64,000 bases of DNA, from the IMG/VR virus record IMGVR_UViG_3300037104_000592, positions 18,377-82,376 of that record. The stretch is one strand, 5' to 3'. Each line of letters opens with the position of its first letter. Positions within the stretch are counted from its first letter, which is position 1. Below are positions 1-64,000 of the stretch, in pieces. The stretch is from a virus. The translations under genes and the position numbers were made by a program. Below the pieces are notes generated by a model, which saw only the letters and a list, made by a program, of their open reading frames with translations, made no database searches and was not told the origin of the DNA.

Positions 1-1
1 T

Positions 2-3000
2 GCAGATGAATTAATTCCAAAAAAAGATGTTGTAGACACAACTGATGATTTAGTTGTAAAGTCATATAATGTTAAATCTGCTGTAGGTAATAAAGCTCCA
101 GATCATTTATTTATAAAAAGACAAATGGATTTTAAAACAAATCTAAAGCATGATATGACTAATTCATTTAAGACATTAGAAACTAAAGAGATTCCATTAA
201 AAATTGAAAAAATGGAAATTACAGATAAACCACTTAAAAAGAATGAAATAATGAAATCAGATTTAAGTTTAGTTAAGGTTTCATTAAAAGATGAATTTGG
301 AAAAAAACATAATGTAACAATTGAAATTCCAAAAATTGATCCTAATTCAGGAACGTTTAGAGTAAATGGGAGGACCAAGTGCTTAGTTAATCAAATAGTA
401 TTATGTCCAATAACATTTTTAAAACCATATGACTCAAAATTTGAAAGTTCATATTCTACGTTTCATATTAGAAGTAAACGAACAAAGAGAATGAATTATT
501 TAGAAATTTATATGGGTTCTTTCAAAAATTTACCTTTATTAATATTGTTAACATATAGTTTTGGATTTGATGAAACAATGAAACAATATGATATAAAGTA
601 TGAAATAAAAACAGAAAAACCAAAAAAGACTGAAAAGTTTGCATGTAAAATAAATGCAACCGAATATATTTACTTTGAAAATATTAATACAGAACTAAAA
701 CAAGAATTGATTACATCATTTATAAATGAAGGTATAGATAAATATGATATAAAACATAAATTTGGAACTAAAGAATATTTAAATGATTTGATTATAAAAA
801 TCACTGGAAGAGTTAATTCTACATTTCTTTTAAATGCAAACCTTGAAAATATTATTGACCCAGTTGCAAAACAAGTTTTAATAAATAAAGGACTTCCTCA
901 TGAGTTGAAATATATAATGCAATATATGGCTACCAAAGTTGTATCAGGTTTTTCTGAAAGTAGAAATGATTTAACAAATCAAAGAATTAGAGGATCAGAA
1001 GTAATAGTTAATTTAGCTCAAAAACAAATTTTATCTGCATATACTGTATATAAAGAACAGGTTTTAGCAGGTAATAAAAATGCAGAATTTTTAGTTAATC
1101 CAACAAAAGTTTTGAGTGCATTTTTAAATTCAGAAATTGTTGTTGATATGGAATATGCAAACCCAATTGAAGAAATGGCGGTTATGACTAGAATATCTCC
1201 AGTTGGAAAATCTATTGGTGGTATTGCAAATGCAAATGCAATTCAATCAAGCGCTAGAAATGTAAGTCCATCTTATTTTGGGAATATTGATCCTCTTGAT
1301 ACACCAGAAGGACCAAATGTTGGAATAACTCAACAATTAGCTTTAGGAGCAATGGTATCATCTTCAAGAGGATTATTTACTACTAAAAAAATATCAAATG
1401 AAGAAGGATCTGGAATTTTATCTACTTCTACTTGTATGATTCCATTTATTGAAAATAATGATGGAAATAGAATTCAATTTGCAGCTAATCAATCGAGACA
1501 AATGTTACCATTAAAAAACCCTCAACCTCCAGTTATAAGATCTGGGTATGAATCTGTTTTAACGAATGTCTTATCTGATAATTTTATTAAAAAAGTTCCT
1601 GAGAGATCTAAAGTTTTATCAGTAACAAGTGACCATATAATATTAGTTGGAAAATCAGGAAAAAAATATGATATTAATTTAACTCCTATTCATTTAAGAT
1701 CTGGAACTGGTCGAGATACTTTAAGTATTTTTAAAACTAAAGTTGTTAAAGGTCAAATTGTAAATGAAGGACAAATTTTAGCAGAAGGAAGTTGTATAAA
1801 AGATGGAGCAATTTCTTTAGGTAGAACTTTATGTGTTGGGTATATGCCCTATAAAGGATATAATTTTGAAGATGGAATTATTATAAATGAAAAATTAGCA
1901 ACAAATGATATGTTAACATCTTTGCATGGGTTAGAAGAAGAAGTTTTAATTTCTGAAAAAGATAGAGTTTTATTTATAGCAAATATTGGAGATAGACTTA
2001 AAAAAGGAGAACCATTACTAAGAAAAACTATTGGAGAAATTGAGCAATTAATTGGATTTGAAGATATTGAAGATGATACAACATCAGTATATGGTCAGGA
2101 TTTAATTAAGACGAGTCCAGGTGGTCTTATTGTTGATCTTGAAGTTTTTTGTAATGTTAGTGATGAAAAATTTCCAAAATTAAAATTTTATATTGATAGA
2201 ACAAGAAAAAGATATGGTGTTTCTGCAGATCAAAAATTTGTAGTAAAGGGAGTATCTATAAAAGGAGCTCTTGTAAGATTTAAAATAGAACAAGAATTAA
2301 AAATTGAAACTGGAGATAAATTAACTAATAGATTTGGAGCTAAAGGAATCATTACATTAATAGAAAAAGATGATTTAATGCCAAGAACTCCGTGGGGAGA
2401 TAGATTAGATGTTATATTAAATCCTTTGGGAATTATTGGTAGAATGAATCTTGGACAATTATATGAGTTATATTGTGGATTAATTTCTAGAGCTTTAGTT
2501 ATTAAATTACTTTCTTCTAAAAATAAAAAGCAAGCGCTAGATGTAATGACAAATGTTTTATCAAAATTAGATACATCTAAAAATAAAGAATATACAAATA
2601 AAATGGTTGGATCTATTGCAAAATTAAGCGATAGACAATTTTCATTATTAATTACTCAGATAAAAGATAGTGGTTTTATTCCTATTATAATTCCACCATT
2701 TAAAGCTCCCAAACCTAATCAAATAATGGAAGCTTTAAAAATGTTAGATTTGAAACCAGGATACCATTTGTATCTTCCTGAGTTTGGAATTAAAACACAC
2801 GATGCAGTTCCTGTTGGATATATGTATGTTTCAAAACTAGAACATATTGGAGAGATGAAAATACATGGTAGATCAACTGGACCTGTTGTTGGAAAAACAT
2901 CACAACCAACACAAGGAAAAAGTAGAGAAGGTGGTCAGAGATTAGGAGAGTCAGATGTTCATGTTTTAATTGGATATAATTGCCCAAAACTATTATCAGA

Positions 3001-3157
3001 ATTAATGGGACCATTGTCTGACGATACTATTAGTAAAAATGAAATGATTTCTGATATAATTCAAACAGGAGAAACAACCTTCAGAGTTCCTAAAATTTCT
3101 CCTGCTAAAGATTTATTAAACGCATATTTTATTTCGTTAATGTTGGAGAATAAATAG
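2..3157 (+). CDS. rpoB: DNA-directed RNA polymerase beta subunit-like, copy 1 (5'-truncated by window edge)
   Basis: Beta motifs GNIDPLDTPEGPNVG, IPFIENNDGNR..ANQSRQ, GYNFEDGI, GDKLTNRFGAKG, DVILNPLGIIGRMNLGQ, KLEH..KIHGRSTGP, GGQRLGE. Frame is open from base 2 (ADELIPKK...), so the true start lies upstream of the ATG at 125. Confidence 0.93.
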   Translation, partial: ADELIPKKDVVDTTDDLVVKSYNVKSAVGNKAPDHLFIKRQMDFKTNLKHDMTNSFKTLETKEIPLKIEKMEITDKPLKKNEIMKSDLSLVKVSLKDEFGKKHNVTIEIPKIDPNSGTFRVNGRTKCLVNQIVLCPITFLKPYDSKFESSYSTFHIRSKRTKRMNYLEIYMGSFKNLPLLILLTYSFGFDETMKQYDIKYEIKTEKPKKTEKFACKINATEYIYFENINTELKQELITSFINEGIDKYDIKHKFGTKEYLNDLIIKITGRVNSTFLLNANLENIIDPVAKQVLINKGLPHELKYIMQYMATKVVSGFSESRNDLTNQRIRGSEVIVNLAQKQILSAYTVYKEQVLAGNKNAEFLVNPTKVLSAFLNSEIVVDMEYANPIEEMAVMTRISPVGKSIGGIANANAIQSSARNVSPSYFGNIDPLDTPEGPNVGITQQLALGAMVSSSRGLFTTKKISNEEGSGILSTSTCMIPFIENNDGNRIQFAANQSRQMLPLKNPQPPVIRSGYESVLTNVLSDNFIKKVPERSKVLSVTSDHIILVGKSGKKYDINLTPIHLRSGTGRDTLSIFKTKVVKGQIVNEGQILAEGSCIKDGAISLGRTLCVGYMPYKGYNFEDGIIINEKLATNDMLTSLHGLEEEVLISEKDRVLFIANIGDRLKKGEPLLRKTIGEIEQLIGFEDIEDDTTSVYGQDLIKTSPGGLIVDLEVFCNVSDEKFPKLKFYIDRTRKRYGVSADQKFVVKGVSIKGALVRFKIEQELKIETGDKLTNRFGAKGIITLIEKDDLMPRTPWGDRLDVILNPLGIIGRMNLGQLYELYCGLISRALVIKLLSSKNKKQALDVMTNVLSKLDTSKNKEYTNKMVGSIAKLSDRQFSLLITQIKDSGFIPIIIPPFKAPKPNQIMEALKMLDLKPGYHLYLPEFGIKTHDAVPVGYMYVSKLEHIGEMKIHGRSTGPVVGKTSQPTQGKSREGGQRLGESDVHVLIGYNCPKLLSELMGPLSDDTISKNEMISDIIQTGETTFRVPKISPAKDLLNAYFISLMLENK

Positions 3158-3190
3158 CGTGTAAAAACTGTTTTATATAGGAGATTAAAG

Positions 3191-3364
3191 ATGAAAACAA
3201 TTCTCGATGAAATGAAAAATAATGCTTTAATTTCTGCATATGAAATGGTTGTAGGAAAAGATACACAAAATGATGTAAAGAAAAAAGAAGATGTTTTTAA
3301 ATTTTTAACAATATTATATCCAAAAGAAATGACTAAAATAATAAAGGAAGAAGATGGAAAATAA
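3191..3364 (+). CDS. small hypothetical protein (57 aa, not in ORF track)
   Basis: AGGAGA RBS then ATG; MKTILDEMKNN...EEDGK; overlaps next gene. Confidence 0.6.
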   Translation: MKTILDEMKNNALISAYEMVVGKDTQNDVKKKEDVFKFLTILYPKEMTKIIKEEDGK

Positions 3365-3962
3365 ATCACTTAAAGTATTATTTGCTTATTCAGAACCATT
3401 ACCAGAAATGGAAGATGAGTATGATGGAGTTGATGAATTAATAGATGATGCTGAAATGAGATCTACTCTTATAGATTTAATTACATCAATTGGATCTGAA
3501 GAATTTGAACATATATATAATCTTTTTATAAATGAGATAAGAAATTTTGATATCTCATATCAAATAGCATTATGTAATGAAATTATGAAAAAAATAGAGG
3601 AAATATATAACTTTGAATTTTTAGGAAAAATTACATTACATACTCAATCTGACTGTGAAGATATTTATAAATTTTTAAACTTTTTAGAGTTTGATAATAT
3701 TGATTTTTTTGTAGACTTATTATATGGGATAGTTGAAGACTTAAGAAATGAGCCAATTAGAATAATTATAGAAAACAATTGGTTAATGATTGAAAGTAGA
3801 ATCTTAAAAGAGAACTTATCACAGTTGGTTATGTTATTTTTGAGAACAAATAATAAAGATGAGTTGATAGACTTCTTTGTATCAAAAATAACTAAAAATA
3901 AAGCAATAATCACTATGAAATTATTTGAAAGGAGAATAGAAAATGGCGAGAGTAACAATTAG
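3354..3962 (+). CDS. hypothetical acidic helical protein
   Basis: 202-aa ORF in operon with beta copy 1. Confidence 0.7.
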   Translation: MENKSLKVLFAYSEPLPEMEDEYDGVDELIDDAEMRSTLIDLITSIGSEEFEHIYNLFINEIRNFDISYQIALCNEIMKKIEEIYNFEFLGKITLHTQSDCEDIYKFLNFLEFDNIDFFVDLLYGIVEDLRNEPIRIIIENNWLMIESRILKENLSQLVMLFLRTNNKDELIDFFVSKITKNKAIITMKLFERRIENGESNN

Positions 3963-4197
3963 AAAAGGAAACATGGCTTTAGTGGATATGGATAGGTCAG
4001 ATCTTATTGATGTGAATCCATCACATGATGGTGTTGTTTTTACGTTTAAAAATAATGCTTATCTTTATTTTACAGATCAGAATCTTCCAACGGCAGTAAA
4101 GGAAGTTATGAAGAATACTGCTAACAATTTTCCACTCGCGACTTTAGATTTTGATGTTGGAAATTATAAGAAACCAGTTACAGCAGAGATTAAATAA
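3943..4197 (+). CDS. hypothetical protein
   Basis: AGGAGA RBS, 84 aa. Confidence 0.7.
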   Translation: MARVTIRKGNMALVDMDRSDLIDVNPSHDGVVFTFKNNAYLYFTDQNLPTAVKEVMKNTANNFPLATLDFDVGNYKKPVTAEIK

Positions 4198-4212
4198 ATT
4201 CATTATAAAAAC

Positions 4213-4240
4213 TTGATCTATATATATTAATTAGTATAAG
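4213..4240 (+). promoter_or_regulatory. possible sigma70-like promoter (TTGATC-N16-TATAAG)
   Basis: Hexamer pair at the start of the largest intergenic region; chance matches are likely in AT-rich DNA. Confidence 0.25.
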
Positions 4241-4273
4241 AGTAAGATTTATATTATAATTTCGCTTTACTGT

Positions 4274-4323
4274 TGAGCATCTATGAATCTTTAAAGTGGC
4301 TTCATAGATGCTCACTTATTTTT
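4274..4323 (+). terminator. 14-bp perfect hairpin with T-rich tail
   Basis: tgagcatctatgaa ... ttcatagatgctca followed by cttattttt. Confidence 0.6.
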
Positions 4324-4440
4324 AACTAAAATTTAACTACTTTTTAAAGGATTTTTATGTTTTTTAATTTAACTAATTTTTTAAAAAAGGAGGTATGAAT
4401 ATTTTACGTCAAATTGATAAAGAGAGGGGGGTGTAAAAGG

Positions 4441-4590
4441 TTGTTTGAAGTAGAAGTAAAAAAAGAAGATCCAGAACACACAAAAAAAGTAAGAAGAAGA
4501 ATTGAAGAAAAAATAAGACATTTTAATGGGGAAAAAATTGAAGCATTAGCTGTAGTTCTCGATGTTGATACCAACACGGAGAAGAAGTAA
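4441..4590 (+). CDS. small basic protein (49 aa, TTG start, not in ORF track)
   Basis: GAGGGGGG RBS; MFEVEVKKEDPEHTKKVRRRIEEKIRHF... Confidence 0.5.
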   Translation: MFEVEVKKEDPEHTKKVRRRIEEKIRHFNGEKIEALAVVLDVDTNTEKK

Positions 4591-4621
4591 ATTATTTATT
4601 TTGCAATAATATTATCTATCG

Positions 4622-4709
4622 CAGCAACCTGTTTACTATTAGGTGCATTGATCGGATATATTCGATTAATTCGCTTAATAGTAAACAGGTTGCTGATTAA
4701 TTATTTTTT
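4622..4709 (+). terminator. 20-bp perfect inverted repeat / long hairpin with T tail
   Basis: cagcaacctgtttactatta ... taatagtaaacaggttgctg then attaattattttttg. Confidence 0.6.
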
Positions 4710-4747
4710 GGTTTTTTGTCATTAAAATATTTAATTAAGGAGGAAGA

Positions 4748-5335
4748 ATGAGAGTTATATCTGTTGAAAAAATTATTGAGAACTTAAATGTACATGTTTA
4801 TCCTATTACTATTGTTAAATTTCTTTTAAATAAAAGAAGAATTTTATCTTATTTCGAAAAAGCTGCTTCTAATGATTTTGAAATAAGAGGAGTAAAGTAT
4901 AAACTTGATAATTCTGATTGTGTAATTTGTAATGAGAAAAAGAATGAAGAAGTTTCATGCAGACAGCATACTTCAATAAATAGAGTATTAGAGTCAGACA
5001 ATGTAATGTTTGATTTGGATACAAATACCTATTTTTATAAAAATGAAATTTTTAGAATTGTTGGAGATAAAGTAGTTATTGTATATTGTCCACATCCAAA
5101 ATTAATTACTTCTCCAATAACAGATATTAAAGTTCGAAAGATAAACCCAATAACAGTTGAAGATCCAGAGCTTTTAAAGAAAATGTCTGAATCTAAATTA
5201 AATAAAGTTAGTGATTTTATTTCAAGTAAATTTTTAGATCAATATATGAAATGTTGGTTTAATGATGAATTCTCAATCGTTACAATTCCTGAAGATAGGA
5301 ACTTTTCAAATTTTTGCTTAGTACCAAATAGATAA
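4748..5335 (+). CDS. hypothetical protein with possible Zn site
   Basis: AAGGAGG RBS; CxxC...CxxH. Confidence 0.7.
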   Translation: MRVISVEKIIENLNVHVYPITIVKFLLNKRRILSYFEKAASNDFEIRGVKYKLDNSDCVICNEKKNEEVSCRQHTSINRVLESDNVMFDLDTNTYFYKNEIFRIVGDKVVIVYCPHPKLITSPITDIKVRKINPITVEDPELLKKMSESKLNKVSDFISSKFLDQYMKCWFNDEFSIVTIPEDRNFSNFCLVPNR

Positions 5336-5376
5336 AAATTTTAAAAATTTTAAATAAACAAAGGAGAATTAAACAA

Positions 5377-6273
5377 ATGGAAATTAGTGATTATTCAGAA
5401 TTATCAGGGATGGCTTTTGAAGCCAAAGAACAAATAGCACCAGAAGATGAGTTTTTTCACTCAGTTTATATTTCTGGACAAACAAGAAAGAACCATATTG
5501 GAATTACAGAACAGGTTGGTAAACTTCAAATTAGAGGGGTAGATTATAACCTTGATGAAGTTTTTGGAATTATTACTCATATTAAATCAGTTTTGGTCAA
5601 ATCTGTTCAAAAACAAAACAGAGAAAGTACTGAATGTTTTTCTTGGTGTCAAGGAGCAGCACCATGGAAAAGTAGTACGGGAAGAATGTGTGGAAAAAAT
5701 GCTGCAGAAAGAGCATCTGTAGACTATTGTAGTGGTTGCAGATCTCAAATTATTGTAGCAATGATTAGATGTAATCCAGATGGATCTTTATTTTTGAGTG
5801 AAAATAAAAAACCTATTTTTATTTTCATTAGAGGAAAAGGAACTAAATATTCAAATGTATCTGAATATTTAAATAATCTTTCAAAATTAGATTTAGATCC
5901 TATTTTTACACCAGCAACTCCTGAATCTCTAAAATTTGAAAAGTCTACTGTTAATCATAAGAGATTTATAACAAAAATTAAAGTTGGATTTACTCCGACT
6001 AAATTTGGAAATAAATCTGTGTATGAACTTGAAAAACTTTCTGAACTTCAAAAGCAACAAGTTCCTTCATTGCTAAAAGCAGCTAAAAATACAGTAACTA
6101 AATTTAATGAAAAGTTTGATTGGTCTCTTAAAGCTGGTGCAAAAACTACTGGATATTCAAATGTACCTGAAGCAGAATCTTTTGGAGAAATTGGAAACGA
6201 CTCTGTTAAAACGGAATCTAAAAAAGAAGATCCAAAACCACAAAGCTTTAATTTTGATGATGTTGATTTTTAA
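5377..6273 (+). CDS. putative single-stranded DNA-binding / recombination protein
   Basis: Beta-rich with Cys cluster, and acidic/aromatic C-terminal tail (SFNFDDVDF) typical of phage SSBs. Confidence 0.45.
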   Translation: MEISDYSELSGMAFEAKEQIAPEDEFFHSVYISGQTRKNHIGITEQVGKLQIRGVDYNLDEVFGIITHIKSVLVKSVQKQNRESTECFSWCQGAAPWKSSTGRMCGKNAAERASVDYCSGCRSQIIVAMIRCNPDGSLFLSENKKPIFIFIRGKGTKYSNVSEYLNNLSKLDLDPIFTPATPESLKFEKSTVNHKRFITKIKVGFTPTKFGNKSVYELEKLSELQKQQVPSLLKAAKNTVTKFNEKFDWSLKAGAKTTGYSNVPEAESFGEIGNDSVKTESKKEDPKPQSFNFDDVDF

Positions 6274-6355
6274 TTAAAAGTAATATTGACCAAGAATTTG
6301 GTATTTATAGAAAGTTCAATTCTTTCCTTGGTCAACATATTTGGAGAATACAAAA

Positions 6356-7255
6356 ATGTCTAAATATAATTTATGTGATTATGGGTGTGGTAAACCAGCA
6401 AAGCATAGATTTAAGAATGGTAAATGGTGCTGTGAGGATTTTTTTACAAAATGTTCGAATTTTAAACCTAAAATTAAACGTTCTGGAAAAGATCATGGAA
6501 TGTTTAATAAACATCATACTCAAGAAGTTAAAGATAGAAATAGAGAAATTACAAATAATTTTACCTTATTTGAAAATCTTGAAAATATATTATGCGATTA
6601 TGGTTGTGGGAAAGAAGCAAAATATATTTTGAATAATGGAAAATATTGTTGTAATGGATATACAGTCCAATGTACAAATATTATAAAACGAACAATAGTT
6701 GGAGGATTTAAAAACAAACTTACTTTTGATAAATACAAATTGAAGCACCCAAAACTTTTTGAGGTTGAAGAGATAAGAGAAAATAATGGAATTATTGAAG
6801 TTAAATGTAAATTTTGTAGAAAATGGTTTAATCCAAAATATGAACAATTGAGAGCAAGAATTGGTTGTATAGAAAATAAAATTAGAAAAGAGAATTGCTA
6901 TTTCTTTTGTTCTGAAAACTGTAAAATAAAATCCCCTGATTATTTAAGTGGATTAAGAAAAGATCCTGTTGAAGTAAAAAATTTGAATAGTTATAGAGAA
7001 GAAGTTATTAGATTAACAGGAATTACTACAAGAAAGAATAAAAATAAAATAAAATTTATAGAGTTAAGAGGTAAAAAATTTAAAAAAGCTCTTGATCATA
7101 AATTTTCAGTAATTGATGGTTTTAAAAATAATGTTGATCCAAAAATAATGGCTAATATAAATAATTTAGAAATAATAGATGAATCTTTAAATAATTATAA
7201 AAGAGGAAAATCTTCAATAACATTAGAAGAATTATTAAAAACTTATGAAGAATAG
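6356..7255 (+). CDS. free-standing homing endonuclease (HNH-like C-terminus, two Cys-rich N-terminal repeats)
   Basis: LDHKFSVIDGF..N..NLEII...N..K nuclease-like C-terminus; two CDYGCG..A....NGK(W/Y)CC repeats; NUMOD3-like HGMFNKHHTQEVK. Confidence 0.7.
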   Translation: MSKYNLCDYGCGKPAKHRFKNGKWCCEDFFTKCSNFKPKIKRSGKDHGMFNKHHTQEVKDRNREITNNFTLFENLENILCDYGCGKEAKYILNNGKYCCNGYTVQCTNIIKRTIVGGFKNKLTFDKYKLKHPKLFEVEEIRENNGIIEVKCKFCRKWFNPKYEQLRARIGCIENKIRKENCYFFCSENCKIKSPDYLSGLRKDPVEVKNLNSYREEVIRLTGITTRKNKNKIKFIELRGKKFKKALDHKFSVIDGFKNNVDPKIMANINNLEIIDESLNNYKRGKSSITLEELLKTYEE

Positions 7256-7270
7256 CGAGAAATTAATCAT

Positions 7271-8497
7271 ATGTCAAAAACAACTGAAGAAGCGAAGCAT
7301 TTTGAAAGATTAGATATATCAATTCTTAGTATTGGTAAAATTAAAAATCTTATAAAACAAAATATTAAAAATAATTTAAGGTGCTTAGATAATGGAGTGG
7401 ATTTAGAACGAATAACTATCCACATAATTGGTCCTGCTGGTGTTGGAAAAACTTTTTGCATGAAACAAATTGCTGATGAATTATCTAAAGAATTAGGAGT
7501 AAATTTTCAATGTACTATAATTAAAGCGCCAGTAATAAGTAGAGATGATTTACTTTGCCCATTTCCTGAAATAAATAATGGGTCAACTAAATTTAAAATG
7601 TTATATTCAGATTTTATTCCCACAGATAAAGATAGTTATGGATTATTTGTAATTGATGAATTTGAAAGAGGAGACACACAACTGAAACAACTTTGCTGGC
7701 AAATTCAAAATGAACAGAAAATTCATGTATATGATTTTCCTCGTAGATGGTTTGTGTTATCACTTGATAATCCAGATGATTCAGAATATTCTATGGACTA
7801 TCTAAGTGATGCAGCTGGATTAAGAAGAATGTTACATATTTATACAGATGTCTCAGTTCCCGATTTTCTATCATATGCTGTTTCTAATAATTTTCATCCA
7901 TATGTAATAGAATTTATTCAGGTTCATCCAGAATATCTATATGATTTTACCAGTCAGAAACTTGGTAGAATTTTTTCAAATCCAGCATCTTGGCATAAGG
8001 TAAGCAATATTTTATGGGGTTATGGAACTGAAAATGAAATATTTAAAAATTTTAATGATATTGATGCACAATGTTCTGGACTTTTGAATAATTCAATGAC
8101 TAGATTATTTACTGATTTTATGAAAAATAAAGACAATGATATTAGACCAAAAGATATTGTTAATAATTATAAAGATGAACGAAAGAAAATTAAGACACTG
8201 ATTGAAGAATCAAATAATACAAAAATTGGACAAATAATGCAATCATTTTTGACATATCTTTCTACTTCAAAACCTGATATAAATTCAAAAGAATTACAAA
8301 ATATTTCCAGATTTCTCCTTGATGTTCCAGCAGATATTGGGGCAACTTATTTTACAATGGTAAAAGAAATAAAAGAGAGAGATGAATCAGCATTTAAATA
8401 TTTAACTAAAATTCAAATGGATTTAATGAAAGATGATGAATATAGAACTAAGTTTTATGAAGCAATGGTTGATATGTCTAAAAGGTCAAGGAGCTAA
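7271..8497 (+). CDS. MoxR-type AAA+ ATPase
   Basis: Walker A GPAGVGKT, Walker B LFVIDE, sensor N (DNP), arginine finger LRR; precedes vWA gene. Confidence 0.85.
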   Translation: MSKTTEEAKHFERLDISILSIGKIKNLIKQNIKNNLRCLDNGVDLERITIHIIGPAGVGKTFCMKQIADELSKELGVNFQCTIIKAPVISRDDLLCPFPEINNGSTKFKMLYSDFIPTDKDSYGLFVIDEFERGDTQLKQLCWQIQNEQKIHVYDFPRRWFVLSLDNPDDSEYSMDYLSDAAGLRRMLHIYTDVSVPDFLSYAVSNNFHPYVIEFIQVHPEYLYDFTSQKLGRIFSNPASWHKVSNILWGYGTENEIFKNFNDIDAQCSGLLNNSMTRLFTDFMKNKDNDIRPKDIVNNYKDERKKIKTLIEESNNTKIGQIMQSFLTYLSTSKPDINSKELQNISRFLLDVPADIGATYFTMVKEIKERDESAFKYLTKIQMDLMKDDEYRTKFYEAMVDMSKRSRS

Positions 8498-8499
8498 GA

Positions 8500-9849
8500 A
8501 TGACTCCATTAGAGACAGGACAAGTAACTGTAAGTCCAGCAGAAAAAATTAAAGATATTATAGGACAATTAGTTCTAAGAGATTCCTTTTGGGGATATCT
8601 ATTTTCAAGAGTTGGAAAAATAGAAGATGAAAGTTTTCCTTCTGTTGCAGGAATTGGCGCCTTAAAAGATGGAATGCTTTATCTGTTTTATAATCCAATT
8701 ATGGTTTCAAAAATGAATGATAAAGATATTGAAGTTGTTTTATCTCATGAAGGAATCCATATCTTAAATAAACATATAAGTAGATTAATAAAAATATGGG
8801 CAGATGAAACTATAGAATCTGAAAAACAAAAGAAAATGTTAGTTTGGAATTTTGCAACTGATTTTAATGCAAATGCTATGATTAATGCACCTGATAAACT
8901 AATGGTTGGTGATAAAGAAATAAAATTATTAAAAGCTAAAGATTATAAATTAAAAGATGGTGAAACATCTGAATTCTATTATTATAAACTATTAGAAGAA
9001 TATGAGAAGCAAAAGAAAAATTTTGATAAAAGTGGATCTGGATCTTCTCATGAAAAATGGTTAATAGAAAAAGAAGGTCAGGGATCAGGAAGTGAAACAG
9101 GAGTAGGTCATGGAAAATGGACTAGTGATATAAAAGAAGTTTCAGATTTATATTCATTTGCAAGAAGAGTTGAGCAATCAACAAAAGAGATGGTTTTTAA
9201 ATCATCTAAAGCTGTTAGAAACAGAGGGACTCTACCTGGTAATTTACAAGAATTAATTAATCAATGTTTGAAGCCACCAGAAGTTCCTTATTATCAAATA
9301 ATTAAAAAATTGGTTAGAGGGTCAAGACTTGCTAAATATAAAATGGCATATACAAAAATAAATAGAAAAAGAACCTATTTATTTTTAACAGGAGAAAAGA
9401 AAGGATTACCTCAAATTTCTCCTTTCCCAGGTAAGACTAAAGATACGACTTTTAATATTTCATTAATATCTGATACATCTGGAAGTATGTCACAAGAGGA
9501 TATTTTAGAGTCTTTAAAAGGATTGAAAAGTATTATTGAAAGTGATAGATATTGTGTTACAACTGTAATTCAATGTGATACTGATGTTCGTAAAGAATAT
9601 ACAGTTAAAAGAGTAAAAGATATTGATTTTGAAATAAAAGGAAGAGGCGGAACAACTCTAGCACCTGGTTTATTTAGAGCTAAAGAATTAGATACAGATG
9701 TTAGTCTTGTTTTTACAGATGGATATTGTGATAATATAAATCAAATTGAAAGGAAGTTATTACCTAAAAAAATAATTTGGGTTCTAACTCCAGATGGTAA
9801 TAAAAATACTATTGATAAAACGGGATATATAGTAAGGATACCTAAATGA
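8500..9849 (+). CDS. metallopeptidase-like + vWA domain protein (DUF2201-type)
   Basis: HEGIH (HExxH), WNFATD..N, MIDAS DTSGS, GRGGTT, FTDG. Confidence 0.85.
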   Translation: MTPLETGQVTVSPAEKIKDIIGQLVLRDSFWGYLFSRVGKIEDESFPSVAGIGALKDGMLYLFYNPIMVSKMNDKDIEVVLSHEGIHILNKHISRLIKIWADETIESEKQKKMLVWNFATDFNANAMINAPDKLMVGDKEIKLLKAKDYKLKDGETSEFYYYKLLEEYEKQKKNFDKSGSGSSHEKWLIEKEGQGSGSETGVGHGKWTSDIKEVSDLYSFARRVEQSTKEMVFKSSKAVRNRGTLPGNLQELINQCLKPPEVPYYQIIKKLVRGSRLAKYKMAYTKINRKRTYLFLTGEKKGLPQISPFPGKTKDTTFNISLISDTSGSMSQEDILESLKGLKSIIESDRYCVTTVIQCDTDVRKEYTVKRVKDIDFEIKGRGGTTLAPGLFRAKELDTDVSLVFTDGYCDNINQIERKLLPKKIIWVLTPDGNKNTIDKTGYIVRIPK

Positions 9850-11102
9850 AAAATATATTATTTATTGAATTTTATTATATATTACCCAATAATAGTATAA
9901 TGGTATTAAATAATGGTTTTTCTCCTTGTTATAATTTATGTAATAATATAATTTCTATAGAAATAAGATTAGATGATCTTGATTACACATTAAACTTATT
10001 ACGAAAAGCTCTCACTTTAGAAAAGTTTGATATGGTATATGTATCATCTTTTTATTTATGGCATACTATTTTTGTCTATAAAATAGCATCAGAATTTCCA
10101 AATATAAATTTTATAGTGGGTGGACCAGATGCAAGTTCTTCTAAAGTAAATACAAAATTATTATTTGAACAAGATAATTTTAAATTAACATCTGAACCAT
10201 TAAGATCTATATTTCCTGAGATATATCATGAAAGAAAATGGGGCCTTAATTTTCCAAAATTAGAAAGTAATATTAAAAATATTGAATTTTCAATGTGTAA
10301 TTCTAGAAGAACCTGTAGTTGGGGGAAGTGTAAATTTTGTACATCAAATAGTAAATTTCCAAGAATAAATTCTGGAGATGACCCCATAATAAATTTTATT
10401 GAAAATATTCCTACAGAACTAAGAGAAACTAAACAATTGCTTATTCATACTCAATTTCCTGATATTACTTTTAAGGAACTAAGAGAATTAACACCCATTT
10501 TTAATTATGATATAAGAATTAATTATTGTTCAGCACTTAGAGCAGTAAAAATTGATAGACTAAAAAAATTTAAGGATGTTTTAGTTGAAATATTAAATCC
10601 TAATAGAATTTCATTTCAAATAGGGATAGAATTTTTATCAAATAGAATGTTAGAGTATATGAATAAAGGATTAACTGTTGATGATTATGTAGGAACTATT
10701 ACTTTATTACAAGAATTAAATTTTTCTATAAATTTAAATATTATTCTTGGATGGAATAATTTAACTTTTAATGATGTTAAAGAATTTAATAATGCATTGG
10801 AAAAATTTGATAGTTCTAAAGTTCGTATAGTTTTAGGTAGATTTTATGCTACTAATGAAACTAAACCTTATTTTGAAAAAGATATAATTGAGTGTGAAGA
10901 AGAAGATAGAGGAAAACTTATTTTTAATCGGTATTATTTTAAATTGTCAGATAAAAAACAAATAAGTTTTAATAATTTAATTGAAAAAATATGTAAAAAT
11001 AAGTTTGAAGTATTAAATTATAATAATAATATATTATTGTCAAAAGCTGTTTTATGTATTGATAAACTATATAAAGATGCTAATTTAACTTTTAAAACTT
11101 AA
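9846..11102 (+). CDS. B12-binding-like radical SAM protein (divergent)
   Basis: FIVGGP end of cobalamin-binding domain; CSWGKCKFC cluster motif; GIE..S.RML.YMNKG. Confidence 0.7.
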   Translation: MKNILFIEFYYILPNNSIMVLNNGFSPCYNLCNNIISIEIRLDDLDYTLNLLRKALTLEKFDMVYVSSFYLWHTIFVYKIASEFPNINFIVGGPDASSSKVNTKLLFEQDNFKLTSEPLRSIFPEIYHERKWGLNFPKLESNIKNIEFSMCNSRRTCSWGKCKFCTSNSKFPRINSGDDPIINFIENIPTELRETKQLLIHTQFPDITFKELRELTPIFNYDIRINYCSALRAVKIDRLKKFKDVLVEILNPNRISFQIGIEFLSNRMLEYMNKGLTVDDYVGTITLLQELNFSINLNIILGWNNLTFNDVKEFNNALEKFDSSKVRIVLGRFYATNETKPYFEKDIIECEEEDRGKLIFNRYYFKLSDKKQISFNNLIEKICKNKFEVLNYNNNILLSKAVLCIDKLYKDANLTFKT

Positions 11103-11113
11103 AGGATACCAAA

Positions 11114-11602
11114 ATGAAAAAAAGTGAAAATAGAAAAATTTTTGAAAACTTTAAAAAAGAACTTGATAAAATAGAAGAAAGATTTAGCGAGTTATCAGCA
11201 TCTAGAATGAACTTAGAAGACGCAATTAAAAATTTTGCATTAAAAATACTTAAGGAAGAAAAAGTTTTAACTAATTATCATTATGGAATAAATTTTAGAA
11301 ATAAAAAATATTCATTATTTGTTGATGAAGATATACGACCAGATTTCAAAAAATTAAAAGAATTATCACTATCAAGTTGGCCGAGTTTTTATATACCCGA
11401 AGATATAACAGTAAGTCTCGATGTAGATGATAATGAGTTATACATTTATGGATTTAAATCATTTCAAAGTTTAATAGATTTTGTAAATGAATATGAGTTA
11501 AAGGTTGATTTTTCAAAAATGTATGATGAGTCAAAAAATTTAAAAAATGAATTAAGAAGTATAACCAGATTGATTAAAAAATTAAGTCGGGGTAAAAATT
11601 AA
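11114..11602 (+). CDS. hypothetical protein
   Basis: ORF with RBS in gene-dense array. Confidence 0.6.
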   Translation: MKKSENRKIFENFKKELDKIEERFSELSASRMNLEDAIKNFALKILKEEKVLTNYHYGINFRNKKYSLFVDEDIRPDFKKLKELSLSSWPSFYIPEDITVSLDVDDNELYIYGFKSFQSLIDFVNEYELKVDFSKMYDESKNLKNELRSITRLIKKLSRGKN

Positions 11603-11604
11603 AT

Positions 11605-11862
11605 ATGAAAATTACATCAAAATTTCATTGCTCAACTTGTAAAACTGAAGTTGAGCTTAAAAGAGAATGTAAAATAGGACCAATGTTATTTGAGAGGCAT
11701 ACAAACCGTTGTAGTTGCTCATATTGTATGGGTCTAAAAAAGAAAATTGGATTATGGTTACCAGAAGATAAATCTTGGAATAGTTGGAGAGTTATATATT
11801 TTAAATTATTTGGATATAATTTTTATTTAAGATGGACCCTACCAAAACCTAAAGGATTGTAA
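11605..11862 (+). CDS. hypothetical Cys-rich protein
   Basis: CxxC...CxCxxC. Confidence 0.55.
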   Translation: MKITSKFHCSTCKTEVELKRECKIGPMLFERHTNRCSCSYCMGLKKKIGLWLPEDKSWNSWRVIYFKLFGYNFYLRWTLPKPKGL

Positions 11863-11863
11863 T

Positions 11864-12061
11864 ATGGGATATAATGGTGAAGATAAATGGGAAATGTATG
11901 GAAAAGAATTTAGCACTTCAGTTAGAACATTATCTGAATTAAAAAGTTTACTTATTAAACACCTTGAAAGTTTTGATGTAAATAAAGCAACTTCTAGTAT
12001 TAAATCCGAAGATTATAAAATAACTAATATTAGATTTTCTATAAAAAGGATATCAAAATGA
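11864..12061 (+). CDS. hypothetical protein
   Basis: tightly packed ORF. Confidence 0.55.
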   Translation: MGYNGEDKWEMYGKEFSTSVRTLSELKSLLIKHLESFDVNKATSSIKSEDYKITNIRFSIKRISK

Positions 12062-12543
12062 AAAGATGGGGAGTTGGGGTAAACAATTATTATTTTACAG
12101 GTTCAATAATTTTAGAAGAAGCACCTTGGTATATTTTTCTAATTGAATATTCTATTCATTTTATTTGTCATTGGATTCCGAGAATTCCTCTTTCTAAACA
12201 TATTAAAATTATACGAGAAGGGGAAGAATATACTTTAAGAGATTATTATGGAACAACTGGAGATCTTTTTCATATTTATATTTGTAGTCCAATTTTTGAA
12301 TGGTGTTGGAATAGAATTAAATGGCAGACTATTTCGTTTCCGTATACTATGTTAAAAGAACAATTTCCTGATAGATTTGAAGATGAAAATGAATATTTAG
12401 ATAAAGATAGTGATGAAGAAGAAAAAAAGAATGTAAAAGATAATCTTGAATATTCAACAAAAATAGGTGATGAATTTAAAATTGTATATGATAAACTAAG
12501 TAATATATCAACTGTAAGAATGAAAAAGTTACATTATATATAA
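12058..12543 (+). CDS. hypothetical protein
   Basis: ATGA overlap. Confidence 0.6.
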   Translation: MKRWGVGVNNYYFTGSIILEEAPWYIFLIEYSIHFICHWIPRIPLSKHIKIIREGEEYTLRDYYGTTGDLFHIYICSPIFEWCWNRIKWQTISFPYTMLKEQFPDRFEDENEYLDKDSDEEEKKNVKDNLEYSTKIGDEFKIVYDKLSNISTVRMKKLHYI

Positions 12544-12555
12544 GGAGATAAATAA

Positions 12556-13281
12556 ATGCACTTCACAGTTTTAGTTATTGGGGATGATTTTGAATCTCAG
12601 CTAGAACCTTTTTGGGAATTGGATCTACCAAAAGAAACAATAAAAGATGATTATAGAGCTGAATTTCATTCTGATGTAGTAAAAGAAATATTAGAAGAAG
12701 ATTTTATAAAATATAAGCAAGAACTAAAAAGAGATTGGGTTGATAAAGTAGTTCCTTTAGAAGATGATTATAATACTTTAGATGAATATGCATTAATTCA
12801 ACATGGATATTATTTTGATGAAAAAACAAATTCTTATGGGTATTATTTAAATCCTAATTCTAGATGGGATTGGTTTACTGTTGGTGGAAGATGGACTGGT
12901 TATTTCAAACTAAAGGAAGGACGAACTGGAGATATAGGACAACCAGGAACTGGAAACAATAAACCAATAGAAGGATATGTTGATATAGTTAGAAAAGGCG
13001 ATATAGATTTTGAAGGAATGACTAAAGATAGTATAGAAACTGCTAAAAGAAGTTGGGAAGAAGCTAAATCTGAAAAAGATAAAGCAATGAAGAACTTTAG
13101 TTATGGTATTGAAGAAAATGACACAGAAGAAACATATATAAAAAGAATGTCTAATTTTAAACCCAATTCTATTTTGTATAACGGAGAGTGGATTGAAGAT
13201 ATGCTAGATAGAGAATTTAAAGAATTAATAGAAAGAATTCCTAATAATACAATATTGACTATTGTAGATTGTCATATATGA
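12556..13281 (+). CDS. conserved phage hypothetical protein
   Basis: MHFTVLV...NPNSRWDWF.VGGRW...IVDCH pattern recognisable from phage proteins. Confidence 0.7.
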   Translation: MHFTVLVIGDDFESQLEPFWELDLPKETIKDDYRAEFHSDVVKEILEEDFIKYKQELKRDWVDKVVPLEDDYNTLDEYALIQHGYYFDEKTNSYGYYLNPNSRWDWFTVGGRWTGYFKLKEGRTGDIGQPGTGNNKPIEGYVDIVRKGDIDFEGMTKDSIETAKRSWEEAKSEKDKAMKNFSYGIEENDTEETYIKRMSNFKPNSILYNGEWIEDMLDREFKELIERIPNNTILTIVDCHI

Positions 13282-13293
13282 AAAGGTGCTTAA

Positions 13294-13500
13294 ATGGATA
13301 AAGAAAAAGAGTTTCATAGTCAACCAATTTATAAATGTATTTTACCAAATGAAGTTTGTAAATATTCATGTAGTCTTACAAGAATTGTAGTTTGTTCAAA
13401 GAAAGAATCTCCATGTTGGATTGGGACAAAAGAACATAAAGAATGGGAAAAATTTGTTTTAGGTCCAGATTCACCTGCTAGAGGATATGAATTTTATTAA
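13294..13500 (+). CDS. hypothetical Cys-rich protein
   Basis: 68-aa ORF. Confidence 0.5.
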   Translation: MDKEKEFHSQPIYKCILPNEVCKYSCSLTRIVVCSKKESPCWIGTKEHKEWEKFVLGPDSPARGYEFY

Positions 13501-13508
13501 GGAGGACA

Positions 13509-15305
13509 ATGTCTAAAACTTATACATCTAAAGATATAAAAGTAATGGATGAAATTGAGCATATAAGACTTAACAGTGGTATGTATATTGGAGAAACCAC
13601 TAATCCAGTTCATTTGATAGAAGAATGTTTGGATAATGCTTTGGATGAAGCAATTGCTGAATATGCTAAAATAATTGCAATTAATATAAACACCAAAAAT
13701 AATACTTTTTGTGTGATTGATGATGGGAGAGGAATGCCCTTTGATAATGATATAGCAATAACTATTGCAACCAAAATGTTTTCTGGTGGAAAATTCAAAG
13801 GATCTAAAACTGCATATGAAGTATCAGCAGGAAAGCATGGAATTGGATTAGTTGCTGTAAATGCATTAAGTGAAAATTTCACAATTGAAATATATAGAGA
13901 TAATAAACATGCTAAATATATATTTCAAAATGCTATCTTAAAAGAAAAAATAATAGAAAACTTTAAAGATAAAAAACCATTTAGCACTAAAATTCAATTT
14001 AATCCATCTAAAAAATATTTTGAAAGTTTAATTCCTAATATTGATAAGTTAAGAAAAAGATTATTAATATCTTCAGCTGAAATTCCAAATTGCACTTTTA
14101 TTTTGAATATGGATAAGAAAAGAGAAATTATTAAACTATCAAAAGGTGAGTTTTTTAAATCTTATTGTATGACAGATGTGGATAAAGAAACATCTCCTGT
14201 TATAAATATAGTTTCAACTGACGATAAAGAAAAATTTGATATTACATTTGGTTATTCGTTTGATGGTCCAATAACTCCAAAAGTAATATCATCTGTTAAT
14301 TTACTTCCTGTTGAATCTGGTGGAACTCATATAAATTTATTCTTTGATATGGTTAAAGATATATTTACAACTAAAGGGAAAAAATTAAATTTGAAATTTA
14401 CACCTCAAGATTGCTTATGTGGTTTAAGGGTTTATTTTTCACTTTATTTGAAAGAACCGGAGTTATCAGGTCAAGTAAAGGATAAGCTAATAAATAGAAA
14501 AGAATATTTTGATAAATTAGTTGTAAAATTAAGAAATCAATTAGATTCATATTTTAATAATAATTCCGAAGTTTTAGAGTCAATGTTAAATTTCTTTGTT
14601 GAGATTAGAAGGAAAGTTGACTCTAAAAAAGTAAAGAGTGAAACTCATGGAAGAAGATCTTCAACTAAATTTACAAAACTAAGAGATTGTTCAGGAATTC
14701 ATGGAGAGTTGTATGTGGTTGAAGGAGATTCAGCTGGTGGTGGGTTTATAGATTGTAGAGATGCTAAAAGACATGCTATAATGCCATTAAAGGGAAAAAT
14801 TCCATCTATTGCGAATAAAGAAGATATTTTGAAAAATAATGAAATAAAAGAATTTATTCAAGCGTTGGGTTGTGGTGTCGGTCCAGCTTTTGATATTTCA
14901 AAATTAAGATATAATAAAGTAATATGTGGAGTAGATCCTGATGCAGATGGGGGTCACATATTTTGTTTATTAACAATTGCTTTAGCAGCTCTAGCACCTG
15001 ATGTTATAAAAAAAGGCCATTATTATTTAGTTCAAGTTCCTCATTATGCATTAATTCATGGAAAAGAATTTACTCCATTATGGACAGCAGAAGAGGTAAC
15101 TAAATCTAAAAGTCATAAAGGACAAGTAATACTTGTGAAAGGCTTAGGGCAGCTCAACCCAGATCAATTAAAAGTATGTTGTCTTGATGAAAAAACAAGA
15201 AGATTAATTAAAGTTGTATATACATCAGATTTAAAGGAAATAATGGAACTTTTTACGAATGTAAATAAAAAAAGAGAACTTTTGAATGGAGAATTAAATG
15301 GATAA
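13509..15305 (+). CDS. type II DNA topoisomerase subunit B (GyrB/ParE-like)
   Basis: EHIR..GMYIG, ECLDNALDE, DDGRGMP, GKHGIG..VNALS (GHKL); EGDSA, PLKGK, DPDADG.HI (TOPRIM); KGLG. Confidence 0.95.
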   Translation: MSKTYTSKDIKVMDEIEHIRLNSGMYIGETTNPVHLIEECLDNALDEAIAEYAKIIAININTKNNTFCVIDDGRGMPFDNDIAITIATKMFSGGKFKGSKTAYEVSAGKHGIGLVAVNALSENFTIEIYRDNKHAKYIFQNAILKEKIIENFKDKKPFSTKIQFNPSKKYFESLIPNIDKLRKRLLISSAEIPNCTFILNMDKKREIIKLSKGEFFKSYCMTDVDKETSPVINIVSTDDKEKFDITFGYSFDGPITPKVISSVNLLPVESGGTHINLFFDMVKDIFTTKGKKLNLKFTPQDCLCGLRVYFSLYLKEPELSGQVKDKLINRKEYFDKLVVKLRNQLDSYFNNNSEVLESMLNFFVEIRRKVDSKKVKSETHGRRSSTKFTKLRDCSGIHGELYVVEGDSAGGGFIDCRDAKRHAIMPLKGKIPSIANKEDILKNNEIKEFIQALGCGVGPAFDISKLRYNKVICGVDPDADGGHIFCLLTIALAALAPDVIKKGHYYLVQVPHYALIHGKEFTPLWTAEEVTKSKSHKGQVILVKGLGQLNPDQLKVCCLDEKTRRLIKVVYTSDLKEIMELFTNVNKKRELLNGELNG

Positions 15306-17820
15306 TTTAATCCCAAAACTTTATAGGGAATATGGATTATATGTAAATGAGTCTAGAGCATTTCCATTATCACAAGATGGATTAAAACCTGTTGAAAGAA
15401 GAATATTATTATCAGCATATCAAGTTGCAAAAGATAAATTTGTAAAATCTGTAAGAGTTGATGCACATTGTTTGGTTGGAAAAACAAAAATTAAAATAAC
15501 AAATGGAATAAAAACAATTGAAGAATTATATAAAGAAAATTATAGAAATTTCTATATTTTTGGATATGATTTAAAATTAAATAAACCCATTATTACCAAA
15601 GCAGATTGTGTTAGTCTGACAAAATTTGTTAATAAAATAATAAGAATTACAACGGAGAGTGGTATAATTGAGTGCACAGAAGATCATTTATGGTTAACAA
15701 AAGAAGGAGAATATAAAGAAACTAAAGAATTGATAATAGATGATTCTTTGGAAGTTATGGAATTTGGAATTCCAGATAAAAACAATATATTTAAAAATAA
15801 TTGGGTTGGCTGTTATCCATATGAAGTTGTTGAAAACAATGGAAATTTTTATAAAAGTCATTTTTTAGCAGATGAATATAATTGTAAAAATAATTTAGAA
15901 ATATTATTTGAATTAATTGATGGTTTTGATAGACATCATAAAGATAAAAATATATTAAATAATGACCCAGATAATATAACAAGAATGATTGTAGGAGATC
16001 ATTTAAAATTACATTATAATTTTTGGTTTAATTATAAAAATGGAAAAATATTTTTATCTGAAAACGGAAAAAGAATTCAAAGAGAACATCCAGAAATAGC
16101 TAAAGCTCTTGTAGAATTTACTAAACAAAAAAGTATAGATGATCCCACATGGCTGAGCAATAATGGAAAAAAATGTTGGAATAATCTTAACGAAGAAGAT
16201 CGTAAAAAACTTTCAAGAAAAATAGGAGATGGAATAAGAAAGTTTTATAGAGAAAATGGATCAGAAGAAAAAAGTAAAAAAACAATTGAGTACTGGAAAC
16301 AAGATTCAGAGTTAGTTAAAATTCATAGAGAAAAAAACAGATCAGCTGGGGTAATAACATCAAAAAAGAATTTTGAAAATAACCATAAAATTAAAATATT
16401 AAAAACTCTAAAAAAAATTATTGATAAAAATTTAGATCTGAATGAAGAAACATATAACTCTAATAGAGAAAAACTTTATCCACTGTATAATAAAATTTTG
16501 AAATATTTTAATTCATATGAAGAAGCAAATGAAGAAGCAAAAAAATATACAAATCATACTATACTAAATATAGAAGAAATTAATTTAGAAACTCCAATTC
16601 CAGTGTATGACATAATAAACTCAGAAAATTACCACAATTTTGTTGTTATGTTTGATGATAATACTGGAGTAATTTCCCATAATTGCTTGGGGCATTTTCA
16701 TCCTCATTCTACCGTATATCAATCAATTGTTCAATTAGTTCATCAAGGATTTTTAGATGGTCAAGGAAATTTTGGAAACAATATTGGACTAGAACCGAGT
16801 CCAGCGGCTGCTATGCGGTATACTGAATGTAAACTTTCTAAATTTATTAATAATATAGCTTTTAGATTAATTGATTATGTTCCTTGGGGTGAGTCAGAGT
16901 TAGATGATGAACCAGAATATATTCCATCAATGTTTCCTTTGTGTCTTTTAGGAAAAGAATATACGGTTGGAATTGGATTTGGATATAAAACTTTAATTCC
17001 TTGTTATACTCCTGAAGATCTTAAAAGTAGATTGTTTTATTTATTAGGAAAAACAAAAGAAAAACCTATAATTAAACCAATCACAGATTGTAAGATTTTA
17101 TCAACTGATAAGGATTTTGAAGAATTATTAACAACTGGAAAAGCTGTTATTTCATTTCAAGGAATTCATAAAATTGATAATGTTAAAAGTAAAGCTGTAA
17201 TAAAAAATTGGCCACCTGGAAAACGATTTGAATCTATTTTATCAAAGTTTGATAAAGAATTAACAAATCAAGATATTGGATTTATTGATGAATCATCAAA
17301 AGACAATGGTGGAACTCATATAGTTTTTGAAGTTTTAAAATCTAGAAATAAGAATGATATTTTTAGAACATTTTCTAAAAAGTTAGGGGATGTTTTAAAA
17401 GGTTCTATTTCTTTTGAAATGATTGTAGTTGATTCTGAATCAAGAACTCCAAAATTGATGTCCGTTGATGAGATGTTGCTTAAAACTTATAATATGTATA
17501 AAGCAACAAATGAGATAATGTTAAAGTCTGAAGAAAAAAGATTTAAAGATTTAATAAATGAAAATAAATTGATTCAAAAGATAAAACCATCTTTGTCTAA
17601 ACAATTACAATCAAAAGAAACTGATGTTGATAAAATAATTGATGCAATAAGTGCAGATACATTTATTGATAGAAATGTGGTTAAAGATATTATTCAAAAA
17701 CATAGAATTTCTAAGTTGTTATCTGTTAAAAATGATTTGAAAGAACTAGAAATAAGAATAGTAGATATAGTTGATTGTATAAAGAATATAGATAAGTTTG
17801 TTTTGAAACAATATACTTAA
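15298..17820 (+). CDS. type II DNA topoisomerase subunit A (GyrA/ParC/gp52-like) containing an intein
   Basis: RAFP..DGLKPVERR, HPHS, GQGNFG, catalytic AAMRYTE; spliced product about 435 aa with no beta-pinwheel CTD. Confidence 0.93.
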   Translation: MDNLIPKLYREYGLYVNESRAFPLSQDGLKPVERRILLSAYQVAKDKFVKSVRVDAHCLVGKTKIKITNGIKTIEELYKENYRNFYIFGYDLKLNKPIITKADCVSLTKFVNKIIRITTESGIIECTEDHLWLTKEGEYKETKELIIDDSLEVMEFGIPDKNNIFKNNWVGCYPYEVVENNGNFYKSHFLADEYNCKNNLEILFELIDGFDRHHKDKNILNNDPDNITRMIVGDHLKLHYNFWFNYKNGKIFLSENGKRIQREHPEIAKALVEFTKQKSIDDPTWLSNNGKKCWNNLNEEDRKKLSRKIGDGIRKFYRENGSEEKSKKTIEYWKQDSELVKIHREKNRSAGVITSKKNFENNHKIKILKTLKKIIDKNLDLNEETYNSNREKLYPLYNKILKYFNSYEEANEEAKKYTNHTILNIEEINLETPIPVYDIINSENYHNFVVMFDDNTGVISHNCLGHFHPHSTVYQSIVQLVHQGFLDGQGNFGNNIGLEPSPAAAMRYTECKLSKFINNIAFRLIDYVPWGESELDDEPEYIPSMFPLCLLGKEYTVGIGFGYKTLIPCYTPEDLKSRLFYLLGKTKEKPIIKPITDCKILSTDKDFEELLTTGKAVISFQGIHKIDNVKSKAVIKNWPPGKRFESILSKFDKELTNQDIGFIDESSKDNGGTHIVFEVLKSRNKNDIFRTFSKKLGDVLKGSISFEMIVVDSESRTPKLMSVDEMLLKTYNMYKATNEIMLKSEEKRFKDLINENKLIQKIKPSLSKQLQSKETDVDKIIDAISADTFIDRNVVKDIIQKHRISKLLSVKNDLKELEIRIVDIVDCIKNIDKFVLKQYT
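15469..16683 (+). mobile_element. intein (405 aa) with HNH homing endonuclease
   Basis: Starts CLVGKTKI, block B CTEDHLW, block F VYDI...HNF, ends ISHN followed by extein Cys; internal DRHHKDKNILNNDPDN...H..LH. Confidence 0.93.
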
Positions 17821-17832
17821 AAGGATTATGTT

Positions 17833-18159
17833 ATGGAAAAGATGAAATTTTACGAATATGAGTGCAAGGATTGTAAAAATGGAAGTTTATTTGTAAACAT
17901 TCTTTTAAACTATCCTTGTCCTAATTGTTTTGATGGAAAAAGAACATGGTTAGATGATATAATTCCTCCATCAAAAAAGAAATATGAGTCATTAAAAAAA
18001 CATTCTATAAATAAAAACATACAGGAGTTAGAGTCACGATTAAAACTAGAATGTTCAAAAATTGGAATAGAAACTACATTTGAAGCAATATTTACAAAAG
18101 ATAATCATAAAACTGTATGTATAAAAGAAATTTACCCAGATATTGAGGACTTGGATTAA
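17833..18159 (+). CDS. CxxC..CxxC.G..W.D.I zinc-finger family protein
   Basis: CKDCKNG...CPNCFDGKRTWLDDII. Confidence 0.65.
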   Translation: MEKMKFYEYECKDCKNGSLFVNILLNYPCPNCFDGKRTWLDDIIPPSKKKYESLKKHSINKNIQELESRLKLECSKIGIETTFEAIFTKDNHKTVCIKEIYPDIEDLD

Positions 18160-18162
18160 ATT

Positions 18163-18513
18163 ATGAATGAAGAATTTGATGAATGTAATCAATGTAAAAA
18201 TGGAGTTATATATAATAATATAAAATTGTCATATCCTTGTCATAATTGTTTTGATGGAAAAAAATCTTGGTTGGATAGTATAATTAAACCACCAAGAGAA
18301 AAATATCACCGGTTATATCTTAAATATTTCTGGGATAATTTTTATATTTTAAGAAGTGCTATATATAGTGAATGTTCTAAAGTTGGATGTTTTGCAAAAG
18401 TTGAAATTGAACCTAGCAGATATGATAGAGATTTGAAATTTGTAGTTGATAAATCTGTTGCTATAGAATCTGCTACAAATTATATACTAAATAAGGATAA
18501 GGTGAGATTTTGA
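18163..18513 (+). CDS. zinc-finger family paralog of preceding gene
   Basis: CNQCKNG...CHNCFDGKKSWLDSII. Confidence 0.65.
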   Translation: MNEEFDECNQCKNGVIYNNIKLSYPCHNCFDGKKSWLDSIIKPPREKYHRLYLKYFWDNFYILRSAIYSECSKVGCFAKVEIEPSRYDRDLKFVVDKSVAIESATNYILNKDKVRF

Positions 18514-18514
18514 A

Positions 18515-18772
18515 ATGCCATATATAAAACCAGAACTAAGAAGAAAGTTTGATACATGTTTAACTGAACTTCAATCTAAGATTCTTGAAAAAGGTGAATT
18601 AACATATTGTTTATATAAATTATGTTCATTAGTTTTAAAAACTAAACAATATAATTATGAAAGTTTATCGTCTATTATGTCTTGTTTAGAGGACTCAAAA
18701 TTAGAGTGGTATAGGAAAAAAATGGCACCATATGAAAATATGAAGATTGATGAAAATGGAGATATATATTAA
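18515..18772 (+). CDS. conserved phage protein (MPYIK...GEL.Y...YE..KI.ENGD family)
   Basis: motif pattern. Confidence 0.65.
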   Translation: MPYIKPELRRKFDTCLTELQSKILEKGELTYCLYKLCSLVLKTKQYNYESLSSIMSCLEDSKLEWYRKKMAPYENMKIDENGDIY

Positions 18773-19167
18773 TGAATAAAAAATTTACTGGAATTGGAGT
18801 AGATGCTGGAATGATTATGATTTGTGATGAATCATATTATGAGCAATATAATTATACAAAAGATCCTTTATTAAGTCAAAAGTTTAAACTTAAAAATGGT
18901 AATTATAATTGTGATTGGAAGATACCAAAGTCTTGGAATGGAAAAGTTGAAGGAAGAGGAATTTTAACTGTAAATTCAGAAAAAGTAATTATTTCTGACC
19001 CATGTTATTGTATTGGTGGAAAAAGTGATGGGTTTCAAACTGATGGTTGGGATAGATGGTTATCTGATACAGATTACGGAAATAATATTCCAATGGGTTG
19101 TTTAATTCTTGATAAGATGGGTGGAGATGGTTGTTATACTGTTCATTTAAAGTTAAAGGAGATATAA
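18772..19167 (+). CDS. conserved hypothetical protein
   Basis: GVDAG..ICD / ISDPCY / GGDG.Y.V motifs. Confidence 0.6.
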   Translation: MNKKFTGIGVDAGMIMICDESYYEQYNYTKDPLLSQKFKLKNGNYNCDWKIPKSWNGKVEGRGILTVNSEKVIISDPCYCIGGKSDGFQTDGWDRWLSDTDYGNNIPMGCLILDKMGGDGCYTVHLKLKEI

Positions 19168-19856
19168 TGTCTTTAAAAATATCAAAAGGAAATATGTATC
19201 CTTGGGTTACACACATGCATGCTCATCTGGGTGGAGAATGTAGTCATAAATGTTCTTATTGTTATGTTGATAATCCGATTGGTGGAAGATTGGGTAAATT
19301 TCAAGGACCAATAAGATTATTAAAACCAGAATTTGATGTAAAATATGGGTCAGAAAAAGCAATTTTTATTGAGCATTGTAATGATCTTTTTGCATCAGAT
19401 ATTCCTGATAATTTCATTGATAAAATAATAAAACATACAACACATTATCCAAAAAACTTTTATGTTTTTCAAACAAAAAACCCTATAAGATACAAAGATT
19501 TTTTGGATAAATTTCCGCCGAAGTGTATAGTTGGCTGCACAATTGAAACAAATAGAGATATGAATAAAATATCTAAAGCTCCGAATCCATTTAATAGATA
19601 TTTGGAAATGAAAGAATTAAGTGGAAAAATTCAAACATTTATAACTTGTGAACCAATTTTAGATTTTGATATAGAAGTTTTAGCAAACTGGATTGTAAAT
19701 ATTAAACCAGTTTTTGTAAATATTGGCGCCGATTCAAAAAATCATAATCTTGAAGAACCATCAATTGAAAAGGTTATGGAATTAGGAAAAATGATTTCAG
19801 ATGCTGGAATTGAAGTAAAGGAAAAAAGAAATCTCGATAGATTGAGAGGTAAATAA
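19167..19856 (+). CDS. radical SAM protein (DUF5131 / Gp37-Gp68-like)
   Basis: CSHKCSYCY, DLF, QTKNP, EPIL, IGA; ATG at 19167 (TAATG overlap). Confidence 0.75.
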   Translation: MSLKISKGNMYPWVTHMHAHLGGECSHKCSYCYVDNPIGGRLGKFQGPIRLLKPEFDVKYGSEKAIFIEHCNDLFASDIPDNFIDKIIKHTTHYPKNFYVFQTKNPIRYKDFLDKFPPKCIVGCTIETNRDMNKISKAPNPFNRYLEMKELSGKIQTFITCEPILDFDIEVLANWIVNIKPVFVNIGADSKNHNLEEPSIEKVMELGKMISDAGIEVKEKRNLDRLRGK

Positions 19857-20284
19857 TGTTTACGGTAACTAAAAGCTTTAAAATTCCTATTGGACATCGT
19901 CTTAGTTTGCATAAAGGACTTTGCAATTCAATTCATGGGCATAATTTAAAAATTGATATTGAAATTGTAAGACAAGAATTAAATGAAAATTTTATGGTTA
20001 TAGATTTTTATGATCTTAAGAAAATATCTAATGAAATTATAGATAAATGGGATCATGCTTTATTATTAAATGATACAGATAGGCGTTTTATTGATAATTC
20101 AAAGAAGTTAATTAATCCTGAAAAAGTTTTCTGTCTTTATTTGGGAGATCCAACTTCTGAGAATATGTGTTTTGTATTATATAATTTATTATTTCAAAAA
20201 TTTAAAGAATTTGATCCTTGGTTGAGATTAAAATCAGTAACTATATGGGAATCAGATGAATCAAAAGCAAAGTATGAAGGATAA
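19856..20284 (+). CDS. queD: 6-carboxytetrahydropterin synthase
   Basis: GHRL..HKGLC..IHGHN, DF..LK, WDHA.LLN, PTSEN, WES. Confidence 0.9.
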   Translation: MFTVTKSFKIPIGHRLSLHKGLCNSIHGHNLKIDIEIVRQELNENFMVIDFYDLKKISNEIIDKWDHALLLNDTDRRFIDNSKKLINPEKVFCLYLGDPTSENMCFVLYNLLFQKFKEFDPWLRLKSVTIWESDESKAKYEG

Positions 20285-20298
20285 AAAAAGGATAAATA

Positions 20299-21726
20299 AT
20301 GTCTCAAGATAAAATAATAAGAAACTCAGGAATTGTTATACCAAAATCAGTTGTTGGTGCAGATCAGATAACTTACATAAAAGATTTTCTGACTAGAATA
20401 GTTCCTTCATATCAAAACTCTCCACCAGTAAGATTGAAATTTTATTTGGAAAACGATGAAGCTATTAAAGTTCCTAGATATTTTCCAATACAACATTTTA
20501 CAGATTCAGAAGTTATTGATATTAGAAAAGAAGGACAGGATATAGATATAAAACATAATATTGTATTAAGAGATGATTTACAGAAAAATGTTGTAAACTA
20601 TATGTTAAATAATACTAATGGAATTGTTCGTGCTGCACCGGGTTCTGGGAAGACGATTATTGGGGTTTTTGTTGTTTCTGAGTTACGAAAAAAAACAATA
20701 ATATTAACTCACCGTGATAATTTAGTGAATCAATGGATTGGACCAGGAACTAAAGAAAAAACTCAAGGATTTCTTGGATTTACAAATATTTCTTCTGATG
20801 AAATAGTTAGATTAACTTCATCTAACTTTAATGAATGTTTGAAAAAATCAATTATAGTATCTACAACACAAACTATTTTATCTTTACTAAAGAGAAATAG
20901 AGATGAATTTCTTTACGAATTAGCAAATAGTGGTATTGGAATATTAATTTCGGATGAAGCGCATGTTGTAACAGGAGCTCCAACATTTTCTGAATGTTCG
21001 TTACATATCCCTGCATATAGAACTTATGGACTCAGTGCAACGCCATCACGACATGATGGAACGGAAGATGTAATGGAATATCATCTTGGTCCAATTTATT
21101 CACCAGAGGGTGCTGCATCGGTTATGAATGGTCGTGTTGTAGTTGTTCTATTTGATTCTGGTCTTCTTCCAAAAAGCACAGCGTATATTTATTGGGGTGG
21201 AATGTTTCAGAGATCAAGGTATTTATCTATTCTTAAAAAATCAAAAATATTTATGAACATTTGTGAAACACTACTAAATAAATTTTATAAAGAAGGTCGA
21301 GATATTTTATTTGTTGGGGAAAGAATAAAATTATTAGAAGAACTTTTTAAAAGAATTAAATCTAATGATAAAGGATTATTTATTGGAAGTGCTAAATTAG
21401 ATATGATTGAAAATAAAGTTACTTTTTCAACTCCTAATAAATGTCGAGATGGTATCGACCTCGTGAGTAAGAATTTAGTTATAATGTCAAGTCCTATAGG
21501 TAATGTTGAACAAATGACAGGTAGAGTTTTAAGAATACAAGAAGGAAAACTTGAACCTATAATAATTGATATGGTTGATATAAATATTCATGAAATCAGT
21601 GGAACTTTAAATAAAAGATTGGATTTTTATAAAACAAAAAACTGGGATATTAAATATATCTTAGTATCAAGTGATGGAAACAAGAGAGAAATATCTAGTG
21701 ACGAACTAGAAACAATTTTAAAATAA
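20299..21726 (+). CDS. superfamily 2 helicase (UvsW/ResIII-like)
   Basis: APGSGKT, DEAH, GLSATP, QMTGRVLR. Confidence 0.9.
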   Translation: MSQDKIIRNSGIVIPKSVVGADQITYIKDFLTRIVPSYQNSPPVRLKFYLENDEAIKVPRYFPIQHFTDSEVIDIRKEGQDIDIKHNIVLRDDLQKNVVNYMLNNTNGIVRAAPGSGKTIIGVFVVSELRKKTIILTHRDNLVNQWIGPGTKEKTQGFLGFTNISSDEIVRLTSSNFNECLKKSIIVSTTQTILSLLKRNRDEFLYELANSGIGILISDEAHVVTGAPTFSECSLHIPAYRTYGLSATPSRHDGTEDVMEYHLGPIYSPEGAASVMNGRVVVVLFDSGLLPKSTAYIYWGGMFQRSRYLSILKKSKIFMNICETLLNKFYKEGRDILFVGERIKLLEELFKRIKSNDKGLFIGSAKLDMIENKVTFSTPNKCRDGIDLVSKNLVIMSSPIGNVEQMTGRVLRIQEGKLEPIIIDMVDINIHEISGTLNKRLDFYKTKNWDIKYILVSSDGNKREISSDELETILK

Positions 21727-21729
21727 TCT

Positions 21730-21738
21730 AGAACAAAC
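21730..21738 (+). promoter_or_regulatory. candidate phage promoter motif AGAACAAA (copy 1)
   Basis: Intergenic, upstream of AGGAGG RBS; recurs at 35852 and 61311. Confidence 0.4.
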
Positions 21739-21784
21739 AAATATATACATATATTTAAATAAATATATTTAGGAGGACTAGATT

Positions 21785-21922
21785 ATGCAGATTTTTACGA
21801 ATAATATTGATGCGGATGTTTATGACCAGATTAAAATTTTAGCAATCAAAAGAAAGAAGAAAATATCTGAAATTATATCAGAAGCGCTTGTTGATATTTT
21901 GAGGAAATACGAAAATGAGTGA
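21785..21922 (+). CDS. ribbon-helix-helix DNA-binding protein (45 aa, not in ORF track)
   Basis: AGGAGG RBS; MQIFTNNIDADVYDQIKILAIKRKKKISEIISEALVDILRKYENE fits RHH beta-alpha-alpha pattern. Confidence 0.7.
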   Translation: MQIFTNNIDADVYDQIKILAIKRKKKISEIISEALVDILRKYENE

Positions 21923-22733
21923 ATATAATCTTTGTAGTTATGGTTGTGGAAACATAGCAACATTTCAATTTAAAAATGGTAAATGGTGCTGTTGTAAAAA
22001 TTTTAATTCTTGTCCTAATCAAATTATAAAAACTAAAGAAAAAACATACGAGAAAATATATGGTATTGAAAAAGCTGCTGAATTAATAAACTTAAGACGA
22101 AAAGCATTTGAAGGGGATAAAAATCCATCTAAAAAACTAGAAGCAAGAATAAAAATGTCAAAAAAATTAAAAGGAAAAAAATGTTGGTGTAAGGGACTAA
22201 CAAAAGAAACTAATTTATCTTTAAAAGCATCTAGCGAAAAAATGAAAAAAACTCCAAAAACAAAAGAACATAATCAAAAAAATTCAATTTCTCATAAAGG
22301 AAAAACTCCTTGGAATAAAGGGTTAACAAAAGAAACAAATTTATCTTTAAAATTAATGAGTGAAAAATTGAAAGGAAGGAAAAGACCAGATGCATCATTG
22401 TATATGATAAATGGCGGATCTTGTCATGCATCATCTTTTATTAAAAACCCATCCAAACCTCAAGTTTCTTTATATAATTTAACTAAAGAGATTTTTCCTG
22501 AAGCTATTTTGAATTATCCTGTTGAAGAAGTAAATAAAAATTTAGATATAGCAATTCCTTCTTTAATGATTGCAATTGAATATGATGGGTCATATTGGCA
22601 CAAAAATAAAGAGGATGATGATAAAAGACAAAAACTTCTAGAAAGTTTTGGTTGGAAATTTATAAGATATAGAGATCGTATCCCATCGTCAGATGGTTTA
22701 TTAAAGGATATTCAAATAATAAGAGGTGAATAA
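21915..22733 (+). CDS. homing endonuclease, NUMOD3 repeats + Vsr/DUF559-like PD-(D/E)XK domain
   Basis: CSYGCG..NGKWCC; repeated W.KGLTKETNLSLK; LDIAIP..IAIEYDGSYWH...D..RQ..L...GW. Confidence 0.8.
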   Translation: MSEYNLCSYGCGNIATFQFKNGKWCCCKNFNSCPNQIIKTKEKTYEKIYGIEKAAELINLRRKAFEGDKNPSKKLEARIKMSKKLKGKKCWCKGLTKETNLSLKASSEKMKKTPKTKEHNQKNSISHKGKTPWNKGLTKETNLSLKLMSEKLKGRKRPDASLYMINGGSCHASSFIKNPSKPQVSLYNLTKEIFPEAILNYPVEEVNKNLDIAIPSLMIAIEYDGSYWHKNKEDDDKRQKLLESFGWKFIRYRDRIPSSDGLLKDIQIIRGE

Positions 22734-23077
22734 TGAAATTTAAGAGAGATTTTATAACAAATAGTTCATCAACTTCTTTTGTATTAGCAGGATTTAATAT
22801 TTCAGAAGAAGGTCATAGTTATGAAGAAGTAGAACGAAAAATACATGAGTTTGAAAAACATAGAGAAAAATCATATTATTATGGATTTGGACTTGAAGGT
22901 GGTGCTGATACCAATGATAATCTAATTATAGGTAGAATTCTTATTGATATTGATACTTATCAAGAATATGAAGAAATAGATTTTAATACTGATATTAGTG
23001 ATGTTATTGAACTTGCGAAAGAGTTTGGAGTCAATAAAAAAGATATTAAGTTTATTGTTTCTACTAGACAATCGTAA
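22733..23077 (+). CDS. NSSSTSF-motif family protein (copy 1)
   Basis: MKFKRDFITNSSSTSF. Confidence 0.75.
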   Translation: MKFKRDFITNSSSTSFVLAGFNISEEGHSYEEVERKIHEFEKHREKSYYYGFGLEGGADTNDNLIIGRILIDIDTYQEYEEIDFNTDISDVIELAKEFGVNKKDIKFIVSTRQS

Positions 23078-23092
23078 TTAAAGGAATGAAAA

Positions 23093-24118
23093 ATGAAATT
23101 TTTATTTTCAGCTGACTTACATTTATCAGGTTATCTTCAAGATAAAGTCGTCAAAGAGTCTAATCTTCCTGAGAGATTAGACTCAATTAAAAATATAATG
23201 TATCAGATGTCCGACTATTGTAGGACTAATGATATAGATAAAATAATTTTAGGTGGAGATTTATTACATAACAAGTCAGTAATTTATACTGATGCTCAAA
23301 GTGTATTACTTAATTATTTTCGTAATAATAAAGATTTATATTTTTATGTAATAGATGGTAATCATGATTTGGGAAGTCGTGGTGAAAATCCAAATTCTGC
23401 TCTTGAATCTTTAGATTCTGAATCAAATGTTTATAGATTTAAACAATCTGGGTATCTTGAGAATAATAAAGAAATCTTTATTGTTCCTTATAGCACTAAA
23501 ATGACTACAGAAATTAAAGAGAATAGTTGTAAATATTTAATATCTCATTTCGGATTAAATGAAGCGTTTCTAAATTCTGGAATAAGTCTTGTGTCTGATT
23601 TAGGAATAAAAGATTTAAAAAATAAATATAAATTTGTGTTACTTGGACACTATCATTCTCCGCAAGAAGTTCCATCAGAAGAAATTGATATTTATTATGT
23701 GGGTTCTCCGATCCAGCGAGATTGGGGAGAAAAGAATGAAATCAAGAGGTTCCTGGTAGTTAATACAGAAAAAGATCAAATCGTAAGTATTCCTACAACT
23801 GGATATAAGAAGTATATAGAATTACAATTAACTAAGGAAAATAAAGATGAAATTGTAAATCAAGCAAATGAATATAAAGCAAATGGGCATGATGTTAAAC
23901 TTATCAAAAAAGAAATATTTGATACAGATGATATTTCACAAGATTTAAGGATTGTTGAAAAAATTGAAAAAGATATTACAAATCGTGGAATTGATTCATC
24001 TATGTCTATGGAAGAAAAGATCTTAAAATATCTTGAGATTAAAAATATTCCTAAAGATAAAATTGATAGATATAAAAAAATTGGAATTGAAATAGTATCA
24101 TCTATTTCAGGAGGATAA
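23093..24118 (+). CDS. Mre11/SbcD/gp47-like recombination nuclease
   Basis: DLH, GGDLLH, GNHD, SH, GHYH, YVGSP. Confidence 0.9.
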   Translation: MKFLFSADLHLSGYLQDKVVKESNLPERLDSIKNIMYQMSDYCRTNDIDKIILGGDLLHNKSVIYTDAQSVLLNYFRNNKDLYFYVIDGNHDLGSRGENPNSALESLDSESNVYRFKQSGYLENNKEIFIVPYSTKMTTEIKENSCKYLISHFGLNEAFLNSGISLVSDLGIKDLKNKYKFVLLGHYHSPQEVPSEEIDIYYVGSPIQRDWGEKNEIKRFLVVNTEKDQIVSIPTTGYKKYIELQLTKENKDEIVNQANEYKANGHDVKLIKKEIFDTDDISQDLRIVEKIEKDITNRGIDSSMSMEEKILKYLEIKNIPKDKIDRYKKIGIEIVSSISGG

Positions 24119-24119
24119 A

Positions 24120-24383
24120 ATGGACGAGAATGAAAGAAATCCTATTAATGTAAATGTTCTTTTTACTGATATACTTACTCTCTTATTAAATTTAGATAAT
24201 GGTGTAAATTTATCAATTTGTAAAAATATAGTTTCATGTGTTATGCATAATTTAACACCAGAAGATTTCAGTGAAGAAGTAAAATTACATTTTTATGGAA
24301 CTGCATATGGGGGTGATCTTAAAGTAGATTATCCAAAAGAATATGATAAATTATGTAAATTATTTGGGTGTCTTGCACTATGA
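24120..24383 (+). CDS. hypothetical protein
   Basis: GGAGGA RBS; lies between Mre11 and Rad50. Confidence 0.6.
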   Translation: MDENERNPINVNVLFTDILTLLLNLDNGVNLSICKNIVSCVMHNLTPEDFSEEVKLHFYGTAYGGDLKVDYPKEYDKLCKLFGCLAL

Positions 24384-26569
24384 GAACTGTAAACTTCAGA
24401 AAAGTAGTGATGGAAAATTTCTGTTGCTATAAGAATAGATTAGAATATGAGTTTAAGAATGATACAATAGTTTTAGTAACAGGTCCTAATGGTGTTGGAA
24501 AATCTACAATCTTTTCTGCTGTTCCTTATACTTTATATGGCGTTAGTCCTACAGGACTCAAGGGTGAAGATGTCGTAAATAATGAAGTAGGAAAAAATTG
24601 TTATACAGCATTAGAGTTTGATATTGATGAAGATAAATATCTTTGCGAAAGATATGTTAAAAACTCTAAATTAGGAAATACAGCAACTTTAAAAAAGAAT
24701 ACTGTTTTAATTAAAAAAGGTCATACAGAAGTTATTGCAGAAATTGAAAGAATTTTAATCCCCCAGAAACTATTCTTAAATACTCTTCTATTTGGTCAGA
24801 AAGTTAAAACATTCTTTACAGATCTTAATGACACAGATCAAAAAGATATTTTTAGAAAAGTTCTCCAACTTGATGATTATATTCTTTATTATGATGAATC
24901 TTCTGATAAATTGAAATCATTCAAAAAAGAATTAGATAAAACTAAAGCTGAGATTAATTTAACAGTTGGTTTAATTGAAGGAGTCAAAAATCAAATATCT
25001 CAACTAAAAGAATCTCAAACTAGATTTAAAGTATCTAAAAATACTGAAATAAAAAAATTAAAAGATGAAAAATTAGAAATAGAATCTCAAATAGATGAAA
25101 ACAATAAAATTCTGCTAGAGTTTGGAGATGAAGATTTAAACTCTAAATCTAAAGAGTTAAATGAAAACTATTTTCTATTAAAAAATTCAATTGATATTAT
25201 AAATAATGATCTTAAAAATTCTTTAAGTCAAGCATTATCTAAAAAAAATGAAAAAGAAAATGAAATCAAAAATGAATATTCTTTAAGAAATTCTGAATTA
25301 ACTTCAATAAAAGATTCTAATATTCACAAAGAATTTTCTGATTGTCAAGAAAAATTAAAAGATATAAAAATAGAGTTATCAAAAATAGAAACTAGTCTTG
25401 ATAATGTAAGAGAAGATCATAGATTAAAAACAATAGATTATGGGATGACTCTTGAAAAAATAAAAAAACTTCAAGATAATTTAAATTCTGACTTAGTAAT
25501 ATGTCCATTATGTAAACAAGAAATAGGAAAAGAAAATATTTCTCATTTACAAAAAGAATTAGAAGCAACCGAGCAATCTGCAACTTTTGTAAAAAATGCA
25601 ATTGATAAATTGAAAGAAAAAGGTATTGAGTTAAGAGATAAAATAACTATAATGAAGGAAGAAGTAAACGAGATTTCAAATACAAGTTCTTCAAAAACTA
25701 AAGAAATAGAAAAAGAATTCACAATCAATAGTAAAGAGAATAAAGATAAATATCTAGCAGTATTATCTAAAATAGATACAATATATAAAAATATGGTTTC
25801 TTCTATTGATGAAGAAGCAAAAAATAAATCAAAAGAAGTTAAAGATAAAATATCTAAAGTCGAATCTGAAAGAGATAATATTTTAAAAAAGATAACCGAA
25901 AAACAATTTTTTATAGAAGTTATCATATCCTTAAAGAACCAAGTTATTTATACAGAAAATTTGATAAAAAGTAAATCATCTGAAAAATTTGATGATTCTG
26001 TTTTGAAGAAATCAGAAGAAAAGTATATTGAGTTACAAGATAATTTATTTGATTTAGAAGGAGATGAAAGTGATCAAGAAGATCTAATTGAAATATATGA
26101 TTTTTGGAAAACTGGATATTCAATGTCTGGTATTCCTTCAATGCTTATAGATGAAGCAATTCCATTTATGAACGAAAAAATTGGATTTTATTTAGATCAA
26201 ATTGGTGGAAGATATATTGTCTCATTTGATACTCTAAATCAAAATAAAAGTGGAGATTTTAAAGATAAAATTTCTGTAAATGTTTATGATACAGTTACAA
26301 AAGCAAATACAAGAAAACAGTTCTCGGGTGGTCAAACCAGAATTGTTGATATCGCAACCATTTTAACTTTAAGAGATTTACAAAGTAATATTCAAGATAT
26401 GAGAACTAATATTATTATTCTTGATGAAATATTTGACTCTTTAGATTCAAAAAATATTGAATATGTATCAACTGTTTTAAGAAAAATGACGAAAGGAAAT
26501 TCAATAAATATCATTAGTCATACTCAAATTGATCAATTAGATGTTGATGATACATTGAGATTTCTATAG
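24380..26569 (+). CDS. Rad50/SbcC/gp46-like ABC ATPase
   Basis: GPNGVGKS, Q-loop FGQ, coiled coil with CPLC zinc hook, FSGGQ signature, ILDEIFDSLD, IISH. Confidence 0.93.
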   Translation: MRTVNFRKVVMENFCCYKNRLEYEFKNDTIVLVTGPNGVGKSTIFSAVPYTLYGVSPTGLKGEDVVNNEVGKNCYTALEFDIDEDKYLCERYVKNSKLGNTATLKKNTVLIKKGHTEVIAEIERILIPQKLFLNTLLFGQKVKTFFTDLNDTDQKDIFRKVLQLDDYILYYDESSDKLKSFKKELDKTKAEINLTVGLIEGVKNQISQLKESQTRFKVSKNTEIKKLKDEKLEIESQIDENNKILLEFGDEDLNSKSKELNENYFLLKNSIDIINNDLKNSLSQALSKKNEKENEIKNEYSLRNSELTSIKDSNIHKEFSDCQEKLKDIKIELSKIETSLDNVREDHRLKTIDYGMTLEKIKKLQDNLNSDLVICPLCKQEIGKENISHLQKELEATEQSATFVKNAIDKLKEKGIELRDKITIMKEEVNEISNTSSSKTKEIEKEFTINSKENKDKYLAVLSKIDTIYKNMVSSIDEEAKNKSKEVKDKISKVESERDNILKKITEKQFFIEVIISLKNQVIYTENLIKSKSSEKFDDSVLKKSEEKYIELQDNLFDLEGDESDQEDLIEIYDFWKTGYSMSGIPSMLIDEAIPFMNEKIGFYLDQIGGRYIVSFDTLNQNKSGDFKDKISVNVYDTVTKANTRKQFSGGQTRIVDIATILTLRDLQSNIQDMRTNIIILDEIFDSLDSKNIEYVSTVLRKMTKGNSINIISHTQIDQLDVDDTLRFL

Positions 26570-26577
26570 GTGACATA

Positions 26578-26928
26578 ATAAAAACTAAAAGCGATTTTAT
26601 AACCAATAGTAGTTCTACAAGTTTTATCCTTTCAAAAAGCAAAGATAAAGAAGTTGGAACTATTAAAATTAATTTTGAGGTAGATTTTAGAGACTTTAGA
26701 TCTAAAATTTTTAAAACTGAAGAAGAAATAATAGAATATTTTGGGAATGATCATCCTGAAATAAATGAAATGTTAGAAGAAATTAAATATGGAAGAGAAA
26801 TTGTAGTAATGAATTGTTATTCAGATAGTGATAATCCAATAGAGGTTGCTCTTTGTTTTGATGGAATAGATAATTTTAATTTTGAAGGTGATGATATAAA
26901 AGTAATTTGTGGCGAAGGTGGATATTAA
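26578..26928 (+). CDS. NSSSTSF-motif family protein (copy 2; apparent ATA start; missed by ORF track)
   Basis: ATA-KTKSDFITNSSSTSF...EGGY*, AGGTGA RBS, TAATG overlap with next gene. Confidence 0.7.
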   Translation: MKTKSDFITNSSSTSFILSKSKDKEVGTIKINFEVDFRDFRSKIFKTEEEIIEYFGNDHPEINEMLEEIKYGREIVVMNCYSDSDNPIEVALCFDGIDNFNFEGDDIKVICGEGGY

Positions 26929-27524
26929 TGAAAATTAAACAAGATTTTATAACTAATAGCAGTTCAACAAGCTTTACTTTAAGAGTATCTATAACATCTG
27001 AAATAGAATTATTAGATAAATTTGAAAAATTTGATGTGAAAAAATTAAAATTAAAAAACTTTAAATTTGAAAATTTAAAAGAATATAGTAATTCTGTATT
27101 TTTTGATCTAGCACTTAAAGAAAAAGAATATGATGATGAAGATGAAGTAGGAATGTTAAAATATATATCAGGTTGTCTTGAAGTAGGTAATACCTGTCAC
27201 CCAGATACTGATGAATTAATTGAATTAATATATGTAAATATACTTTTAAGATATTTTTGCTGTTGTTATAGTCCAAATACAGAAGAGGATTTAATTACCA
27301 TTTTTAAAAAAATAATCAAATCAATTGGTGGGAAAGTTAGATATCCATTTGGAATATTATTTACTCAAACACCAGATGCTGAGGGTGATGGGTATGGTGG
27401 AGATCCTCAAGGGTTATATACTAGTTATAAAGAACTATTTTTAGGAGAAGCTAAAGTAGGAAGAATTATTTTTATAAACGAAAGAGAAAGTCCAATAATA
27501 GAAACATCTAAAATAGGTGGGTAA
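26928..27524 (+). CDS. NSSSTSF-motif family protein (copy 3)
   Basis: MKIKQDFITNSSSTSF. Confidence 0.75.
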   Translation: MKIKQDFITNSSSTSFTLRVSITSEIELLDKFEKFDVKKLKLKNFKFENLKEYSNSVFFDLALKEKEYDDEDEVGMLKYISGCLEVGNTCHPDTDELIELIYVNILLRYFCCCYSPNTEEDLITIFKKIIKSIGGKVRYPFGILFTQTPDAEGDGYGGDPQGLYTSYKELFLGEAKVGRIIFINERESPIIETSKIGG

Positions 27525-27528
27525 ATAA

Positions 27529-27867
27529 ATGGGATATGTAAGAAGATCAGAAAGAATTAAACATTTGAAACAGTATAAAGATATTAGATTAATTTTTAAG
27601 AATTTATTTGATACTCCAAATTTTACAGATAATATTGTATATGGCGCAAGCTTTAAATGGTATTTTAATTCATTTTTAAGAAACAAATGGGGAAATGAAA
27701 AAAAAATAAAAGATAATGTTAAAAATTTTCTAGAAAATAATTTGCGAGGTATAGGGTTTATTTTTGAAGTTAAATTATTACCTCATCCTTGGGCATCAAG
27801 ATCAGGAATGTCTCCTAGTTTTAGAATTTTGACGAGGTTATATAATGGACCAAATTCAAATAGTTAG
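27529..27867 (+). CDS. hypothetical protein
   Basis: 112-aa ORF. Confidence 0.5.
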   Translation: MGYVRRSERIKHLKQYKDIRLIFKNLFDTPNFTDNIVYGASFKWYFNSFLRNKWGNEKKIKDNVKNFLENNLRGIGFIFEVKLLPHPWASRSGMSPSFRILTRLYNGPNSNS

Positions 27868-28870
27868 TTGGCTTCTTACACGAAGATGTAATCTTAGATG
27901 TTCATATTGTAGAATATCTAGAGATTATAAAGCACCTCCAGAATATAATTCAATGAAATATTTTCATCAATTAGAAATGAAAACGGAAGATATTTTAGAA
28001 ACATTAAGAAGATTAAAGCTTCATAATCCTAATGTTTTCCATATCTTTTACGGAGGAGAACCAACCCTTAGAACAGACTTATCAGAAATAATAGGATATT
28101 GTCATAAGGAATATATTAATTATACCATCATTTCAAATATGACTGATAGACCCAAAGAAGTAATTGATAACTTAATTAAAGAACACGGATTCCTTCAAGG
28201 ATTAACAGCGAGTATAGACCCTATTATCATGGAAGAATATTCAAATGAGGATAGATGGAGAAAAACTTGGGGAGGATATAGCTTAAGAAAATATAGAGGA
28301 AAAGTAAAGGATTTAGTTGCTGAGATAACTGTAAGTAATGATAATCTAAAGAATTTATATTCATTAGTTAGAAAATTAACAGATGATGGAATAAATTCTG
28401 ATATTACTTTTGTTGATATAGCTAAATCTCCATATTATGATTTCTCTAATGTTACAGATGATGATTTATTAGTTTATAAATCAGCCGAATTAAGAGATAT
28501 TATAAATAGAATAATTGGTGAAAAATTAGATGTTCATATGAGAGATATTCTTTTACCTGCTATTTATGATATTCTTCCTTCTGAATTAGATTGTAAGATT
28601 GAAGATGATGTTCATAATATAACAATTGATGCAGATGGAAGTATTCGATTATGTTTAAGAATTTGCGGAATTATAACTCCTGGATCTTTTAGGACTTCAA
28701 ACTTTTTAGATGAAAATGGAAAAATTCATGAAAGTTTAAAAGATGTATTAGGTCAAGATAAAAAAAGACTATGTCAAAAATGTAATTGGACCTGCCAGAT
28801 TATGAGTTCTTTATTATCAAAAAATGATGGAAATATTGAAAGTCTTCTTCATTCTGAAAGGAGATTATAA
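27845..28870 (+). CDS. radical SAM protein with C-terminal Cys cluster (SPASM/twitch-like)
   Basis: RCNLRCSYC, GGEP, IDADG..RLC, CQKCNWTC. Confidence 0.85.
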   Translation: MDQIQIVSWLLTRRCNLRCSYCRISRDYKAPPEYNSMKYFHQLEMKTEDILETLRRLKLHNPNVFHIFYGGEPTLRTDLSEIIGYCHKEYINYTIISNMTDRPKEVIDNLIKEHGFLQGLTASIDPIIMEEYSNEDRWRKTWGGYSLRKYRGKVKDLVAEITVSNDNLKNLYSLVRKLTDDGINSDITFVDIAKSPYYDFSNVTDDDLLVYKSAELRDIINRIIGEKLDVHMRDILLPAIYDILPSELDCKIEDDVHNITIDADGSIRLCLRICGIITPGSFRTSNFLDENGKIHESLKDVLGQDKKRLCQKCNWTCQIMSSLLSKNDGNIESLLHSERRL

Positions 28871-29092
28871 ATGAGTAATCCTGCTACAAGTTCAACATTA
28901 TTAGAGAAGTTACTTGGAATAGACAAAGATAGAAAAAATAAATATCTTTTAAAAGAAATTAATAAACTATTAAATGAAAATAAAAATATGAAAATAGCAA
29001 TAACTATGTTATTGAATGATCTTCCATCAAATAAAGATTGGTTAGATCCTGTTTTAGAAAAGCAACTAAAAGAATATAGACTGGGGAAATAA
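28871..29092 (+). CDS. hypothetical protein
   Basis: RBS, 73 aa. Confidence 0.55.
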   Translation: MSNPATSSTLLEKLLGIDKDRKNKYLLKEINKLLNENKNMKIAITMLLNDLPSNKDWLDPVLEKQLKEYRLGK

Positions 29093-29095
29093 TAA

Positions 29096-29434
29096 ATGGA
29101 AGAAAAGAAAAATCTAGATGAAATATCTTCTGCTATAGACTTTTTACAAAAAATAATTTTGGAGGATGTCATTTTTATAAAATTTAAGAAAAAAGATGGA
29201 AATGATAGAATTATGAAATGCACCTTAAATTTTTCTAGAATTCCAGAAGAATTGAGACCAAAAGGTGTTAATTTAAAAAATATTTTAAAGCAAATAAAGG
29301 AACATAAAATTCTTAAAGTTTTTGATCTTGAAAGTATGGGGTGGAGAAGCGCTCCATTTGATAGAACAGAATGGCTACAAACAATTGATAAAATCTATTC
29401 TATAAAGAAAGTTGAGGAGCTCTTTGAAAAGTGA
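29096..29434 (+). CDS. WYL_2 / Sm-like SH3 beta-barrel phage protein
   Basis: F.KKDG..R.MKCTL...VFDLE..GWRS pattern. Confidence 0.7.
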   Translation: MEEKKNLDEISSAIDFLQKIILEDVIFIKFKKKDGNDRIMKCTLNFSRIPEELRPKGVNLKNILKQIKEHKILKVFDLESMGWRSAPFDRTEWLQTIDKIYSIKKVEELFEK

Positions 29435-29616
29435 CAATTATAAAATATTTTACTTCAGCAGAATTAATAGTAGATCCAGCACAAGGAAAAATCTGGGTAA
29501 ATGCACCTAATTGTATTTTAAGAATTCAAGGACTAAAATTTAATAATGAAATAGAAAAGTTTTCAATGATTGACATAAATGGAAGTGATTCTTTTATGAT
29601 GGAAGGAGAGATATAA
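29431..29616 (+). CDS. hypothetical protein
   Basis: GTGA overlap. Confidence 0.55.
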   Translation: MTIIKYFTSAELIVDPAQGKIWVNAPNCILRIQGLKFNNEIEKFSMIDINGSDSFMMEGEI

Positions 29617-29617
29617 A

Positions 29618-29992
29618 ATGACAATGTTAGAAGAAATTCTAGAAAAAACAAAAACTTTACCCACTGATGATCAATTAAAACAAATTTGTGATCAAATACA
29701 AAAAGAAGAAGAAGAAAAATTTAGAGATTATTTAGGAGAGATGCCAAAAGGACCCAATATGTTTCTAGCAATTTGGGTTCCTGGAATTACAGGAAAAGAA
29801 TTATGTTATGTATGTTTAGAAAGAGAATTTCCTGGTAAATATTTAGTAACTCTTTGGTCTAAATTATCCGAAAAAAGTATAATAAAAAAGAAATCATTAA
29901 TAAGAACAAAAGTTTGGGAAGTTAAAGAAAGCGCTCCAAAAAAGATTTTAGAAGAATATGCTAAAATACTTAAGTTCATGAGAGGAAAATAA
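29618..29992 (+). CDS. hypothetical protein
   Basis: TAATG overlap with E2-like gene. Confidence 0.65.
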   Translation: MTMLEEILEKTKTLPTDDQLKQICDQIQKEEEEKFRDYLGEMPKGPNMFLAIWVPGITGKELCYVCLEREFPGKYLVTLWSKLSEKSIIKKKSLIRTKVWEVKESAPKKILEEYAKILKFMRGK

Positions 29993-32616
29993 TGGCCGAG
30001 CAAATATCACCTATATTTATTGATGAAAATACAATTAAAGAAATATTTATAAATAGAGATTATACAAGACTCATAAGATCTTCTTATGATTCTAAAGCTA
30101 GAGATGTAAAATTGGATGAAACTAAACCAAAACTTGTAACATCTAAGATGAGAACAATAGATTTTTTTAATAAATTAAATAGTACAGATAGTAAACTAAC
30201 AATTCTTCCTAGAAATTGTAGATTTACTAATAAAATAACTGATAGAACAATATACGTAATTGAAGATCCTCCTATGTTAAGAACAGTTAAATTTAATATA
30301 GGATTAGAATCTGAAATTGAAAATTTAAGGAATAATGGTTTACTTACAAAGTTTGGATATGAAAATTTTCTAAATGATAATCCAAGTCCACCTTATAAAA
30401 TACAACTTTCATTCCCGTATGTTATTTATATTATAACTTTTGGGCAACATAATGAATTTTCAAATATGAAGTTATTTTATAGATTGCATCCTTTAACTGG
30501 AATAAAAGATTATTTACTCACAAGTAATTTATTGAATGTAGATTCTAACGGTTCTGTATGTTTAGGTCCACAAAATTCAAAAGATGTTACAGAAGTAAGT
30601 GATAAAGTAGATAATATTATAAATTCTTTTTGGGGAAATGAGTTTAATAATGATATTACACATTCATATTTATCATATTCTAATCAAAGAGAAATTTCTA
30701 CAATTCTAGCGTGGAAATATTATTCGAAAGTTGATCCAATGTTTATATTTGATGTGGAGTGGATAAAAAATACATATAATTTAGACTCATTTTTAAATTT
30801 TAAAAATTCTGGTGATGATATAAGAAGTTGTGAAAATATAATGTATAAACTTGAAGAGTATATTTTATATGATAAAGAAGATGAAGGACAAAAAGTTGTT
30901 GATAGAAGATATACTTATACCAGTCTTCCATTATTTGAAGATGAACAAAAGGGTTCTGACTATCTTGTAATTGGAGATGAAATTATATTTGAAGGGAAAA
31001 AATATTTTATATATGAAATAGTTCATGAATCAGATGGAAAAATTATTGTTTCATTGGAAGACGAGAATGGAAAGTTAATTTATAAAAAATATAATACAGA
31101 TTTTAGAGACAAAATAAGAAAAGAAACTTTGAAAAATAAAGAGCTTACAGAAATTAAAATTGATGGTCTTACTGTAAAAAAAGGAACCGTTTTAGAAGCA
31201 TTTGATGGTTATAAAAAGAGATTAAAACATGTACAAAAAATAAGAAAGACCAGAGATGGAAAAATAGAAATACAATGTGAAAAAAGTTTCTACATGATTG
31301 AAGATGGGAGTTTAGCTGGAGTAAAAGTTTTTGATATTAATAATTTAACTATTTCTAATGGTTTAAAAATTGTTAATGGAAATAAGTACATGATTTTTAA
31401 TAATATAACTAATCCTATATTTGATATTCAAACTGGAATTTTTACAGATTTAAAAGTAACTAACGACACTGTCTACTATAATTTTAAATATGTCAGACCT
31501 GCTGATAAAAAAGAATCTACAATTAATTATAGTGGAGATACTCAAACAACTGAAGTTTTTGATTATGATGAAAAACTTTTAAATAATTCCATGTTTCCTT
31601 TCTTTAGACTTGGAAAAATGATCATATCAAATATTGATAAAGATTATAAATTTCATATAATTAAAGGAAAAGGTATTGGGGTTACATCTTCTTCGGGTAA
31701 TGTAATTGATAGATATGATTTTGGGAGATATTTAAATTCTGATAAAGATATAAAGGAGAAAATTTTAAAAGATAATAAATTAAGAATTCCATCATTTGAT
31801 TTGGATATAGAATTTGATATTGGTGATAGAGTAGTTATAGCTGATTATTCTAAATCTTTAAAATATATTACTACAATAAGAACTATAACTGGATTTAAAA
31901 TTGCAGGGGATAATCTTTTTGTAGATACTGTAGATGAAAATAATATACCAGAAAGTACTCCTTATATAAATTTTAAAATTTATGATAAAAGTTATATTTA
32001 TTCAAAATCTCCTAAAGTTAATATTGGGTTAATTAGAAAAATAATAGATAATGATTTATTCAAAAGAGGAACTAAAGTAAGACCTAAGGTAAAAGGAATT
32101 TCATCATTTAAGAAAAAAGATGTTCATGAAATAGTTGGACTAATTACAGATACTGGGTCTAAACCTATTATTCTATGTTCAAATGGTCATACAATTTGGT
32201 GTGATGAAAAATCACTTGAAAATTTTGAACTTATAGATAAGAAATCTAAATTATATAATAAATCAAAATTAACAGAAATATTAGAAAATGAAAAAATATA
32301 TTGTAAATTTCAATCTGGAGATTTAGCTGATATTAAAGATGTATATGATAGAACTTCATATGAAGATTCAATTCATCTTTGCGGTATAGGAGCAAATAAT
32401 AGAATAATATTTAAAATTTTAAATTCTTTAAATGTATATGGTTCATATAATAGATCTGGAAGAAGAATTATAAGTCAACAATATCAAACTATTCCTATGC
32501 CAAGATATTTACCAACAACTGAATTAATAAGAGGGATTGGAGTTATTCCTAATTATCATGGTTGGTTTACTATTTCAAATAATTCGCTGTTTAAAATACA
32601 ATTGGAGAAAATATAA
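29992..32616 (+). CDS. prokaryotic E2-like (Prok-E2 D / PRTRC-B type) domain protein with long beta-rich C-terminal extension
   Basis: LSFPYVIY...LFY...L....LLNVDSNGSVCLG...INSFW..EFNND (Cys about residue 190); first gene of E2-JAB-E1-Ubl operon. Confidence 0.75.
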   Translation: MAEQISPIFIDENTIKEIFINRDYTRLIRSSYDSKARDVKLDETKPKLVTSKMRTIDFFNKLNSTDSKLTILPRNCRFTNKITDRTIYVIEDPPMLRTVKFNIGLESEIENLRNNGLLTKFGYENFLNDNPSPPYKIQLSFPYVIYIITFGQHNEFSNMKLFYRLHPLTGIKDYLLTSNLLNVDSNGSVCLGPQNSKDVTEVSDKVDNIINSFWGNEFNNDITHSYLSYSNQREISTILAWKYYSKVDPMFIFDVEWIKNTYNLDSFLNFKNSGDDIRSCENIMYKLEEYILYDKEDEGQKVVDRRYTYTSLPLFEDEQKGSDYLVIGDEIIFEGKKYFIYEIVHESDGKIIVSLEDENGKLIYKKYNTDFRDKIRKETLKNKELTEIKIDGLTVKKGTVLEAFDGYKKRLKHVQKIRKTRDGKIEIQCEKSFYMIEDGSLAGVKVFDINNLTISNGLKIVNGNKYMIFNNITNPIFDIQTGIFTDLKVTNDTVYYNFKYVRPADKKESTINYSGDTQTTEVFDYDEKLLNNSMFPFFRLGKMIISNIDKDYKFHIIKGKGIGVTSSSGNVIDRYDFGRYLNSDKDIKEKILKDNKLRIPSFDLDIEFDIGDRVVIADYSKSLKYITTIRTITGFKIAGDNLFVDTVDENNIPESTPYINFKIYDKSYIYSKSPKVNIGLIRKIIDNDLFKRGTKVRPKVKGISSFKKKDVHEIVGLITDTGSKPIILCSNGHTIWCDEKSLENFELIDKKSKLYNKSKLTEILENEKIYCKFQSGDLADIKDVYDRTSYEDSIHLCGIGANNRIIFKILNSLNVYGSYNRSGRRIISQQYQTIPMPRYLPTTELIRGIGVIPNYHGWFTISNNSLFKIQLEKI

Positions 32617-33644
32617 TGTTTAAAATAGTTTGTTTAGATGGAACACAAAAAATACCAGAAGATGATATTTGTTATATTATAGCTAAGGGTGGGGTATATC
32701 TTAAGAAAAAAGTTGGAATGATTGAATCTTTAGCTCCAGTAAAGAATATTTCAATTTTAGAAGATGTTCAACCATATGCTAAAATGAATATTCCAAAAAT
32801 CTCTGGTGAAGATTTTGGAAAAGTTATGAGTTTTTTCAAAAAAGTTTATGAAGAACATAAATCTGAAGCAATAGTTCTTTTATATTATAATCCAAAAAAA
32901 GCAACTTATAAATTTTATGTTCCACATCAAAAAGTAAGTGGTGCTGGAGTTGATTATGTAAAAGGAGTTTCTATAGCAAATCATATTCAAGTAGGAACTA
33001 TTCATAGTCATGCTAATTTTTCAGCATTTCATTCTGGAACAGATGATAGTGATGAAGAACATTTTGATGGAATTCATATAACAATTGGTGATAACACCGA
33101 TGCTTTTCCATCTATCACTGCATCAATTGTTATAAATGGAACCAGATTTACAATAAATCCTATTGATTATGTAACAAAAATGGAAATTGTAGAATATACT
33201 AATTATTTTCCTCATATGTTCAGACCATCTTTCACAGAAATAAATGGAGTCAGAGAATATAAATCTAATGTAAAAACTCAACTTGGATATCAGCTAATGA
33301 TTTCAGACCAAGATAAAAAATTTAATGAAGCATGGTTAAAAATGATTGAGAATGTTAGACCTACTATAACTAATATCCCATTTTATACACAAGAACACTA
33401 TTTGGATTTATTTGATCCTAATAGAAAAGATAAGCAAGACAGATCTTATAGATACACATGGACTCCAGGTTCTACTAAAAAGAATAATCGTCCTGCTTAT
33501 AATCCTTGTGAAAGTTGTGTTTTTAAAAAATATAAATCAGACGATGAAAGAAAATCAATAACACAAGAGGACATACAACAAAGTTTCTCTGATATTTGGG
33601 ATGATTATAATGTGTATGATGATCCTTGGGGAAATTTAATATGA
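32616..33644 (+). CDS. JAB/JAMM metallopeptidase (deubiquitinase-like)
   Basis: SEA (catalytic Glu), GTIHSHANFSAFHSGTDDSDE = HxH-x7-S-x2-D, GIHITIG. Confidence 0.9.
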   Translation: MFKIVCLDGTQKIPEDDICYIIAKGGVYLKKKVGMIESLAPVKNISILEDVQPYAKMNIPKISGEDFGKVMSFFKKVYEEHKSEAIVLLYYNPKKATYKFYVPHQKVSGAGVDYVKGVSIANHIQVGTIHSHANFSAFHSGTDDSDEEHFDGIHITIGDNTDAFPSITASIVINGTRFTINPIDYVTKMEIVEYTNYFPHMFRPSFTEINGVREYKSNVKTQLGYQLMISDQDKKFNEAWLKMIENVRPTITNIPFYTQEHYLDLFDPNRKDKQDRSYRYTWTPGSTKKNNRPAYNPCESCVFKKYKSDDERKSITQEDIQQSFSDIWDDYNVYDDPWGNLI

Positions 33645-34345
33645 GATTTAATGATATTTCTATAGTGGGTTTGGGTGGAATAGGCTCAATTTTAAGTAAT
33701 ACTATTTCAAGATTTATAAGTAACGATGCTAGAGAAAATGATCCAAGACAAATTATAAATTTAATTGATGGAGATTATTATGAAGAAAAAAACTTAGTTA
33801 GACAAGAATTTTTAAGATTTGGAAATAAAGCAGAATCTAAATTAAATGAATTAAGACCAAAATTTAATAATATTGAATTTAAAGATTATCCATATTTTAT
33901 AGATGATATAACTATTTCTAGAATAATTAAAGATAAAGATTTAGTATTTTTAGCAGTTGATAATCATAAAACAAGAAAATTAGTAAGTGATTATGCAAAA
34001 AAACTAAATGATATAATTATAATTTCAGGAGGAAATGAGCTAGAAGATGGTAATGTTCAATTGTATATTAGAAAAGATGGAGAAGATGTTACTCCATCTT
34101 TAACTGATTATCATCCAGAAATCAGAAACCCAATTGATAAATTACCAAATGAAATGAGCTGCGAAGAGTTACAAAACTCTGAACCACAACTATATTTTAC
34201 AAATTTAGGAGTGGCAACTTTTATGGCTTTTGCATTTTACAATGTCCTAAAAGGCTCAAATAATTTTTCAGAAGTATATTTTGATATGAACACAATGAAA
34301 GCTGATTCAAAAACAAGAAACTTAAAAAAAGAAAAAGGAGAGTAA
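33641..34345 (+). CDS. E1 / ThiF-family ubiquitin-like activating enzyme
   Basis: VGLGGIGS, IDGD..E.KNLVRQ, NKA, AVDN..TR, SGGN, candidate catalytic Cys in MSCEE. Confidence 0.9.
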   Translation: MRFNDISIVGLGGIGSILSNTISRFISNDARENDPRQIINLIDGDYYEEKNLVRQEFLRFGNKAESKLNELRPKFNNIEFKDYPYFIDDITISRIIKDKDLVFLAVDNHKTRKLVSDYAKKLNDIIIISGGNELEDGNVQLYIRKDGEDVTPSLTDYHPEIRNPIDKLPNEMSCEELQNSEPQLYFTNLGVATFMAFAFYNVLKGSNNFSEVYFDMNTMKADSKTRNLKKEKGE

Positions 34346-34354
34346 GGATTTATT

Positions 34355-34828
34355 ATGGCTAAAAAAGTATATTCGGCAGAGGAACTTTATAACAAAACAG
34401 TATCAGAACTTCGTGAAATGTGTGTTAAGTTTGGGATTACGGGTATGAGTAAAAGGAGAAAAGATGAGATTGTAGATGCTCTTTGTGATTATTATGAAGA
34501 TACAGCACCTGAACCCCAAGTTAAAACACCAGTTTCTTCTTCATCTATCGTTTCTATGAATGCTCAACTTTCGAGTTATAGAAACCCCGATTCAAAAAAT
34601 GATGACGATAAATACATCACCAATATTTTTGTGTCTTGCGGCGCAGCTTCTGGAAACTTCCCAGTTGTTGGAAAGAAAGTTGGAGCAGTTGCTGAATTCC
34701 TAAGAGAAGTTCTTAATATCGACCGTTTAAGTGTTGGAGTTGTGAATGGTGAAGAAGTTGAAGATAGTTATCTTCTTGCATCTGGAGATTCTCTTGAATT
34801 TCTAAAAGCAGGTGGTCGTAAAGGTTAA
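34355..34828 (+). CDS. ubiquitin-like (beta-grasp) protein with N-terminal Rho-N/HEH domain
   Basis: N-term L..KTVSELREMC..FGITGMSK.RKDEIVDAL; C-term VVNGEEVEDSYLLASGDSLEFLKAGGRKG ending in Gly. Confidence 0.8.
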   Translation: MAKKVYSAEELYNKTVSELREMCVKFGITGMSKRRKDEIVDALCDYYEDTAPEPQVKTPVSSSSIVSMNAQLSSYRNPDSKNDDDKYITNIFVSCGAASGNFPVVGKKVGAVAEFLREVLNIDRLSVGVVNGEEVEDSYLLASGDSLEFLKAGGRKG

Positions 34829-34873
34829 TTTGTATTATTAAAAATATTATATTATAAAGAATCGGAGTTACTT

Positions 34874-35392
34874 ATGAAAGAAACACTAGATAAGCTTACA
34901 GATGAAGGTGTAAAGCAACTAAAATATTATTATAAGAAAACAAGGCTCTTTGGAAATATTTGCACTGTTTGTTTACTTATTGGAGAAAATAATGAACTTA
35001 TTTCAAGAGGAGTTTCTATTTGTTCATTATTAGATTCTCATAAAAAATCAACAGGAAAAAATATTGCTTTAGGAAGAGCAATAAAAGCTCTAAAAAATAA
35101 GAAAACAACAGATGAAATAAATCCAAATAGAGATTCTTTAACACATTGGATGTATACTAAAAATATAAATAAAAAAGATCCTTATTTTAGCGATATGTTT
35201 GAAGAAATTAAATATAATTGCTTTTCTACAAAACCTTTAAAAATTAATAAAGAAGAAGTTTTAAAAGTTGAAATACCAATGGATTTTCCATTGTATGCAA
35301 CTGTATCATTATTTACACATAAATCTTCATTTAAACCAACTCCTACGGATGAAGAAGTTAAAATAATTGAAAAAAGAAAAAAGTTAGATTAA
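34874..35392 (+). CDS. phage protein with Gp49-like (T.C..G.S.CS..D....G..IA..RA) motif
   Basis: CTVCLL...SRGVSICSLLDSHKKSTGKNIALGRA. Confidence 0.5.
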   Translation: MKETLDKLTDEGVKQLKYYYKKTRLFGNICTVCLLIGENNELISRGVSICSLLDSHKKSTGKNIALGRAIKALKNKKTTDEINPNRDSLTHWMYTKNINKKDPYFSDMFEEIKYNCFSTKPLKINKEEVLKVEIPMDFPLYATVSLFTHKSSFKPTPTDEEVKIIEKRKKLD

Positions 35393-35401
35393 ATTTTTAG
35401 A

Positions 35402-35569
35402 AAAATTGGGGTGGATAATCATACTGAATAAGTGGTTTTGAAACCTGGTACTAAGAAAGAGTGCGAACTCTGGGGCAGGAACCCAGATAGAAGCTTTAGA
35501 TGGCTCGATAGCTGACTGATAGATATTGCACCCAAAGTGCCTTATCCAGTATTATTCCACCCCAATTTT
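35402..35569 (+). ncRNA. candidate structured ncRNA (about 170 nt, multibranch)
   Basis: About 30-bp closing helix (aaaattggggtggataatcatactgaataag / cttatccagtattattccaccccaatttt) enclosing hairpins, including gagt-GCGA-actc; GC-rich relative to genome. Confidence 0.6.
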
Positions 35570-35581
35570 AGGAGATTAAAA

Positions 35582-35824
35582 ATGGGTAGTTATAATCAAG
35601 ATAAAGATGTTTTAATAAAAATGTTTGAAATGATTACAGATGAAAAGGGTTCTTCTCTAATGTTGTCTATTTTTTCATACGACAATGGACCGAAAAAATT
35701 AGCAATGACAAGATCATATAATAAAAAAGATGGATCTGTTGGATATTCTTCAGCAGGTAGATTAAGTCTTATGGAAGTTAATTTTCTAAAAGATAAATTA
35801 GATGAAATAATTAAAGAGATGTAA
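35582..35824 (+). CDS. PC4/YdbC-like ssDNA-binding / transcription cofactor
   Basis: AGGAGA RBS; L.LSIFSYDNGPKKL...R.Y.KKDG....GRLS..E...L pattern. Confidence 0.6.
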   Translation: MGSYNQDKDVLIKMFEMITDEKGSSLMLSIFSYDNGPKKLAMTRSYNKKDGSVGYSSAGRLSLMEVNFLKDKLDEIIKEM

Positions 35825-35851
35825 CCCTCCCGATAACTATTTTTGATTTAA

Positions 35852-35860
35852 AGAACAAAT
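35852..35860 (+). promoter_or_regulatory. candidate phage promoter motif AGAACAAAT (copy 2)
   Basis: Intergenic, about 10 nt before GGAGGA RBS of second E1. Confidence 0.4.
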
Positions 35861-35880
35861 AAAAGTCGTGGAGGAATAGA

Positions 35881-36756
35881 GTGTATAAAGATATAGCGAT
35901 TATAGGTTTAGGAAGTATAGGAGGTTTTTTATCGAGCAATATCATAAACATAGACACAATAAAATCTTTGGTTTTAGTTGATTATGATAGAGTAGAACTG
36001 GAAAATTTGAAAAATTCAATTTATAAAAAATCAGATGTTGGGAAATTTAAAGTTGAATGTGTATCTTCCGTTATAAAATTGTTCAATAGTGAAATAAATA
36101 TTACAGCAATAAAAGATAGATATATAGAGGGAAAAACAAAAATTCCAAAATGCGATTTAGTTATTGATTGTAGAGATTTTGTTTATGATAGAGGTTCAGA
36201 AATAAATATGAGATTATATATCTCTTCTAGACATTTAATAATTGATTGTAGAAAAGATATAAAATATCAATTACACTATGAAGGAAAATATATAGATACA
36301 TTAACAAAATCTGATATTTATTCTGCTACAGCTAATTTGTCAAGATTGATATTTAATGAAGAATTAAATGATATAATTAAAAACAATTTAGTTCATACAA
36401 TAGATATGGATGAATGCTTAAAATCAAGTGAAGAAACTTTAAATAACTATAATAATAAAATGGAAGTTGTTATGGATTATCATAAAAAGAATGATTGTTT
36501 CATAAATTTTCTTGAAAATGCAGAAAATATAATAAATTTCAATAAAAAAAGTGAAGTGAAAATTTGTCTAAACGATAAAAGATTTCCATTATCTACTAAA
36601 ATAATACCAAAAAATTATATTCAAAATGTAAATGACTTAAGTAAAAATTTTTTATCAATAATACCAGCTAAAAATCATAGTAGTTATATAGTTAAATCAA
36701 TTATAGAAAAAAATATTTGTTATGTAATTTTAATACCAGAAACAGGGGCTGCTTAA
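35881..36756 (+). CDS. second, divergent ThiF/E1-like protein
   Basis: IIGLGSIG, VDYDRVE.ENL, VGKFKV, IDCRD; lacks the RQ of NLxRQ. Confidence 0.75.
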   Translation: MYKDIAIIGLGSIGGFLSSNIINIDTIKSLVLVDYDRVELENLKNSIYKKSDVGKFKVECVSSVIKLFNSEINITAIKDRYIEGKTKIPKCDLVIDCRDFVYDRGSEINMRLYISSRHLIIDCRKDIKYQLHYEGKYIDTLTKSDIYSATANLSRLIFNEELNDIIKNNLVHTIDMDECLKSSEETLNNYNNKMEVVMDYHKKNDCFINFLENAENIINFNKKSEVKICLNDKRFPLSTKIIPKNYIQNVNDLSKNFLSIIPAKNHSSYIVKSIIEKNICYVILIPETGAA

Positions 36757-36758
36757 AA

Positions 36759-37100
36759 ATGAGCATAAAAACTATTACTATTGAGAAAAAAATAACACCA
36801 AGAATTGCTATTTATAAACGAGATGCCTTTGATATTTTAGAGGTTGATCCAGAATTCATGATAAATAAATATGAGATAACTTTAAAAGAATCAAAAGTAG
36901 TTTCTTTAAAATTATTTGCTTTACATCCAAATTGTAATCCAGATACTGGAGAATTTTGTTTAGGTCCTGACATAATTGAAAATCAAGCAAATGAATATCT
37001 TTTAGAAAAAGTTATTCCTTATACACTATCAGTATATAATTTAGATAGTTGTTATTTCAGGCCAAAAAATGGAAAAGTAAAATATGGAATAATGAAATGA
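36759..37100 (+). CDS. small E2/UBC-like conjugating enzyme
   Basis: FALHPNCNPDTGEFCLG matches E2 HPN-x5/6-G-x-(I)C-L; downstream L..YNLDS. Confidence 0.7.
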   Translation: MSIKTITIEKKITPRIAIYKRDAFDILEVDPEFMINKYEITLKESKVVSLKLFALHPNCNPDTGEFCLGPDIIENQANEYLLEKVIPYTLSVYNLDSCYFRPKNGKVKYGIMK

Positions 37101-37119
37101 TTAGAGAGGTGGTGATTAT

Positions 37120-37335
37120 TTGAAAAATGCAACCAGATATAAAGAGAAAGTTATTAATGTTGTATCTGATATTATTGATGAATTAGAACCAATTATAAAA
37201 AAAGCAGGGAATAGTTTTATACACTTTGCTAAAGAGTTATCAGAGGAAAAATTAGAAGAATTATTGAATAAAGGAAAAAATAAAGTAAAAAGCAAATTAA
37301 AAAAAGGAGAAAACAATGCCTCCAAAAAAGAATAA
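37120..37335 (+). CDS. hypothetical protein
   Basis: GAGGTG RBS, TTG start. Confidence 0.5.
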   Translation: MKNATRYKEKVINVVSDIIDELEPIIKKAGNSFIHFAKELSEEKLEELLNKGKNKVKSKLKKGENNASKKE

Positions 37336-37543
37336 GGATAAAGAGCAAAATTTCTTCAATGAATATTTTGAAAAAGAGATGACTAAGTTTGTAGACTCAA
37401 GAATAAAAGAAAACATTGAGAAAGATTCAAGTGAGATAGTTAGTACTTTATTTCCTTATATAGATAAAGTTATAAGTGATAAAATTAAAGAGCATATACA
37501 ATTTTTAGGAGAGACTTTAATAAAAACATTCAAACAGGAGTAA
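37316..37543 (+). CDS. hypothetical protein
   Basis: AGGAGA RBS; directly before beta'. Confidence 0.6.
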   Translation: MPPKKNKDKEQNFFNEYFEKEMTKFVDSRIKENIEKDSSEIVSTLFPYIDKVISDKIKEHIQFLGETLIKTFKQE

Positions 37544-37550
37544 AAACTAA

Positions 37551-40247
37551 ATGCCAAATATATTAAACATAGATAAGTTTTGTGAAAACTTAAAAGGAAT
37601 TTCTTCTTTAAAAGCTATTGATAAAAGAAAATTCCATCCAAATGGATTATTCTCAGAGCAGATATTTGGTCCTTTAAAAAATTATACATGTCAATGTGGA
37701 ATATATCATGGAGTATCCAATGCAGGTGGAACTTGCGAAATATGTGGAGTTGATATTGTTCATAGTATTGAGAGAAGAAGAAGATTTGGAAAAATTGTTC
37801 TACCTTTGAAAGTTGTTAATCCAATTTTTTATGATTTGGTTATAAAATTGGGTGGAAATATATTAAAAAAGAATATAGATGAGTTAATGAAAAATGAAAA
37901 AAGTTATTTATATAAAGATGAAAATGATTATATTGTAGAAACTAAGTTACCCCATCCTACTAATACTCAAATATGGGATAGATCTGAAGCAATTTTTGAA
38001 TTAGTAAATGGACTTGCTACAGAGTTGGGAAATAATGAAAGTGGAATGGGAATTAAAGAATGGGAATTAATAAAAAATAATATTGATTGTTTATTTATTA
38101 AAAATGTTATAGTGTTACCACCTGATTTAAGACCTGCTGCAAAAGGAATGGATAAGAACGATCAACGAATGGATAAGATAAATAGATTTTATGTTCAAAT
38201 TCTTACAAAAAAAGAAAGTATGAGAAATACTCCTATAAATATAGAAACTGATAAAAGCGTATATTACAATTTTTTCAAGCAATTACAGAGAGATGTTAAT
38301 GAATTATATGAACATATTATTTCAAAAATATCCAAGAAAGAAGGTTTAATAAGAGGAAATATTTTAGGGAAGAGAATAGATTTCTCAGGTAGAGCTGTTA
38401 TTGTTCCAGAACCTTCTTTGAAATTAGATGAATGTAGTCTTCCATATTTAATGGTTTTAGAATTATTTAAAATTCAATTATCTAAAAAACTTATAGATTT
38501 AAAACAGTTTAAATTATTAAATGAAGCAATTGATTTTGTTGATAGGTGTATAGAATTATCAGATCCTATTTTATTTAATATTTGTCAAGACATAGTTAAA
38601 AATGAAGTTTGTTTACTTAATAGACAACCAACTTTACATAGATTAGGAATGATTGGATTTAAGATAAAAACTTCTTTAGATAAAGTTATAAAGATACACC
38701 CCCTAGTTTGTCCAGGATTTAATTCGGATTTTGATGGAGATCAAATGGCAGTATATATTCCGATTTCTGATAGGACAAAAGCAGAAGTTAGAGAAAAATT
38801 TATGTCAACTAAAAATTTATCTAATCCTTCAAATGGAAGTTTAATTACTATTCCAAGTCAGGATATGGTTTTAGGAATTTATATGTTGACTACATCATCA
38901 TTTGGAGAAGTTGAATATAAAGGTGAAAAAATAACAATTGGATCCAAAATATTCAATGAATGTTTACCAAGTGATTATCCATTAATAAATGGTTCAATAA
39001 ATAATAAGATCTTAAAAGAAACATTAAATGATATTAAAAATAAATATCCAGATGAAATAGTAACTGAAGTATTAGATAAAATAAAAGAAGTTGGTTTTAG
39101 ATTTTCAACAATATATGGAACCTCAATGTCTTTGAAGCATATTTCAATTGATGGAATTGATAAAATTAAAAATGATATTTATTCATTGGATAATATTCAA
39201 GATCAATTATCTGCAATCTCTAGTAAAAAAACTGAAGATATAATGAGGAAAAACTTTAAATATTCTTATCTTATAGATTCAGGTGCAAGAGGAAAATGGG
39301 ATCAGGTAAGACAAATAATTTTAACAAGAGGATATATTTCTAATTTTCAAGGAGATATTCTCCCAACCCCAATAAAGCATAATTTAATAGAAGGTTTAGA
39401 TCAACAAGAGTTTTTTAATTCAACATACGGTTGTAGAAAAGGATTATTAGATGTTGCATTAAATACAGGTGATTCTGGATATTTATCTAGAAAATTAATT
39501 TTCACTTGTGTTAACTTAATAATTGGGGAAGAAGATGATTGTGGAACAACAGATTATCTTGATATATTAGTTACTAGTGAAAAGAAAGCAAAAATGTTAA
39601 TTGGAAGATATTATTTAAATGATGGAAATTTATCTGAAATAACAGTTGAAAATCATAAAGGATTTGTTGGAAAATTAATTCAACTTAGAAGTCCTATTTT
39701 CTGTAAAAATGAAGAACTATGTCATAAATGTTATGGAAACTTATATAAAAATTTACATAGTAAGTTTGTAGGAATTATAGCTGCTCAAGCATGTGGAGAA
39801 GCTGGAGTTCAGCTAATTTTGAGAACATTCCATACAAGTGGTGTAGCAAAGATTTCGGAAGATCAAACAGATATGAGACAGTCAGATATCGTAAGTGATT
39901 TATCTTCTGTATCAAAAGTTCTTCATAATAAAGATAAAAAGGAATATAAAGAATTAGTTTCTAATTTATTTGACTTATATATTATAAATAGAGATATTCA
40001 CCATATTCATTTTGAATGTATAATTTCTCAAATGATGTGGAAAGGTTTTAGAAAATGGAGACTTCTACCAAATAGAGATAAAATTTCTTCAGACTATTAT
40101 TCAATTCAAACAGTTCCTGAAAAAGAAAGTTGGATTGTAGGATTAGCTTTCTCAAATCCAAAAAACCATATTTTAAAAGGAATTGTTCAAGATGGAAATT
40201 ATAAAGGAATTTTTGATAAAATAATGCTAGGAGAAATACCTAGATAA
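37551..40247 (+). CDS. rpoC: DNA-directed RNA polymerase beta' subunit (compact, 898 aa)
   Basis: GLFSEQIFGP..CQCG..CEICG, LPPDLRP, R.NILGKRIDFSGRAVI, NRQPTLHR, catalytic NSDFDGDQM, PSQDM, SGARG, RKGL.D.A..T..SGYL.RKL, AAQ..GE..QL..RTFH. Confidence 0.96.
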   Translation: MPNILNIDKFCENLKGISSLKAIDKRKFHPNGLFSEQIFGPLKNYTCQCGIYHGVSNAGGTCEICGVDIVHSIERRRRFGKIVLPLKVVNPIFYDLVIKLGGNILKKNIDELMKNEKSYLYKDENDYIVETKLPHPTNTQIWDRSEAIFELVNGLATELGNNESGMGIKEWELIKNNIDCLFIKNVIVLPPDLRPAAKGMDKNDQRMDKINRFYVQILTKKESMRNTPINIETDKSVYYNFFKQLQRDVNELYEHIISKISKKEGLIRGNILGKRIDFSGRAVIVPEPSLKLDECSLPYLMVLELFKIQLSKKLIDLKQFKLLNEAIDFVDRCIELSDPILFNICQDIVKNEVCLLNRQPTLHRLGMIGFKIKTSLDKVIKIHPLVCPGFNSDFDGDQMAVYIPISDRTKAEVREKFMSTKNLSNPSNGSLITIPSQDMVLGIYMLTTSSFGEVEYKGEKITIGSKIFNECLPSDYPLINGSINNKILKETLNDIKNKYPDEIVTEVLDKIKEVGFRFSTIYGTSMSLKHISIDGIDKIKNDIYSLDNIQDQLSAISSKKTEDIMRKNFKYSYLIDSGARGKWDQVRQIILTRGYISNFQGDILPTPIKHNLIEGLDQQEFFNSTYGCRKGLLDVALNTGDSGYLSRKLIFTCVNLIIGEEDDCGTTDYLDILVTSEKKAKMLIGRYYLNDGNLSEITVENHKGFVGKLIQLRSPIFCKNEELCHKCYGNLYKNLHSKFVGIIAAQACGEAGVQLILRTFHTSGVAKISEDQTDMRQSDIVSDLSSVSKVLHNKDKKEYKELVSNLFDLYIINRDIHHIHFECIISQMMWKGFRKWRLLPNRDKISSDYYSIQTVPEKESWIVGLAFSNPKNHILKGIVQDGNYKGIFDKIMLGEIPR

Positions 40248-40268
40248 AAAATTTTAACACCTCAGGAG

Positions 40269-43200
40269 GTGAAATTAGTGGATATAATAAATCCAAACTA
40301 TAAAATAAATGAAGAAAACAATATATTTTCAATAAGAGAAAAAGAATATAACTTAATAAAAGATAATGTAAGAGAAATTTTAAAAGCAGCAGAAGAAGTT
40401 GGTTTTTTAGTTAATGAACTTGGAATAACGGAATCTAAATTCTCATCTGGAGAATTACAGAAAACATTAAAGAAAAATTTAGTTATAAAATTAAGACGAG
40501 GATCTTCTGACATAGACTTATCTATGGCTATTCCAAAATTAATTGATAAAAATTATGTTATAATTGGAGGAAGGAAAAAAGTTCCTTTATTTCAATTATT
40601 TGATATTCCTGTAGTTACAAGAGGAAAAACTATAAAAATCAGAACCAATGTAGCAAGTATGATGATAGTAGATGAAAAAGAATTTCCATTTATTCATCTA
40701 TCAATTTTTAATAAAAAAGTTCCATTGTCCTTAGTCATATTTGCTTACTATGGTTTAGAAGAAACAAAAAATAAATTTAGTTTAGATAAAATAGAAATTC
40801 CTGAAATAAAAACTTTACATGATAAATTAATGACAGATTTAAAAGATTTTTATGAAGGATCAGAAGGGTTTACAAAAGAAGAATTTATCAAAGAAGTTGG
40901 TAAATTCTTCTCAACAAATGATGCAAAAAATAAAGGTGAAGATTTAATTTATGCTCTAGATCTTATTTTAAAGACCGATATAATGTCAGCTAAATTTTTC
41001 AAAACTGGAAACATTTTAGATGAAATTGTTGAGGTTATTAAATTAGGTGGTTATGATGATACTGATTTAAGAAATAAAAGAGTAAGGTGTTTTGAATATG
41101 TAATTTTAGCTAAAGTATCTAAAGCAATATTTGATCTATGTATGTCAAATAGATCAACCACAAGACAAGCTAAATTTAATGTAAATTCCAGTCAAATTTT
41201 ATCAGATTGTAATGTTTCAGATATTGTTCAATTTGATTTTTCAATAAATCCAATTGAACAATTAACAAAATTAACAAGAACAAGTTTGGTTGGTCCTGGT
41301 GGGTTTGACAGAGAAAATGTTCCAGAATATCTAAGAGATATTAATCCATCAATGTTTGGAAGAATTTGTCCTGTTGATACTCCTGATAGAGATAACTGTG
41401 GAATATTACAAAGTTTATTACCAAATACACCATTAGATGAAAATTTAAAATTTACAGATGAATCATTAGAAAAATCACCTATTTCTATTCCAGTTTCTTT
41501 AGTTCCATTTTTAGAACATGATGATCAAACTAGATTACAAATGGCATCATCACAAATGAGACAGTCTATTATGTTATCAGAGTTTGAAGTTCCTATGGTT
41601 CAATCGGGATGTGAAGGGTTATATACAGATCATAGTAGCTTTATAAAAAAGGCTAGAAAAAATGGAAAAGTATCTTATGTAGATCAGTTTAATATAATTA
41701 TTGTTTATGATGATAATGATTATGATATTTTTGATGTATCAAATAGAAGAATATATGTTGAAAATATGGATGTTATGAACATATATGTTTCTAAAGGAGA
41801 TAAAGTTAAAAAAGGAACGATTATTGCTGAAAGTAATTATTGTAAAGATGGAAAAATAAATTTTGGAAGAAATTTATTAACAGCTGTTATGCCATATTAT
41901 GGATATAATTATGAGGATGCAATTGTTATTTCTGATAGATTAGTAAAAGAAAATATTTTTACATCTATTCATTATATTGATTTATCATTTGTATTACCAG
42001 CAGATAAAATTTTACTTAGTTTAGAAAAAGATAAATATAAACCCCTTCCAACTCCAAAACCATATATAGATTTGGAAGAAGGAATTACAGAAGAAGAAAA
42101 AAGAAAAAGAAAAAGAGAATTAGTTTTAAAGGGTCAACATTATGCTATAATTAAACAAATTCCATCTACTACTTTGGATTACAATTCTATTTTCGAGGAA
42201 GAGATACCTTTAACTGCTAAAAGAGATATTTTAGTAACTGAAGTAAATATTTATCCTAATAAATGGAATGACTCAATTCCAAAATTTAATGAATGGATAG
42301 ATAAAAAATCTAAAGAACAAATAGATCAAGAGAATAAATTTAAGAGAATTATTTATGAAAATCTACCAAAAAGAAATGCTGATCAATATATAAGAGATCA
42401 TAATCTAGATAGATTTTCTCATATTGGAAAGTTTAAAATTAAAGGTGAAGAAATAAAAGGAACTTTAATTGAGATGTTTGGTTTTTATGTTAGACCAATT
42501 ACTATTGGAGATAAGATTGGAAACAGACATGGAAATAAAGGTGTAATTTCAAAAATAGTTCCACATAATCTTATGCCTAAATTAGAAGATGGAAGAAATG
42601 TTGATATATGTATAAATCCTTTAGGTGTTCCTTCGAGAATGAATGTTGGTCAAATATTTGAGTTACATTCTGCAATGTCTTTATATGATTTAAAAAAGAC
42701 TATGTTAAAAATGATAAAAGAAGGAAAATCCAAAGACGAATTGAAAACATATATTTTAAATTATATTAAAATCATTGATAATACAGAAAATAATTGGTAT
42801 TATAAACAGTTTGAAAAAAATATAAAAACTATAAATAAAAAGTTTATAGAAGATCTTACTATTCTTGCTCCACCATTTGAATCATCAACTAGAAAAATGA
42901 TATTAGATGCTTGTGAATATACAAATACCAAAACTGAATTTAAAGTATACGAACCATATGAAAAAATTGATATTCATGATATAGCTTGTGGGTTTATATA
43001 TTTCTTTAGAATGGTTCACATAGCTGAAAATAGATTAGCAGCTAGAGGGATTGGTTCATATGGAAGAAGAACAATGCAACCAGGTGGTGGTCGTAAACAC
43101 AAAGGAGGACAACGTTGTGGAGAGATGGAAATCGCAGCAATCATTGCTCATGGTGGACTTGAAAATCTATATGAAACTTTAACAACCAAGTCAGATTGTA

Positions 43201-43334
43201 TAGATCTTAAAAATAAACATATTAAGCAAGAAATAGGATCAGATTTCTTTAGAGAAAAAGAAGGAGATATTATAAAACCTGAAGCAGTTCAGCTTTTAGA
43301 GAATTATCTAACTGTTTTGGGTATAGAAAAATAA
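40269..43334 (+). CDS. rpoB: DNA-directed RNA polymerase beta subunit-like, copy 2
   Basis: GPGG, GRICPVDTP, PFLEHDD..R..M...MRQ, GYNYEDAI, GDKIGNRHGNKG, NPLGVPSRMNVGQ, GGQRCGEME. Confidence 0.95.
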   Translation: MKLVDIINPNYKINEENNIFSIREKEYNLIKDNVREILKAAEEVGFLVNELGITESKFSSGELQKTLKKNLVIKLRRGSSDIDLSMAIPKLIDKNYVIIGGRKKVPLFQLFDIPVVTRGKTIKIRTNVASMMIVDEKEFPFIHLSIFNKKVPLSLVIFAYYGLEETKNKFSLDKIEIPEIKTLHDKLMTDLKDFYEGSEGFTKEEFIKEVGKFFSTNDAKNKGEDLIYALDLILKTDIMSAKFFKTGNILDEIVEVIKLGGYDDTDLRNKRVRCFEYVILAKVSKAIFDLCMSNRSTTRQAKFNVNSSQILSDCNVSDIVQFDFSINPIEQLTKLTRTSLVGPGGFDRENVPEYLRDINPSMFGRICPVDTPDRDNCGILQSLLPNTPLDENLKFTDESLEKSPISIPVSLVPFLEHDDQTRLQMASSQMRQSIMLSEFEVPMVQSGCEGLYTDHSSFIKKARKNGKVSYVDQFNIIIVYDDNDYDIFDVSNRRIYVENMDVMNIYVSKGDKVKKGTIIAESNYCKDGKINFGRNLLTAVMPYYGYNYEDAIVISDRLVKENIFTSIHYIDLSFVLPADKILLSLEKDKYKPLPTPKPYIDLEEGITEEEKRKRKRELVLKGQHYAIIKQIPSTTLDYNSIFEEEIPLTAKRDILVTEVNIYPNKWNDSIPKFNEWIDKKSKEQIDQENKFKRIIYENLPKRNADQYIRDHNLDRFSHIGKFKIKGEEIKGTLIEMFGFYVRPITIGDKIGNRHGNKGVISKIVPHNLMPKLEDGRNVDICINPLGVPSRMNVGQIFELHSAMSLYDLKKTMLKMIKEGKSKDELKTYILNYIKIIDNTENNWYYKQFEKNIKTINKKFIEDLTILAPPFESSTRKMILDACEYTNTKTEFKVYEPYEKIDIHDIACGFIYFFRMVHIAENRLAARGIGSYGRRTMQPGGGRKHKGGQRCGEMEIAAIIAHGGLENLYETLTTKSDCIDLKNKHIKQEIGSDFFREKEGDIIKPEAVQLLENYLTVLGIEK

Positions 43335-43339
43335 TTAAT

Positions 43340-43375
43340 TGGGAGATTAATTGTGAAATTAATCTCCCACATTTT
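43340..43375 (+). terminator. hairpin terminator after beta'/beta
   Basis: tgggagattaatt-GTGA-aattaatctccca then catttt. Confidence 0.65.
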
Positions 43376-43561
43376 ATGGTGAAAAATATGCCTTGCAATT
43401 TATGTAAAGGGTTTGGATATGAAAAATGGTTTATATATAATCCTGGTTCTAGTCAAGCAATTATTGAACCACGTGATTGTCCAGAATGTAAAGGAACTGG
43501 ATTAGATTGGACTGATATAATCTTAGAAAAACCAGAACTATATAATAGTAAAATATATTAG
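43376..43561 (+). CDS. DnaJ-like CxxCxGxG zinc-finger family protein
   Basis: CNLCKGFG...CPECKGTGLDWTDII. Confidence 0.65.
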   Translation: MVKNMPCNLCKGFGYEKWFIYNPGSSQAIIEPRDCPECKGTGLDWTDIILEKPELYNSKIY

Positions 43562-43573
43562 ATGGTGTAATAG

Positions 43574-43813
43574 ATGGTTTTAATATGTAAAAAATGTAAC
43601 GGAGCAGGAAAAAAATTAAAAACTGAACTAATTCATAAACATTCATTTCCAGTATATCCAAGAGATTATAGATCATATTCTGCTGGTCCTTGTAAACTAT
43701 GTAATGGAAATTCTTGGTATTATGTTAATTGGGTAGATTTAGTTTTAGAATATCCAGATTTATATAATAAAAAAATATATAGGTTAGAAGAAGATGAAAT
43801 GTCCGTTTTGTAA
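43574..43813 (+). CDS. zinc-finger family paralog
   Basis: CKKCNGAG...CKLCNG...WVDLV; tail LEYPDLYNKKIY resembles previous gene. Confidence 0.65.
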   Translation: MVLICKKCNGAGKKLKTELIHKHSFPVYPRDYRSYSAGPCKLCNGNSWYYVNWVDLVLEYPDLYNKKIYRLEEDEMSVL

Positions 43814-43979
43814 TAAAGGGTTTTATGAATATATAGCAGGAAGTGAAAAAACTGATTTTAATATTAATGATATAAATCCTGATAATATAATATATAAAAA
43901 AGCAAAGTGTATAGTATGTAAAGGCTCTGGAATTTTGGATTGGGTTGATTCAATTATATATGGTTATATGGGAGAATAA
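43794..43979 (+). CDS. zinc-finger family paralog
   Basis: CPFC...CIVCKGSGILDWVDSII. Confidence 0.65.
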   Translation: MKCPFCNKGFYEYIAGSEKTDFNINDINPDNIIYKKAKCIVCKGSGILDWVDSIIYGYMGE

Positions 43980-43981
43980 AT

Positions 43982-44266
43982 ATGCTATGTCCAAGATGCA
44001 ATGGAGTTAAAGAAATAATTGTTGCAAATTTTAATTCTTATTCAGTATTTGAAAGATGTAAAATGTGTAAAGGAACAGGGGAAGCAGATTGGTTAGATAT
44101 AGTAGTATGTGAAAAAAATTCATCATTTTTGTTTGATGAAGAAGAATTTTCATATTTTATTAAAGAAAATGAACCGAACGTTGATATTTTTGCTGTAAAA
44201 GCTCAGATGGAAGAACTATTATCAAGTTCAAAATATAGATATAAAATTCATCATTTAAAAGATTGA
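43982..44266 (+). CDS. zinc-finger family paralog
   Basis: CPRCNG...CKMCKGTGEADWLDIV. Confidence 0.65.
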   Translation: MLCPRCNGVKEIIVANFNSYSVFERCKMCKGTGEADWLDIVVCEKNSSFLFDEEEFSYFIKENEPNVDIFAVKAQMEELLSSSKYRYKIHHLKD

Positions 44267-44281
44267 GGTGCAAATTGAAAT

Positions 44282-44539
44282 ATGTTAGGTAAACAATATT
44301 GTCCTGAATGTGGAGCAGAAATAGGATTTGATATTAAAATCCCAGAAAAGTCTTATTTAATTGATTATGATAAAGGATTTTCTAGAAATGATAATAATGA
44401 TGCTTGGAGTCCAAATGGAGATGGTTTATATTTTGAGTTTTATTGCACGGAAGATATGATGCATGAATTAAATGATAGTATATCAGAAGAGTGGAAAGAC
44501 GAAGTTATTAAAAATTTTAAAGATTGGATAAAAAAATAA
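44282..44539 (+). CDS. hypothetical zinc-ribbon protein
   Basis: CPECG...C....H. Confidence 0.55.
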   Translation: MLGKQYCPECGAEIGFDIKIPEKSYLIDYDKGFSRNDNNDAWSPNGDGLYFEFYCTEDMMHELNDSISEEWKDEVIKNFKDWIKK

Positions 44540-44937
44540 TGCATATAGATGAACTTATTTTTGATGATTTATGTAAAGAACGTGGATTTAAACAATTTAG
44601 AAATGGACATCCTGATAGATATGTTGCATTAATAAAAAATAAATTTATTTATATAGCTAGAGTCGAAATTAAAAGTAAAAATGGAACTTTATCAAAATCT
44701 CAAAAAAGAATGGAAAAATTCTCTATTTTTGATTTCATACCATTCTTTAAGGTTAATAGCAATCAATTTAATAAATTTTTAAACCCAATAATTTTTAAAA
44801 AAGAAGCTTTTAAAACAAAATGGAAAAAGAGTATGGAATTTTTTCCATTTGATGAACCCACTATATATGATAGATTGTCTGTTATTTCAAAACAATTAAA
44901 AAAATTATCCAAAGTTATAGAAAAGAGTATAAAATGA
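44539..44937 (+). CDS. VRR-NUC-like PD-(D/E)XK nuclease
   Basis: GHPDRY...VEIKSKNGTLSKSQ. Confidence 0.6.
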   Translation: MHIDELIFDDLCKERGFKQFRNGHPDRYVALIKNKFIYIARVEIKSKNGTLSKSQKRMEKFSIFDFIPFFKVNSNQFNKFLNPIIFKKEAFKTKWKKSMEFFPFDEPTIYDRLSVISKQLKKLSKVIEKSIK

Positions 44938-45308
44938 ATAAAGAAAATACACAAAGATTAACAGAAAATTTTCCTAAACTATATGGAGAAAACTTTCGAT
45001 TTTCATGTATGGATGGGTGGTTTAATCTTATATATGATTTGTCAGAAGAAATAACTAAATTGGATCCTGAATGTCAAGCAGCTCAAGTTAAAGAAAAATT
45101 TGGCGGATTAAGATTTTACATAGGTGCAAGACCAAAAGAAATATGGAACTTAATTGCTAAATATGAAAATGAATCTTGGAAAATTTGTGAGAGTTGTGGA
45201 TCATCTGAAAATGTAAAAAGAACCAGTGGTGGGTGGGTTCATAGTTTTTGTAATAATTGTACAGAAGAGTATTATAAAGAAAGGAAAAAAGATATAAATG
45301 ACAAGTGA
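44934..45308 (+). CDS. conserved phage protein (QVKEKFGGLRFY family)
   Basis: GW..LI...QVKEKFGGLRFY...CESCG...C..C. Confidence 0.7.
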   Translation: MNKENTQRLTENFPKLYGENFRFSCMDGWFNLIYDLSEEITKLDPECQAAQVKEKFGGLRFYIGARPKEIWNLIAKYENESWKICESCGSSENVKRTSGGWVHSFCNNCTEEYYKERKKDINDK

Positions 45309-46152
45309 ACTTCCAGATATACAGCACTCTGAAATTCCGAAATATAAAATATATATAAATCAAGTTGGTGTTGATCATGTTAAAGTTCCATTTTTATTAG
45401 ATAGTTTGTATGGGGGAACTCATAGTCTTATAGCTGATGTTGAAATGTCTGCTGATTTAAGAGAAGATATTAAAGGAATATCTATGTCTAAACTTTTAAG
45501 AACTTTAATTAAATATTTAGATAAACCTTTAAAACATGAAATAATTCAACAAATTTTAGAAGAGTTTAAAACAGCTGTTGAAACTGATTCAGAACATAGT
45601 GTTATTAAATTTGAGTTTGAATTACCAATTAATAAAAAAGCGCCAAAATCAAATATGGTTTTTCCTCAATTTTATAAATGTGGATTTTCTGGAAAATTAG
45701 ATCATACTGAGTTTAGATTCTTTTCTAAAGTTAGGGTTCAATATCAATCCTATTGTCCATGTTCAGCATCTTTATGTAATCATTTATATGAAAATGGAGT
45801 TAATGGGTTTCCTCATGCGCAAAGAAGTTTCTGTGATTTATTAGTTGAAGTGAAACCTGAAAATGTTATCTGGTTAGAAACATTAATTGAATTAGTCGAA
45901 AATGCAGTTTCAAATAGAGTTTATCCTCTACTTCGAAGAATGGATGAACAAATAGTTGCTAAAATTGCTGCTGAAAATCCTCAATTTGTTGAAGATAGTA
46001 TTAGAAGAATTTGTAATGCTTTAAATCAAGAAGAGTTTATTTATGATTATATTTTGAAATGTAGTCATGAAGAATCAATACATACTTCAAATGCAATAGC
46101 AACTGCTTGGAAAGGAGTTCCTGCCGGATTTCGTGGGACATATTATTTATGA
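45298..46152 (+). CDS. folE2: GTP cyclohydrolase IB
   Basis: LPDIQ, KGISMS, SYCPCS, PHAQRS, NPQFVED, EESIH..NA. Confidence 0.92.
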   Translation: MTSELPDIQHSEIPKYKIYINQVGVDHVKVPFLLDSLYGGTHSLIADVEMSADLREDIKGISMSKLLRTLIKYLDKPLKHEIIQQILEEFKTAVETDSEHSVIKFEFELPINKKAPKSNMVFPQFYKCGFSGKLDHTEFRFFSKVRVQYQSYCPCSASLCNHLYENGVNGFPHAQRSFCDLLVEVKPENVIWLETLIELVENAVSNRVYPLLRRMDEQIVAKIAAENPQFVEDSIRRICNALNQEEFIYDYILKCSHEESIHTSNAIATAWKGVPAGFRGTYYL

Positions 46153-46409
46153 AAAAATCACTATTAGAAGATTTAAGTTATTCTTTAAAACCAATTTCTG
46201 AAGCAGACTATGTTTTTGGTATTGAAAATAATAAAATAATAACTTTAAAATCAAGAACCGGAAGTACTTATCCAAATAATAAAAATCATAGTATTAAAGA
46301 AATATATGATATAATTAAAAAAATAGTTACAGATTTTAAATCAATTGATACATCACAATCTAAAAAACTAAAAAAAAGAACTGTCTTATTTTTACAATTA
46401 GAAGAATAA
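46149..46409 (+). CDS. hypothetical protein
   Basis: ATGA overlap with folE2. Confidence 0.5.
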   Translation: MKKSLLEDLSYSLKPISEADYVFGIENNKIITLKSRTGSTYPNNKNHSIKEIYDIIKKIVTDFKSIDTSQSKKLKKRTVLFLQLEE

Positions 46410-46431
46410 ATAAAATTATTGGGGGAGTATA

Positions 46432-46950
46432 ATGTATAAAAAACTTAAAAATTTAATAGATAAATGTTGTTGTTTCAAAAAAACTTCTCATAAATTTTCT
46501 GAGATCAAATCATTGGAAGAATGGGAAAAAATAGAAAAAGAGTGGAAACAAAATCATCCTATTCTTTACATTTTAAGAGAAACTTATTATTGGTGTTATA
46601 GACTATGGAATCATAAAATAGCTATGATACCAAAAGAAATAAAATGGTTTTGTCAAAGAGGAAGAAGAGGATATTCAGATTGTGATGTTTGGAGTTTTGA
46701 TTGGTATTTAGCTGAAGTTATTTCAAAAGGGTGTAAACAATTAGCTAAAGAAAAACATGGATATCCTTATGGTTTAACTGAAGAAGAATGGGATGTAATT
46801 ATAAATAAAATATCTGATGGATTTGAAGAGTATATGAAAATTATAGATCATGAAGAAGAATATGATAAAATTACTCAAGAAGATTTCGATAAAAAAATGG
46901 ATGAACTTTTTGGATTATTAAGAAAATATTTTGTAAACTTATGGGATTAA
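46432..46950 (+). CDS. conserved phage protein (paralog of 60757-61302)
   Basis: RG(Y/F)...WS...I...L....G.P....W..I..K...F...LF..(Y/W)F..LW shared. Confidence 0.65.
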   Translation: MYKKLKNLIDKCCCFKKTSHKFSEIKSLEEWEKIEKEWKQNHPILYILRETYYWCYRLWNHKIAMIPKEIKWFCQRGRRGYSDCDVWSFDWYLAEVISKGCKQLAKEKHGYPYGLTEEEWDVIINKISDGFEEYMKIIDHEEEYDKITQEDFDKKMDELFGLLRKYFVNLWD

Positions 46951-46954
46951 AATT

Positions 46955-48106
46955 ATGATTGAAAAAGCAATGGAGTTATTAGACGTTAAGAAAGACGAAT
47001 TAAATAAATTTTCAGAGATTGATTCATTTAACAATAATCATTTATTAGAAGGTTTTATATGTAGAAAATCAGATCATAGATATGGAGCGCTTATAATTTT
47101 TAAAGTTAATGATGAAGAAACTGAGCAAATTATTTGGGCAACCCCAAAGCTTCATTATCCTTTTGATAAATCAGGAAAATATAATTGGCCCAATGTTTTA
47201 CAGCAAGAATTTTGGGAAAAATTAGATGGAACAAATATCTTGTCTTATTGGTATGTATATAAAGGTTGTAATTATGTGTCATACAAAACAAGACTGACAG
47301 CAATTGTAAAAGATTCAGGATTTTCTAATTTTAAATCAATGTGGTCTGAATATATGAAAAATAATGATTGGGTATATAAATGTATAACAGAAAATATAGG
47401 ATGGAATTTATCATTTGAATTATTCGGAAGTAGAAACCCTATTACAATAAAATATGATGTTCCATTAGAAGTAAATTTACTTTTTGGAATCAGACAAAAA
47501 GATCATATAATACGACCTCCAAGTGATTTATATCTTCCAAAAAATACTAAAACTCCTAGAACATATACTTTAACTGATGGTGGAGATAGTTTAACAGAAA
47601 TGTATAACTATTTCAGAACTTTCGCATCTGAAAAAAATAAAGATGATCTTTTAACAGAAGGTATGGTAATGTATGCTCATGTTGGAGAACCATCTTGGAG
47701 GATGTTCAAATGTAAACCTGAGGAAATTGAAAGAATACATTGGACGGCATCTGGAGTGATTTCAAGACATTCTTTATTTACAACTGGAATGAATGTATTT
47801 GAAAGTTATGATGATCCAATTCTTGATAATTTCTTAGAGTTATTAAAAGAAGAATACCCTCAAAAATTATTAACAAAAAATACATTTAAAATTGAAAAAG
47901 TTTGGCATGAGGTTTGTGCAAGAATAGAGTTTACTCAAGTTGTAAATTCAGTTTGGAAAAAAGCTATTGATAAAGGATTTGATGTTACAAAAGATAAAGT
48001 TGAAACAATGAGATTTGTATCACAATATTTTCCTAAAAATGTTATGAATAAAGTTGGTGGTATTATTTTAAAACAAGCTGGATTATTAAAGGAGAGAAAG
48101 AAATAA
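46955..48106 (+). CDS. RNA ligase (Rnl1-like nucleotidyltransferase)
   Basis: motif I EKLDGT, III FELFG, IV EGMV, V FKCK. Confidence 0.8.
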   Translation: MIEKAMELLDVKKDELNKFSEIDSFNNNHLLEGFICRKSDHRYGALIIFKVNDEETEQIIWATPKLHYPFDKSGKYNWPNVLQQEFWEKLDGTNILSYWYVYKGCNYVSYKTRLTAIVKDSGFSNFKSMWSEYMKNNDWVYKCITENIGWNLSFELFGSRNPITIKYDVPLEVNLLFGIRQKDHIIRPPSDLYLPKNTKTPRTYTLTDGGDSLTEMYNYFRTFASEKNKDDLLTEGMVMYAHVGEPSWRMFKCKPEEIERIHWTASGVISRHSLFTTGMNVFESYDDPILDNFLELLKEEYPQKLLTKNTFKIEKVWHEVCARIEFTQVVNSVWKKAIDKGFDVTKDKVETMRFVSQYFPKNVMNKVGGIILKQAGLLKERKK

Positions 48107-48303
48107 ATGAAAGATGATTTAAAAGAAGTTTTAGATGAAATGAAAAAAGATCAAGAGAAACATCTTTTAAGAGAACCAGGATATTATTCTAATTCCCTAA
48201 TTACAAAAAGAAATAGTGGAATAAAACATCAATTTGAAGATTCTATTGGTGGGTGCTCAGCAAATTATAAATAAAATAAAAATTTATAGGGAGAGAATGT
48301 AAA

Positions 48304-48570
48304 ATGGGATCTGTTAGAAAAACATATACAACTGAAGATGAAATAGATTATATAAATAATATATCTAGTAGAAAAGATAAAAACGGAGATATAATAATGC
48401 ATAAACTTTATAAACTTATGCGTTATAAAAAATCATTATTCAGAAGGTTTTATTGGGGAGATATTGATAAAACAAAAACTTTAGAACATTTAGAAAATTT
48501 AATAGATAAAGAATTTGAAATATTACCTGAAATTAAACTTGTAACAAATAATAAAAAGAAAGGAGTTTAA
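48304..48570 (+). CDS. hypothetical protein
   Basis: GGAGA RBS. Confidence 0.55.
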   Translation: MGSVRKTYTTEDEIDYINNISSRKDKNGDIIMHKLYKLMRYKKSLFRRFYWGDIDKTKTLEHLENLIDKEFEILPEIKLVTNNKKKGV

Positions 48571-48571
48571 A

Positions 48572-48853
48572 ATGGCATCGGTAAATGAAGTTTTATCTTT
48601 ATTGAAAGTTATTAGAGAACGATTAAATGAATTAAAAGGGTTAAGAAATCAAGTATCTGTAAAAGATAAGTGGATGCGAGATGATTCTAAAGTAACAGAA
48701 CCACAATATTCTGTTCAATTAGTTGATAAGAAGATAGTCATGCTTCAAAATTTCATATTTCTTGCAGATTCTAAAATTAAGTCAATAAATGCAAAAACAG
48801 AAGTAGAAGGTTTAGAAGTTAATGTAAGCGACCTCTTAAGTCCTCTTGAATAA
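48572..48853 (+). CDS. small coiled-coil protein (DIP1984-like pattern)
   Basis: helix-P.Y-helix ending I...NA.T.V. Confidence 0.5.
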   Translation: MASVNEVLSLLKVIRERLNELKGLRNQVSVKDKWMRDDSKVTEPQYSVQLVDKKIVMLQNFIFLADSKIKSINAKTEVEGLEVNVSDLLSPLE

Positions 48854-48861
48854 AGGGGAAT

Positions 48862-49025
48862 TAAGCGACATTCAGAAAAAACTACAACTCTTGTTCCCGA
48901 AAGGGACATCCCTTCGTGTTACCCTACACTTTTAAAAAACAATATTGTTGTTAATTTATTATGGGGTTAAAGCGAATATATTGTTGAAACTTGTTGTAAT
49001 CTGTAATTTTTTCTGACGTCGCTTA
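48862..49025 (+). ncRNA. candidate structured RNA (about 165 nt)
   Basis: taagcgac..tcagaaaaaa pairs with ttttttctga..gtcgctta; internal tccc-GAAA-ggga hairpin. Confidence 0.5.
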
Positions 49026-49041
49026 CATTTTCAAAAATATT

Positions 49042-49335
49042 ATGGAAAAAATGATAAAAGTAGGTGATAAAGTTTGGACTTTTGATCCATGGGATTATAA
49101 AGTTTTAATTAGAGATATAGAAACTATACATAATAATATTGTATTTTTTAAATATGATTCTATTGAATTTTTTCCTGAATCATCTAATTATTCAGATGTA
49201 TATTTTACAAAAGAAGAAGCAACAAAAGGATTAATAAAACATATAGAAAATGAAATTAAAAAATATAGAATAAATATAAAATATTTTAAAAATTACATTA
49301 AAGAATTAAAAGAAGGAGATTTTAAAAATGGCTAA
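49042..49335 (+). CDS. hypothetical protein
   Basis: KVGDKVW...Y.TKEEA pattern. Confidence 0.55.
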   Translation: MEKMIKVGDKVWTFDPWDYKVLIRDIETIHNNIVFFKYDSIEFFPESSNYSDVYFTKEEATKGLIKHIENEIKKYRINIKYFKNYIKELKEGDFKNG

Positions 49336-51094
49336 AAAGAAGAAGGTAGCAGAAACACTTAAGACTATTCTTGATAATCCAGTTATGGAAGTTATTAGGG
49401 ATAGGGCACAAGACATTGATGCAGTATTTGAAGAAGTTAATAGTTGGTGGGGTTATGACCTACTAAAAAGAAAACCAGGTCCCGCTTGTGTTGATGAAAA
49501 TTTTGTAGGAACTGATTTAGATCTCGCTTGTTTTCTATATGAACTATCAAGAAGAAATGCAGTTATTAACATTCCATCATACAAAAGTATGAGAGCAACT
49601 AAATTAAAAGAAGGTCAAGGAGTTATCTCTAAAGATAATAGGCATGGGTGTGTTCTTGGTCTTGCCGCTAATAAAGATGTGTTTTCATTCTCATTAAGAA
49701 TTAAAGATATGAATGTAATTTCAACTGATAAAGTTGGAGATTATAGAAATTTTTCAATCACAGATTTAGATGGGGATTGGTATCCTGGTTGGAGCAACCT
49801 TGAATTTATCCCAACAGCTAAAGAAAATAAATTTATTTTTGAAAATAAATTAGCAGTAGATAATAATATTTATTTTAAGAATTTTGTCCACCCCAATCGC
49901 TGGAGTTCTCTATTCGGCCAGTTTTATTTTATGACCAAAGCTTTAATAAATAGATTAAAAGAAGAATGTCAATATTATAATAAAGAAATTAAAAGCATGT
50001 TAGATGAAGGAATTAAATATCCCACAAAAGATGCTCCTATGGATTGGCCTGAATCTGAAAAAATACCTGGAAAGAAAGTTAAAGTAAAATCTTTTGAAGT
50101 TGAACTTGATGTTCCTGATAATGATTCTAAATATCCTACTTATAAACACAATGTTAAAAATTTAGTTGAACTTACAAATAAGAGAAAATATTTTACATAT
50201 AAAGTTATTCCAGATTTTAATTTTGCAGTTAGAACTGTTGAATATTCTTATTATAAATTTGGAAATGATAGAATTCCAGGTTGGATTTCAAATACACCTT
50301 GGGAAAATAATTATGTGGTTCCTGGTAAGAGAACTAAATGGGATAGAATGGTTCTATTTCAAGATAAAGTTGGAGAAGTAGGAATTTCTATTAAGAAAAG
50401 AATTTATGAAACAACTCAAGAAGTTGCATTGGGATATGATCATAGAAAAGGAAAACTTAAGAATTATGTAGCTATTATTCTTGATGAATCTGGATCTATG
50501 AATTCAATTAGAGAAGAAACTATTGGAGCATTTAATCAACAGGTTGAAACAATTAAAGCAAATGCTCATGATATGGAAACTTCAGTAAGTTTAGTGACAT
50601 TCAATACTTTTGTTGATAAACCTAAAATTTGGAATCAGTCTGAAATGTCACTTAAACCAATTACTTTAAAGGATTATGTTCCAAGAGGAATGACAGCATT
50701 GTATGATGCTGTTGGTGAAACGATTGATAAATTAAATAAGGTTGAAGATATTAATGAACCAGACACATCTTTTCTATTGGTTATTCTTTCAGATGGTGAA
50801 GAAAATGCATCTAAAAATTATAATTATAAAACTATTGCAGAAAAAATATCTGGAGTTCAAAATACAAAAAAATGGACTATTACCTTTATTGGAGCAAATC
50901 AAGATATGCAACAGTTAAGTAAACAGTTACATATTCCTGTTGGAAATGTTACTGCTTTTGCAGCAACCAGTAGAGGAGTTAAAGATGCAGGATTTACAGT
51001 AACTATGGGATTAAATAATTATTATAAGTCAAGAAGAGATGGAGAAACTATGATGAGCAGCTTCTATGTTGATGATAGTAAGAAAAAGGATTAA
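49328..51094 (+). CDS. protein with unknown N-terminal domain and C-terminal vWA domain
   Basis: ILDESGSM, GMTALYDA, ILSDGEENAS, FIGANQD. Confidence 0.8.
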   Translation: MAKKKKVAETLKTILDNPVMEVIRDRAQDIDAVFEEVNSWWGYDLLKRKPGPACVDENFVGTDLDLACFLYELSRRNAVINIPSYKSMRATKLKEGQGVISKDNRHGCVLGLAANKDVFSFSLRIKDMNVISTDKVGDYRNFSITDLDGDWYPGWSNLEFIPTAKENKFIFENKLAVDNNIYFKNFVHPNRWSSLFGQFYFMTKALINRLKEECQYYNKEIKSMLDEGIKYPTKDAPMDWPESEKIPGKKVKVKSFEVELDVPDNDSKYPTYKHNVKNLVELTNKRKYFTYKVIPDFNFAVRTVEYSYYKFGNDRIPGWISNTPWENNYVVPGKRTKWDRMVLFQDKVGEVGISIKKRIYETTQEVALGYDHRKGKLKNYVAIILDESGSMNSIREETIGAFNQQVETIKANAHDMETSVSLVTFNTFVDKPKIWNQSEMSLKPITLKDYVPRGMTALYDAVGETIDKLNKVEDINEPDTSFLLVILSDGEENASKNYNYKTIAEKISGVQNTKKWTITFIGANQDMQQLSKQLHIPVGNVTAFAATSRGVKDAGFTVTMGLNNYYKSRRDGETMMSSFYVDDSKKKD

Positions 51095-51270
51095 TATGAA
51101 AATCGAAAAATTGTTGTATATTACTCCTGAGAGCGATGTTGAAGATTCTCTTCTTATAGGTTTAGGATTATGTTGGATTCCTAAACGAACAGGATTTCCT
51201 ACCTATACTTGTTCATTAAGTGAAAAAAATGAAATATTAAATAGGTTAGATGAAATTGAAAAATTAATAG

Positions 51271-51633
51271 ATGAGGAGAAAAAAAGTAGTGGAAGTTCTA
51301 AACATTAAAAACAGTAAGAAATATACACCAGTTGGAACATCTTTAATGGGATATTTAAGAGCAGATATAAATGATATAATTAAAGTTTTAGGTGAACCAG
51401 ATAGTGAACCATCTGGAGACTCTAAAGTTGATTGGGAATGGATTTATAAATTAGACAATGAAGTTGTTACAATTTATAATTATAAAGATGGTCCGTCTTA
51501 TTTAAAAAATCCAAATATAACAATTGATAAAATAGAAGATTGGCACATTGGGGGAAACTCTCGTAGAGCAGTAGATTTAGTAAGAGATCTATTTGAAGAG
51601 AATAATATTAAAAGTGTGGTTTATGCAAACTGA
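51271..51633 (+). CDS. conserved phage protein
   Basis: GTSL.GY...LGEP...D.KV..EW...TIY.YK...WHIGG. Confidence 0.65.
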   Translation: MRRKKVVEVLNIKNSKKYTPVGTSLMGYLRADINDIIKVLGEPDSEPSGDSKVDWEWIYKLDNEVVTIYNYKDGPSYLKNPNITIDKIEDWHIGGNSRRAVDLVRDLFEENNIKSVVYAN

Positions 51634-51970
51634 AGAACTTATTGAATTATATTTAAAAGAGAGAGATTATCAAACTTTAGTGTTTGGTAATTATTCAAAA
51701 AATCCAGCTTTAAATTTTGGAACATTTATCATATTTCTTGACCAATATTTGGAAAAAATTAAGAAAGCATATGTTGATAAATGGGATAGAAATCTACCAG
51801 ATTGGATGATAACTTCAAAAGAATTTATTCAACAAAAATCAGCTCCAGTTGAAGCGTATGAACATTTAATAAAATTAATGGCTTTGGCTGGAGCAGCTCT
51901 TGAAATTTATACAGATATTAATGTAGAAAATTGGAGAGCAGAGGGGATAAATAAAAAATGGGAAGATTAG
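51623..51970 (+). CDS. hypothetical protein (ER.YQ...LIK..ALA.AALE, MazG-like helical pattern)
   Basis: weak motif resemblance. Confidence 0.4.
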   Translation: MQTEELIELYLKERDYQTLVFGNYSKNPALNFGTFIIFLDQYLEKIKKAYVDKWDRNLPDWMITSKEFIQQKSAPVEAYEHLIKLMALAGAALEIYTDINVENWRAEGINKKWED

Positions 51971-52200
51971 AAGAGTTAATACCTGAAATGGGAAAGACAT
52001 TTTTTATAGGAGATACTGAATATAAAGTATGTTTTATTAATAACGAAAAATGCAGATTTTCTGCAGATCCCAATTCAGAAGCAAAAAGCATACCTCAGAT
52101 GGGAAATAAATTTATGATTGAAAGTAATTCATATAAAGTTACTTATGTTCATGAAACAAAAAAAAGAATAACCGCTATACCATTATCAGTAGGTTATTAA
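51958..52200 (+). CDS. hypothetical protein with internal tandem duplication
   Basis: IP.MG..F.I....YKV.....K.R repeated twice. Confidence 0.6.
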   Translation: MGRLEELIPEMGKTFFIGDTEYKVCFINNEKCRFSADPNSEAKSIPQMGNKFMIESNSYKVTYVHETKKRITAIPLSVGY

Positions 52201-52203
52201 AAA

Positions 52204-53001
52204 ATGAAAAAGGAGATTAAAAAAACAATGCAAGAAAATTTAGCAGAAATGTTGAGTTCATACAAGAAAGATGATGAAACAGAAGAAAATAATAAAGCAG
52301 GTGAAAATATGGTAGATCCCACAGAAAGTAAAGTAGAAGCAGCAGTAGTGAAAGAAGAAACTCCAGTTCTTAATCCAGTAAATATTATTTCATTTACCGA
52401 ATGGGTTGAAAAAAATAATTCTTCTCTCGGTTCAACAAGTGATATTACTAGAGTTAAAATTTCAGTATCTGATGTTGATTCCGCAACTTCAATTGGATTT
52501 AAAGCTCCTAATCTAAAAGGAGATAAAGATGAAGCTGGAAAAATTAAAAAAGAATTATACTTCATTAAAGAAGTAAGCAATTTTAGTGCTCTTGATCTTC
52601 CTATGTTTCATCTTAAACTTTATAAGGGAGATCTATTCAGAATTATTCATCAATATAATGAAAGAATTTTCATTAAAGAATATTCAATTAAAACAGGTTC
52701 AGTTCTTGTATTTTGTACTCCTATTGATAATCATTTGATTCCTTATTTAAAAACCAGGGTTAAGAAAGGTGATAAAGTTATTTCAGCAATTGAACCAGAT
52801 ATTAAAAAAATTACTGAAAAAATGAATGGAACAGGTGATGTTGAAGGACTTCAATTAATGTATAAGCAGTCTATTAAATATAAGGATAAGCTAACCTCTA
52901 TGAAAGAAATCGCAGATTGGATTTTGAAAAGATATGAGGAAGCAATTGATGTTAATCATCAAATTCAAATTGATGGAGTTCTTATTTCTCAGGTAAGTTA
53001 A
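52204..53001 (+). CDS. hypothetical protein
   Basis: 265-aa ORF. Confidence 0.7.
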   Translation: MKKEIKKTMQENLAEMLSSYKKDDETEENNKAGENMVDPTESKVEAAVVKEETPVLNPVNIISFTEWVEKNNSSLGSTSDITRVKISVSDVDSATSIGFKAPNLKGDKDEAGKIKKELYFIKEVSNFSALDLPMFHLKLYKGDLFRIIHQYNERIFIKEYSIKTGSVLVFCTPIDNHLIPYLKTRVKKGDKVISAIEPDIKKITEKMNGTGDVEGLQLMYKQSIKYKDKLTSMKEIADWILKRYEEAIDVNHQIQIDGVLISQVS

Positions 53002-53126
53002 AAGATCCGACTTAAGTGTCGGAAGGCTCATACTAGTTAGAGTCTCTGATAGGTATCTGTCGGTCAAATGGTTTGTTCGACCTAACGTCATATTGACTTT
53101 AAAAATAACTTATCAGATGGTCTTTT
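53000..53126 (+). ncRNA. candidate structured RNA / regulatory leader
   Basis: aaaagatc/ggtctttt closure; tccgac..gtcgga, g(g)ctc..gagtc, tctgata..tatcaga, gtca-tat-tgac stems. Confidence 0.45.
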
Positions 53127-53141
53127 TTAAGGATTAAGAAA

Positions 53142-53870
53142 ATGAATATAAACAAAAATTGTAAATTATTTTTACAAAATGTTTACTCATATGACATTTC
53201 AGCATGTCATTATAACATTCTGGAAAAACTTGGGGTAGATATTTCTCATTTAGATAAGAATGATAAAACACAAAGAAACATTCAAATTGGTTTAATGATG
53301 AGAAATAACCCTAAGTTAACTCCAGTATTGAGAGGAACTACTGAGTCTATAATATCTGAATATATTCTTAGAAATAATATATCAGAAGATGATATAGTAA
53401 TAAGACAATATGATGGTATCTTAACAACTAAAAAGTTAAAAGAAACAACTGATATGTATCTTCCGTTAGATCTAAGAAAAATATTTCAGGTATTTTTAAT
53501 TTCAATTGATAGAACCAAATATATTGGATTGGATGAAAAATTTTCTACAACTATAAAAGGAGTTCCTCATAGATACGAAAGAATAGAAAAAATATATGAA
53601 GAAATATTGAAAATAAACTTTATGAATAAAACATCCATCTTTAAAAAATTAGATGAAATAAAACATAGAGTTTTATTTGGAAAAAATCCTGAACTATATG
53701 GAATTCCATCATCCAATAATTTATTTAGTATATTCTTTAAACAATATGGTCAAATTGACATAACAGAGTCCATGCTTAGAATTATGGATACTGAAGATAT
53801 AGATAAAGAAAAATATTATGATTTATACATAAGGCCATTCTTTGAAAGTATAGTAGTAGAATTCGTTTAA
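53142..53870 (+). CDS. small family-B-polymerase-like palm protein
   Basis: YSYDISACHYNIL (motif A-like), IRQYDGI (motif C-like), KYIG, TIKGV. Confidence 0.5.
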   Translation: MNINKNCKLFLQNVYSYDISACHYNILEKLGVDISHLDKNDKTQRNIQIGLMMRNNPKLTPVLRGTTESIISEYILRNNISEDDIVIRQYDGILTTKKLKETTDMYLPLDLRKIFQVFLISIDRTKYIGLDEKFSTTIKGVPHRYERIEKIYEEILKINFMNKTSIFKKLDEIKHRVLFGKNPELYGIPSSNNLFSIFFKQYGQIDITESMLRIMDTEDIDKEKYYDLYIRPFFESIVVEFV

Positions 53871-53872
53871 GA

Positions 53873-53969
53873 TTTTCTTTGCTTGATACATTTTACTTTT
53901 AAAATAAGACTCAAAAATTATAAATATTGTCATCTTCATTTTAGGGTAAAATGTATCAGCATTAGAAAA
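53873..53969 (+). other. long imperfect hairpin (about 100 nt)
   Basis: tgatacattttac pairs with gtaaaatgtatca, with further outer and inner pairing. Confidence 0.55.
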
Positions 53970-53984
53970 ATTAGGAGATAAGAT

Positions 53985-54290
53985 ATGAGTTTTACAGATG
54001 GAAAACCTTGGGTGGTTACAGAAAAAGACTGCAGGGTAAGTTGGGCTGGTGGGAAAAATGGAAAGTATTTCCTTTGTGGATTATGTGGTTATAAATTTAA
54101 ACCAGGAGACACAGTTCGGTGGCAGTATACTAATGATGTTCAAGGAGCTTCAGGAAATCCTCTTGTATGTGTTGAATGTGATGGAACAAAAGAAGAAATT
54201 GTTATTAAATATAAAAAACTCCATGAAGATTTTAATAAACTAAAAAAAATATTTCATCAAGATTGTGATGATTGTCAAGGATTTTTATGA
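53985..54290 (+). CDS. hypothetical zinc-binding protein
   Basis: CGLCG...CVECD. Confidence 0.6.
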   Translation: MSFTDGKPWVVTEKDCRVSWAGGKNGKYFLCGLCGYKFKPGDTVRWQYTNDVQGASGNPLVCVECDGTKEEIVIKYKKLHEDFNKLKKIFHQDCDDCQGFL

Positions 54291-54490
54291 AATGTGATAA
54301 ATGCGGTGGTGAAGGAACTATATATAAACATAATATATATATGAATAAACCATGTGATAAATGTTTTGGAAAAAAAGAATTGGATTGGGTTGAAAATATA
54401 GTAGGAGTTGACCTTCCAATGATAACAGCAGAACAAGTTAAAATATCATCATCTTATTTAAATGCATTGAGGAAAGCAAATGAAGTGTGA
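54287..54490 (+). CDS. zinc-finger family paralog
   Basis: CDKCGGEG...CDKCFGKKELDWVENIV. Confidence 0.65.
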   Translation: MKCDKCGGEGTIYKHNIYMNKPCDKCFGKKELDWVENIVGVDLPMITAEQVKISSSYLNALRKANEV

Positions 54491-54503
54491 AAGGAAAAAG
54501 TAA

Positions 54504-54833
54504 ATGATCAATATAGCAGAAGAAGTTGATAATGCAAGATATTCAGATATTTTAGAAGAAGTTGTAAATAATCTTAACCCTGTAGAATTATTAAGAAAAA
54601 ATTATGAAAGTGATTATCAAGGATTTGTAGATATAGATGTATTATTAGAAAATGGTAGAGTATTTTCTTATAACTATAGTTATGGATCATGTTCTGGTTG
54701 TGATGAATGGGAAGATAGAAGTTACTCAGATGCAGAAATTGCAGAAGAAATGCGAGAACATGCTGTACTTTTTGAAAATATAGATGAATATAATTTATGG
54801 AGAGAAAAAGTAATAGAAGAAAACATAAGATGA
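54504..54833 (+). CDS. conserved phage protein (YQG...YGSCSGCD)
   Basis: motif pattern. Confidence 0.6.
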   Translation: MINIAEEVDNARYSDILEEVVNNLNPVELLRKNYESDYQGFVDIDVLLENGRVFSYNYSYGSCSGCDEWEDRSYSDAEIAEEMREHAVLFENIDEYNLWREKVIEENIR

Positions 54834-55007
54834 AAAATAAAAAAGAAAGAAAAAATTATAAAGATGATACATGGATAGTTGGTAAATATTTAATAGAAAA
54901 ACAAAGACAAGAATATCTTGTATTTAGATATGATGAGCTTTTAGCTACTAGACCAACTTTAGAATTGGCAAGAGAATTTATTAAAAGAGATAGGAAAACT
55001 ATACAAT

Positions 55008-55613
55008 ATGAAGAATAAAACAAAAGATAAAATGTCTATTTTAAATTTATGTGGTGGAAAAATAATTCCTGAAATTTCTAATGAACAGTTTCTTATAAAT
55101 TTAGATCAAATATACTTTGAACCTGATTCTATTCCATTTGCTAGAGGTCAACATATGGTATATTTGCAAAATTATAATTTTATTAAAAATAGATTATACA
55201 TAAATCATGATGTTTATGACTTTCTTGAAAGATATGATATTCCATTCGATAAAATAATCATTTATAGATTTTTAGAACATGTTCCTAAATCTAATGTTTT
55301 ATATTTTATTTATTTATTGTCAACTATAACAAAACCTGGTGCAATATTAGATGTTATAGTTCCTGATTATACATTACTAGCTCAAAGAATTTTAGACGAA
55401 GATCCTTTTAGAACTGGTTTTGAAGGCGAAGATATAATAACAACTTATGAATTATTAAACGACCTTCCAAGTCCACATTTAAGTGTGTGGACTAATGCTA
55501 GATTAGTTTATTTCTTTAATTTAGAGAAAAGATTTTGTGTGAAATCAATTGAAAATAAATATGAATTTGATGGTAGAAACATATATATAAGAGCATTGAT
55601 TGAAAGGGTATAA
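55008..55613 (+). CDS. class I SAM-dependent methyltransferase-like protein
   Basis: LNLCGG..INLD...FDKII..RFLEHVP...KPGA.L...VPD. Confidence 0.7.
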   Translation: MKNKTKDKMSILNLCGGKIIPEISNEQFLINLDQIYFEPDSIPFARGQHMVYLQNYNFIKNRLYINHDVYDFLERYDIPFDKIIIYRFLEHVPKSNVLYFIYLLSTITKPGAILDVIVPDYTLLAQRILDEDPFRTGFEGEDIITTYELLNDLPSPHLSVWTNARLVYFFNLEKRFCVKSIENKYEFDGRNIYIRALIERV

Positions 55614-55865
55614 ATGTTAAAACAATATTTATCAAATTTAGTTTCAGGATCAAATATTATTGAAAAGGTTGCCATTCGTGAAACAGTTACAATTTTATGG
55701 TATCTTAAAAAAGGAATAAATAAAGAAGAATCTGAAAACTATTTAAATGAAGTTAAAAAATCAATCAAAAATAATTTTGTAGGAAATGTAGAGTTTAAGG
55801 TGGTAGAAGATATAGAATCAATTAAAGAGGAGATTTGTTATGAAAGAGAATGCTCAAAAGAATGA
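55614..55865 (+). CDS. hypothetical protein
   Basis: packed ORF. Confidence 0.5.
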   Translation: MLKQYLSNLVSGSNIIEKVAIRETVTILWYLKKGINKEESENYLNEVKKSIKNNFVGNVEFKVVEDIESIKEEICYERECSKE

Positions 55866-56193
55866 AGGATTTTCACAGGTTTGTGTTTGGCCTGCAACGC
55901 TGGTTGGAGAAGAAAGAGCTGAAGAATTTGAAAAATATATGATGAATAAATTTGAAACAAGAATTCAATATTTAGAAGAAATTGAAACATTTCCTGATAC
56001 AAACCTAGGAGAAAATATAGAAGGAACTGGAGGAAGAAATGATGTATTCTTTGCAGTTCATAATGATGATATTGGAAAATTTGCTGTTCCTAGATTAGAA
56101 TATGGTATTAGATGGATTGAAGATGTTTTAAGTAAAGATAATTATAAAGATAAAATATATCCTACTAGAGTTTTTGAATATAAAACATGGTGA
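55840..56193 (+). CDS. conserved phage protein
   Basis: GTGGRND.FF.VH..D..KFAVPRL.YGIRW.ED. Confidence 0.65.
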   Translation: MKENAQKNEGFSQVCVWPATLVGEERAEEFEKYMMNKFETRIQYLEEIETFPDTNLGENIEGTGGRNDVFFAVHNDDIGKFAVPRLEYGIRWIEDVLSKDNYKDKIYPTRVFEYKTW

Positions 56194-56351
56194 GGTAAGA
56201 AATGTGGAATTTATTTAAATGGATGAAATCAAATAAAGAAGATGAAGAAAGAATTATGAGAACCTGTCCGACTTGTTTTCGGTGCTTCTATGGAGAAGAT
56301 GTTCCATACCCAATCAAATGTTTAAGATGTTTAAGAAAGGAGATTTAAAAA

Positions 56352-57221
56352 ATGAATTTTTTAGAAAAGTTTGCAGCTATGGGTCTTGTACAAATCAGTC
56401 AAAATGCGTTTAGGTATAGTGATCAATATAGTAGTGTAATCTATGAGAAAATAAAAACATGTGATACAAATGAAAACATTCCACTTTTATCTGTTTGGAC
56501 TAAATCTCCAGCTGCAGAAAAATATACATTTCAAGGAATAGTTTCATTAGTTTATAATTTTATTGGAAATAATATTGCAAATGCTAGAGTTAGAGAATCA
56601 ATAGCAGAAATTAAAACTCCTGTATTTAGAGAATATACAAATTTAAATTCAAGATATACTTTCATGCATTCAGATCTTCTAATTCAAAATGCAAGCAATA
56701 TTCCTGAAGTGGGTGATGTTTATCCTCATGTAACAGTTAGAAATTCATATGATGGAAGATCAGGAATTTTAATTTCTTTTGGTATAAGTTTACTTCGTGA
56801 TAATCTTAGAAATTCTTTATCTTTTAGAAAAGTTTTAACATCCTTTAGACAAATTCATTCTCAGCATTCTAAAACTAGCTTCACAACTGCAGTTGGAGGA
56901 TACGTTGATACCATTTCTTCTAATATTTTAGATTTTGTAAAAATAAATTTTGAAACTCCAGTTGCAGAAGATGCTTTACTTGCTACATTAGATTTGGTTG
57001 AATCTTTAGGTCAAAGAAGAAGAACTGCAGTTTCAGATACAATTCAAAAAATAACAGAAGGAAAATCATTTGTTAGTTGCTGGGATTTGTTTTTAGCTAT
57101 TACAAGATTTTCTACTGTTGAAAAGAATTTAAATGCTAAAGTTCTTCTTGAAGATATTGTAGAAAGAACTTTGGTTATTCCAGTTAAAATGATGGAAATG
57201 ATGAAAGAGATAAATAAATAA
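56352..57221 (+). CDS. DUF932/DUF945-like protein
   Basis: V.VRNSYDG.S motif and later H; weak. Confidence 0.45.
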   Translation: MNFLEKFAAMGLVQISQNAFRYSDQYSSVIYEKIKTCDTNENIPLLSVWTKSPAAEKYTFQGIVSLVYNFIGNNIANARVRESIAEIKTPVFREYTNLNSRYTFMHSDLLIQNASNIPEVGDVYPHVTVRNSYDGRSGILISFGISLLRDNLRNSLSFRKVLTSFRQIHSQHSKTSFTTAVGGYVDTISSNILDFVKINFETPVAEDALLATLDLVESLGQRRRTAVSDTIQKITEGKSFVSCWDLFLAITRFSTVEKNLNAKVLLEDIVERTLVIPVKMMEMMKEINK

Positions 57222-57223
57222 AT

Positions 57224-57460
57224 ATGAGTTGGGATTATGAACATATAAGAAGATTTTCTGGAACTAAAAAAATAACTATAAATATATTTGAGGGAAATAT
57301 TGAGGGGTTACATTCTTTAATTAATTGGTTAGAGGGATTTGAATCTTCTGGAAAAACAAGAGTTCCTGGTCATCTATCTCTTGTTATGCACTTCAGAGAA
57401 ATAATGAGTCAATTATATGAAGAAGAACAACTATCACATAAACCTAAAGCTGATCCATGA
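57224..57460 (+). CDS. hypothetical protein
   Basis: packed ORF. Confidence 0.5.
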   Translation: MSWDYEHIRRFSGTKKITINIFEGNIEGLHSLINWLEGFESSGKTRVPGHLSLVMHFREIMSQLYEEEQLSHKPKADP

Positions 57461-58209
57461 ATAATATAAATAATTTTATAAAGAAAATATTAAAAGTATC
57501 TATTGAAAAGGAGTTTTCATTTCATCATCTTGGTATTGTTGGTTCTGACACTATTCACTTTATTAAAAGCAATGGTAAAGTTGATTACCCAAATATTTTA
57601 ATAGCAGCTGGTTTTCATGGTGATGAACCAGCAGGACCGTTGAGTATTTTAGCTTTTCTTGAACAGTTAGATATAAAAGATATTTCTAATATTAATCTAT
57701 CTTTTTTACCATTAGTTAATCCTTCTGGTTTTCGAAATATTACACATTGTAATGATTGGGGGGAAAATCCAAATAGAGGATTTTGTAACCTAAAAGTGAA
57801 TGAAAAATTATCACTTGAAGGAAAAGTTTTGATGGAAAATTTAGAAATATTAAAAGAAAGTTCCAAAGATGGTTTTATATCTTTACATGAGGATGCTGAC
57901 GAGAAACATTCTTATTTATATACATATGAGAAAAGTGATAAAATAGGACCTTTTTCATTAATGCTTAGAAATATAATTTTAAAACATTTTACTATGTTAC
58001 CAGATGGAAACAATCCAATCGTTGGTAACATAGTAAATAATATTATTTTTAATGATTGTGATGGTTCTCTTGAGGATAGATTATTTCATGAAGGTTCTTC
58101 TTTTGCAGCATGCACAGAAACACCTGGAAAACATGGTTTATCTAAAAGAATTACAGCAGACGTTGAAATTATAAAAGCTTTTATTAATTTTTCAATAGGG
58201 GGAAATTAA
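57457..58209 (+). CDS. M14-family zinc carboxypeptidase / succinylglutamate desuccinylase-like
   Basis: AGFHGDEPAG, PLVNPSG, NPNRGF, SLHED, TETP. Confidence 0.85.
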   Translation: MNNINNFIKKILKVSIEKEFSFHHLGIVGSDTIHFIKSNGKVDYPNILIAAGFHGDEPAGPLSILAFLEQLDIKDISNINLSFLPLVNPSGFRNITHCNDWGENPNRGFCNLKVNEKLSLEGKVLMENLEILKESSKDGFISLHEDADEKHSYLYTYEKSDKIGPFSLMLRNIILKHFTMLPDGNNPIVGNIVNNIIFNDCDGSLEDRLFHEGSSFAACTETPGKHGLSKRITADVEIIKAFINFSIGGN

Positions 58210-58644
58210 ATGGTGATATGTATAGATTTCGATGGGACGTGTGTAGATCATAGATATCCTGATATAGGTCCAGATGCTCCTTTCGCTGTAGAAACTTTAA
58301 AAGAGCTAGCTAATTTTGGACATAAACTTATTTTATTTACAATGAGAAGTAACATAGGTCTTGTTGATGCTATAGGATGGTTTAAAGAAAGAAATATTCC
58401 ATTATATGCAATACAATTTAATCCTGAACAAAACAGTTGGTCAACAAGTAATAAATGTTATGCAGAGTTGTATATTGATGATGCAGCATTTGGATGTCCT
58501 TTGATTCACCCAGAAGGTTTTAATAGACCATGTGTAGATTGGACTAAAGTTATTATTAAATTTACAGAGGAGAAACAACTATGTGGGAATTTAATCCAGG
58601 TAGTGATGAAGCAATTAAAAGAGGATGTGTTTGCCCAATCTTAG
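58210..58644 (+). CDS. HAD-superfamily phosphatase (BT0820-like)
   Basis: IDFDGT..H.YP.IG, FTMR, K.YA..YIDD. Confidence 0.85.
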   Translation: MVICIDFDGTCVDHRYPDIGPDAPFAVETLKELANFGHKLILFTMRSNIGLVDAIGWFKERNIPLYAIQFNPEQNSWSTSNKCYAELYIDDAAFGCPLIHPEGFNRPCVDWTKVIIKFTEEKQLCGNLIQVVMKQLKEDVFAQS

Positions 58645-58769
58645 ATAATGAACATGGACGAGGATGTGGTTGGGTAAATGCAGATGGAACTCAAGCATTT
58701 TGGATAACACAAGGATGTCCATTACATTCATTAACGGAGATAAAAGATGAACAAAACAGAAGAAATTAA
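58581..58769 (+). CDS. small Cys/His protein (PGS.EA...GC.CP..DN..GRG...CPLH)
   Basis: GAGGAG RBS; phage-type motif. Confidence 0.6.
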   Translation: MWEFNPGSDEAIKRGCVCPILDNEHGRGCGWVNADGTQAFWITQGCPLHSLTEIKDEQNRRN

Positions 58770-59232
58770 AAACCTCAAACAAAAAATTGAAGAGATGACT
58801 GAAACATTGGATTGTGCAACAAATAATCAATGGTCACAATGGGAACTTGATAAAAGTAGAATTATAGCTGAAAATATGGCTAACGGGTTTCGAATTATAG
58901 AGTTGGAAGAACGAATTAAAGAACTAGAGAAACTTGAAAATGCATTGAGAGGTAAGGTTCATAAATATCAACTTCTAATAGGACCTACTGAACGACAAAA
59001 TGAAAAGTTAATAGAAATATTGAAAAATTTTGAATCTAAAATTTTTAAAATGTTCAATGATACTCAGGATTTGCTTGATGATGTTATGAGTATAAATCAG
59101 GAGATTGCAGAAGAAAAAAATATTAGTTCAGAGTATGTTATTCCAGAAGGAGCAGGAGCTTTTCTAGATAGAAATAAAGATGAAATTAAAGCTGCATTAT
59201 TAATTTTACAAGGAGATGATAAAAGTAAATGA
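58747..59232 (+). CDS. coiled-coil hypothetical protein
   Basis: heptad pattern. Confidence 0.55.
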   Translation: MNKTEEIKNLKQKIEEMTETLDCATNNQWSQWELDKSRIIAENMANGFRIIELEERIKELEKLENALRGKVHKYQLLIGPTERQNEKLIEILKNFESKIFKMFNDTQDLLDDVMSINQEIAEEKNISSEYVIPEGAGAFLDRNKDEIKAALLILQGDDKSK

Positions 59233-59504
59233 AATGGCATGGTGGAGAAACTAAAAAAGCAAAAAGAAATAGATTATCAGAATGGCATAAATATTTTGCT
59301 TGGCATCCTGTAGTAGTTGGATATTCTTATAATGGAAGAAAAATAAAATGTTGGATGTGTTATGTTGAACGACAAGGAAAACATGATTCCTACTTCAGTG
59401 ATTTTAGAAATTGGAGATGGGAGTATAGAGAACTAGAAAGGACACAAGAAACACAAGAAATAAAAGGTTTTTTAAAAATATGGGCAAGAAAGAAAAAAGA
59501 ATGA
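59229..59504 (+). CDS. hypothetical Trp-rich protein
   Basis: WHKYFAWHPV. Confidence 0.55.
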   Translation: MKWHGGETKKAKRNRLSEWHKYFAWHPVVVGYSYNGRKIKCWMCYVERQGKHDSYFSDFRNWRWEYRELERTQETQEIKGFLKIWARKKKE

Positions 59505-59660
59505 AAGATACTGCACCAATGAATAAAACAAGATGGAAAATAATTATGACCCCAATTGATAAAATAACTAAAGGATTAAAGTCAGAAGAATATTATAAAA
59601 GACAGGTTACGATGATACAAGAAATGGCTAATTGGTTTAAAAAGTGGAGAAAAGAAAAAA

Positions 59661-59930
59661 ATGAGTGATGAAAAATATAAGCAAATGCTAGATCGTCACA
59701 AACAAGAAATAGAAGATTTTCGAAATAATTGTCCTCATTCTGTTATATCAGATTGGATTCCTTTTATGTGGGCACCTGGACATTTTTCACATCATGTTAA
59801 AGTATGTGAAAGATGTTATAAAACAATAGAGGAATCTATGCCACAACCAGTTATTAAAGCAGAGGTTACTTCTAGTTATCAAACTGAACATAAATGGAAA
59901 GAAAATGATAAAAAAGAAAAGGACTTATGA
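59661..59930 (+). CDS. hypothetical zinc-binding protein
   Basis: CPH...CERC. Confidence 0.55.
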   Translation: MSDEKYKQMLDRHKQEIEDFRNNCPHSVISDWIPFMWAPGHFSHHVKVCERCYKTIEESMPQPVIKAEVTSSYQTEHKWKENDKKEKDL

Positions 59931-60756
59931 TCCATATGATCATTTTGTGATATTATTAATTGGATTAAATATTTGGATGTTTACTAATTGGAAATGGGGA
60001 GTTGGTTCTATATTAATTATGTTTATTCTTGAAAGATATACTTAAAAATAGAGGGAAGAAATGAAAGTTTATATTTTTGAAATTGGTTCTTATTGGGATA
60101 CTCCTGATGTAACAAAAGTATTTGGTAGTTTAGAATATGCTATGAGTCATATTCCAAAAGGATTTAAAGAACTAAAACAATGGGGTTGTGAAACAAGTAA
60201 AGAATATTACGCACAAAATGAAAAAAGTAGAAGATGGTTAAAAATAACTCCTCATGAAGTGGAAAGAGAGAATAGAAAAAGTTGAGTAATAATACTTGGA
60301 AATCATTTAGAGAATATATAAATAAAAAAGAAGTAGGAACTTCGATAAGTAGAAAAGAAATAAAAATGAATATAAAACATTATGGTTACTTTACTTTGGA
60401 TACATATAAACGTATTCTTGAAGCTGTTGGGTGCTTAGAAACAGAAAAAAGAGGTCAATATAAAATCATAATGAAAGTTCCTGATTTACCATATAATATC
60501 ATGAGAGATCTTGCTTATATAACTTTAGGTGGAAATAAAATTGGTAGGTGAAAGATGAGACTATTAATATTTAAAGGGTGTTTCGATCCAATTCAATGTC
60601 CATATATTTATACTAGCTCTAACTACCCATATGTTCTACACTCATGTAGACACCCAAAAATAAAAAAAGAATGTATGAACATGCAAATTCCATCTTTTGG
60701 TTTTCCATATTTTTGTGAATTATGTAAAATTATTGAAGAAAATAATGAGGATAAAA

Positions 60757-61302
60757 ATGTCAAAAAAAAGAACGAGTGATACAGCAAGAGAATTAGCAGA
60801 TGCTCTTATAGATATGATGCTTCTTTTTTCTAAGAAAAGCGAATATCATAAAAAGTTTTTATACTCTTTTAATAAAAGAATTGAAGAGAGAAAAAAAGAG
60901 TTAGGAATAAAAGATTCTATAAGAGATACAAATAATAATGTAGATATAAAATATCTTGGAATACCAAATATTTGTTTTTCTTTAACTGATGCTGATGATG
61001 ATAGAGAAAAATTATTTTCAAAACAACGAAAAGAAAGAGGATTTGATAGTAGTGAGTTGTGGTCTTTCTTTAATACAATTACTGATTTTATTCTTCCTAG
61101 ATTAAAAGTATTTAAAGAAAATACTTGCGGTCATCCTGGTTCATTAGAAGATGAAAAAGACTGGAGAGATATATTAGATAAGATGATAAAATCTTTCGAA
61201 ATATCAAAAGAAAAAGATGGGATGATGAGTAATAAAGAATATAAAGAATGGAAAAAAGGAATGAATCTTTTTGTGAATTGGTATTTTGCTTTATGGTATT
61301 AA
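60757..61302 (+). CDS. conserved phage protein (paralog of 46432-46950)
   Basis: RGFDSSELWS...ILPRLK.F...GHP...W..ILDKMI.SF...G..LF..WYF.LW. Confidence 0.65.
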   Translation: MSKKRTSDTARELADALIDMMLLFSKKSEYHKKFLYSFNKRIEERKKELGIKDSIRDTNNNVDIKYLGIPNICFSLTDADDDREKLFSKQRKERGFDSSELWSFFNTITDFILPRLKVFKENTCGHPGSLEDEKDWRDILDKMIKSFEISKEKDGMMSNKEYKEWKKGMNLFVNWYFALWY

Positions 61303-61310
61303 TTAATTAT

Positions 61311-61319
61311 AGAACAAAT
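61311..61319 (+). promoter_or_regulatory. candidate phage promoter motif AGAACAAAT (copy 3)
   Basis: Intergenic, upstream of GGAGGA RBS and a putative structural gene. Confidence 0.4.
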
Positions 61320-61320
61320 T

Positions 61321-61351
61321 AAAAATAGAGTGCTTTCTGCTCTATTTTTTT
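61321..61351. terminator. hairpin with A/T tracts
   Basis: aaaaatagag-tgctttctg-ctctattttttt. Confidence 0.5.
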
Positions 61352-61375
61352 GTAAATTTTTTATGGAGGAATATT

Positions 61376-61642
61376 ATGAAAAAAACTTATCTTCAAATAC
61401 TAACTGAACAATTTGAAAAACAATTACCAGTTGGAAAACATAATAATATTCCAGATTCAGAGTTTGATAAGGATGAACTGAAAAAAGGAATTTCTGTAGA
61501 ACATGAACATTCGAATGACCCAAATATTTGCAAAGCTATTGCAAAAGACCATCTTAGCGAAATACCAGGAACTGGAAAGGGGGATGGTTATTATTCATTA
61601 TTAGAAAAAATGGAAAAAGAAGGTAAAAAGGAATCTAAATAA
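61376..61642 (+). CDS. DUF5661-like protein
   Basis: EL.KGI.VE.EH......IAKDHL.E....YY..L.KME. Confidence 0.7.
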   Translation: MKKTYLQILTEQFEKQLPVGKHNNIPDSEFDKDELKKGISVEHEHSNDPNICKAIAKDHLSEIPGTGKGDGYYSLLEKMEKEGKKESK

Positions 61643-62878
61643 ATGCCAGAAAAAAAACGAGTTTTCACTCCATCTAGGAGTTATGATATACAATTAAAAA
61701 TAAAAGATTTAGATTACACAAATGATTTACAGCAGGTTAGGTTTGTATCTTCAATAGCTGGAGCTTATCAAATTGTTACTTTAGATATTTCGCTTGACCC
61801 AAATGATATAATATTAGAAAATATTTTTGGAAAAGAACCTTTGAATCTACAAATAAAAATGATAGGAAGAGGAATAGAAATAATACCTTCAGAACATTTA
61901 AATATAGAGTTAATGTATTTAGATTCTGATTCATCTATGCCAATGAAATCTGGATTATCAGAAGGATCATTTAAAGATAGAACAATAGTTTCATTTACAA
62001 CAGTTCCGAGAAAACCATTTAAAGCAATGTCAACAATAGTTAATGATGTATTTATAAATAAAACTCCAACTGAAATTGTTTCTCAACTAGTATCTTCAAC
62101 TGGATGTCAATTAGTTATGGATTCAGATGAAAAAAATAATAATAAAATAGATCAGGTAATGATTCCACCAACTAGTCTATATAAAACAATTAAATTTTTA
62201 GATGATAATTTTGGACTATATGAAGGAGCATCTAATTTAGGATTTTGTCAATTTGATAATAAATTTTATGTAATGAATCTAACAAAAAGAATGGATAAAA
62301 CTCAAACATTTACAATATATCATCTTGCAACAGACTCGGATGATACTAATAAAATTATTGAAAAAAGTTCTGATGGTAAAAACTTTTTTACTTATAATGA
62401 GTTACAAAATGGTTATACAGGAAATGCCTTATTTGCTTCACTTGCAAAAAAAGCAAATATAATATTAAAACCAACTAATACATTATTTAAAACTAAAGTA
62501 TTTGATTTAGCAGATATATGTAAAGATTATGGTGCTATAGCTAAAAATCAAGAAGTTGATTCTGATCCTGAGTTAAATAATAGAGAAACATATGTAACAT
62601 CAGATCCCGGTTATGGTGAAGGTAATCTTGCTATATCTCCTATAGCTAGAAAAATAATAGGAATGGCAACTTTAGAATTTGATTTAGAAAAAGATTTACC
62701 CGTATTAAGTTTAATTAATGTTGGAGAACCTGTTAAAGTCATAACAAAAACAGCTGAATATATTCCTCTTAGTGGAAAATATTTATTAAAGTCTAGTGAT
62801 ATAACATTTAATAGACCTGCTGCAGATTGGCAAGCTACATGTCATATTGTATTAATGCGTTCAAATAAAACTATATAA
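61643..62878 (+). CDS. putative baseplate hub / tail-associated structural protein
   Basis: beta-rich 411 aa; C-terminal VG..V.......SGKYLL.S....F..W pattern seen in contractile-tail hub proteins; weak. Confidence 0.4.
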   Translation: MPEKKRVFTPSRSYDIQLKIKDLDYTNDLQQVRFVSSIAGAYQIVTLDISLDPNDIILENIFGKEPLNLQIKMIGRGIEIIPSEHLNIELMYLDSDSSMPMKSGLSEGSFKDRTIVSFTTVPRKPFKAMSTIVNDVFINKTPTEIVSQLVSSTGCQLVMDSDEKNNNKIDQVMIPPTSLYKTIKFLDDNFGLYEGASNLGFCQFDNKFYVMNLTKRMDKTQTFTIYHLATDSDDTNKIIEKSSDGKNFFTYNELQNGYTGNALFASLAKKANIILKPTNTLFKTKVFDLADICKDYGAIAKNQEVDSDPELNNRETYVTSDPGYGEGNLAISPIARKIIGMATLEFDLEKDLPVLSLINVGEPVKVITKTAEYIPLSGKYLLKSSDITFNRPAADWQATCHIVLMRSNKTI

Positions 62879-62888
62879 AAAAAGAAAG

Positions 62889-63083
62889 TCATAAAGACCT
62901 TCTTTTTATGGTTAATAAGGATAAGGAAGTTGTAAAAGTTTTTACATCTTCATCAATAGGTTCTTTTGAGTTTCCTATGAATTGGTTATCAATGATTGAA
63001 TTAATCAATTCATTTTTTTCTTCTAGAGGTATAACTTTCAACATCCCAAGCTGAACTCCAGTTACCAAATATCTTCCTGCCAT
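62889..63083 (-). CDS. hypothetical protein (start of minus-strand block)
   Basis: AAGGAGA RBS on minus strand. Confidence 0.55.
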   Translation of the reverse strand: MAGRYLVTGVQLGMLKVIPLEEKNELINSIIDNQFIGNSKEPIDEDVKTFTTSLSLLTIKRRSL

Positions 63084-63535
63084 TTTTTCTCCTTCTCATT
63101 ACTTTTTTTCTTTTCAAGATCTTTCTCATATCGAGTTTTCTTCAAATCCCTCTTAGCTATCTTCTTGGATATCTTATCCCATCTTAATCTCCTTGCCATT
63201 TTATTTATTCTCCAAATTTATTTTATTTTTTAATCTCAGTAGCACGAACCCAATAACACCAATACATATTCATTAGATAAGAAACTGTATTGGAAATTCT
63301 ACCTTCAGTTGAGGTATTTAAATTAGAGTGATAGTATTCAAATTGAGATTTATAAAACTCAATTTTAGATGGATCAAAGACATCTATTATCACTTATTGT
63401 ATTTCTCCTTCCAAACTTTAGTTTTCTTACAAGATTTGCAAGTGACTTTCTTCTTGTAATTAGTTGTTTTTGTAGAAGAATTTCTAAGTCTTCCACAAGC
63501 CACAATAACCGCATTATAAAAATGTATTATCTTTT

Positions 63536-63829
63536 TCATATTCCTCCTCCACCTTCAATTAAATCCTTACTTAGAAGATCTTCTTGTTTTTTGTTGTAAT
63601 ATTCATCAACAAATGTAAAGTGAGGATATCCTTTACTCCAGTCGATTGATGCAAAGGGTCTACCGAAAAAAGTTATTGGGTTATCAAATATTATATTTTC
63701 TGATTGATGTAATCCACAGATACAATAGATGTAATGCATTGCACGCCCAATTGAATTTCCTTTATATTTGGAATACCATCCTTCCTCTATTCTATCAATT
63801 GGTGTTTCTTTCATGATATATTCTGACAT
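63536..63829 (-). CDS. hypothetical protein
   Basis: AAGGAGA RBS on minus strand. Confidence 0.55.
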   Translation of the reverse strand: MSEYIMKETPIDRIEEGWYSKYKGNSIGRAMHYIYCICGLHQSENIIFDNPITFFGRPFASIDWSKGYPHFTFVDEYYNKKQEDLLSKDLIEGGGGI

Positions 63830-64000
63830 TTTTCCTTCTCCTTTTTTATTATATTATGAGTCTTATAGACTCCTAGTTTAAACCTTCTTCTGAGTATCTT
63901 TCAGAACCTGTTATTCTACTTAAAGCAACCAATGCTTCATCTCTAAATTTTCCATCAGGAGATTCATTAAAAACTTTAATTAAAATTCTTTTTTTCCATG

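Follow-up and report, generated by a model that had tools for sequence, protein, structure and literature searches.

Why should a phage carry two divergent genes for the β subunit of a multisubunit RNA polymerase (RNAP), and how many enzymes do these genes represent? The window considered here is a 64,000-nucleotide stretch of DNA (bases 18377–82376 of an 82,376-bp IMG/VR contig estimated to be 26% complete), which contains the C-terminal part of one β gene (β-1) as well as a β′ gene (β′-2) followed by a second β gene (β-2). A sequence-only reading of the window, in which just one β′ was seen, had proposed either separate virion and non-virion enzymes or a single β′ that swaps β partners.

Two β′–β gene pairs on the contig

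The contig belongs to an uncultured, AT-rich jumbo phage and carries two β′→β gene pairs, all four genes being unsplit (Table 1). A search for a second DxDGD β′ beyond the window found one, β′-1, on the contig approximately 2 kb upstream of the window, so that the count of a single β′ was wrong and partner swapping is refuted, because this second DxDGD β′ lies upstream of β-1. Other elements of the sequence-only reading held up: Pfam identified both β genes in the window, β′ does precede β, and β-1 does extend beyond the window, its start lying 938 nt before it.

Table 1. Genes of the two RNAP pairs and their small neighbours, with positions in the window, on the contig (G000:C1) and in L007.
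Feature	Size	Window	Contig	L007	Strand	Basis or remark
β′-1	1010 aa	outside	13375–16407	1375–4407	same as β-1	Pfam
ORF344, HNH-type mobile gene	344 aa	outside	16408–17442	4408–5442	same as β-1	motif reading
β-1	1364 aa (last 1051 in window)	2–3157	17439–21533		+	Pfam Rpb2_6, Rpb2_3, Rpb2_7
75-aa ORF	75 aa	37316–37543			+	conserved position, stops 8 nt short of β′-2
β′-2	898 aa	37551–40247			+	Pfam Rpb1_2 (1.2e-32), Rpb1_5, Rpb1_3
β-2	1021 aa, GTG start	40269–43334			+	Pfam Rpb2_6 (2.8e-49), Rpb2_3, Rpb2_7

In pair 1, β′-1 matched Rpb1_2 (1.7e-30) and Rpb1_5 (1.4e-22) and has the catalytic NADFDGD at residue 368, while its C-terminal 231 aa gave nothing in the PHROG and Pfam searches. β-1 (Rpb2_6, 9.5e-45) displays the motifs TPEGPNVG, GDKLTNRFGAKG, GYNFED and KLEH..KIHGR, and its N-terminus is approximately 350 residues longer than that of β-2; this extension (residues 1–480) also gave nothing in either search. 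In pair 2, β′-2 has NSDFDGD at residue 391 (NADFDGD in relatives) and retains the N-terminal Zn ribbon, and β-2 displays TPDRDNCG, GDKIGNRHGNKG, GYNYED and RMVH..RLAAR, the β′-2 tail and the β-2 N-terminus giving nothing in the PHROG and Pfam searches. The signature differences previously quoted for the two β subunits are all present in our alignment. The paralogues share 30.6% (β′) and 26% (β) identity, and both pairs have full-length frames with intact catalytic motifs (NADFDGD/NSDFDGD, GDK..KG and ED in β, and the trigger-loop FH).

Neither the contig nor two complete relatives gave a match to Sigma70_r2 or α (RNA_pol_L), the control genomes being positive, in agreement with the earlier observation that α and sigma are missing. 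Both pairs are surrounded by replication, recombination and homing-endonuclease genes, and this context does not tell whether either of them belongs to a structural or to a replication module. Upstream of both β′ genes, a k-mer search yielded no usable promoter motif.

Between β′-1 and β-1 lies ORF344, in which an HNH-like motif and CxxC pairs were read by eye from the translation, and for which the Pfam search gave no significant match. Its homologues were found at other RNAP gene junctions in four relatives (L103, L087, L022 and L074). We take ORF344 to be a mobile HNH gene and reject an accessory RNAP subunit, as the junction at which a homologue lies varies from relative to relative and most relatives lack the gene at this position. 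The sequence upstream of β′-2, which was searched for promoters, proved to be a conserved small ORF: of the 61 distinct relatives examined, most have an ORF of 64–105 aa with a common C-terminal motif at the same place. Its product is possibly a small partner of the pair 2 enzyme.

Conservation and gene splitting in relatives

Two β′ genes were found in each of three complete terminal-repeat relatives (277, 284 and 312 kb), and two β genes were counted in the 277- and 312-kb genomes. Both pairs, with β′ first and 34–40 kb apart, are present in the complete DTR genomes G001 (312 kb) and G002 (277 kb) and in the near-complete G003 and G004, and two β′ genes were also found in records that are more distant (G012, G014 and G016). 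Well over a hundred contigs conserve both pairs, at 47–74% identity. The presence of two complete pairs, their catalytic motifs intact, is a conserved property of a large uncultured clade; no cultured member of it was found in the phage collection searched, all matches being below 30% identity.

In some relatives β′-1 is divided (780 + 228 aa) within the trigger loop, where the interruption is an intein, an HNH gene or simply a stop followed by a restart, and β-1 is also split in some. The cut in β′-1 lies approximately 25 aa past the trigger-loop FHxGG in seven relatives, and the virion β′C proteins of phages AR9 and Madawaska end 19 aa past their FH. Judged from these positions, the cut site of the AR9-type virion β′ is the same trigger-loop site as that of the split β′-1.

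Relationship to cellular RNAPs and to the mReC lineage

The best bacterial matches of the phage β′ are flat across many phyla, at 29–33% identity, and a branch with 100/99 support parts 13 bacterial β′ from all phage β′ in a tree of bacterial and phage sequences without archaeal or eukaryotic ones. Recent capture of a host rpoBC, which nesting inside a bacterial clade would have indicated, is ruled out by this flat identity and the separate phage clade, both phage β′ types falling outside the bacterial clade.

The sequence-only reading was right that a caudoviral lineage with unsplit, deep-branching subunits is known, and the phage of this contig is a member of that lineage, the multimeric-RNAP-encoding Caudovirales or mReC (Weinheimer and Aylward, 2020; PMC7481178). 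It shares with mReC phages unsplit β and β′ of at least 800 aa (the NADxDGD motif being present in β′-1, and NSDFDGD in β′-2), RNAP branches outside cellular RNAPs (tested here against bacterial β′), a T4 gp23-type major capsid protein, found in the relatives G001–G004 (PF07068, 1e-32 to 4e-35), and an uncultured, partly jumbo-sized membership. The virion module of these relatives is, from its sequences, T4 gp23-like and not phiKZ-like. One genome in Supplementary Data 1 and 2 of that study, WOR52_10000459 (277,131 bp, GC 25.7%), was matched to our complete relative G002 (IMGVR_UViG_3300001782_000005, the record of L013; taxon id 3300001782), whose homologue shares 61% identity with β′-2. The study handles RNAP as one marker per contig and excludes phiKZ-type RNAPs from its trees; its Supplementary Data 2 lists '_a_' (~1365/1002 aa) and '_b_' (~1007/904 aa) sets, sometimes from the same contig, but its text was not found to discuss two enzymes per genome.

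Three cultured phages, Rhizobium phage RHph_TM30, Yersinia phage GN1 and Vibrio phage Va2, also encode an unsplit deep-branching β′ (25–28% identity), which in GN1 lies directly before β. Unlike our contig they have a single β′ gene each, and in the β′ N-terminal tree their sequences lie outside both pairs.

Comparison with the phiKZ/AR9-type virion and non-virion enzymes

Jumbo phages of the phiKZ/AR9/PBS1 type encode virion (vRNAP) and non-virion (nvRNAP) multisubunit enzymes (Sokolova et al., 2020; PMC7598289). The contig resembles them in having two paralogous β/β′ sets without α, sigma or omega, the more divergent set having a β that is much extended at its N-terminus. When PHROG preferences were compared among annotated families, the top matches were reciprocal, pair 1 preferring vRNAP and pair 2 nvRNAP. 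The top PHROG of known function for β′-1 was phrog_2986 (phiKZ gp180 virion β′N family, 147.5 bits, against 88 for gp55/nvRNAP) and for β′-2 phrog_2987 (phiKZ gp55 non-virion β′N family, 132.7 bits, against 84 for gp180/vRNAP). Similarly, β-2 preferred phrog_3295 (phiKZ gp71/73 non-virion β, 131.6 bits) over phrog_3148 (phiKZ gp178 virion β, 85.4 bits), and β-1 preferred the latter (141–156 against 133–135 bits). In addition, β-1 matched phrog_3233 (42 bits), to which β-2 had no match; this family is represented in phiKZ by a 231-aa ORF at 154277–154948 and is single-copy in each phiKZ-like genome. Direct searches agreed: β′-1 matched the annotated virion proteins phiKZ gp180, AR9 gp145 and Madawaska gp113 at 70–85 bits, compared with 21–30 bits or no match for β′-2, which in turn matched AR9 gp270 and phiKZ gp55 better than β′-1 did. 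In the phiKZ-like genomes G008, G010 and G011 the gp180-type virion β′N also lies directly upstream of the gp178-type β.

A full-length β′ alignment was dropped because the short phiKZ pieces scattered over it, and all sequences were cut at NADFDGD plus 50 residues. In the resulting maximum-likelihood tree (LG+C20 PMSF) vRNAP is nested within pair 1 and its relatives (UFboot/SH-aLRT 84/91, 94/90 and 93/87), and a sister relationship of pair 2 and nvRNAP is not recovered; holding vRNAP and nvRNAP together costs 17.3 lnL units and is not rejected by the AU test (p 0.126). In the free tree of the C-terminal half of β, a 100/99 branch at which long branches meet has both vRNAP and nvRNAP on the same side; the tree was treated as uninformative because constraining pair 1 with vRNAP costs only 0.12 lnL (p 0.5). 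Phylogeny, proposed earlier as a check, favours the affinity of pair 1 to vRNAP in β′ and says nothing in β. Rare changes common to pair 1 and vRNAP comprise loss of the β′ Zn ribbon, a 40–100 aa insertion in β′ and a deletion of approximately 10 aa in β; the Zn ribbon is also missing from the nvRNAP β′ of AR9 and Madawaska, and one or two small inserts are common to vRNAP and nvRNAP.

The contig and its relatives also differ from phiKZ-type phages, in which each enzyme consists of 4–5 pieces, β and β′ each being divided into two or three polypeptides, rather than a single polypeptide per subunit, and whose capsid is not of the gp23 type found in the contig's relatives. As for the nucleus-forming Chimalliviridae, their nuclear shell protein chimallin (phrog_4795, phiKZ gp54 family) had no match at E<=0.1 in G000–G004, G012 and G016, the controls phiKZ, G005 and G009 being positive at 1e-78 to 1e-232. 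The gp68/gp226-type fifth subunit of nvRNAP (phrog_3209) was likewise not found in these seven records, with the same controls positive, but this model is insufficiently sensitive since it misses AR9, which has a gp68 homologue (PMC7598289).

Two proposed polymerases and the alternatives

On balance we lean slightly towards two multisubunit RNAP cores, one per adjacent pair, with pair 1 as the counterpart of vRNAP and pair 2 as that of nvRNAP. Each β′ would pair with its neighbouring β, giving two cores without α, sigma or omega homologues. Pair 1, the more divergent enzyme, would most likely correspond to the phiKZ/AR9-type virion RNAP, and pair 2, which is closer to bacterial RNAP, to the non-virion one. 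Pair 1 may be packaged in the virion, and the two enzymes may split the infection in time through different promoter recognition, one transcribing early genes and the other middle and late genes. The earlier proposal of virion and non-virion enzymes is in this respect better supported than partner swapping, the two pairs and their profile preferences speaking for it and packaging being a supposition. That pairs 1 and 2 are unsplit orthologues of the phiKZ/AR9-type virion and non-virion RNAPs is a tentative claim, to which we give a little less than even weight.

The two pairs might instead stem from a duplication within mReC, independent of that in phiKZ/AR9, with neither enzyme packaged and with host RNAP serving early genes and the phage enzymes middle and late genes or different DNA states. 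The vRNAP+nvRNAP clade left standing by the AU test and recovered in the free β tree would fit such an origin, as would the T4-like virion module, the lack of detected phiKZ-specific partners and the arrangement in G014 (L112), where the pairs lie in tandem within approximately 18 kb as expected after local duplication. However, both subunits show reciprocal preferences in profile and BLAST searches, the β′ N-terminal tree nests vRNAP in pair 1 against the long-branch attraction expected towards nvRNAP, and pair 1 shares indels and the trigger-loop cut site with vRNAP; we judge an independent duplication rather unlikely, though a serious contender.

It is improbable that one pair has decayed or been re-used and is no longer a transcriptase, leaving a single functional RNAP. 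Pair 1 is indeed far more divergent from bacterial RNAP (210 bits against solved β′ chains, compared with 371 for pair 2) and is often interrupted in relatives, but the interruptions do not look like decay, being either an intein or stop/restart junctions that are clean and have ribosome-binding sites, and both pairs keep full-length frames, their catalytic motifs and the sequence conservation described above. A single β′ serving both β subunits, or a recent capture of host rpoBC, is scarcely credible: the former was suggested by the view through the window, which shows one β′, whereas every complete relative checked has two β′ genes, and the flat bacterial identity and separate phage clade contradict the latter.

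Implications

If the orthology holds, the duplication that produced vRNAP and nvRNAP would be older than the split of gp23-capsid jumbo phages from the phiKZ- and AR9-like lineages, and the fragmented phiKZ/AR9-type subunits would be derived, through mobile elements (inteins and HNH genes) inserted at permissive sites. The trigger-loop tip would be an example of such a site, with this clade displaying the splitting in intermediate states. According to a 2026 review (PMC13282480), it is not known if the existence of both vRNAP and nvRNAP goes back to a duplication within an ancestral jumbo phage or to two acquisitions, and Iyer et al. (2021; PMC7824862) argued that the split subunits of phages came first and gave rise to the fused ones of cells. 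The large, well-sampled clade described here is relevant to either issue. Its full-length, alignable β′ and β provide long, slowly evolving sequences with which the phiKZ-type enzymes can be positioned phylogenetically, and the relatives split at the AR9-type trigger-loop site offer natural intermediates of gene fission. Two-gene enzymes would also be far easier to reconstitute than the 4–5-piece phiKZ enzymes, which would aid the study of sigma-independent promoter recognition.

Two RNA polymerase gene pairs on one contig

The sequence-only reading had counted two RNA polymerase (RNAP) β genes and one β′ gene; all three were confirmed by Pfam in the window, but the β′ count did not hold, since a second β′ lies just upstream of the window. 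The contig therefore encodes two β′→β pairs rather than two β subunits with one shared β′, which refutes the proposal that a single β′ swaps β partners and supports the alternative proposal of two enzymes, the two pairs being conserved in relatives. Pair 1 (β′-1 and β-1) and pair 2 (β′-2 and β-2, or RNAP-2) are separated by ~37 kb. Both β′ subunits keep the Mg-binding loop (NADFDGD in β′-1; NSDFDGD in β′-2) and the trigger-loop FH motif, and both β subunits keep the GDK..KG and ED motifs, with paralogue identities of 30.6% for β′ and 26% for β. Full-length β-1 comprises 1364 amino acids from its real start at contig position 17439, and its ~350 extra N-terminal residues had no family match. 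The IMG/VR contig (82 376 bp) is 26% complete by the CheckV estimate; the window spans its positions 18377-82376, with a G+C of 25–29% and all ORFs of at least 150 amino acids on the + strand. Around both pairs lie genes for replication, recombination and topoisomerases together with numerous homing endonucleases, a context of no help in assigning a role to either pair. No Sigma70_r2 or alpha-type domain was detected in the contig or in complete relatives, with positive controls matching.

Coordinates of RNAP genes and neighbouring features (contig or window numbering)
Feature	Coordinates	Length (aa)	Strand	Basis or remark
β′-1	contig 13375-16407	1010	+	β′ catalytic-domain model against the whole contig
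ORF344	contig 16408-17442	344	+	directly after β′-1
β-1	window 2-3157		+	Pfam; 5′ end open
β′-2	window 37551-40247	898	+	Pfam
β-2	window 40269-43334	1021	+	Pfam
Homing-endonuclease genes	contig 10754-11569, 12614-13375, 16408-17442; window 6341-7255, 8500-9849, 21915-22733			
Topoisomerase II/IV subunit A homologue	window 15298-17820	840		
Minimal E2-like ORF	window 36717-37100			HPN..C motif
Small ORF before β′-2	window 37316-37543	75		stops 8 nt before β′-2

Probable correspondence with the virion and non-virion enzymes of phiKZ/AR9-type phages

Profiles used for comparison were phrog_2986 (phiKZ gp180, virion β′N), phrog_2987 (phiKZ gp55, non-virion β′N), phrog_3015 (phiKZ gp74), phrog_3295 (phiKZ gp71/73, non-virion β), phrog_3148 (the 1474-amino-acid phiKZ virion β ORF, here named gp178) and phrog_3233 (a 231-amino-acid phiKZ ORF at 154277-154948, one copy per phiKZ-like genome). 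Among these annotated families the preferences of the two pairs were reciprocal: β′-1 scored 147 bits against the virion type and 88 bits against the non-virion type, and β′-2 84 and 133 bits respectively; β-1 scored 141–156 bits against the virion type, plus 42 bits to phrog_3233, and 133–135 bits against the non-virion type, and β-2 85 bits (no match to phrog_3233) and 132 bits. The top PHROG matches of all four proteins were the unannotated phrog_24349 and phrog_25354 (~1200 positions each). When phiKZ, AR9 and Staphylococcus phage Madawaska were searched directly, the β′-1 N-terminus matched phiKZ gp180, AR9 gp145 and Madawaska gp113, all annotated as virion proteins, at 70–85 bits (β′-2: 21–30 bits or no match), while AR9 gp270 and phiKZ gp55 were better matched by β′-2 than by β′-1. 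Against solved β′ chains pair 2 reached 371 bits and pair 1 210 bits, pair 2 being the more bacterial-like enzyme. The virion/non-virion asymmetry of the matches runs against the prediction of simple divergence. The gp180 ORF of the phiKZ RefSeq record NC_004629 (L184:787-2259, 490 amino acids) stops inside the GADFDGD catalytic motif, whereas IMG/VR genome L201 has a 551-amino-acid ORF running through this motif and 100% identical to gp180 over 490 amino acids; the reference may thus contain an annotation or sequence problem.

A tree of β′ N-termini (sequence to NADFDGD plus 50 residues, in an alignment of 59 rows and 444 columns; full search under LG+C20 PMSF) recovered a bacterial β′ clade excluding all phage enzymes (support 100/99), which refutes capture from a host. 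Virion β′N was nested within pair 1 and its distant relatives (supports 84/91, 94/90 and 93/87); pair 2 and the non-virion clade were each monophyletic, their mutual relation not being settled by this tree. Three rare changes are common to pair 1, its distant relatives and the virion RNAP (vRNAP): loss of the β′ N-terminal Zn ribbon, which is also missing from the non-virion β′ of AR9 and Madawaska; a 40–100-amino-acid insertion at one β′ site, with some sequence likeness; and a β deletion of ~10 amino acids, at which pair 2 and the non-virion RNAP (nvRNAP) retain a YKPxP-like segment. The competing topology, vRNAP and nvRNAP together, was not rejected by the AU test on the β′ N-terminal data (delta lnL 17.3, p 0.126), and the two enzymes have one or two short inserts in common, at sites that vary in other lineages too. 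The β C-half tree (44 rows, 656 columns; long-branch warning) united the two long phiKZ-type branches (100/99), but constraining pair 1 with vRNAP cost only 0.12 lnL (p 0.5), so the β data do not discriminate. On balance it is more probable than not, if unproven, that pair 1 is the counterpart of vRNAP and pair 2 that of nvRNAP.

Conservation among relatives

Relatives of β′-2 in IMG/VR number >200 (54–74% identity) and those of β′-1 about two dozen (38–58%), with a few more distant at ~30%; at least a dozen IMG/VR contigs carry relatives of both. Two β′ and two β genes occur in complete direct-terminal-repeat genomes of 312 kb (G001) and 277 kb (G002) and in the near-complete G003 and G004, with sizes like those of the contig (~1002/1373 and ~908/1004 amino acids), β′ upstream of β and the pairs 34–40 kb apart. 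Two β′ genes are also present in the more distant G012, G014 and the complete 284-kb G016, where the pair-1-like β′ is 29–38% identical. In G014 (L112, 548-18127) both pairs lie in tandem within ~18 kb, in the order β′ (906 amino acids), a 601-amino-acid β-like ORF, β′ (1016 amino acids) and a β split into 1150 + 276 amino acids, the arrangement expected soon after local duplication. No cultured representative of the clade was found in the phage collection, all matches being <30% identical; Rhizobium RHph_TM30, Yersinia GN1 and Vibrio Va2 are cultured and have unsplit RNAP genes, but only one β′ each.

Split RNAP genes in relatives

In seven relatives β′-1 is encoded by two ORFs (~780 + 228 amino acids; ~10001-13000 of most loci), cut ~25 residues past the trigger-loop FHxGG. 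The junction consists of a stop, ribosome-binding site and restart in L096, L099 and L100, an ORF344 homologue in L103, a small ORF in L104 and L106, and an 890-nt spacer in L105. Virion β′C of AR9 and Madawaska ends 19 residues past FH, i.e. at the same site, unlike their non-virion β′C, which runs on for >230 residues. In the same trigger loop, at β′-1 residue 752, L102 has an in-frame 377-amino-acid insert (L102:3016-4146) which, from a Pfam LAGLIDADG_3 match (7.9e-7) and a weak match to the intein splicing domain, is an intein in a phage RNAP β′; L107 (G012) has a similar 387-amino-acid in-frame insert at residue 752. We suggest that the β′-1 splits represent gene fission in progress. For β-1, L108:13040-17160 is split 315 + 1003 amino acids, with the N-terminal extension a separate protein, and L092:4069-8179 is split 465 + 909 amino acids, the two parts overlapping by 17 nt; either a frameshift or faulty assembly could account for this.

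Mobile genes and small neighbours

ORF344, located between β′-1 and β-1, has a Cys-rich region and, as read by eye, a C-terminal HNH-like motif, with no Pfam match. It was considered as an RNAP subunit and rejected, since homologues lie between β′-2 and β-2 in other relatives; it is read instead as a probable mobile endonuclease gene. Homing-endonuclease genes are unusually dense, several directly adjoining RNAP genes, and include GIY-YIG-type, NUMOD3 plus Vsr/DUF559, ORF344-type HNH with a paralogue, and two more HNH genes. The topoisomerase subunit A homologue, whose topoisomerase domain begins at about residue 460, has an HNH-like match at residues 207–251 and may contain an inserted mobile domain or intein. 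The 75-amino-acid ORF before β′-2, a candidate for a small RNAP-2 partner, had no family match; most relatives have an ORF of 64–105 amino acids with a common C-terminal motif at the same position. The E2-like ORF also lies directly upstream of β′-2 in L124, L125, L128 and L148, making a ubiquitin-like module syntenic with RNAP-2 across the clade.

Lineage and published record

The search for chimallin gave no match, while its positive controls did, so by that criterion the phage is not of the nucleus-forming Chimalliviridae type; the gp68-family model had no match either, which is weak evidence because the same model misses AR9. Relatives encode a T4 gp23-type capsid protein, absent from phiKZ-like genomes, and G002 was matched by taxon id to contig WOR52_10000459 of Weinheimer and Aylward (2020), placing our contig in their mReC lineage. 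Supplementary Data 2 of that paper (PMC7481178) lists RNAP sets '_a_' (β ~1365, β′ ~1002 amino acids) and '_b_' (~1007 and ~904 amino acids), with both sets present on certain contigs; no discussion of two enzymes per genome was found in its text, and phiKZ-type RNAPs were omitted from its trees according to a review (Sokolova, 2020; PMC7598289). In the literature searched we found no later paper on the two RNAP sets of mReC phages. Hence the existence of two sets is on record in published tables, their meaning being apparently undescribed. The system is a phiKZ-style two-polymerase strategy with unsplit genes, in the mReC lineage.

Follow-up and report, generated by a model that had tools for sequence, protein, structure and literature searches.

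The question raised by this locus is whether a phage can carry a ubiquitin-like conjugation system of its own, complete with an activating enzyme (E1), a conjugating enzyme (E2), a JAMM protease (JAB), and a ubiquitin-like tag (Ubl). To our knowledge, ubiquitin-style tagging machinery has so far been studied only in cells, and no paper describing a phage cassette of this kind was found in the literature. The window analyzed here comprises 64,000 nucleotides of an 82-kb IMG/VR record (IMGVR_UViG_3300037104_000592), which represents 26% of a genome of ~310 kb. The element has been identified as an uncultured peat phage of the tailed jumbo type, in line with the phage carrier named in a first-pass annotation made from the sequence alone. 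The cassette is probably a phage-owned ubiquitin-like protein-conjugation system; the conjugation chemistry is inferred, with no biochemistry existing either for this peat-phage cassette family or for the PRTRC cassettes discussed below.

The genes are listed in Table 1. The first-pass annotation had described four adjacent genes, E2-JAB-E1-Ubl, with the first three joined by TAATG and ATGA overlaps and the fourth following after 9 nt, and the open reading frames and sequence reading agree with this arrangement of co-oriented, translationally coupled genes: the stop codon of the E2-like gene overlaps the JAB start as TAATG, the JAB TGA overlaps the ATG of the E1 gene (E1a) as ATGA, and the Ubl ATG, 9 nt past the E1a end, is preceded by an AAGGAG-like site. 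An alternative TTG start at position 33626 would lengthen E1a to 239 aa. However, the unit, though present, was drawn too small—that is, it is flanked by a coupled upstream gene and by a second E1 (E1b) with a small HPN...C protein (E2b). The stop codon of the 124-aa upstream gene overlaps the ATG of the E2-like gene by one base, and this gene lies directly upstream in 37 of the 38 loci extending that far; the E2b ATG was read 2 nt past the E1b stop. Short contigs with at least 99% identity to the E2, JAB, E1a, and Ubl genes occur in four peat metatranscriptome libraries, and provide only weak support because such libraries can contain DNA.

Table 1. Features of the cassette and its flanking genes, in positions of the window.
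Feature	Position	Strand	Basis
Conserved protein of unknown function, 124 aa	29618..29992	+	ORF; no family match
Giant E2-like protein, 874 aa	29992..32616	+	Prok-E2_D, PRTRC_B, AF2 model, invariant residues
Cys190 codon, predicted E2 thioester cysteine	30559..30561	+	8 residues past invariant Asn182
JAMM/MPN+ metalloprotease, 342 aa	32616..33644	+	Prok-JAB, PRTRC_A, conserved zinc-site residues
E1a, compact ThiF-type E1, 234 aa from ATG	33641..34345	+	Pfam ThiF, PRTRC_ThiF
Ubiquitin-like tag (Ubl), 157 aa	34355..34828	+	Rho_N, TGS/ThiS, structure model
E1b, second ThiF-type protein, 291 aa	35881..36756	+	ThiF, Cap2-type PADLOC models
E2b, small HPN...C protein, 113 aa	36759..37100	+	Invariant residues, weak PDB profile matches

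The prokaryotic E2-like domain proposed for the first of the four genes, with a cysteine near residue 190, is borne out by family, fold, and residue conservation. Residues ~67–259 form a UBC-like domain carrying the N182-x7-C190 motif, both residues of which are invariant in alignments of 10 and of 36 sequences. The Pfam model Prok-E2_D matches 32 of 36 family members (best E 5.8e-7, mostly below the 25-bit cut-off), and PRTRC_B matches 14 of the 36. In the AF2 model (pLDDT 88.9), C190 is located in the loop linking the β-meander to the next helix. The best 35 VIA-align matches of this model are almost all E2, UEV, or RWD chains, with moderate Z scores (4.2–5.7) and 79–128 residues aligned across residues 67–259; Foldseek returned no significant match. 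Both the fold and the Cys ~8 residues after an Asn that mark UBC/E2 proteins are therefore present. The His-Pro of HPN is absent, with L-L-N in its place, and the domain contains no invariant His among 36 sequences and so no downstream His of the Bil type. Residues ~300–874 constitute a conserved extension, probably made up of small β-barrel modules, with an internal repeat (300–375 versus 601–675; hhalign probability 60.6%).

The JAMM motif of the second gene, previously read as intact, retains every catalytic residue across 36 non-redundant relatives (E84, H130, H132, S140, and D143, each conserved at at least 90%), and the E...HxH-x7-S-x2-D zinc site defining the JAMM/MPN+ family is thus met. 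A PRTRC_A-like domain occupies the N-terminal part (residues 20–177, E 2.3e-8), and the Prok-JAB match (E 4e-4, 20.7 bits) falls below the 25-bit cut-off; the C-terminal region is variable, yet its CxxC (C298, C301) is conserved at at least 90%. In E1a, the adenylation motifs are likewise intact: the Pfam ThiF match (E 5.9e-18, 65.3 bits) exceeds the 28.1-bit cut-off, and GxGGxG, D48xD50, N56..R59-Q60, K68, and D112-N113..R117 are conserved in 36 relatives, fully satisfying the Rossmann/ATP-motif definition of the family. The best NCBIfam match is PRTRC_ThiF (E 5.6e-10), with resemblance to ThiF and MoeB as well. E1a has no separate catalytic-cysteine domain. The candidate cysteine in MSCEE was found to be conserved at at least 90% (C179, within EMSCEE), with EMSC also kept in Bacillus phage homologues; it may be the thioester site, a role inferred from position alone, with a presumed crossover-loop placement that lacks structural confirmation.

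The Ubl consists of a Rho_N/HeH domain (residues 6–52; Rho_N E 6.7e-7), a linker, and a β-grasp domain (~66–157), with the Pfam models TGS and ThiS matching 26 and 21 of 36 family members, respectively. In the structure model (pLDDT 80.8), the N-terminal domain matches the Rho N-domain (Z 7.7), and residues 96–157 match MoaD (Z 5.6), ThiS (Z 4.5), and ubiquitin-like folds (Z 4.3–5.0). The C-terminal domain does, on modeling, adopt the anticipated β-grasp fold, with a likeness to ubiquitin no closer than that to the sulfur carriers MoaD and ThiS, and the protein meets the definition of a modifier as a β-grasp fold with a conserved C-terminal Gly. Of the reported ending KAGGRKG, fold and terminus stand, but invariance is limited to the last Gly, the family consensus being ...KPAG[K/R]KG with the internal GG usually AG; the conserved attachment residue predicted from the alignment is Gly157, not the internal GG. 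In about one-third of relatives, 1–7 residues follow Gly157 (e.g., C, VILTK, DRKGC, and IDVGL), which, as far as can be judged from sequence, mark a precursor needing protease trimming.

Regarding the second pair, residues 1–181 of E1b form a complete ThiF fold (E 3.3e-17, 62.9 bits; Atlas structural match over these residues, TM 0.52), followed by a 110-aa domain for which searches gave no fold evidence. Cap2-type "E1-E2" PADLOC models also match E1b, down to E 3.8e-11, and its motifs are conserved except for the Arg of NLxRQ, replaced by Asn45. The conserved E-T-G-A-A tail of E1b, in which two small residues come after a near-invariant Gly (GAA in 33 of 41), resembles a Ubl C-terminus awaiting trimming. 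In E2b, H56-P57-N58 and C67 are invariant among 35 sequences; no Pfam family match was obtained, and two PDB profile matches, both to E2 enzymes and exactly at HPN...C, are weak (E 0.15 and 0.33). E2b is a candidate minimal E2.

A survey of related phages, suggested in the first-pass annotation, showed the whole block to be kept. A profile search yielded 2431 cluster representatives, and the order E2-JAB-E1a-Ubl-E1b-E2b was found to be identical in all 40 related IMG/VR contigs recovered (tailed jumbo phages, ~310 kb). Among relatives sharing only 25–57% identity, purifying selection acts on the predicted catalytic residues (N182 and C190 of the E2, those of the JAMM site, and C179 and the ATP motifs of E1). 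Genomes that are 78–79% complete contain one Ubl and one JAB apiece. With gene order unchanged in every one of the 40 contigs, the cassette looks like a core module rather than an accessory gene. Collinearity extends over the entire region in this clade; synteny therefore cannot prove that the upstream gene, the E1b/E2b pair, or the RNA polymerase genes are functionally linked, and the adjacency of the last of these is no argument for the roles earlier suggested (tagging of host or phage proteins, counter-defence, or regulation of the phage transcription machinery), which are conjectural.

Among known systems, PRTRC (ParB-Related, ThiF-Related Cassette; NCBIfam TIGR03734–03742) resides on plasmids and integrative elements, and no experimental test of it was found in the literature. 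The earlier pointer to PRTRC-type operons holds as distant kinship: the best or only specific matches of JAB, E1a, and the E2 domain are PRTRC_A, PRTRC_ThiF, and PRTRC_B, the last of which matches nowhere else in the 82-kb record, and both cassettes have separate small E1, E2, and JAB genes on a mobile or viral replicon. However, the scores of PRTRC_A (33.9 bits versus a curated cut-off of 101.8), PRTRC_ThiF (39 versus 144.75), and PRTRC_B (10.9 versus 131.45; best member E 1.4e-3) fall far below the NCBIfam cut-offs, and the enzymes are therefore distant PRTRC relatives, not members. Within the 82-kb record, and thus within 26% of the genome, neither a ParB-related gene nor PRTRC_C was matched at E ≤ 1. 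The phage cassette departs from PRTRC in the 600-aa extension joined to its E2, in the Rho_N/HeH domain of its tag, and in its additional E1/E2-like pair, and it resides in a lytic-type jumbo phage that encodes RNA polymerases of its own.

Bil (BilABCD, types I and II) is a bacterial anti-phage Ubl conjugation system (PMC10557695) with the same four roles, namely Ubl, E2, JAB deubiquitinase (DUB), and E1. As in the phage tag, the Gly of Bil Ubls is universal and followed by a few non-conserved residues requiring trimming, with the DUB needed before adenylation in type II Bil, and some Bil Ubls bear extra N-terminal domains (PMC10557695). However, the Bil E1, BilD, combines several domains (IAD+AAD+CYS) in a single chain, and the phage instead has two small ThiF proteins encoded separately; the phage E2 lacks the conserved His that follows the Cys in Bil E2 (PMC10557695, PMC1779556); and Bil is encoded by bacteria and directed against phages. 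Among the eight cassette proteins, the only PADLOC Bil match was BilD on E1b, at a marginal E of 0.035. Bil membership was rejected, there being no BilA–D family membership and no His after the E2 Cys. Type II CBASS shares the E1, E2, and JAB chemistry and a Rossmann domain similar to that of E1b, but Cap2 is an E2–E1 fusion, whereas E1 and E2 are unfused in the phage, which also has a dedicated β-grasp tag. With separate E1 and E2 genes and no PADLOC match to a CD-NTase among the eight cassette proteins (the only ones scanned), Cap2/Cap3 membership was likewise rejected.

As a conjugation system, the cassette would make its Ubl as a Rho_N/HeH–β-grasp protein, with the JAMM protease trimming the residues after the last Gly where present. 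E1a would adenylate Gly157 and then probably take the tag onto Cys179, from which the tag would move on to a thioester with Cys190 of the giant E2-like protein. The 600-residue C-terminal extension may pick the target lysines, and would therefore be a built-in adaptor or E3; the JAMM protease may also strip the tag off again. E1b and the HPN...C protein would form a second arm, either serving the same single tag or activating another C-terminus. The computational evidence covers folds and families, conservation of the catalytic residues and of the C-terminal Gly pattern, retention throughout the clade, single copy number, and the phage setting; the targets, the chemistry at each step, the direction in which the tag is transferred, and the extension's part as an adaptor are inferred. 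Given that the cassette belongs to the fixed core of the lineage, the preferred reading is a function within the infection cycle of the phage itself rather than accessory counter-defence.

A more elaborate form of this proposal, held only tentatively and rather doubtful, is that a single tag is served by two E1–E2 arms—a PRTRC-like arm of E1a and the giant E2, and an arm in which a Cap2-like E1 works with a mini-E2 of the eukaryotic HPN...C style, with the E1 heterodimeric as in eukaryotes or E1b itself conjugated. If true, the phage would fit selected proteins with an HeH handle that binds nucleic acid, organizing its own transcription or replication.

With the conjugation and deconjugation chemistry unchanged, the purpose could differ: the cassette might serve mainly against ubiquitin-like immunity of the host (Bil, type II CBASS, or Bub), through a JAB that strips host conjugates or through a phage-made tag and E2 that saturate or mask the targets of the host system. 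The known E1/E2/JAB/Ubl systems of bacteria defend against phages (PMC10557695; PMC10097602), and Cap2-type E1 models are the best matches of E1b. This purpose is nevertheless unlikely, because the fixed position in 40 of 40 contigs and co-divergence to 25% identity are the behavior of core rather than patchy genes, and JAB, E2, and Ubl have no Bil or Cap3 matches in PADLOC.

Very improbable is a sulfur-carrier function, in which E1a would adenylate and thiocarboxylate the β-grasp protein, for example for a radical SAM/SPASM modification pathway, with the "E2" as a persulfide relay. The MoaD and ThiS likeness of the tag, the ThiF and MoeB resemblance of E1a, and a radical SAM/SPASM gene conserved four genes upstream are consistent with this idea, but the last may be mere collinearity, the tag also bears an HeH domain as well as precursor tails, and a UBC-fold protein with an invariant Cys together with a JAMM protease are hallmarks of conjugation. 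The reported lack of sulfur-transfer partners also held for rhodanese and MoaE, neither of which was matched in the 82-kb record, where control models did match. Least probable of all, a CBASS-like arrangement would have the enzymes activate another C-terminus, such as the E1b tail with its near-invariant Gly, and the β-grasp protein act as a regulator or adaptor—the substrate of type II CBASS being the C-terminus of an enzyme (PMC10097602, cited within PMC10557695), and E1b being closer than E1a to Cap2-type E1 domains—but the β-grasp protein has its own invariant terminal Gly and precursor tails and is encoded directly behind E1a, the Arg of NLxRQ is missing in E1b, and the E1b C-terminal domain is without fold evidence.

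An independent recurrence of the E2-JAB-E1 order is seen in vB_BceM_WH1, Edson, and vB_BauM_KLEB27-3, all three of them cultured jumbo phages of Bacillus. The Ubl of the peat-phage family was not found in the WH1 genome, no second E1/E2 pair lies alongside the triad, and the E2 is a standalone protein of 241–270 aa. The triad is nevertheless homologous by the clade profiles (E2 domain E ~1e-9, JAB ~1e-15, E1 ~1e-25), and the N-x6-C-W-G motif, HSH..S..D, and EMSC are kept. A PRTRC_A domain had already been annotated in KLEB27-3 by its depositors.

The four open reading frames that the first-pass annotation read as a phage-encoded E2-JAB-E1-ubiquitin-like (Ubl) operon are indeed present, and their proposed coupling was reproduced: the stop codon of the gene for the giant E2-like protein (874 aa) overlaps the ATG of the JAB gene (342 aa) in TAATG, the TGA of the latter overlaps the ATG of the ThiF gene (E1a) in ATGA, and the 157-aa Ubl gene, preceded by a Shine-Dalgarno-like site, begins 9 nt past the ThiF stop codon. 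A 124-aa gene upstream of the giant E2 gene is likewise coupled by overlap. In all 40 loci obtained by a degenerate-pattern scan of IMG/VR, the gene order is radical SAM, small genes, the 124-aa gene, giant E2, JAB, E1a, and Ubl, followed by zero to two variable genes, a second ThiF-type protein (E1b), a small HPN...C protein (E2b), and RNA polymerase (RNAP) β′. Many loci have E1b directly after Ubl (gap of 14–84 nt), indicating that the minimal block is E2-JAB-E1a-Ubl-E1b-E2b. Giant E2 identity among the 40 loci is only 25–57%, and each near-complete relative carries a single Ubl and a single JAB. Thus, the cassette is a core, vertically inherited module in a highly diverse lineage of jumbo phages. 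Since collinearity extends over the entire region, synteny demonstrates this core status but no functional link to the neighbors, including the RNAP genes, and synteny with the latter was not counted as functional evidence.

Coordinates of the cassette genes, associated features, and homologous triads in cultured phages
Feature	Location	Remark
RNAP genes	window 2-3157 and 37551-43334	two unsplit β, one β′
Radical SAM/SPASM protein	window 27845-28870	conserved in nearly all related loci, four genes ahead of the cassette
Giant E2-like protein	window 29992-32616	874 aa
JAB	window 32616-33644	342 aa
E1a	window, ATG at 33641	
Shared end of RNA-library contigs	window 34723	in the Ubl gene
Intergenic element	window 35392-35574	183 nt
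E1b	window 35881-36756	291 aa
Last five codons of E1b	window 36739-36753	in the E1b gene
E2-JAB-E1 triad, vB_BceM_WH1	L043 3611-6705	
E2-JAB-E1 triad, vB_BauM_KLEB27-3	L049 2636-5729	
E2-JAB-E1 triad, Edson	L050 2654-5738	

The record holding the window (82,376 bp; completeness 26% by CheckV) has a G+C content of 26%, with nearly all genes on the + strand, and encodes two RNAP β subunits and one β′, gyrase/topoisomerase subunits, an SbcC-like ATPase, and helicases. The two unsplit β genes and one β′ gene imply that more than one multisubunit RNAP set is phage-encoded. Related records of 244–248 kb, 78–79% complete, contain a large-terminase N-domain (Terminase_6N) above the Pfam cut-off, with no Terminase_6C found in them; from this domain and these sizes and completeness values, the lineage is inferred to consist of tailed jumbo phages with genomes of about 310 kb. 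Near-identical DNA was found again in peat and permafrost metagenomes of several studies.

Taken alone, the giant E2-like protein of the window matches Prok-E2_D only below threshold (E 0.014); the family is matched by 32 of 36 non-redundant relatives (best E 5.8e-7) and is the only one to recur among them. NCBIfam PRTRC_B is matched by 14 of 36 relatives, and in the whole 82-kb record it matches once, exactly at residues 175–218 of the giant E2. A sequence profile search of the domain against the PDB returned chance hits only. The claim that the protein is E2-like was followed up by AlphaFold2 modeling with the family alignment, and residues 1–275 gave a confident model (pLDDT 88.9). Foldseek detected nothing significant in the PDB for this model or for that of the tag. 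In an exhaustive VIA-align comparison, almost all of the 35 best matches are E2, UEV, and RWD chains (Z 4.2–5.7, residues 67–259), including human and parasite E2s, Tsg101, Mms2, the bacterial BubB complex entry 9eav, and CdnG-E2. These Z values are moderate, and the UBC-like reading therefore rests on the uniformity of the hit list together with the sequence evidence. Two invariant residues, Asn182 and Cys190, lie in the loop between the β-meander and the next helix of the model; their N-x7-C spacing is that found in the HPN...C motif of canonical E2s. The extension (residues 300–874) contains the conserved blocks FxxGDxVV, FxKKD, DTGxxPxxLCSNGxTxW, and KxQxGD, with modest support for an internal repeat (300–375 versus 601–675; hhalign probability 60.6%).

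In the JAB protein, E84, H130, H132, S140, and D143 are each conserved in at least 90% of sequences, and the best family match is PRTRC_A (residues 20–177). Its length varies from about 300 to 620 aa across relatives, and its otherwise highly variable C-terminal half includes a conserved CxxC at residues 298–301. E1a scores above the ThiF cut-off, with PRTRC_ThiF as its best NCBIfam match, and has conserved GxGGxG, DxD, and NLxRQ motifs, Lys68, D112-N113..R117, and Cys179 in EMSCEE.

Within the Ubl family, Rho_N is matched by 27, TGS by 26, and ThiS by 21 of 36 members. In the model of the tag (pLDDT 80.8), residues 6–52 match the Rho N-terminal domain (Z 7.7), while residues 96–157 match β-grasp proteins only, as the first-pass annotation had proposed: MoaD (Z 5.6), ThiS (Z 4.5), and ubiquitin-like domains (Z 4.3–5.0). 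A near-invariant S-C-G-A loop at residues 94–97 is modeled with low confidence. The family C-terminal consensus is LEFLKPAG[K/R]KG; the internal GG stressed earlier did not hold up, being AG in most relatives, and the invariant residue is the last Gly. About a third of the loci have residues past this Gly, often a single Cys and elsewhere VILTK, DRKGC, or IDVGL. This pattern is that of type II Bil Ubls, in which up to nine non-conserved residues after a universally conserved Gly block adenylation until trimmed by the DUB (Chambers et al., PMC10557695). The β-grasp protein is accordingly inferred, by analogy, to be an activated modifier that would be processed by the JAB, and the Gly-plus-tail pattern is the strongest single argument for this inference.

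The cassette probably runs a conjugation cycle, although all of its steps are inferred: the JAB would trim the tag; E1a would adenylate Gly157, probably with formation of a Cys179 thioester; the tag would be transferred to Cys190 of the giant E2, whose extension would choose substrates; and the JAB would reverse the modification. A counter-defense purpose, which would leave this conjugation chemistry unchanged, appears unlikely. A sulfur-carrier role for the β-grasp protein is more doubtful still, being weakened by the presence of an E2 and a JAB and by the absence from the 82-kb record of rhodanese and MoaE, in agreement, for these two, with the earlier statement that sulfur-transfer partners are missing from the locus. 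Least probable, by a little, is a CBASS-like activation of the C-terminus of another protein, such as the E1b tail.

The inferred chemistry of the conjugation cycle parallels that of Bil and of the E1/E2/JAB/Ubl operon types predicted in 2006 by Iyer, Burroughs, and Aravind (PMC1779556). As for the earlier comparison with PRTRC-type operons, these are nearest by sequence, but every curated cut-off failed and the ParB-related and PRTRC_C components were not found in the 82-kb record; the PRTRC cassette is itself experimentally untested. Membership in Bil or CBASS was rejected, as the cassette fails the membership tests for both. To our knowledge, prokaryotic ubiquitin-like conjugation has been shown experimentally only in host defense (CBASS Cap2/Cap3, Bil, and Bub) and for archaeal SAMPs. 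In the present case, the complete putative set of writer, eraser, and tag belongs to the virus itself, as a core module. Literature searches yielded no description of a phage-encoded E1/E2/JAB/Ubl system, nor is one mentioned in the overview of jumbo phages by Iyer et al. (2021). If proteins are conjugated, bacterial viruses would have, in this cassette, an equivalent of the ubiquitin machinery that giant viruses of eukaryotes encode, and the PRTRC-type family would gain its first function. The enzymology is also unusual, with a giant E2 that carries its own putative adaptor, an HeH-domain tag, and two putative E1/E2 arms per tag.

The second arm begins with E1b, residues 1–181 of which form a full ThiF fold (Atlas TM 0.52) that keeps GxGxxG, DxD, Lys57, and DCRD, with Asn45 replacing the expected Arg of NLxRQ. 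Its Rossmann domain matches models of Cap2-type E1s better than E1a does. The last 110 residues show no similarity to Ubl, Pfam, or the PDB, and end in a near-invariant E-T-G-A-A (GAA in 33 of 41 sequences). With its conserved Gly followed by two small residues, this tail resembles the untrimmed C-terminus of a Ubl. The 113-aa E2b begins 2 nt past E1b, has invariant His56-Pro57-Asn58 and Cys67, and gives weak profile matches to two solved E2s exactly at the HPN...C motif. It matches no Pfam family, its ESM Atlas model is poor (pLDDT 0.48) with meaningless structural matches, and hhalign found no similarity between its family and the giant-E2 domain, so that homology is not demonstrable at the sequence level. 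As a minimal E2, E2b is a candidate only.

Among 1.84 billion cluster representatives, the E2-domain profile matches 2431 at E≤1e-3 and 290 at E≤1e-30, the top matches being mostly 815–985 aa long. A scan of 185,579 species genomes, restricted to two patterns, found no giant E2 relatives; GenBank phages gave no match to the cassette (blastn) or to the E2 extension and Ubl (tblastn), and when stand-alone E2 domains were sought by a word-based homologue search, one fragment only was returned. Three cultured Bacillus jumbo phages (vB_BceM_WH1, Edson, and vB_BauM_KLEB27-3) have ThiF genes with approximately 30% identity to E1a. In all three, the profiles of the clade of related contigs identify a stand-alone E2 domain (E ~1e-9), a JAB (E ~1e-15), and an E1 (E ~1e-25), in the same order as in the clade. 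These genomes are 217–234 kb long, and the triad genes are mostly annotated as hypothetical; the PRTRC_A domain of the KLEB27-3 JAB is already in the depositors' annotation. No Ubl was identified adjoining the triad in any of the three, and a profile search of the WH1 genome found none of the clade family. The triad makes part of the system testable now.

Short contigs (151–336 nt, at least 99% identity) from four peat metatranscriptome libraries of four studies lie on the E2, JAB, E1a, and Ubl genes. They are only weak support for expression, because DNA carry-over cannot be excluded, and the parts of the window without RNA-library contigs are uninformative. Contigs of three RNA libraries, from three studies, all stop at the same position, 105 nt ahead of the Ubl stop codon, which strain polymorphism or an assembly break may explain. 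Upstream of the cassette, the radical SAM/SPASM protein has a PapB-type ranthipeptide maturase as its best full-length match (E 1.9e-13, far below the cut-off). The intergenic element is strongly structured (RNA fold −58.1 kcal/mol, z −4.3), its ends pairing as a closing stem of about 14 bp. It has no Rfam match, occurs once in the record, and is absent from two relative loci (L003 and L004). A 213-nt contig from one peat metatranscriptome library, the deepest of its run on the window, joins the last position of the element back to the first, indicating a circular 183-nt assembly unit, which could be a circular RNA, a strain tandem duplication, or a small inserted element.

What the first reader, a model, noticed from the sequence alone, without database searches (positions are those of the whole stretch)
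34355..34828. Ubiquitin-like tag fused to a Rho-N/HEH nucleic-acid-binding-type domain
Seen: an N-terminal about 45-aa helix-extended-helix (KTVSELREMC..FGITGMSK.RKDEIVDAL), a Pro/Ser-rich linker, then a C-terminal Ubl with a free terminal Gly and an internal GG three residues earlier (GG|RKG). Inference: conjugation would attach a DNA/RNA-binding or oligomerising handle to targets, for example to tether them to phage DNA or transcription complexes. The JAB might process the tail after GG or act only as a deconjugase.
Basis: partly seen in the sequence, partly recalled or inferred. Interest (0 to 1): 0.8.

Follow-up and report, generated by a model that had tools for sequence, protein, structure and literature searches.

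The report
Jumbo-phage ubiquitin-like tag with HEH handle
A giant phage from peat soils encodes a small ubiquitin-like protein carrying an extra Rho-type helix-extended-helix domain, next to its own E2, JAB peptidase and E1 genes, so the phage most likely tags proteins in a ubiquitin-like way, which has not been described for phages in the papers I could search.

Summary
ORF 34355-34828 (157 aa) has a Rho_N/HEH domain (Pfam above threshold; Rho N-terminus Z 7.7, rmsd 1.2 A), a variable disordered linker, and a beta-grasp ending in a free Gly.

One detail is wrong. The internal GG is not conserved. The conserved end is G-x-K-G. About two thirds of relatives stop exactly there. Others carry a cap (often one Cys) or are head-to-tail poly-Ubl precursors. 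Gly157 is therefore the reactive end.

The gene is the last of a coupled E2(874 aa)-JAB-E1-Ubl cassette with conserved catalytic residues. The cassette is syntenic in about 80 IMG/VR contigs of one jumbo-phage clade (63 of 65 RNAP-anchored loci) and is absent as a block in two.

Bacterial relatives (CPR, Chloroflexia) have the same four genes but no HEH and a short E2. The HEH, and a roughly 600-aa KOW/SH3-like barrel array on the E2, are phage additions.

Best reading: a phage-encoded Ubl conjugation system whose tag carries a nucleic-acid- or protein-docking handle. Conjugation, targets and HEH activity remain untested. Bacterial Bil/Bub Ubls with other N-terminal domains are published, so this is a new variant of a known kind.

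The scan noted the same architecture in another genome (e1-5952169).

The parts
34355..34828 (+). HEH-Ubl gene (157 aa), the finding itself
   Evidence: ORF. Family of 347 representatives. AF2 model.
34376..34504 (+). Rho_N / helix-extended-helix domain, residues 8-50
   Evidence: Pfam Rho_N above its gathering score. Rho N-terminus Z 7.7, rmsd 1.2 A over 47 residues. Mean pairwise identity 0.45 in 69 phage homologues.
34505..34552 (+). Pro/Ser-rich flexible linker, residues 51-66
   Evidence: pLDDT below 50 for residues 52-63. Identity 0.16. The segment between the HEH end and the Ubl core, which includes this linker, varies from 1 to 61 residues in length.
34553..34825 (+). Beta-grasp Ubl domain, residues 67-157 (core 87-157 preceded by an extra strand at 69-76)
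   Evidence: Fold matches to MoaD, ThiS, TGS and ubiquitin. hhalign to an 83-aa bacterial Ubl gives probability 99, E 7e-18 over residues 86-157.
34814..34825 (+). C-terminal tail G154-R-K156-G157, followed directly by the stop codon; the predicted site of adenylation and conjugation
   Evidence: G154, K156 and G157 are invariant. 91 of 136 motif-bearing relatives end exactly at KG, and 23 have KG plus one residue, mostly Cys. Poly-Ubl repeats join directly after KG.
33626..34345 (+). E1a, ThiF-type adenylating enzyme (239 aa); the predicted activator of the Ubl
   Evidence: Pfam ThiF E 5.9e-18. Closest NCBIfam model is PRTRC_ThiF, below its cut-off. GxGGxG, R59/Q60, D112 and C179 are conserved at >=90% in 67 sequences.
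32616..33644 (+). JAB/JAMM metallopeptidase (342 aa); the predicted cap-removing and deconjugating enzyme
   Evidence: Prok-JAB E 4e-4. PRTRC_A E 2.3e-8, below its cut-off. E84, H130, H132, S140 and D143 are conserved at >=90% in 67 sequences.
29992..32616 (+). E2big (874 aa): a Prok-E2_D-type E2 core (about residues 53-273, Cys190) plus about 600 aa of small beta-barrels
   Evidence: hhalign to a bacterial Prok-E2_D protein gives probability 99.1, E 4e-19. C190 is invariant. AF2 pLDDT 80.7. Foldseek top hits are Spt5 KOW arrays (E 9e-8), with UBE2O near E 1e-3.
35881..37100 (+). Second, separable E1b (291 aa) plus small E2b (HPN-x8-C) module; context, and not dependent on this Ubl
   Evidence: ThiF E 3.3e-17. 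H70-P71-N72 and C81 are conserved in 58 sequences. The module is kept in L161, which lacks the E2big-JAB-E1a-Ubl block.

Best explanation
ORF 34355-34828 encodes the modifier of a phage-encoded ubiquitin-like conjugation cassette. It has two independent domains on a flexible linker: an N-terminal Rho_N-type helix-extended-helix and a C-terminal beta-grasp whose last residue, Gly157, is the reactive end.

Inferred mechanism. E1a adenylates Gly157 and takes it onto Cys179. The Ubl then passes to Cys190 of the 874-aa E2. The KOW/SH3-like barrel array of that E2 acts as a built-in substrate adaptor, and the Ubl ends up on target lysines. The JAB peptidase reverses this. In relatives that carry a C-terminal cap or tandem Ubl repeats, the JAB also exposes the Gly.

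The HEH is a phage-specific addition. It gives every conjugate an extra binding surface, most likely for RNA/DNA or for a partner in the transcription or replication machinery.

Shown here: the folds, family-wide conservation, cassette linkage and co-loss, catalytic-residue conservation, and homology to bacterial Prok-E2_D/JAB/ThiF/Ubl cassettes. Inferred: every chemical step, the targets, and what the HEH binds.

My odds: architecture 0.95; covalently conjugated tag 0.65; HEH binds nucleic acid 0.35.
For: - Folds and domains.
Eight relatives are head-to-tail poly-Ubls; in nearly every copy the unit ends in E-F-V-K-x-x-G-x-K-G, and several carry a short final cap. This is the layout of polyubiquitin precursors (own knowledge).
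- Coupling: E2big and JAB overlap at ATGA, JAB and E1a overlap by 19 nt, and the E1a-Ubl gap is 9 nt.
- Synteny: the order rSAM ... E2big-JAB-E1a-Ubl ... E1b-E2b-RNAP beta'-beta holds in 80 IMG/VR loci.
- Near-core status and co-loss: 63 of 65 RNAP-anchored loci have the Ubl, and the two exceptions lack the whole four-gene block.
- Catalytic residues: E1a GxGGxG/R59/D112/C179, E2 C190 and JAB E84/HxH/S/D are >=90% conserved in 64-67 homologues.
- Bacterial relatives: the same four genes occur in a Moraniibacteriota MAG and in Chloroflexia MAGs, with an 83-116 aa Ubl lacking the HEH and a 239-263 aa E2.
- Published precedent: the JAB DUB of Type II Bil trims residues after a conserved Gly, and Bil/Bub Ubls carry diverse N-terminal domains (10.1101/2023.09.26.559546; 10.1101/2024.11.21.623966).
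- HEH under selection: identity 0.45 against 0.16 for the linker. A 40-aa Rho-N motif binds ssRNA in RHON1 (PMC3458557).
- Weak hint of expression: contigs >=99% identical from RNA libraries of three peat studies lie inside the ORF.
Against: - No biochemical evidence exists for adenylation, thioester formation or conjugates in this family or in the related PRTRC cassettes.
- The Ubl domain reaches no curated Pfam or NCBIfam family. Its structural scores are modest (Z about 5-6), and TGS domains, which bind RNA, score as well as Ubls.
- The HEH is net acidic. In Rho itself RNA is held mainly by the adjoining OB fold (own knowledge).
- Two E1s and two E2s are present, so the pairing of this Ubl with E1a and E2big rests on adjacency and co-loss only.
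- DNA carry-over in the RNA libraries cannot be excluded.
Confidence: 0.6

Rival explanations
1. The HEH is not a nucleic-acid handle. It is a docking or oligomerising element for proteins, for example recruiting the Ubl to its own E1/E2/JAB, to the phage RNA polymerase, or to itself. The conjugation chemistry is as in the best explanation.
For: The domain is net acidic. The same fold serves as a protein-binding module in LEM-BAF, SLX4-MUS81 and a phage baseplate (structural neighbours). Published bacterial Ubls use N-terminal coiled coils or filament-forming domains for self-association. 19 stored relatives have two HEH copies in tandem.
Against: The conserved basic stretch in the loop and second helix (S32, K33, K36) is the part that HeH/SAP domains use for nucleic acids (own knowledge). 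RHON1 Rho-N binds RNA on its own. No complex prediction could be run.
Confidence: 0.25
2. The cassette is counter-defence. The phage system interferes with host Ubl-based immunity (Bil-like tagging of virion proteins), for example by the JAB stripping host Ubl, or it tags and inactivates host defence or transcription proteins. The HEH-Ubl acts as the effector tag or as a decoy.
For: Bacterial Ubl systems act against phages. E2big evolves much faster than its neighbours: 24-31% identity against 55-61% for RNAP beta' in the same loci. That pattern fits a host-facing specificity factor. The cassette is dispensable in two clade members.
Against: Near-universal presence (63 of 65) and fixed position among replication and transcription genes look more like a core function than an accessory anti-defence gene. 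No PADLOC Bil model matches the Ubl, E2 or JAB.
Confidence: 0.15
3. The beta-grasp is a ThiS/MoaD-type sulfur carrier. E1a forms a C-terminal thiocarboxylate used to thiolate a cofactor, tRNA or phage DNA. The HEH brings the carrier to the nucleic acid.
For: The best structural neighbours include MoaD, ThiS and TtuB. E1a scores with ThiF/MoeB models. A radical-SAM gene lies upstream in 63 loci.
Against: The end is K-G, not G-G. No rhodanese, cysteine desulfurase or sulfurtransferase was found among the nine neighbouring proteins scanned. An E2 with an invariant Cys and a JAB are always linked. The rSAM stays when the cassette is absent (L161). Poly-Ubl precursors fit a conjugated tag better.
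Confidence: 0.07
4. The protein is a non-covalent RNA-binding adaptor (HEH plus a TGS-like beta-grasp). It is never conjugated, and the neighbouring E1/E2/JAB act on something else, such as the C-terminus of E1b.
For: A TGS domain is the top Foldseek hit. Sub-threshold Pfam TGS hits occur in relatives. E1b ends in a conserved T-G-x-A.
Against: The invariant Gly sits exactly at the C-terminus, and there are cap and poly-Ubl variants. The Ubl is co-lost with E2big-JAB-E1a while E1b-E2b persist. The minimal bacterial cassettes have the Ubl as their only small partner.
Confidence: 0.06

Closest known systems
Bacterial Prok-E2_D / Prok-JAB / ThiF / Ubl cassettes (Iyer, Burroughs and Aravind 2006, PMC1779556), distantly related to the PRTRC system (TIGR03735-03738)
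   Same: Same four genes, in the same order in the CPR example (L084). The E2 core, JAB, E1 and Ubl core are homologous: hhalign probability 99 for the E2 and the Ubl. The JAB and E1 best match PRTRC_A and PRTRC_ThiF. The Ubl ends in the same G-x-K-G.
   Different: The bacterial Ubls are 83-116 aa with no HEH, and the E2s are 239-263 aa with no barrel array. The phage proteins fall below all PRTRC curated cut-offs, and the Ubl matches no PRTRC_C or Prok_Ub model. These bacterial cassettes have no known function.
Type II BilABCD (bacterial ISG15-like) antiphage ubiquitination (Chambers et al., 10.1101/2023.09.26.559546) and the Ubl diversity survey (Gong et al., 10.1101/2024.11.21.623966)
   Same: Separate E1, E2, JAB DUB and Ubl. 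There is a universally conserved Gly followed by up to nine variable residues that the JAB removes. [quoted passage not shown]
   Different: Bil is host-encoded defence; this cassette is phage-encoded. The Bil E1 has an extra N-terminal inactive adenylation domain (Pfam Prok-E2_C), whereas E1a is a 239-aa minimal ThiF. No PADLOC Bil model hits the Ubl, E2 or JAB. The reported N-terminal domains are disordered N/G-rich, coiled-coil or DUF1508, not Rho_N/HEH.
UBE2O, the eukaryotic E2/E3 hybrid
   Same: An E2 fused to several small SH3-like barrels that select substrates. UBE2O structures appear among the Foldseek hits of the E2big model (E about 1e-3).
   Different: The similarity is at fold level only, with 9-12% identity and high rmsd. 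Spt5 KOW arrays score better (E 9e-8). The E2 core here is the prokaryotic family D type.
SDE2 (eukaryotic replication-stress protein with a Ubl and a SAP domain)
   Same: One polypeptide combines a ubiquitin-like domain with an HeH/SAP-type module that binds DNA (PMC9399289, listed).
   Different: The domain order is reversed, and the N-terminal Ubl is cleaved off rather than conjugated (own knowledge). There is no sequence relationship.
Lambda/T1 tail assembly proteins I (Ubl) and K (JAB-NlpC/P60)
   Same: A phage-encoded beta-grasp with a conserved Gly, linked to a JAB peptidase (PMC1779556).
   Different: No E1 or E2, a tail-assembly context, and the Ubl is followed by another domain. Here a full E1/E2 set sits among transcription and replication genes.

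Membership tests
Rho_N (PF07498) / HeH-SAP-LEM fold | Sequence match to the Pfam model above its gathering score | tested here: met
   29.6 bits against a cut-off of 24.9, residues 10-43.
Rho_N (PF07498) / HeH-SAP-LEM fold | Two helices joined by an extended loop that superpose on the Rho N-terminus | tested here: met
   rmsd 0.8-1.2 A over 43-47 residues, Z 7.7, the top hit of 48,161 chains.
Rho_N (PF07498) / HeH-SAP-LEM fold | Nucleic-acid binding | not testable with these tools
   Precedent only: the RHON1 Rho-N motif binds ssRNA. This domain is net acidic.
Conjugated prokaryotic Ubl of an E1-E2-JAB cassette | Beta-grasp fold | tested here: met
   AF2 topology. Matches to MoaD, ThiS, SAMP1 and ubiquitin at Z 4.5-5.7.
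Conjugated prokaryotic Ubl of an E1-E2-JAB cassette | Conserved Gly at the mature C-terminus, optionally followed by a removable cap | tested here: met
   G157 is invariant. 91 of 136 motif-bearing relatives end at it. Caps and poly-Ubl junctions lie directly after it.
Conjugated prokaryotic Ubl of an E1-E2-JAB cassette | Obligate linkage to an E1 with adenylation motifs and a Cys, an E2 with a Cys, and a JAB with a JAMM site | tested here: met
   Synteny in 80 loci, co-loss as a block, and catalytic residues >=90% conserved.
Conjugated prokaryotic Ubl of an E1-E2-JAB cassette | Isopeptide conjugates formed in an ATP-, E1- and E2-dependent way | not testable with these tools
   Needs biochemistry.
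PRTRC system (TIGR03735-03738) | Proteins reach the curated NCBIfam cut-offs | tested here: not met
   E1a scores 39 bits against 144.75, and the JAB 33.9 against 101.8. The Ubl and E2big have no hit. This is a distant relative, not a member.
BilABCD (Type I/II) | Match to Bil models; E1 with an N-terminal inactive adenylation domain | tested here: not met
   No PADLOC Bil hit for the Ubl, E2 or JAB, and only E 0.035 BilD for E1b. E1a is 239 aa, a single ThiF domain.
Bub (bacterial ubiquitination-like) operons | Oxyester (Ser) intermediates, peptidase-E1 fusion, Ser-His protease (PMC11601596) | tested here: not met
   Conserved Cys in E1a (C179) and E2 (C190), and a separate JAMM metallopeptidase. 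Bub features taken.
ThiS/MoaD sulfur carriers | C-terminal Gly-Gly and a partner sulfurtransferase; Pfam ThiS match | tested here: not met
   The end is K-G, and GG precedes it in only 2 of 69 phage loci. No ThiS hit for the window protein, only sub-threshold hits in a few relatives. No sulfurtransferase among the neighbours scanned.
TGS domain | Pfam TGS match; occurrence in RelA/SpoT, ThrRS or Obg-type proteins | tested here: inconclusive
   TGS structures are among the best fold hits, and sub-threshold Pfam TGS hits occur in three relatives. The domain context is entirely different.

The most novel reading that the evidence does not exclude
A widespread clade of jumbo phages runs its own ubiquitin-like conjugation pathway as a near-core function. 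Its tag is bifunctional. The beta-grasp is ligated to targets chosen by the KOW/SH3-like array of a giant E2. The HEH then tethers the tagged proteins to RNA/DNA or to the transcription machinery. Tagging would thus relocalise host or phage factors during takeover, a viral analogue of SUMO/PIAS-type chromatin targeting in a prokaryotic setting.
Probability: 0.3. Interest if true: 0.85.

Novelty: new variant of a known kind. Interest (0 to 1): 0.66.

Why it matters
Ubiquitin-like conjugation in prokaryotes has so far been shown as host defence against phages (CBASS Cap2, Bil) or in operons whose context suggests it (Bub). Here the phage side carries a complete E2-JAB-E1-Ubl set, kept in nearly all members of a jumbo-phage clade found in many metagenomes.

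If it conjugates, it would be the first phage-run ubiquitin-like pathway that I can find in the held literature. It would also give function-testable parts for the uncharacterised Prok-E2_D/PRTRC-like cassettes of bacteria.

The HEH-tagged Ubl and the E2 with a built-in barrel array show how a minimal cassette gains targeting modules. Head-to-tail poly-Ubl precursors with a one-residue cap mirror eukaryotic polyubiquitin genes. This bears on how ubiquitin-system features arose.

Tried and rejected
- Scans for the four-repeat poly-Ubl P0114 found nothing in viral contigs. In metagenome contigs they found only a 1.3-kb fragment and a spurious NusA-region hit. The gene context of the poly-Ubls is therefore unknown.
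- Alignments A2 and A3 of HEH-less Ubls were too variable for a pattern scan.
- The INPHARED phage collection has no DNA or protein match to the cassette or the Ubl. The closest RNAP beta' there is only 27-30% identical.
- PHROGs matches cover only the HEH, for example the C-terminus of endonuclease VII.
- PADLOC gives no hit for the Ubl, JAB or E2.
- The promoter/terminator scan of 27.5-37.6 kb was no better than shuffles and showed no + strand terminator after the Ubl.
- A quick tree of the 72-residue Ubl core gave 11 changes between HEH and no-HEH labels, and the careful search did not finish. Several proteins labelled no-HEH have degenerate HEH-like N-termini that my HMM missed (alignment). 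I draw no conclusion about how often the fusion arose.
- Literature searches for a phage-encoded E1/E2/Ubl system found none in the held library. That is not proof of absence.
- The reading that the JAB cuts after the internal GG is rejected on conservation.
Full report
**The observation**

The ORF is real. It runs from ATG 34355 to the TAA stop at 34826-34828 and encodes 157 aa. It starts 9 nt after the stop of a ThiF-type gene.

Pfam places Rho_N (PF07498) on residues 10-43 at E 6.7e-7, with 29.6 bits against a gathering score of 24.9.

I built an AlphaFold2 model from a 37-sequence alignment (mean pLDDT 77). It gives:
- helices at 8-12, 16-25 and 36-50;
- a disordered stretch at 52-63;
- a beta/alpha unit with strands 69-76 and 87-94, helix 109-120, and strands 127-130 and 147-150.

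The N-domain superposes on the N-terminus of E. coli Rho at rmsd 0.8-0.9 A over 43-45 residues (Foldseek). In an exhaustive search of 48,161 chains it was the top hit, at Z 7.7 and rmsd 1.2 A over 47 residues. The next hits are other HeH modules: YqbF, the C-terminus of T4 endonuclease VII, and SAP and LEM domains.

The C-domain matches MoaD (Z 5.7, 2.9 A over 60 residues), ThiS, TtuB, SAMP1, TGS, Fubi, ISG15 and ubiquitin. These scores are modest, as always for a 70-residue domain, but they all point to the beta-grasp fold. So the described architecture is confirmed: HEH, Pro/Ser-rich linker, then a Ubl with a free terminal Gly.

**The family and its C-terminus**

The word-indexed search found 42 full-length relatives. 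The exhaustive search found 347 cluster representatives at E<=1e-3.

Of 136 stored relatives that carry the motif:
- 91 stop exactly after K-G;
- 23 have one extra residue, mostly Cys;
- the rest have tails of 2 to 152 residues.

Eight relatives are head-to-tail tandems of two, three or four Ubl units. In nearly every copy the unit ends in ...G-x-K-G and runs directly into the next, and several carry a short final cap (C, MLIE, VVRIG or VQRINIIV). This is the layout of eukaryotic polyubiquitin precursors, which also end in a one-residue cap (own knowledge).

It follows that the mature reactive end is Gly157. A peptidase cuts directly after K-G where anything follows it. The suggested cut after the internal GG is not supported.

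**Domain make-up across the family**

Among 186 stored proteins:
- 127 have one HEH plus one Ubl;
- 19 have two HEH copies plus one Ubl;
- the rest are Ubl-only or poly-Ubl.

Some proteins counted as Ubl-only have degenerate HEH-like N-termini (alignment).

In the phage homologues, mean pairwise identity is 0.45 for the HEH, 0.16 for the linker and 0.66 for the Ubl core. The segment between the HEH and the Ubl core varies from 1 to 61 residues in length. The HEH is therefore under selection, and the linker behaves as a spacer.

**Genomic setting**

The window lies in an 82-kb IMG/VR virus record that CheckV rates 26% complete, which implies a genome near 300 kb. The window also holds a second RNAP beta gene, gyrase B and A, a helicase and an SbcC-like ATPase.

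Upstream of the Ubl lie three coupled genes:
- an 874-aa protein with a weak Prok-E2_D match;
- a JAB peptidase;
- E1a.

The first two overlap at ATGA, and the JAB and E1a overlap by 19 nt.

Downstream come two small ORFs, a second ThiF-like gene (E1b), a small protein with a eukaryote-style HPN-x8-C motif (E2b), and then RNAP beta' and beta.

A scan of IMG/VR with the Ubl alignment gave 80 loci on contigs of up to 277 kb. All show the same order: rSAM, o112, o124, E2big, JAB, E1a, Ubl, (o172), (o95), E1b, E2b, RNAP beta', RNAP beta.

I then anchored the search on RNAP beta' instead. Of 65 loci with enough upstream sequence, 63 have the Ubl. L161 lacks o124-E2big-JAB-E1a-Ubl as one block but keeps E1b-E2b. 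L169 lacks both modules. The four genes therefore behave as one unit, separable from E1b-E2b.

**Enzymes of the cassette**

In 64-67 phage homologues the following are at least 90% conserved:
- E1a: G15-x-G17-G18-x-G20, R59/Q60, D112 and C179;
- JAB: E84, H130, H132, S140 and D143;
- E2big: C190.

NCBIfam places the JAB nearest to PRTRC_A and E1a nearest to PRTRC_ThiF, both well below the curated cut-offs.

E2big is the fastest-evolving member. It is 24-31% identical to the window copy, against 55-61% for RNAP beta' in the same loci.

Its AlphaFold2 model (46 sequences, pLDDT 80.7) has an alpha/beta core up to about residue 270, followed by roughly 570 residues of small beta-barrels. The best Foldseek matches are the KOW arrays of Spt5 in Pol II elongation complexes (E 9e-8). 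Tudor/Agenet arrays and the E2/E3 hybrid UBE2O follow near E 1e-3. This is fold-level resemblance only. It does fit the view that the extension is a built-in substrate adaptor. A second conserved Cys, C729, sits in this region.

**Cellular relatives**

A scan of one genome per prokaryotic species found the Ubl family in only a few MAGs.

- In a Moraniibacteriota contig the order is E2 (239 aa), JAB, E1, Ubl (83 aa, ending K-G).
- In Chloroflexia contigs of more than 500 kb the order is Ubl (116 aa, K-G plus QQA), E2 (263 aa), JAB, E1. This sits beside a TraD/VirD4-like ATPase.

The Chloroflexia E2 passes the Pfam Prok-E2_D threshold (31.3 bits against 25), and both JABs pass Prok-JAB.

Profile comparison links the phage E2big core (residues 53-273) to that E2 at probability 99.1, E 4e-19. 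It links the phage Ubl core (86-157) to the CPR Ubl at probability 99, E 7e-18.

The phage cassette is thus a homologue of the bacterial Prok-E2_D/JAB/ThiF/Ubl cassettes first described by Iyer, Burroughs and Aravind (PMC1779556). The HEH on the Ubl and the barrel array on the E2 are additions specific to the phage lineage.

**How it most likely works**

By analogy with the biochemically solved Type II Bil pathway, I infer the following steps. In Bil, a JAB DUB trims residues after a universally conserved Gly, and E1 and E2 then conjugate the Ubl to lysines (10.1101/2023.09.26.559546).
1. E1a adenylates Gly157 and forms a thioester on C179.
2. The Ubl moves to C190 of E2big.
3. The barrel array of E2big selects targets.
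4. The JAB removes caps where they exist and reverses conjugation.

None of these steps is shown.

The window's Ubl needs no maturation, because it stops at Gly157.

What the HEH does is open. An isolated 40-aa Rho-N motif binds ssRNA in Arabidopsis RHON1 (PMC3458557), and SAP and LEM relatives bind DNA or proteins. This HEH keeps the basic S-K-x-x-K stretch but is net acidic overall.

Published bacterial Ubls already carry other N-terminal domains: disordered N/G-rich, coiled-coil and DUF1508. The authors proposed that such tags mislocalise or aggregate targets. So the concept has precedent. The Rho_N handle and the phage origin do not, as far as I could find.

**Rivals**

A sulfur-carrier role is unlikely, for four reasons:
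- the K-G end;
- the ever-present E2 and JAB;
- the lack of any sulfurtransferase nearby;
- the rSAM remains when the cassette is absent.

A purely non-covalent RNA-binding role (HEH plus a TGS-like domain) is contradicted by the terminal-Gly, cap and poly-Ubl pattern, and by co-loss with E1a, E2big and the JAB.

A counter-defence role is compatible with the chemistry. The fast evolution of E2big favours it, while the near-core status of the cassette argues somewhat against it.

**Occurrence and expression**

The stretch is held nearly word for word by peat and permafrost metagenomes of more than a dozen studies from 2018 to 2025.

Contigs from RNA libraries of four peat studies, all at least 99% identical, lie on the cassette. 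Three of them lie inside the Ubl ORF: 34477-34723, 34426-34723 and 34377-34527. DNA carry-over cannot be excluded, so this is only a hint of expression.

**Novelty**

This is a new variant of a known kind. The kind, prokaryotic E1-E2-JAB-Ubl cassettes, has been known since 2006, and related systems have been shown to conjugate. The new points are:
- a complete cassette as a near-core module of a jumbo-phage clade;
- a Ubl family with no curated model;
- the Rho_N/HEH fusion;
- a giant E2 with a KOW/SH3-like array;
- polyubiquitin-like precursors in the same family.

I found no paper describing this in the held library.

First-stage readers of this scan noted the same cassette on this genome and an HeH-Ubl on another genome. 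Those notes were unchecked.

Noticed in passing
window 35392-35574 (gap between ORFs 34874-35392 and 35537-35824): In RNA-library contigs of two different peat studies, one contig 'goes back' across this gap. The joins are 35574->35392 (183-nt unit, depth 13.6) and 35563->35401 (163-nt unit, depth 16.6), with only 1-2 shared letters at the joint. These are the highest depths on the 7.5-kb stretch. That suggests a circular or head-to-tail RNA. The region folds strongly (-60.1 kcal/mol, z -4.5, long closing stem) and matches no Rfam family. It is the same place as first-reader note e1-6106912.
   Followed up: partly
window 35881-37100: The second E1 (E1b) and the small E2b form a separable module. 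The E2b motif H-P-N-x8-C is >=90% conserved in 58 homologues, and E1b ends in a conserved T-G-x-A. The module persists in locus L161, which lacks the E2big-JAB-E1a-Ubl block. No second Ubl of this family exists in the window or in the 82-kb record, so its substrate is unknown.
   Followed up: partly
window 29992-32616: E2big has a second conserved Cys (C729, in a conserved L-C-S-N...T-x-W stretch) inside the C-terminal barrel array. It is the fastest-evolving gene of the block. C729 could be a second relay cysteine (E3-like) or structural.
   Followed up: no
proteins P0114, P0108, P0169, P0182, P0135, P0155, P0171, P0183 (metagenomic relatives): These are head-to-tail poly-Ubl precursors of two to four units. 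In nearly every copy the unit ends in G-x-K-G, and several carry a one- to eight-residue cap, like polyubiquitin genes. Their gene context could not be recovered.
   Followed up: partly
proteins P0132 (509 aa) and P0176 (594 aa): Two proteins each carry five tandem Rho_N/HEH repeats and no Ubl. This shows that the HEH module is used as a repeated unit in related metagenomic proteins.
   Followed up: no
window 32616-33644: The JAB protein has about 110 residues before the JAMM core and a conserved C298-x-x-C301 pair in its C-terminal extension. This may be half of a zinc site.
   Followed up: no
window 125-3157, 13509-17820, 24368-26569: A second RNAP beta-like gene, gyrase B and A homologues and an SbcC/Rad50-like ATPase lie in the same window. 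The phage therefore has at least two beta-type RNAP genes. The closest cultured-phage RNAP beta' is only 27-30% identical.
   Followed up: no
window 27845-28870: A radical-SAM/SPASM-type gene (best NCBIfam hit is a PapB-type peptide maturase, far below its cut-off) is conserved upstream in 63 loci. It stays when the Ubl cassette is absent. Its substrate is unknown.
   Followed up: no
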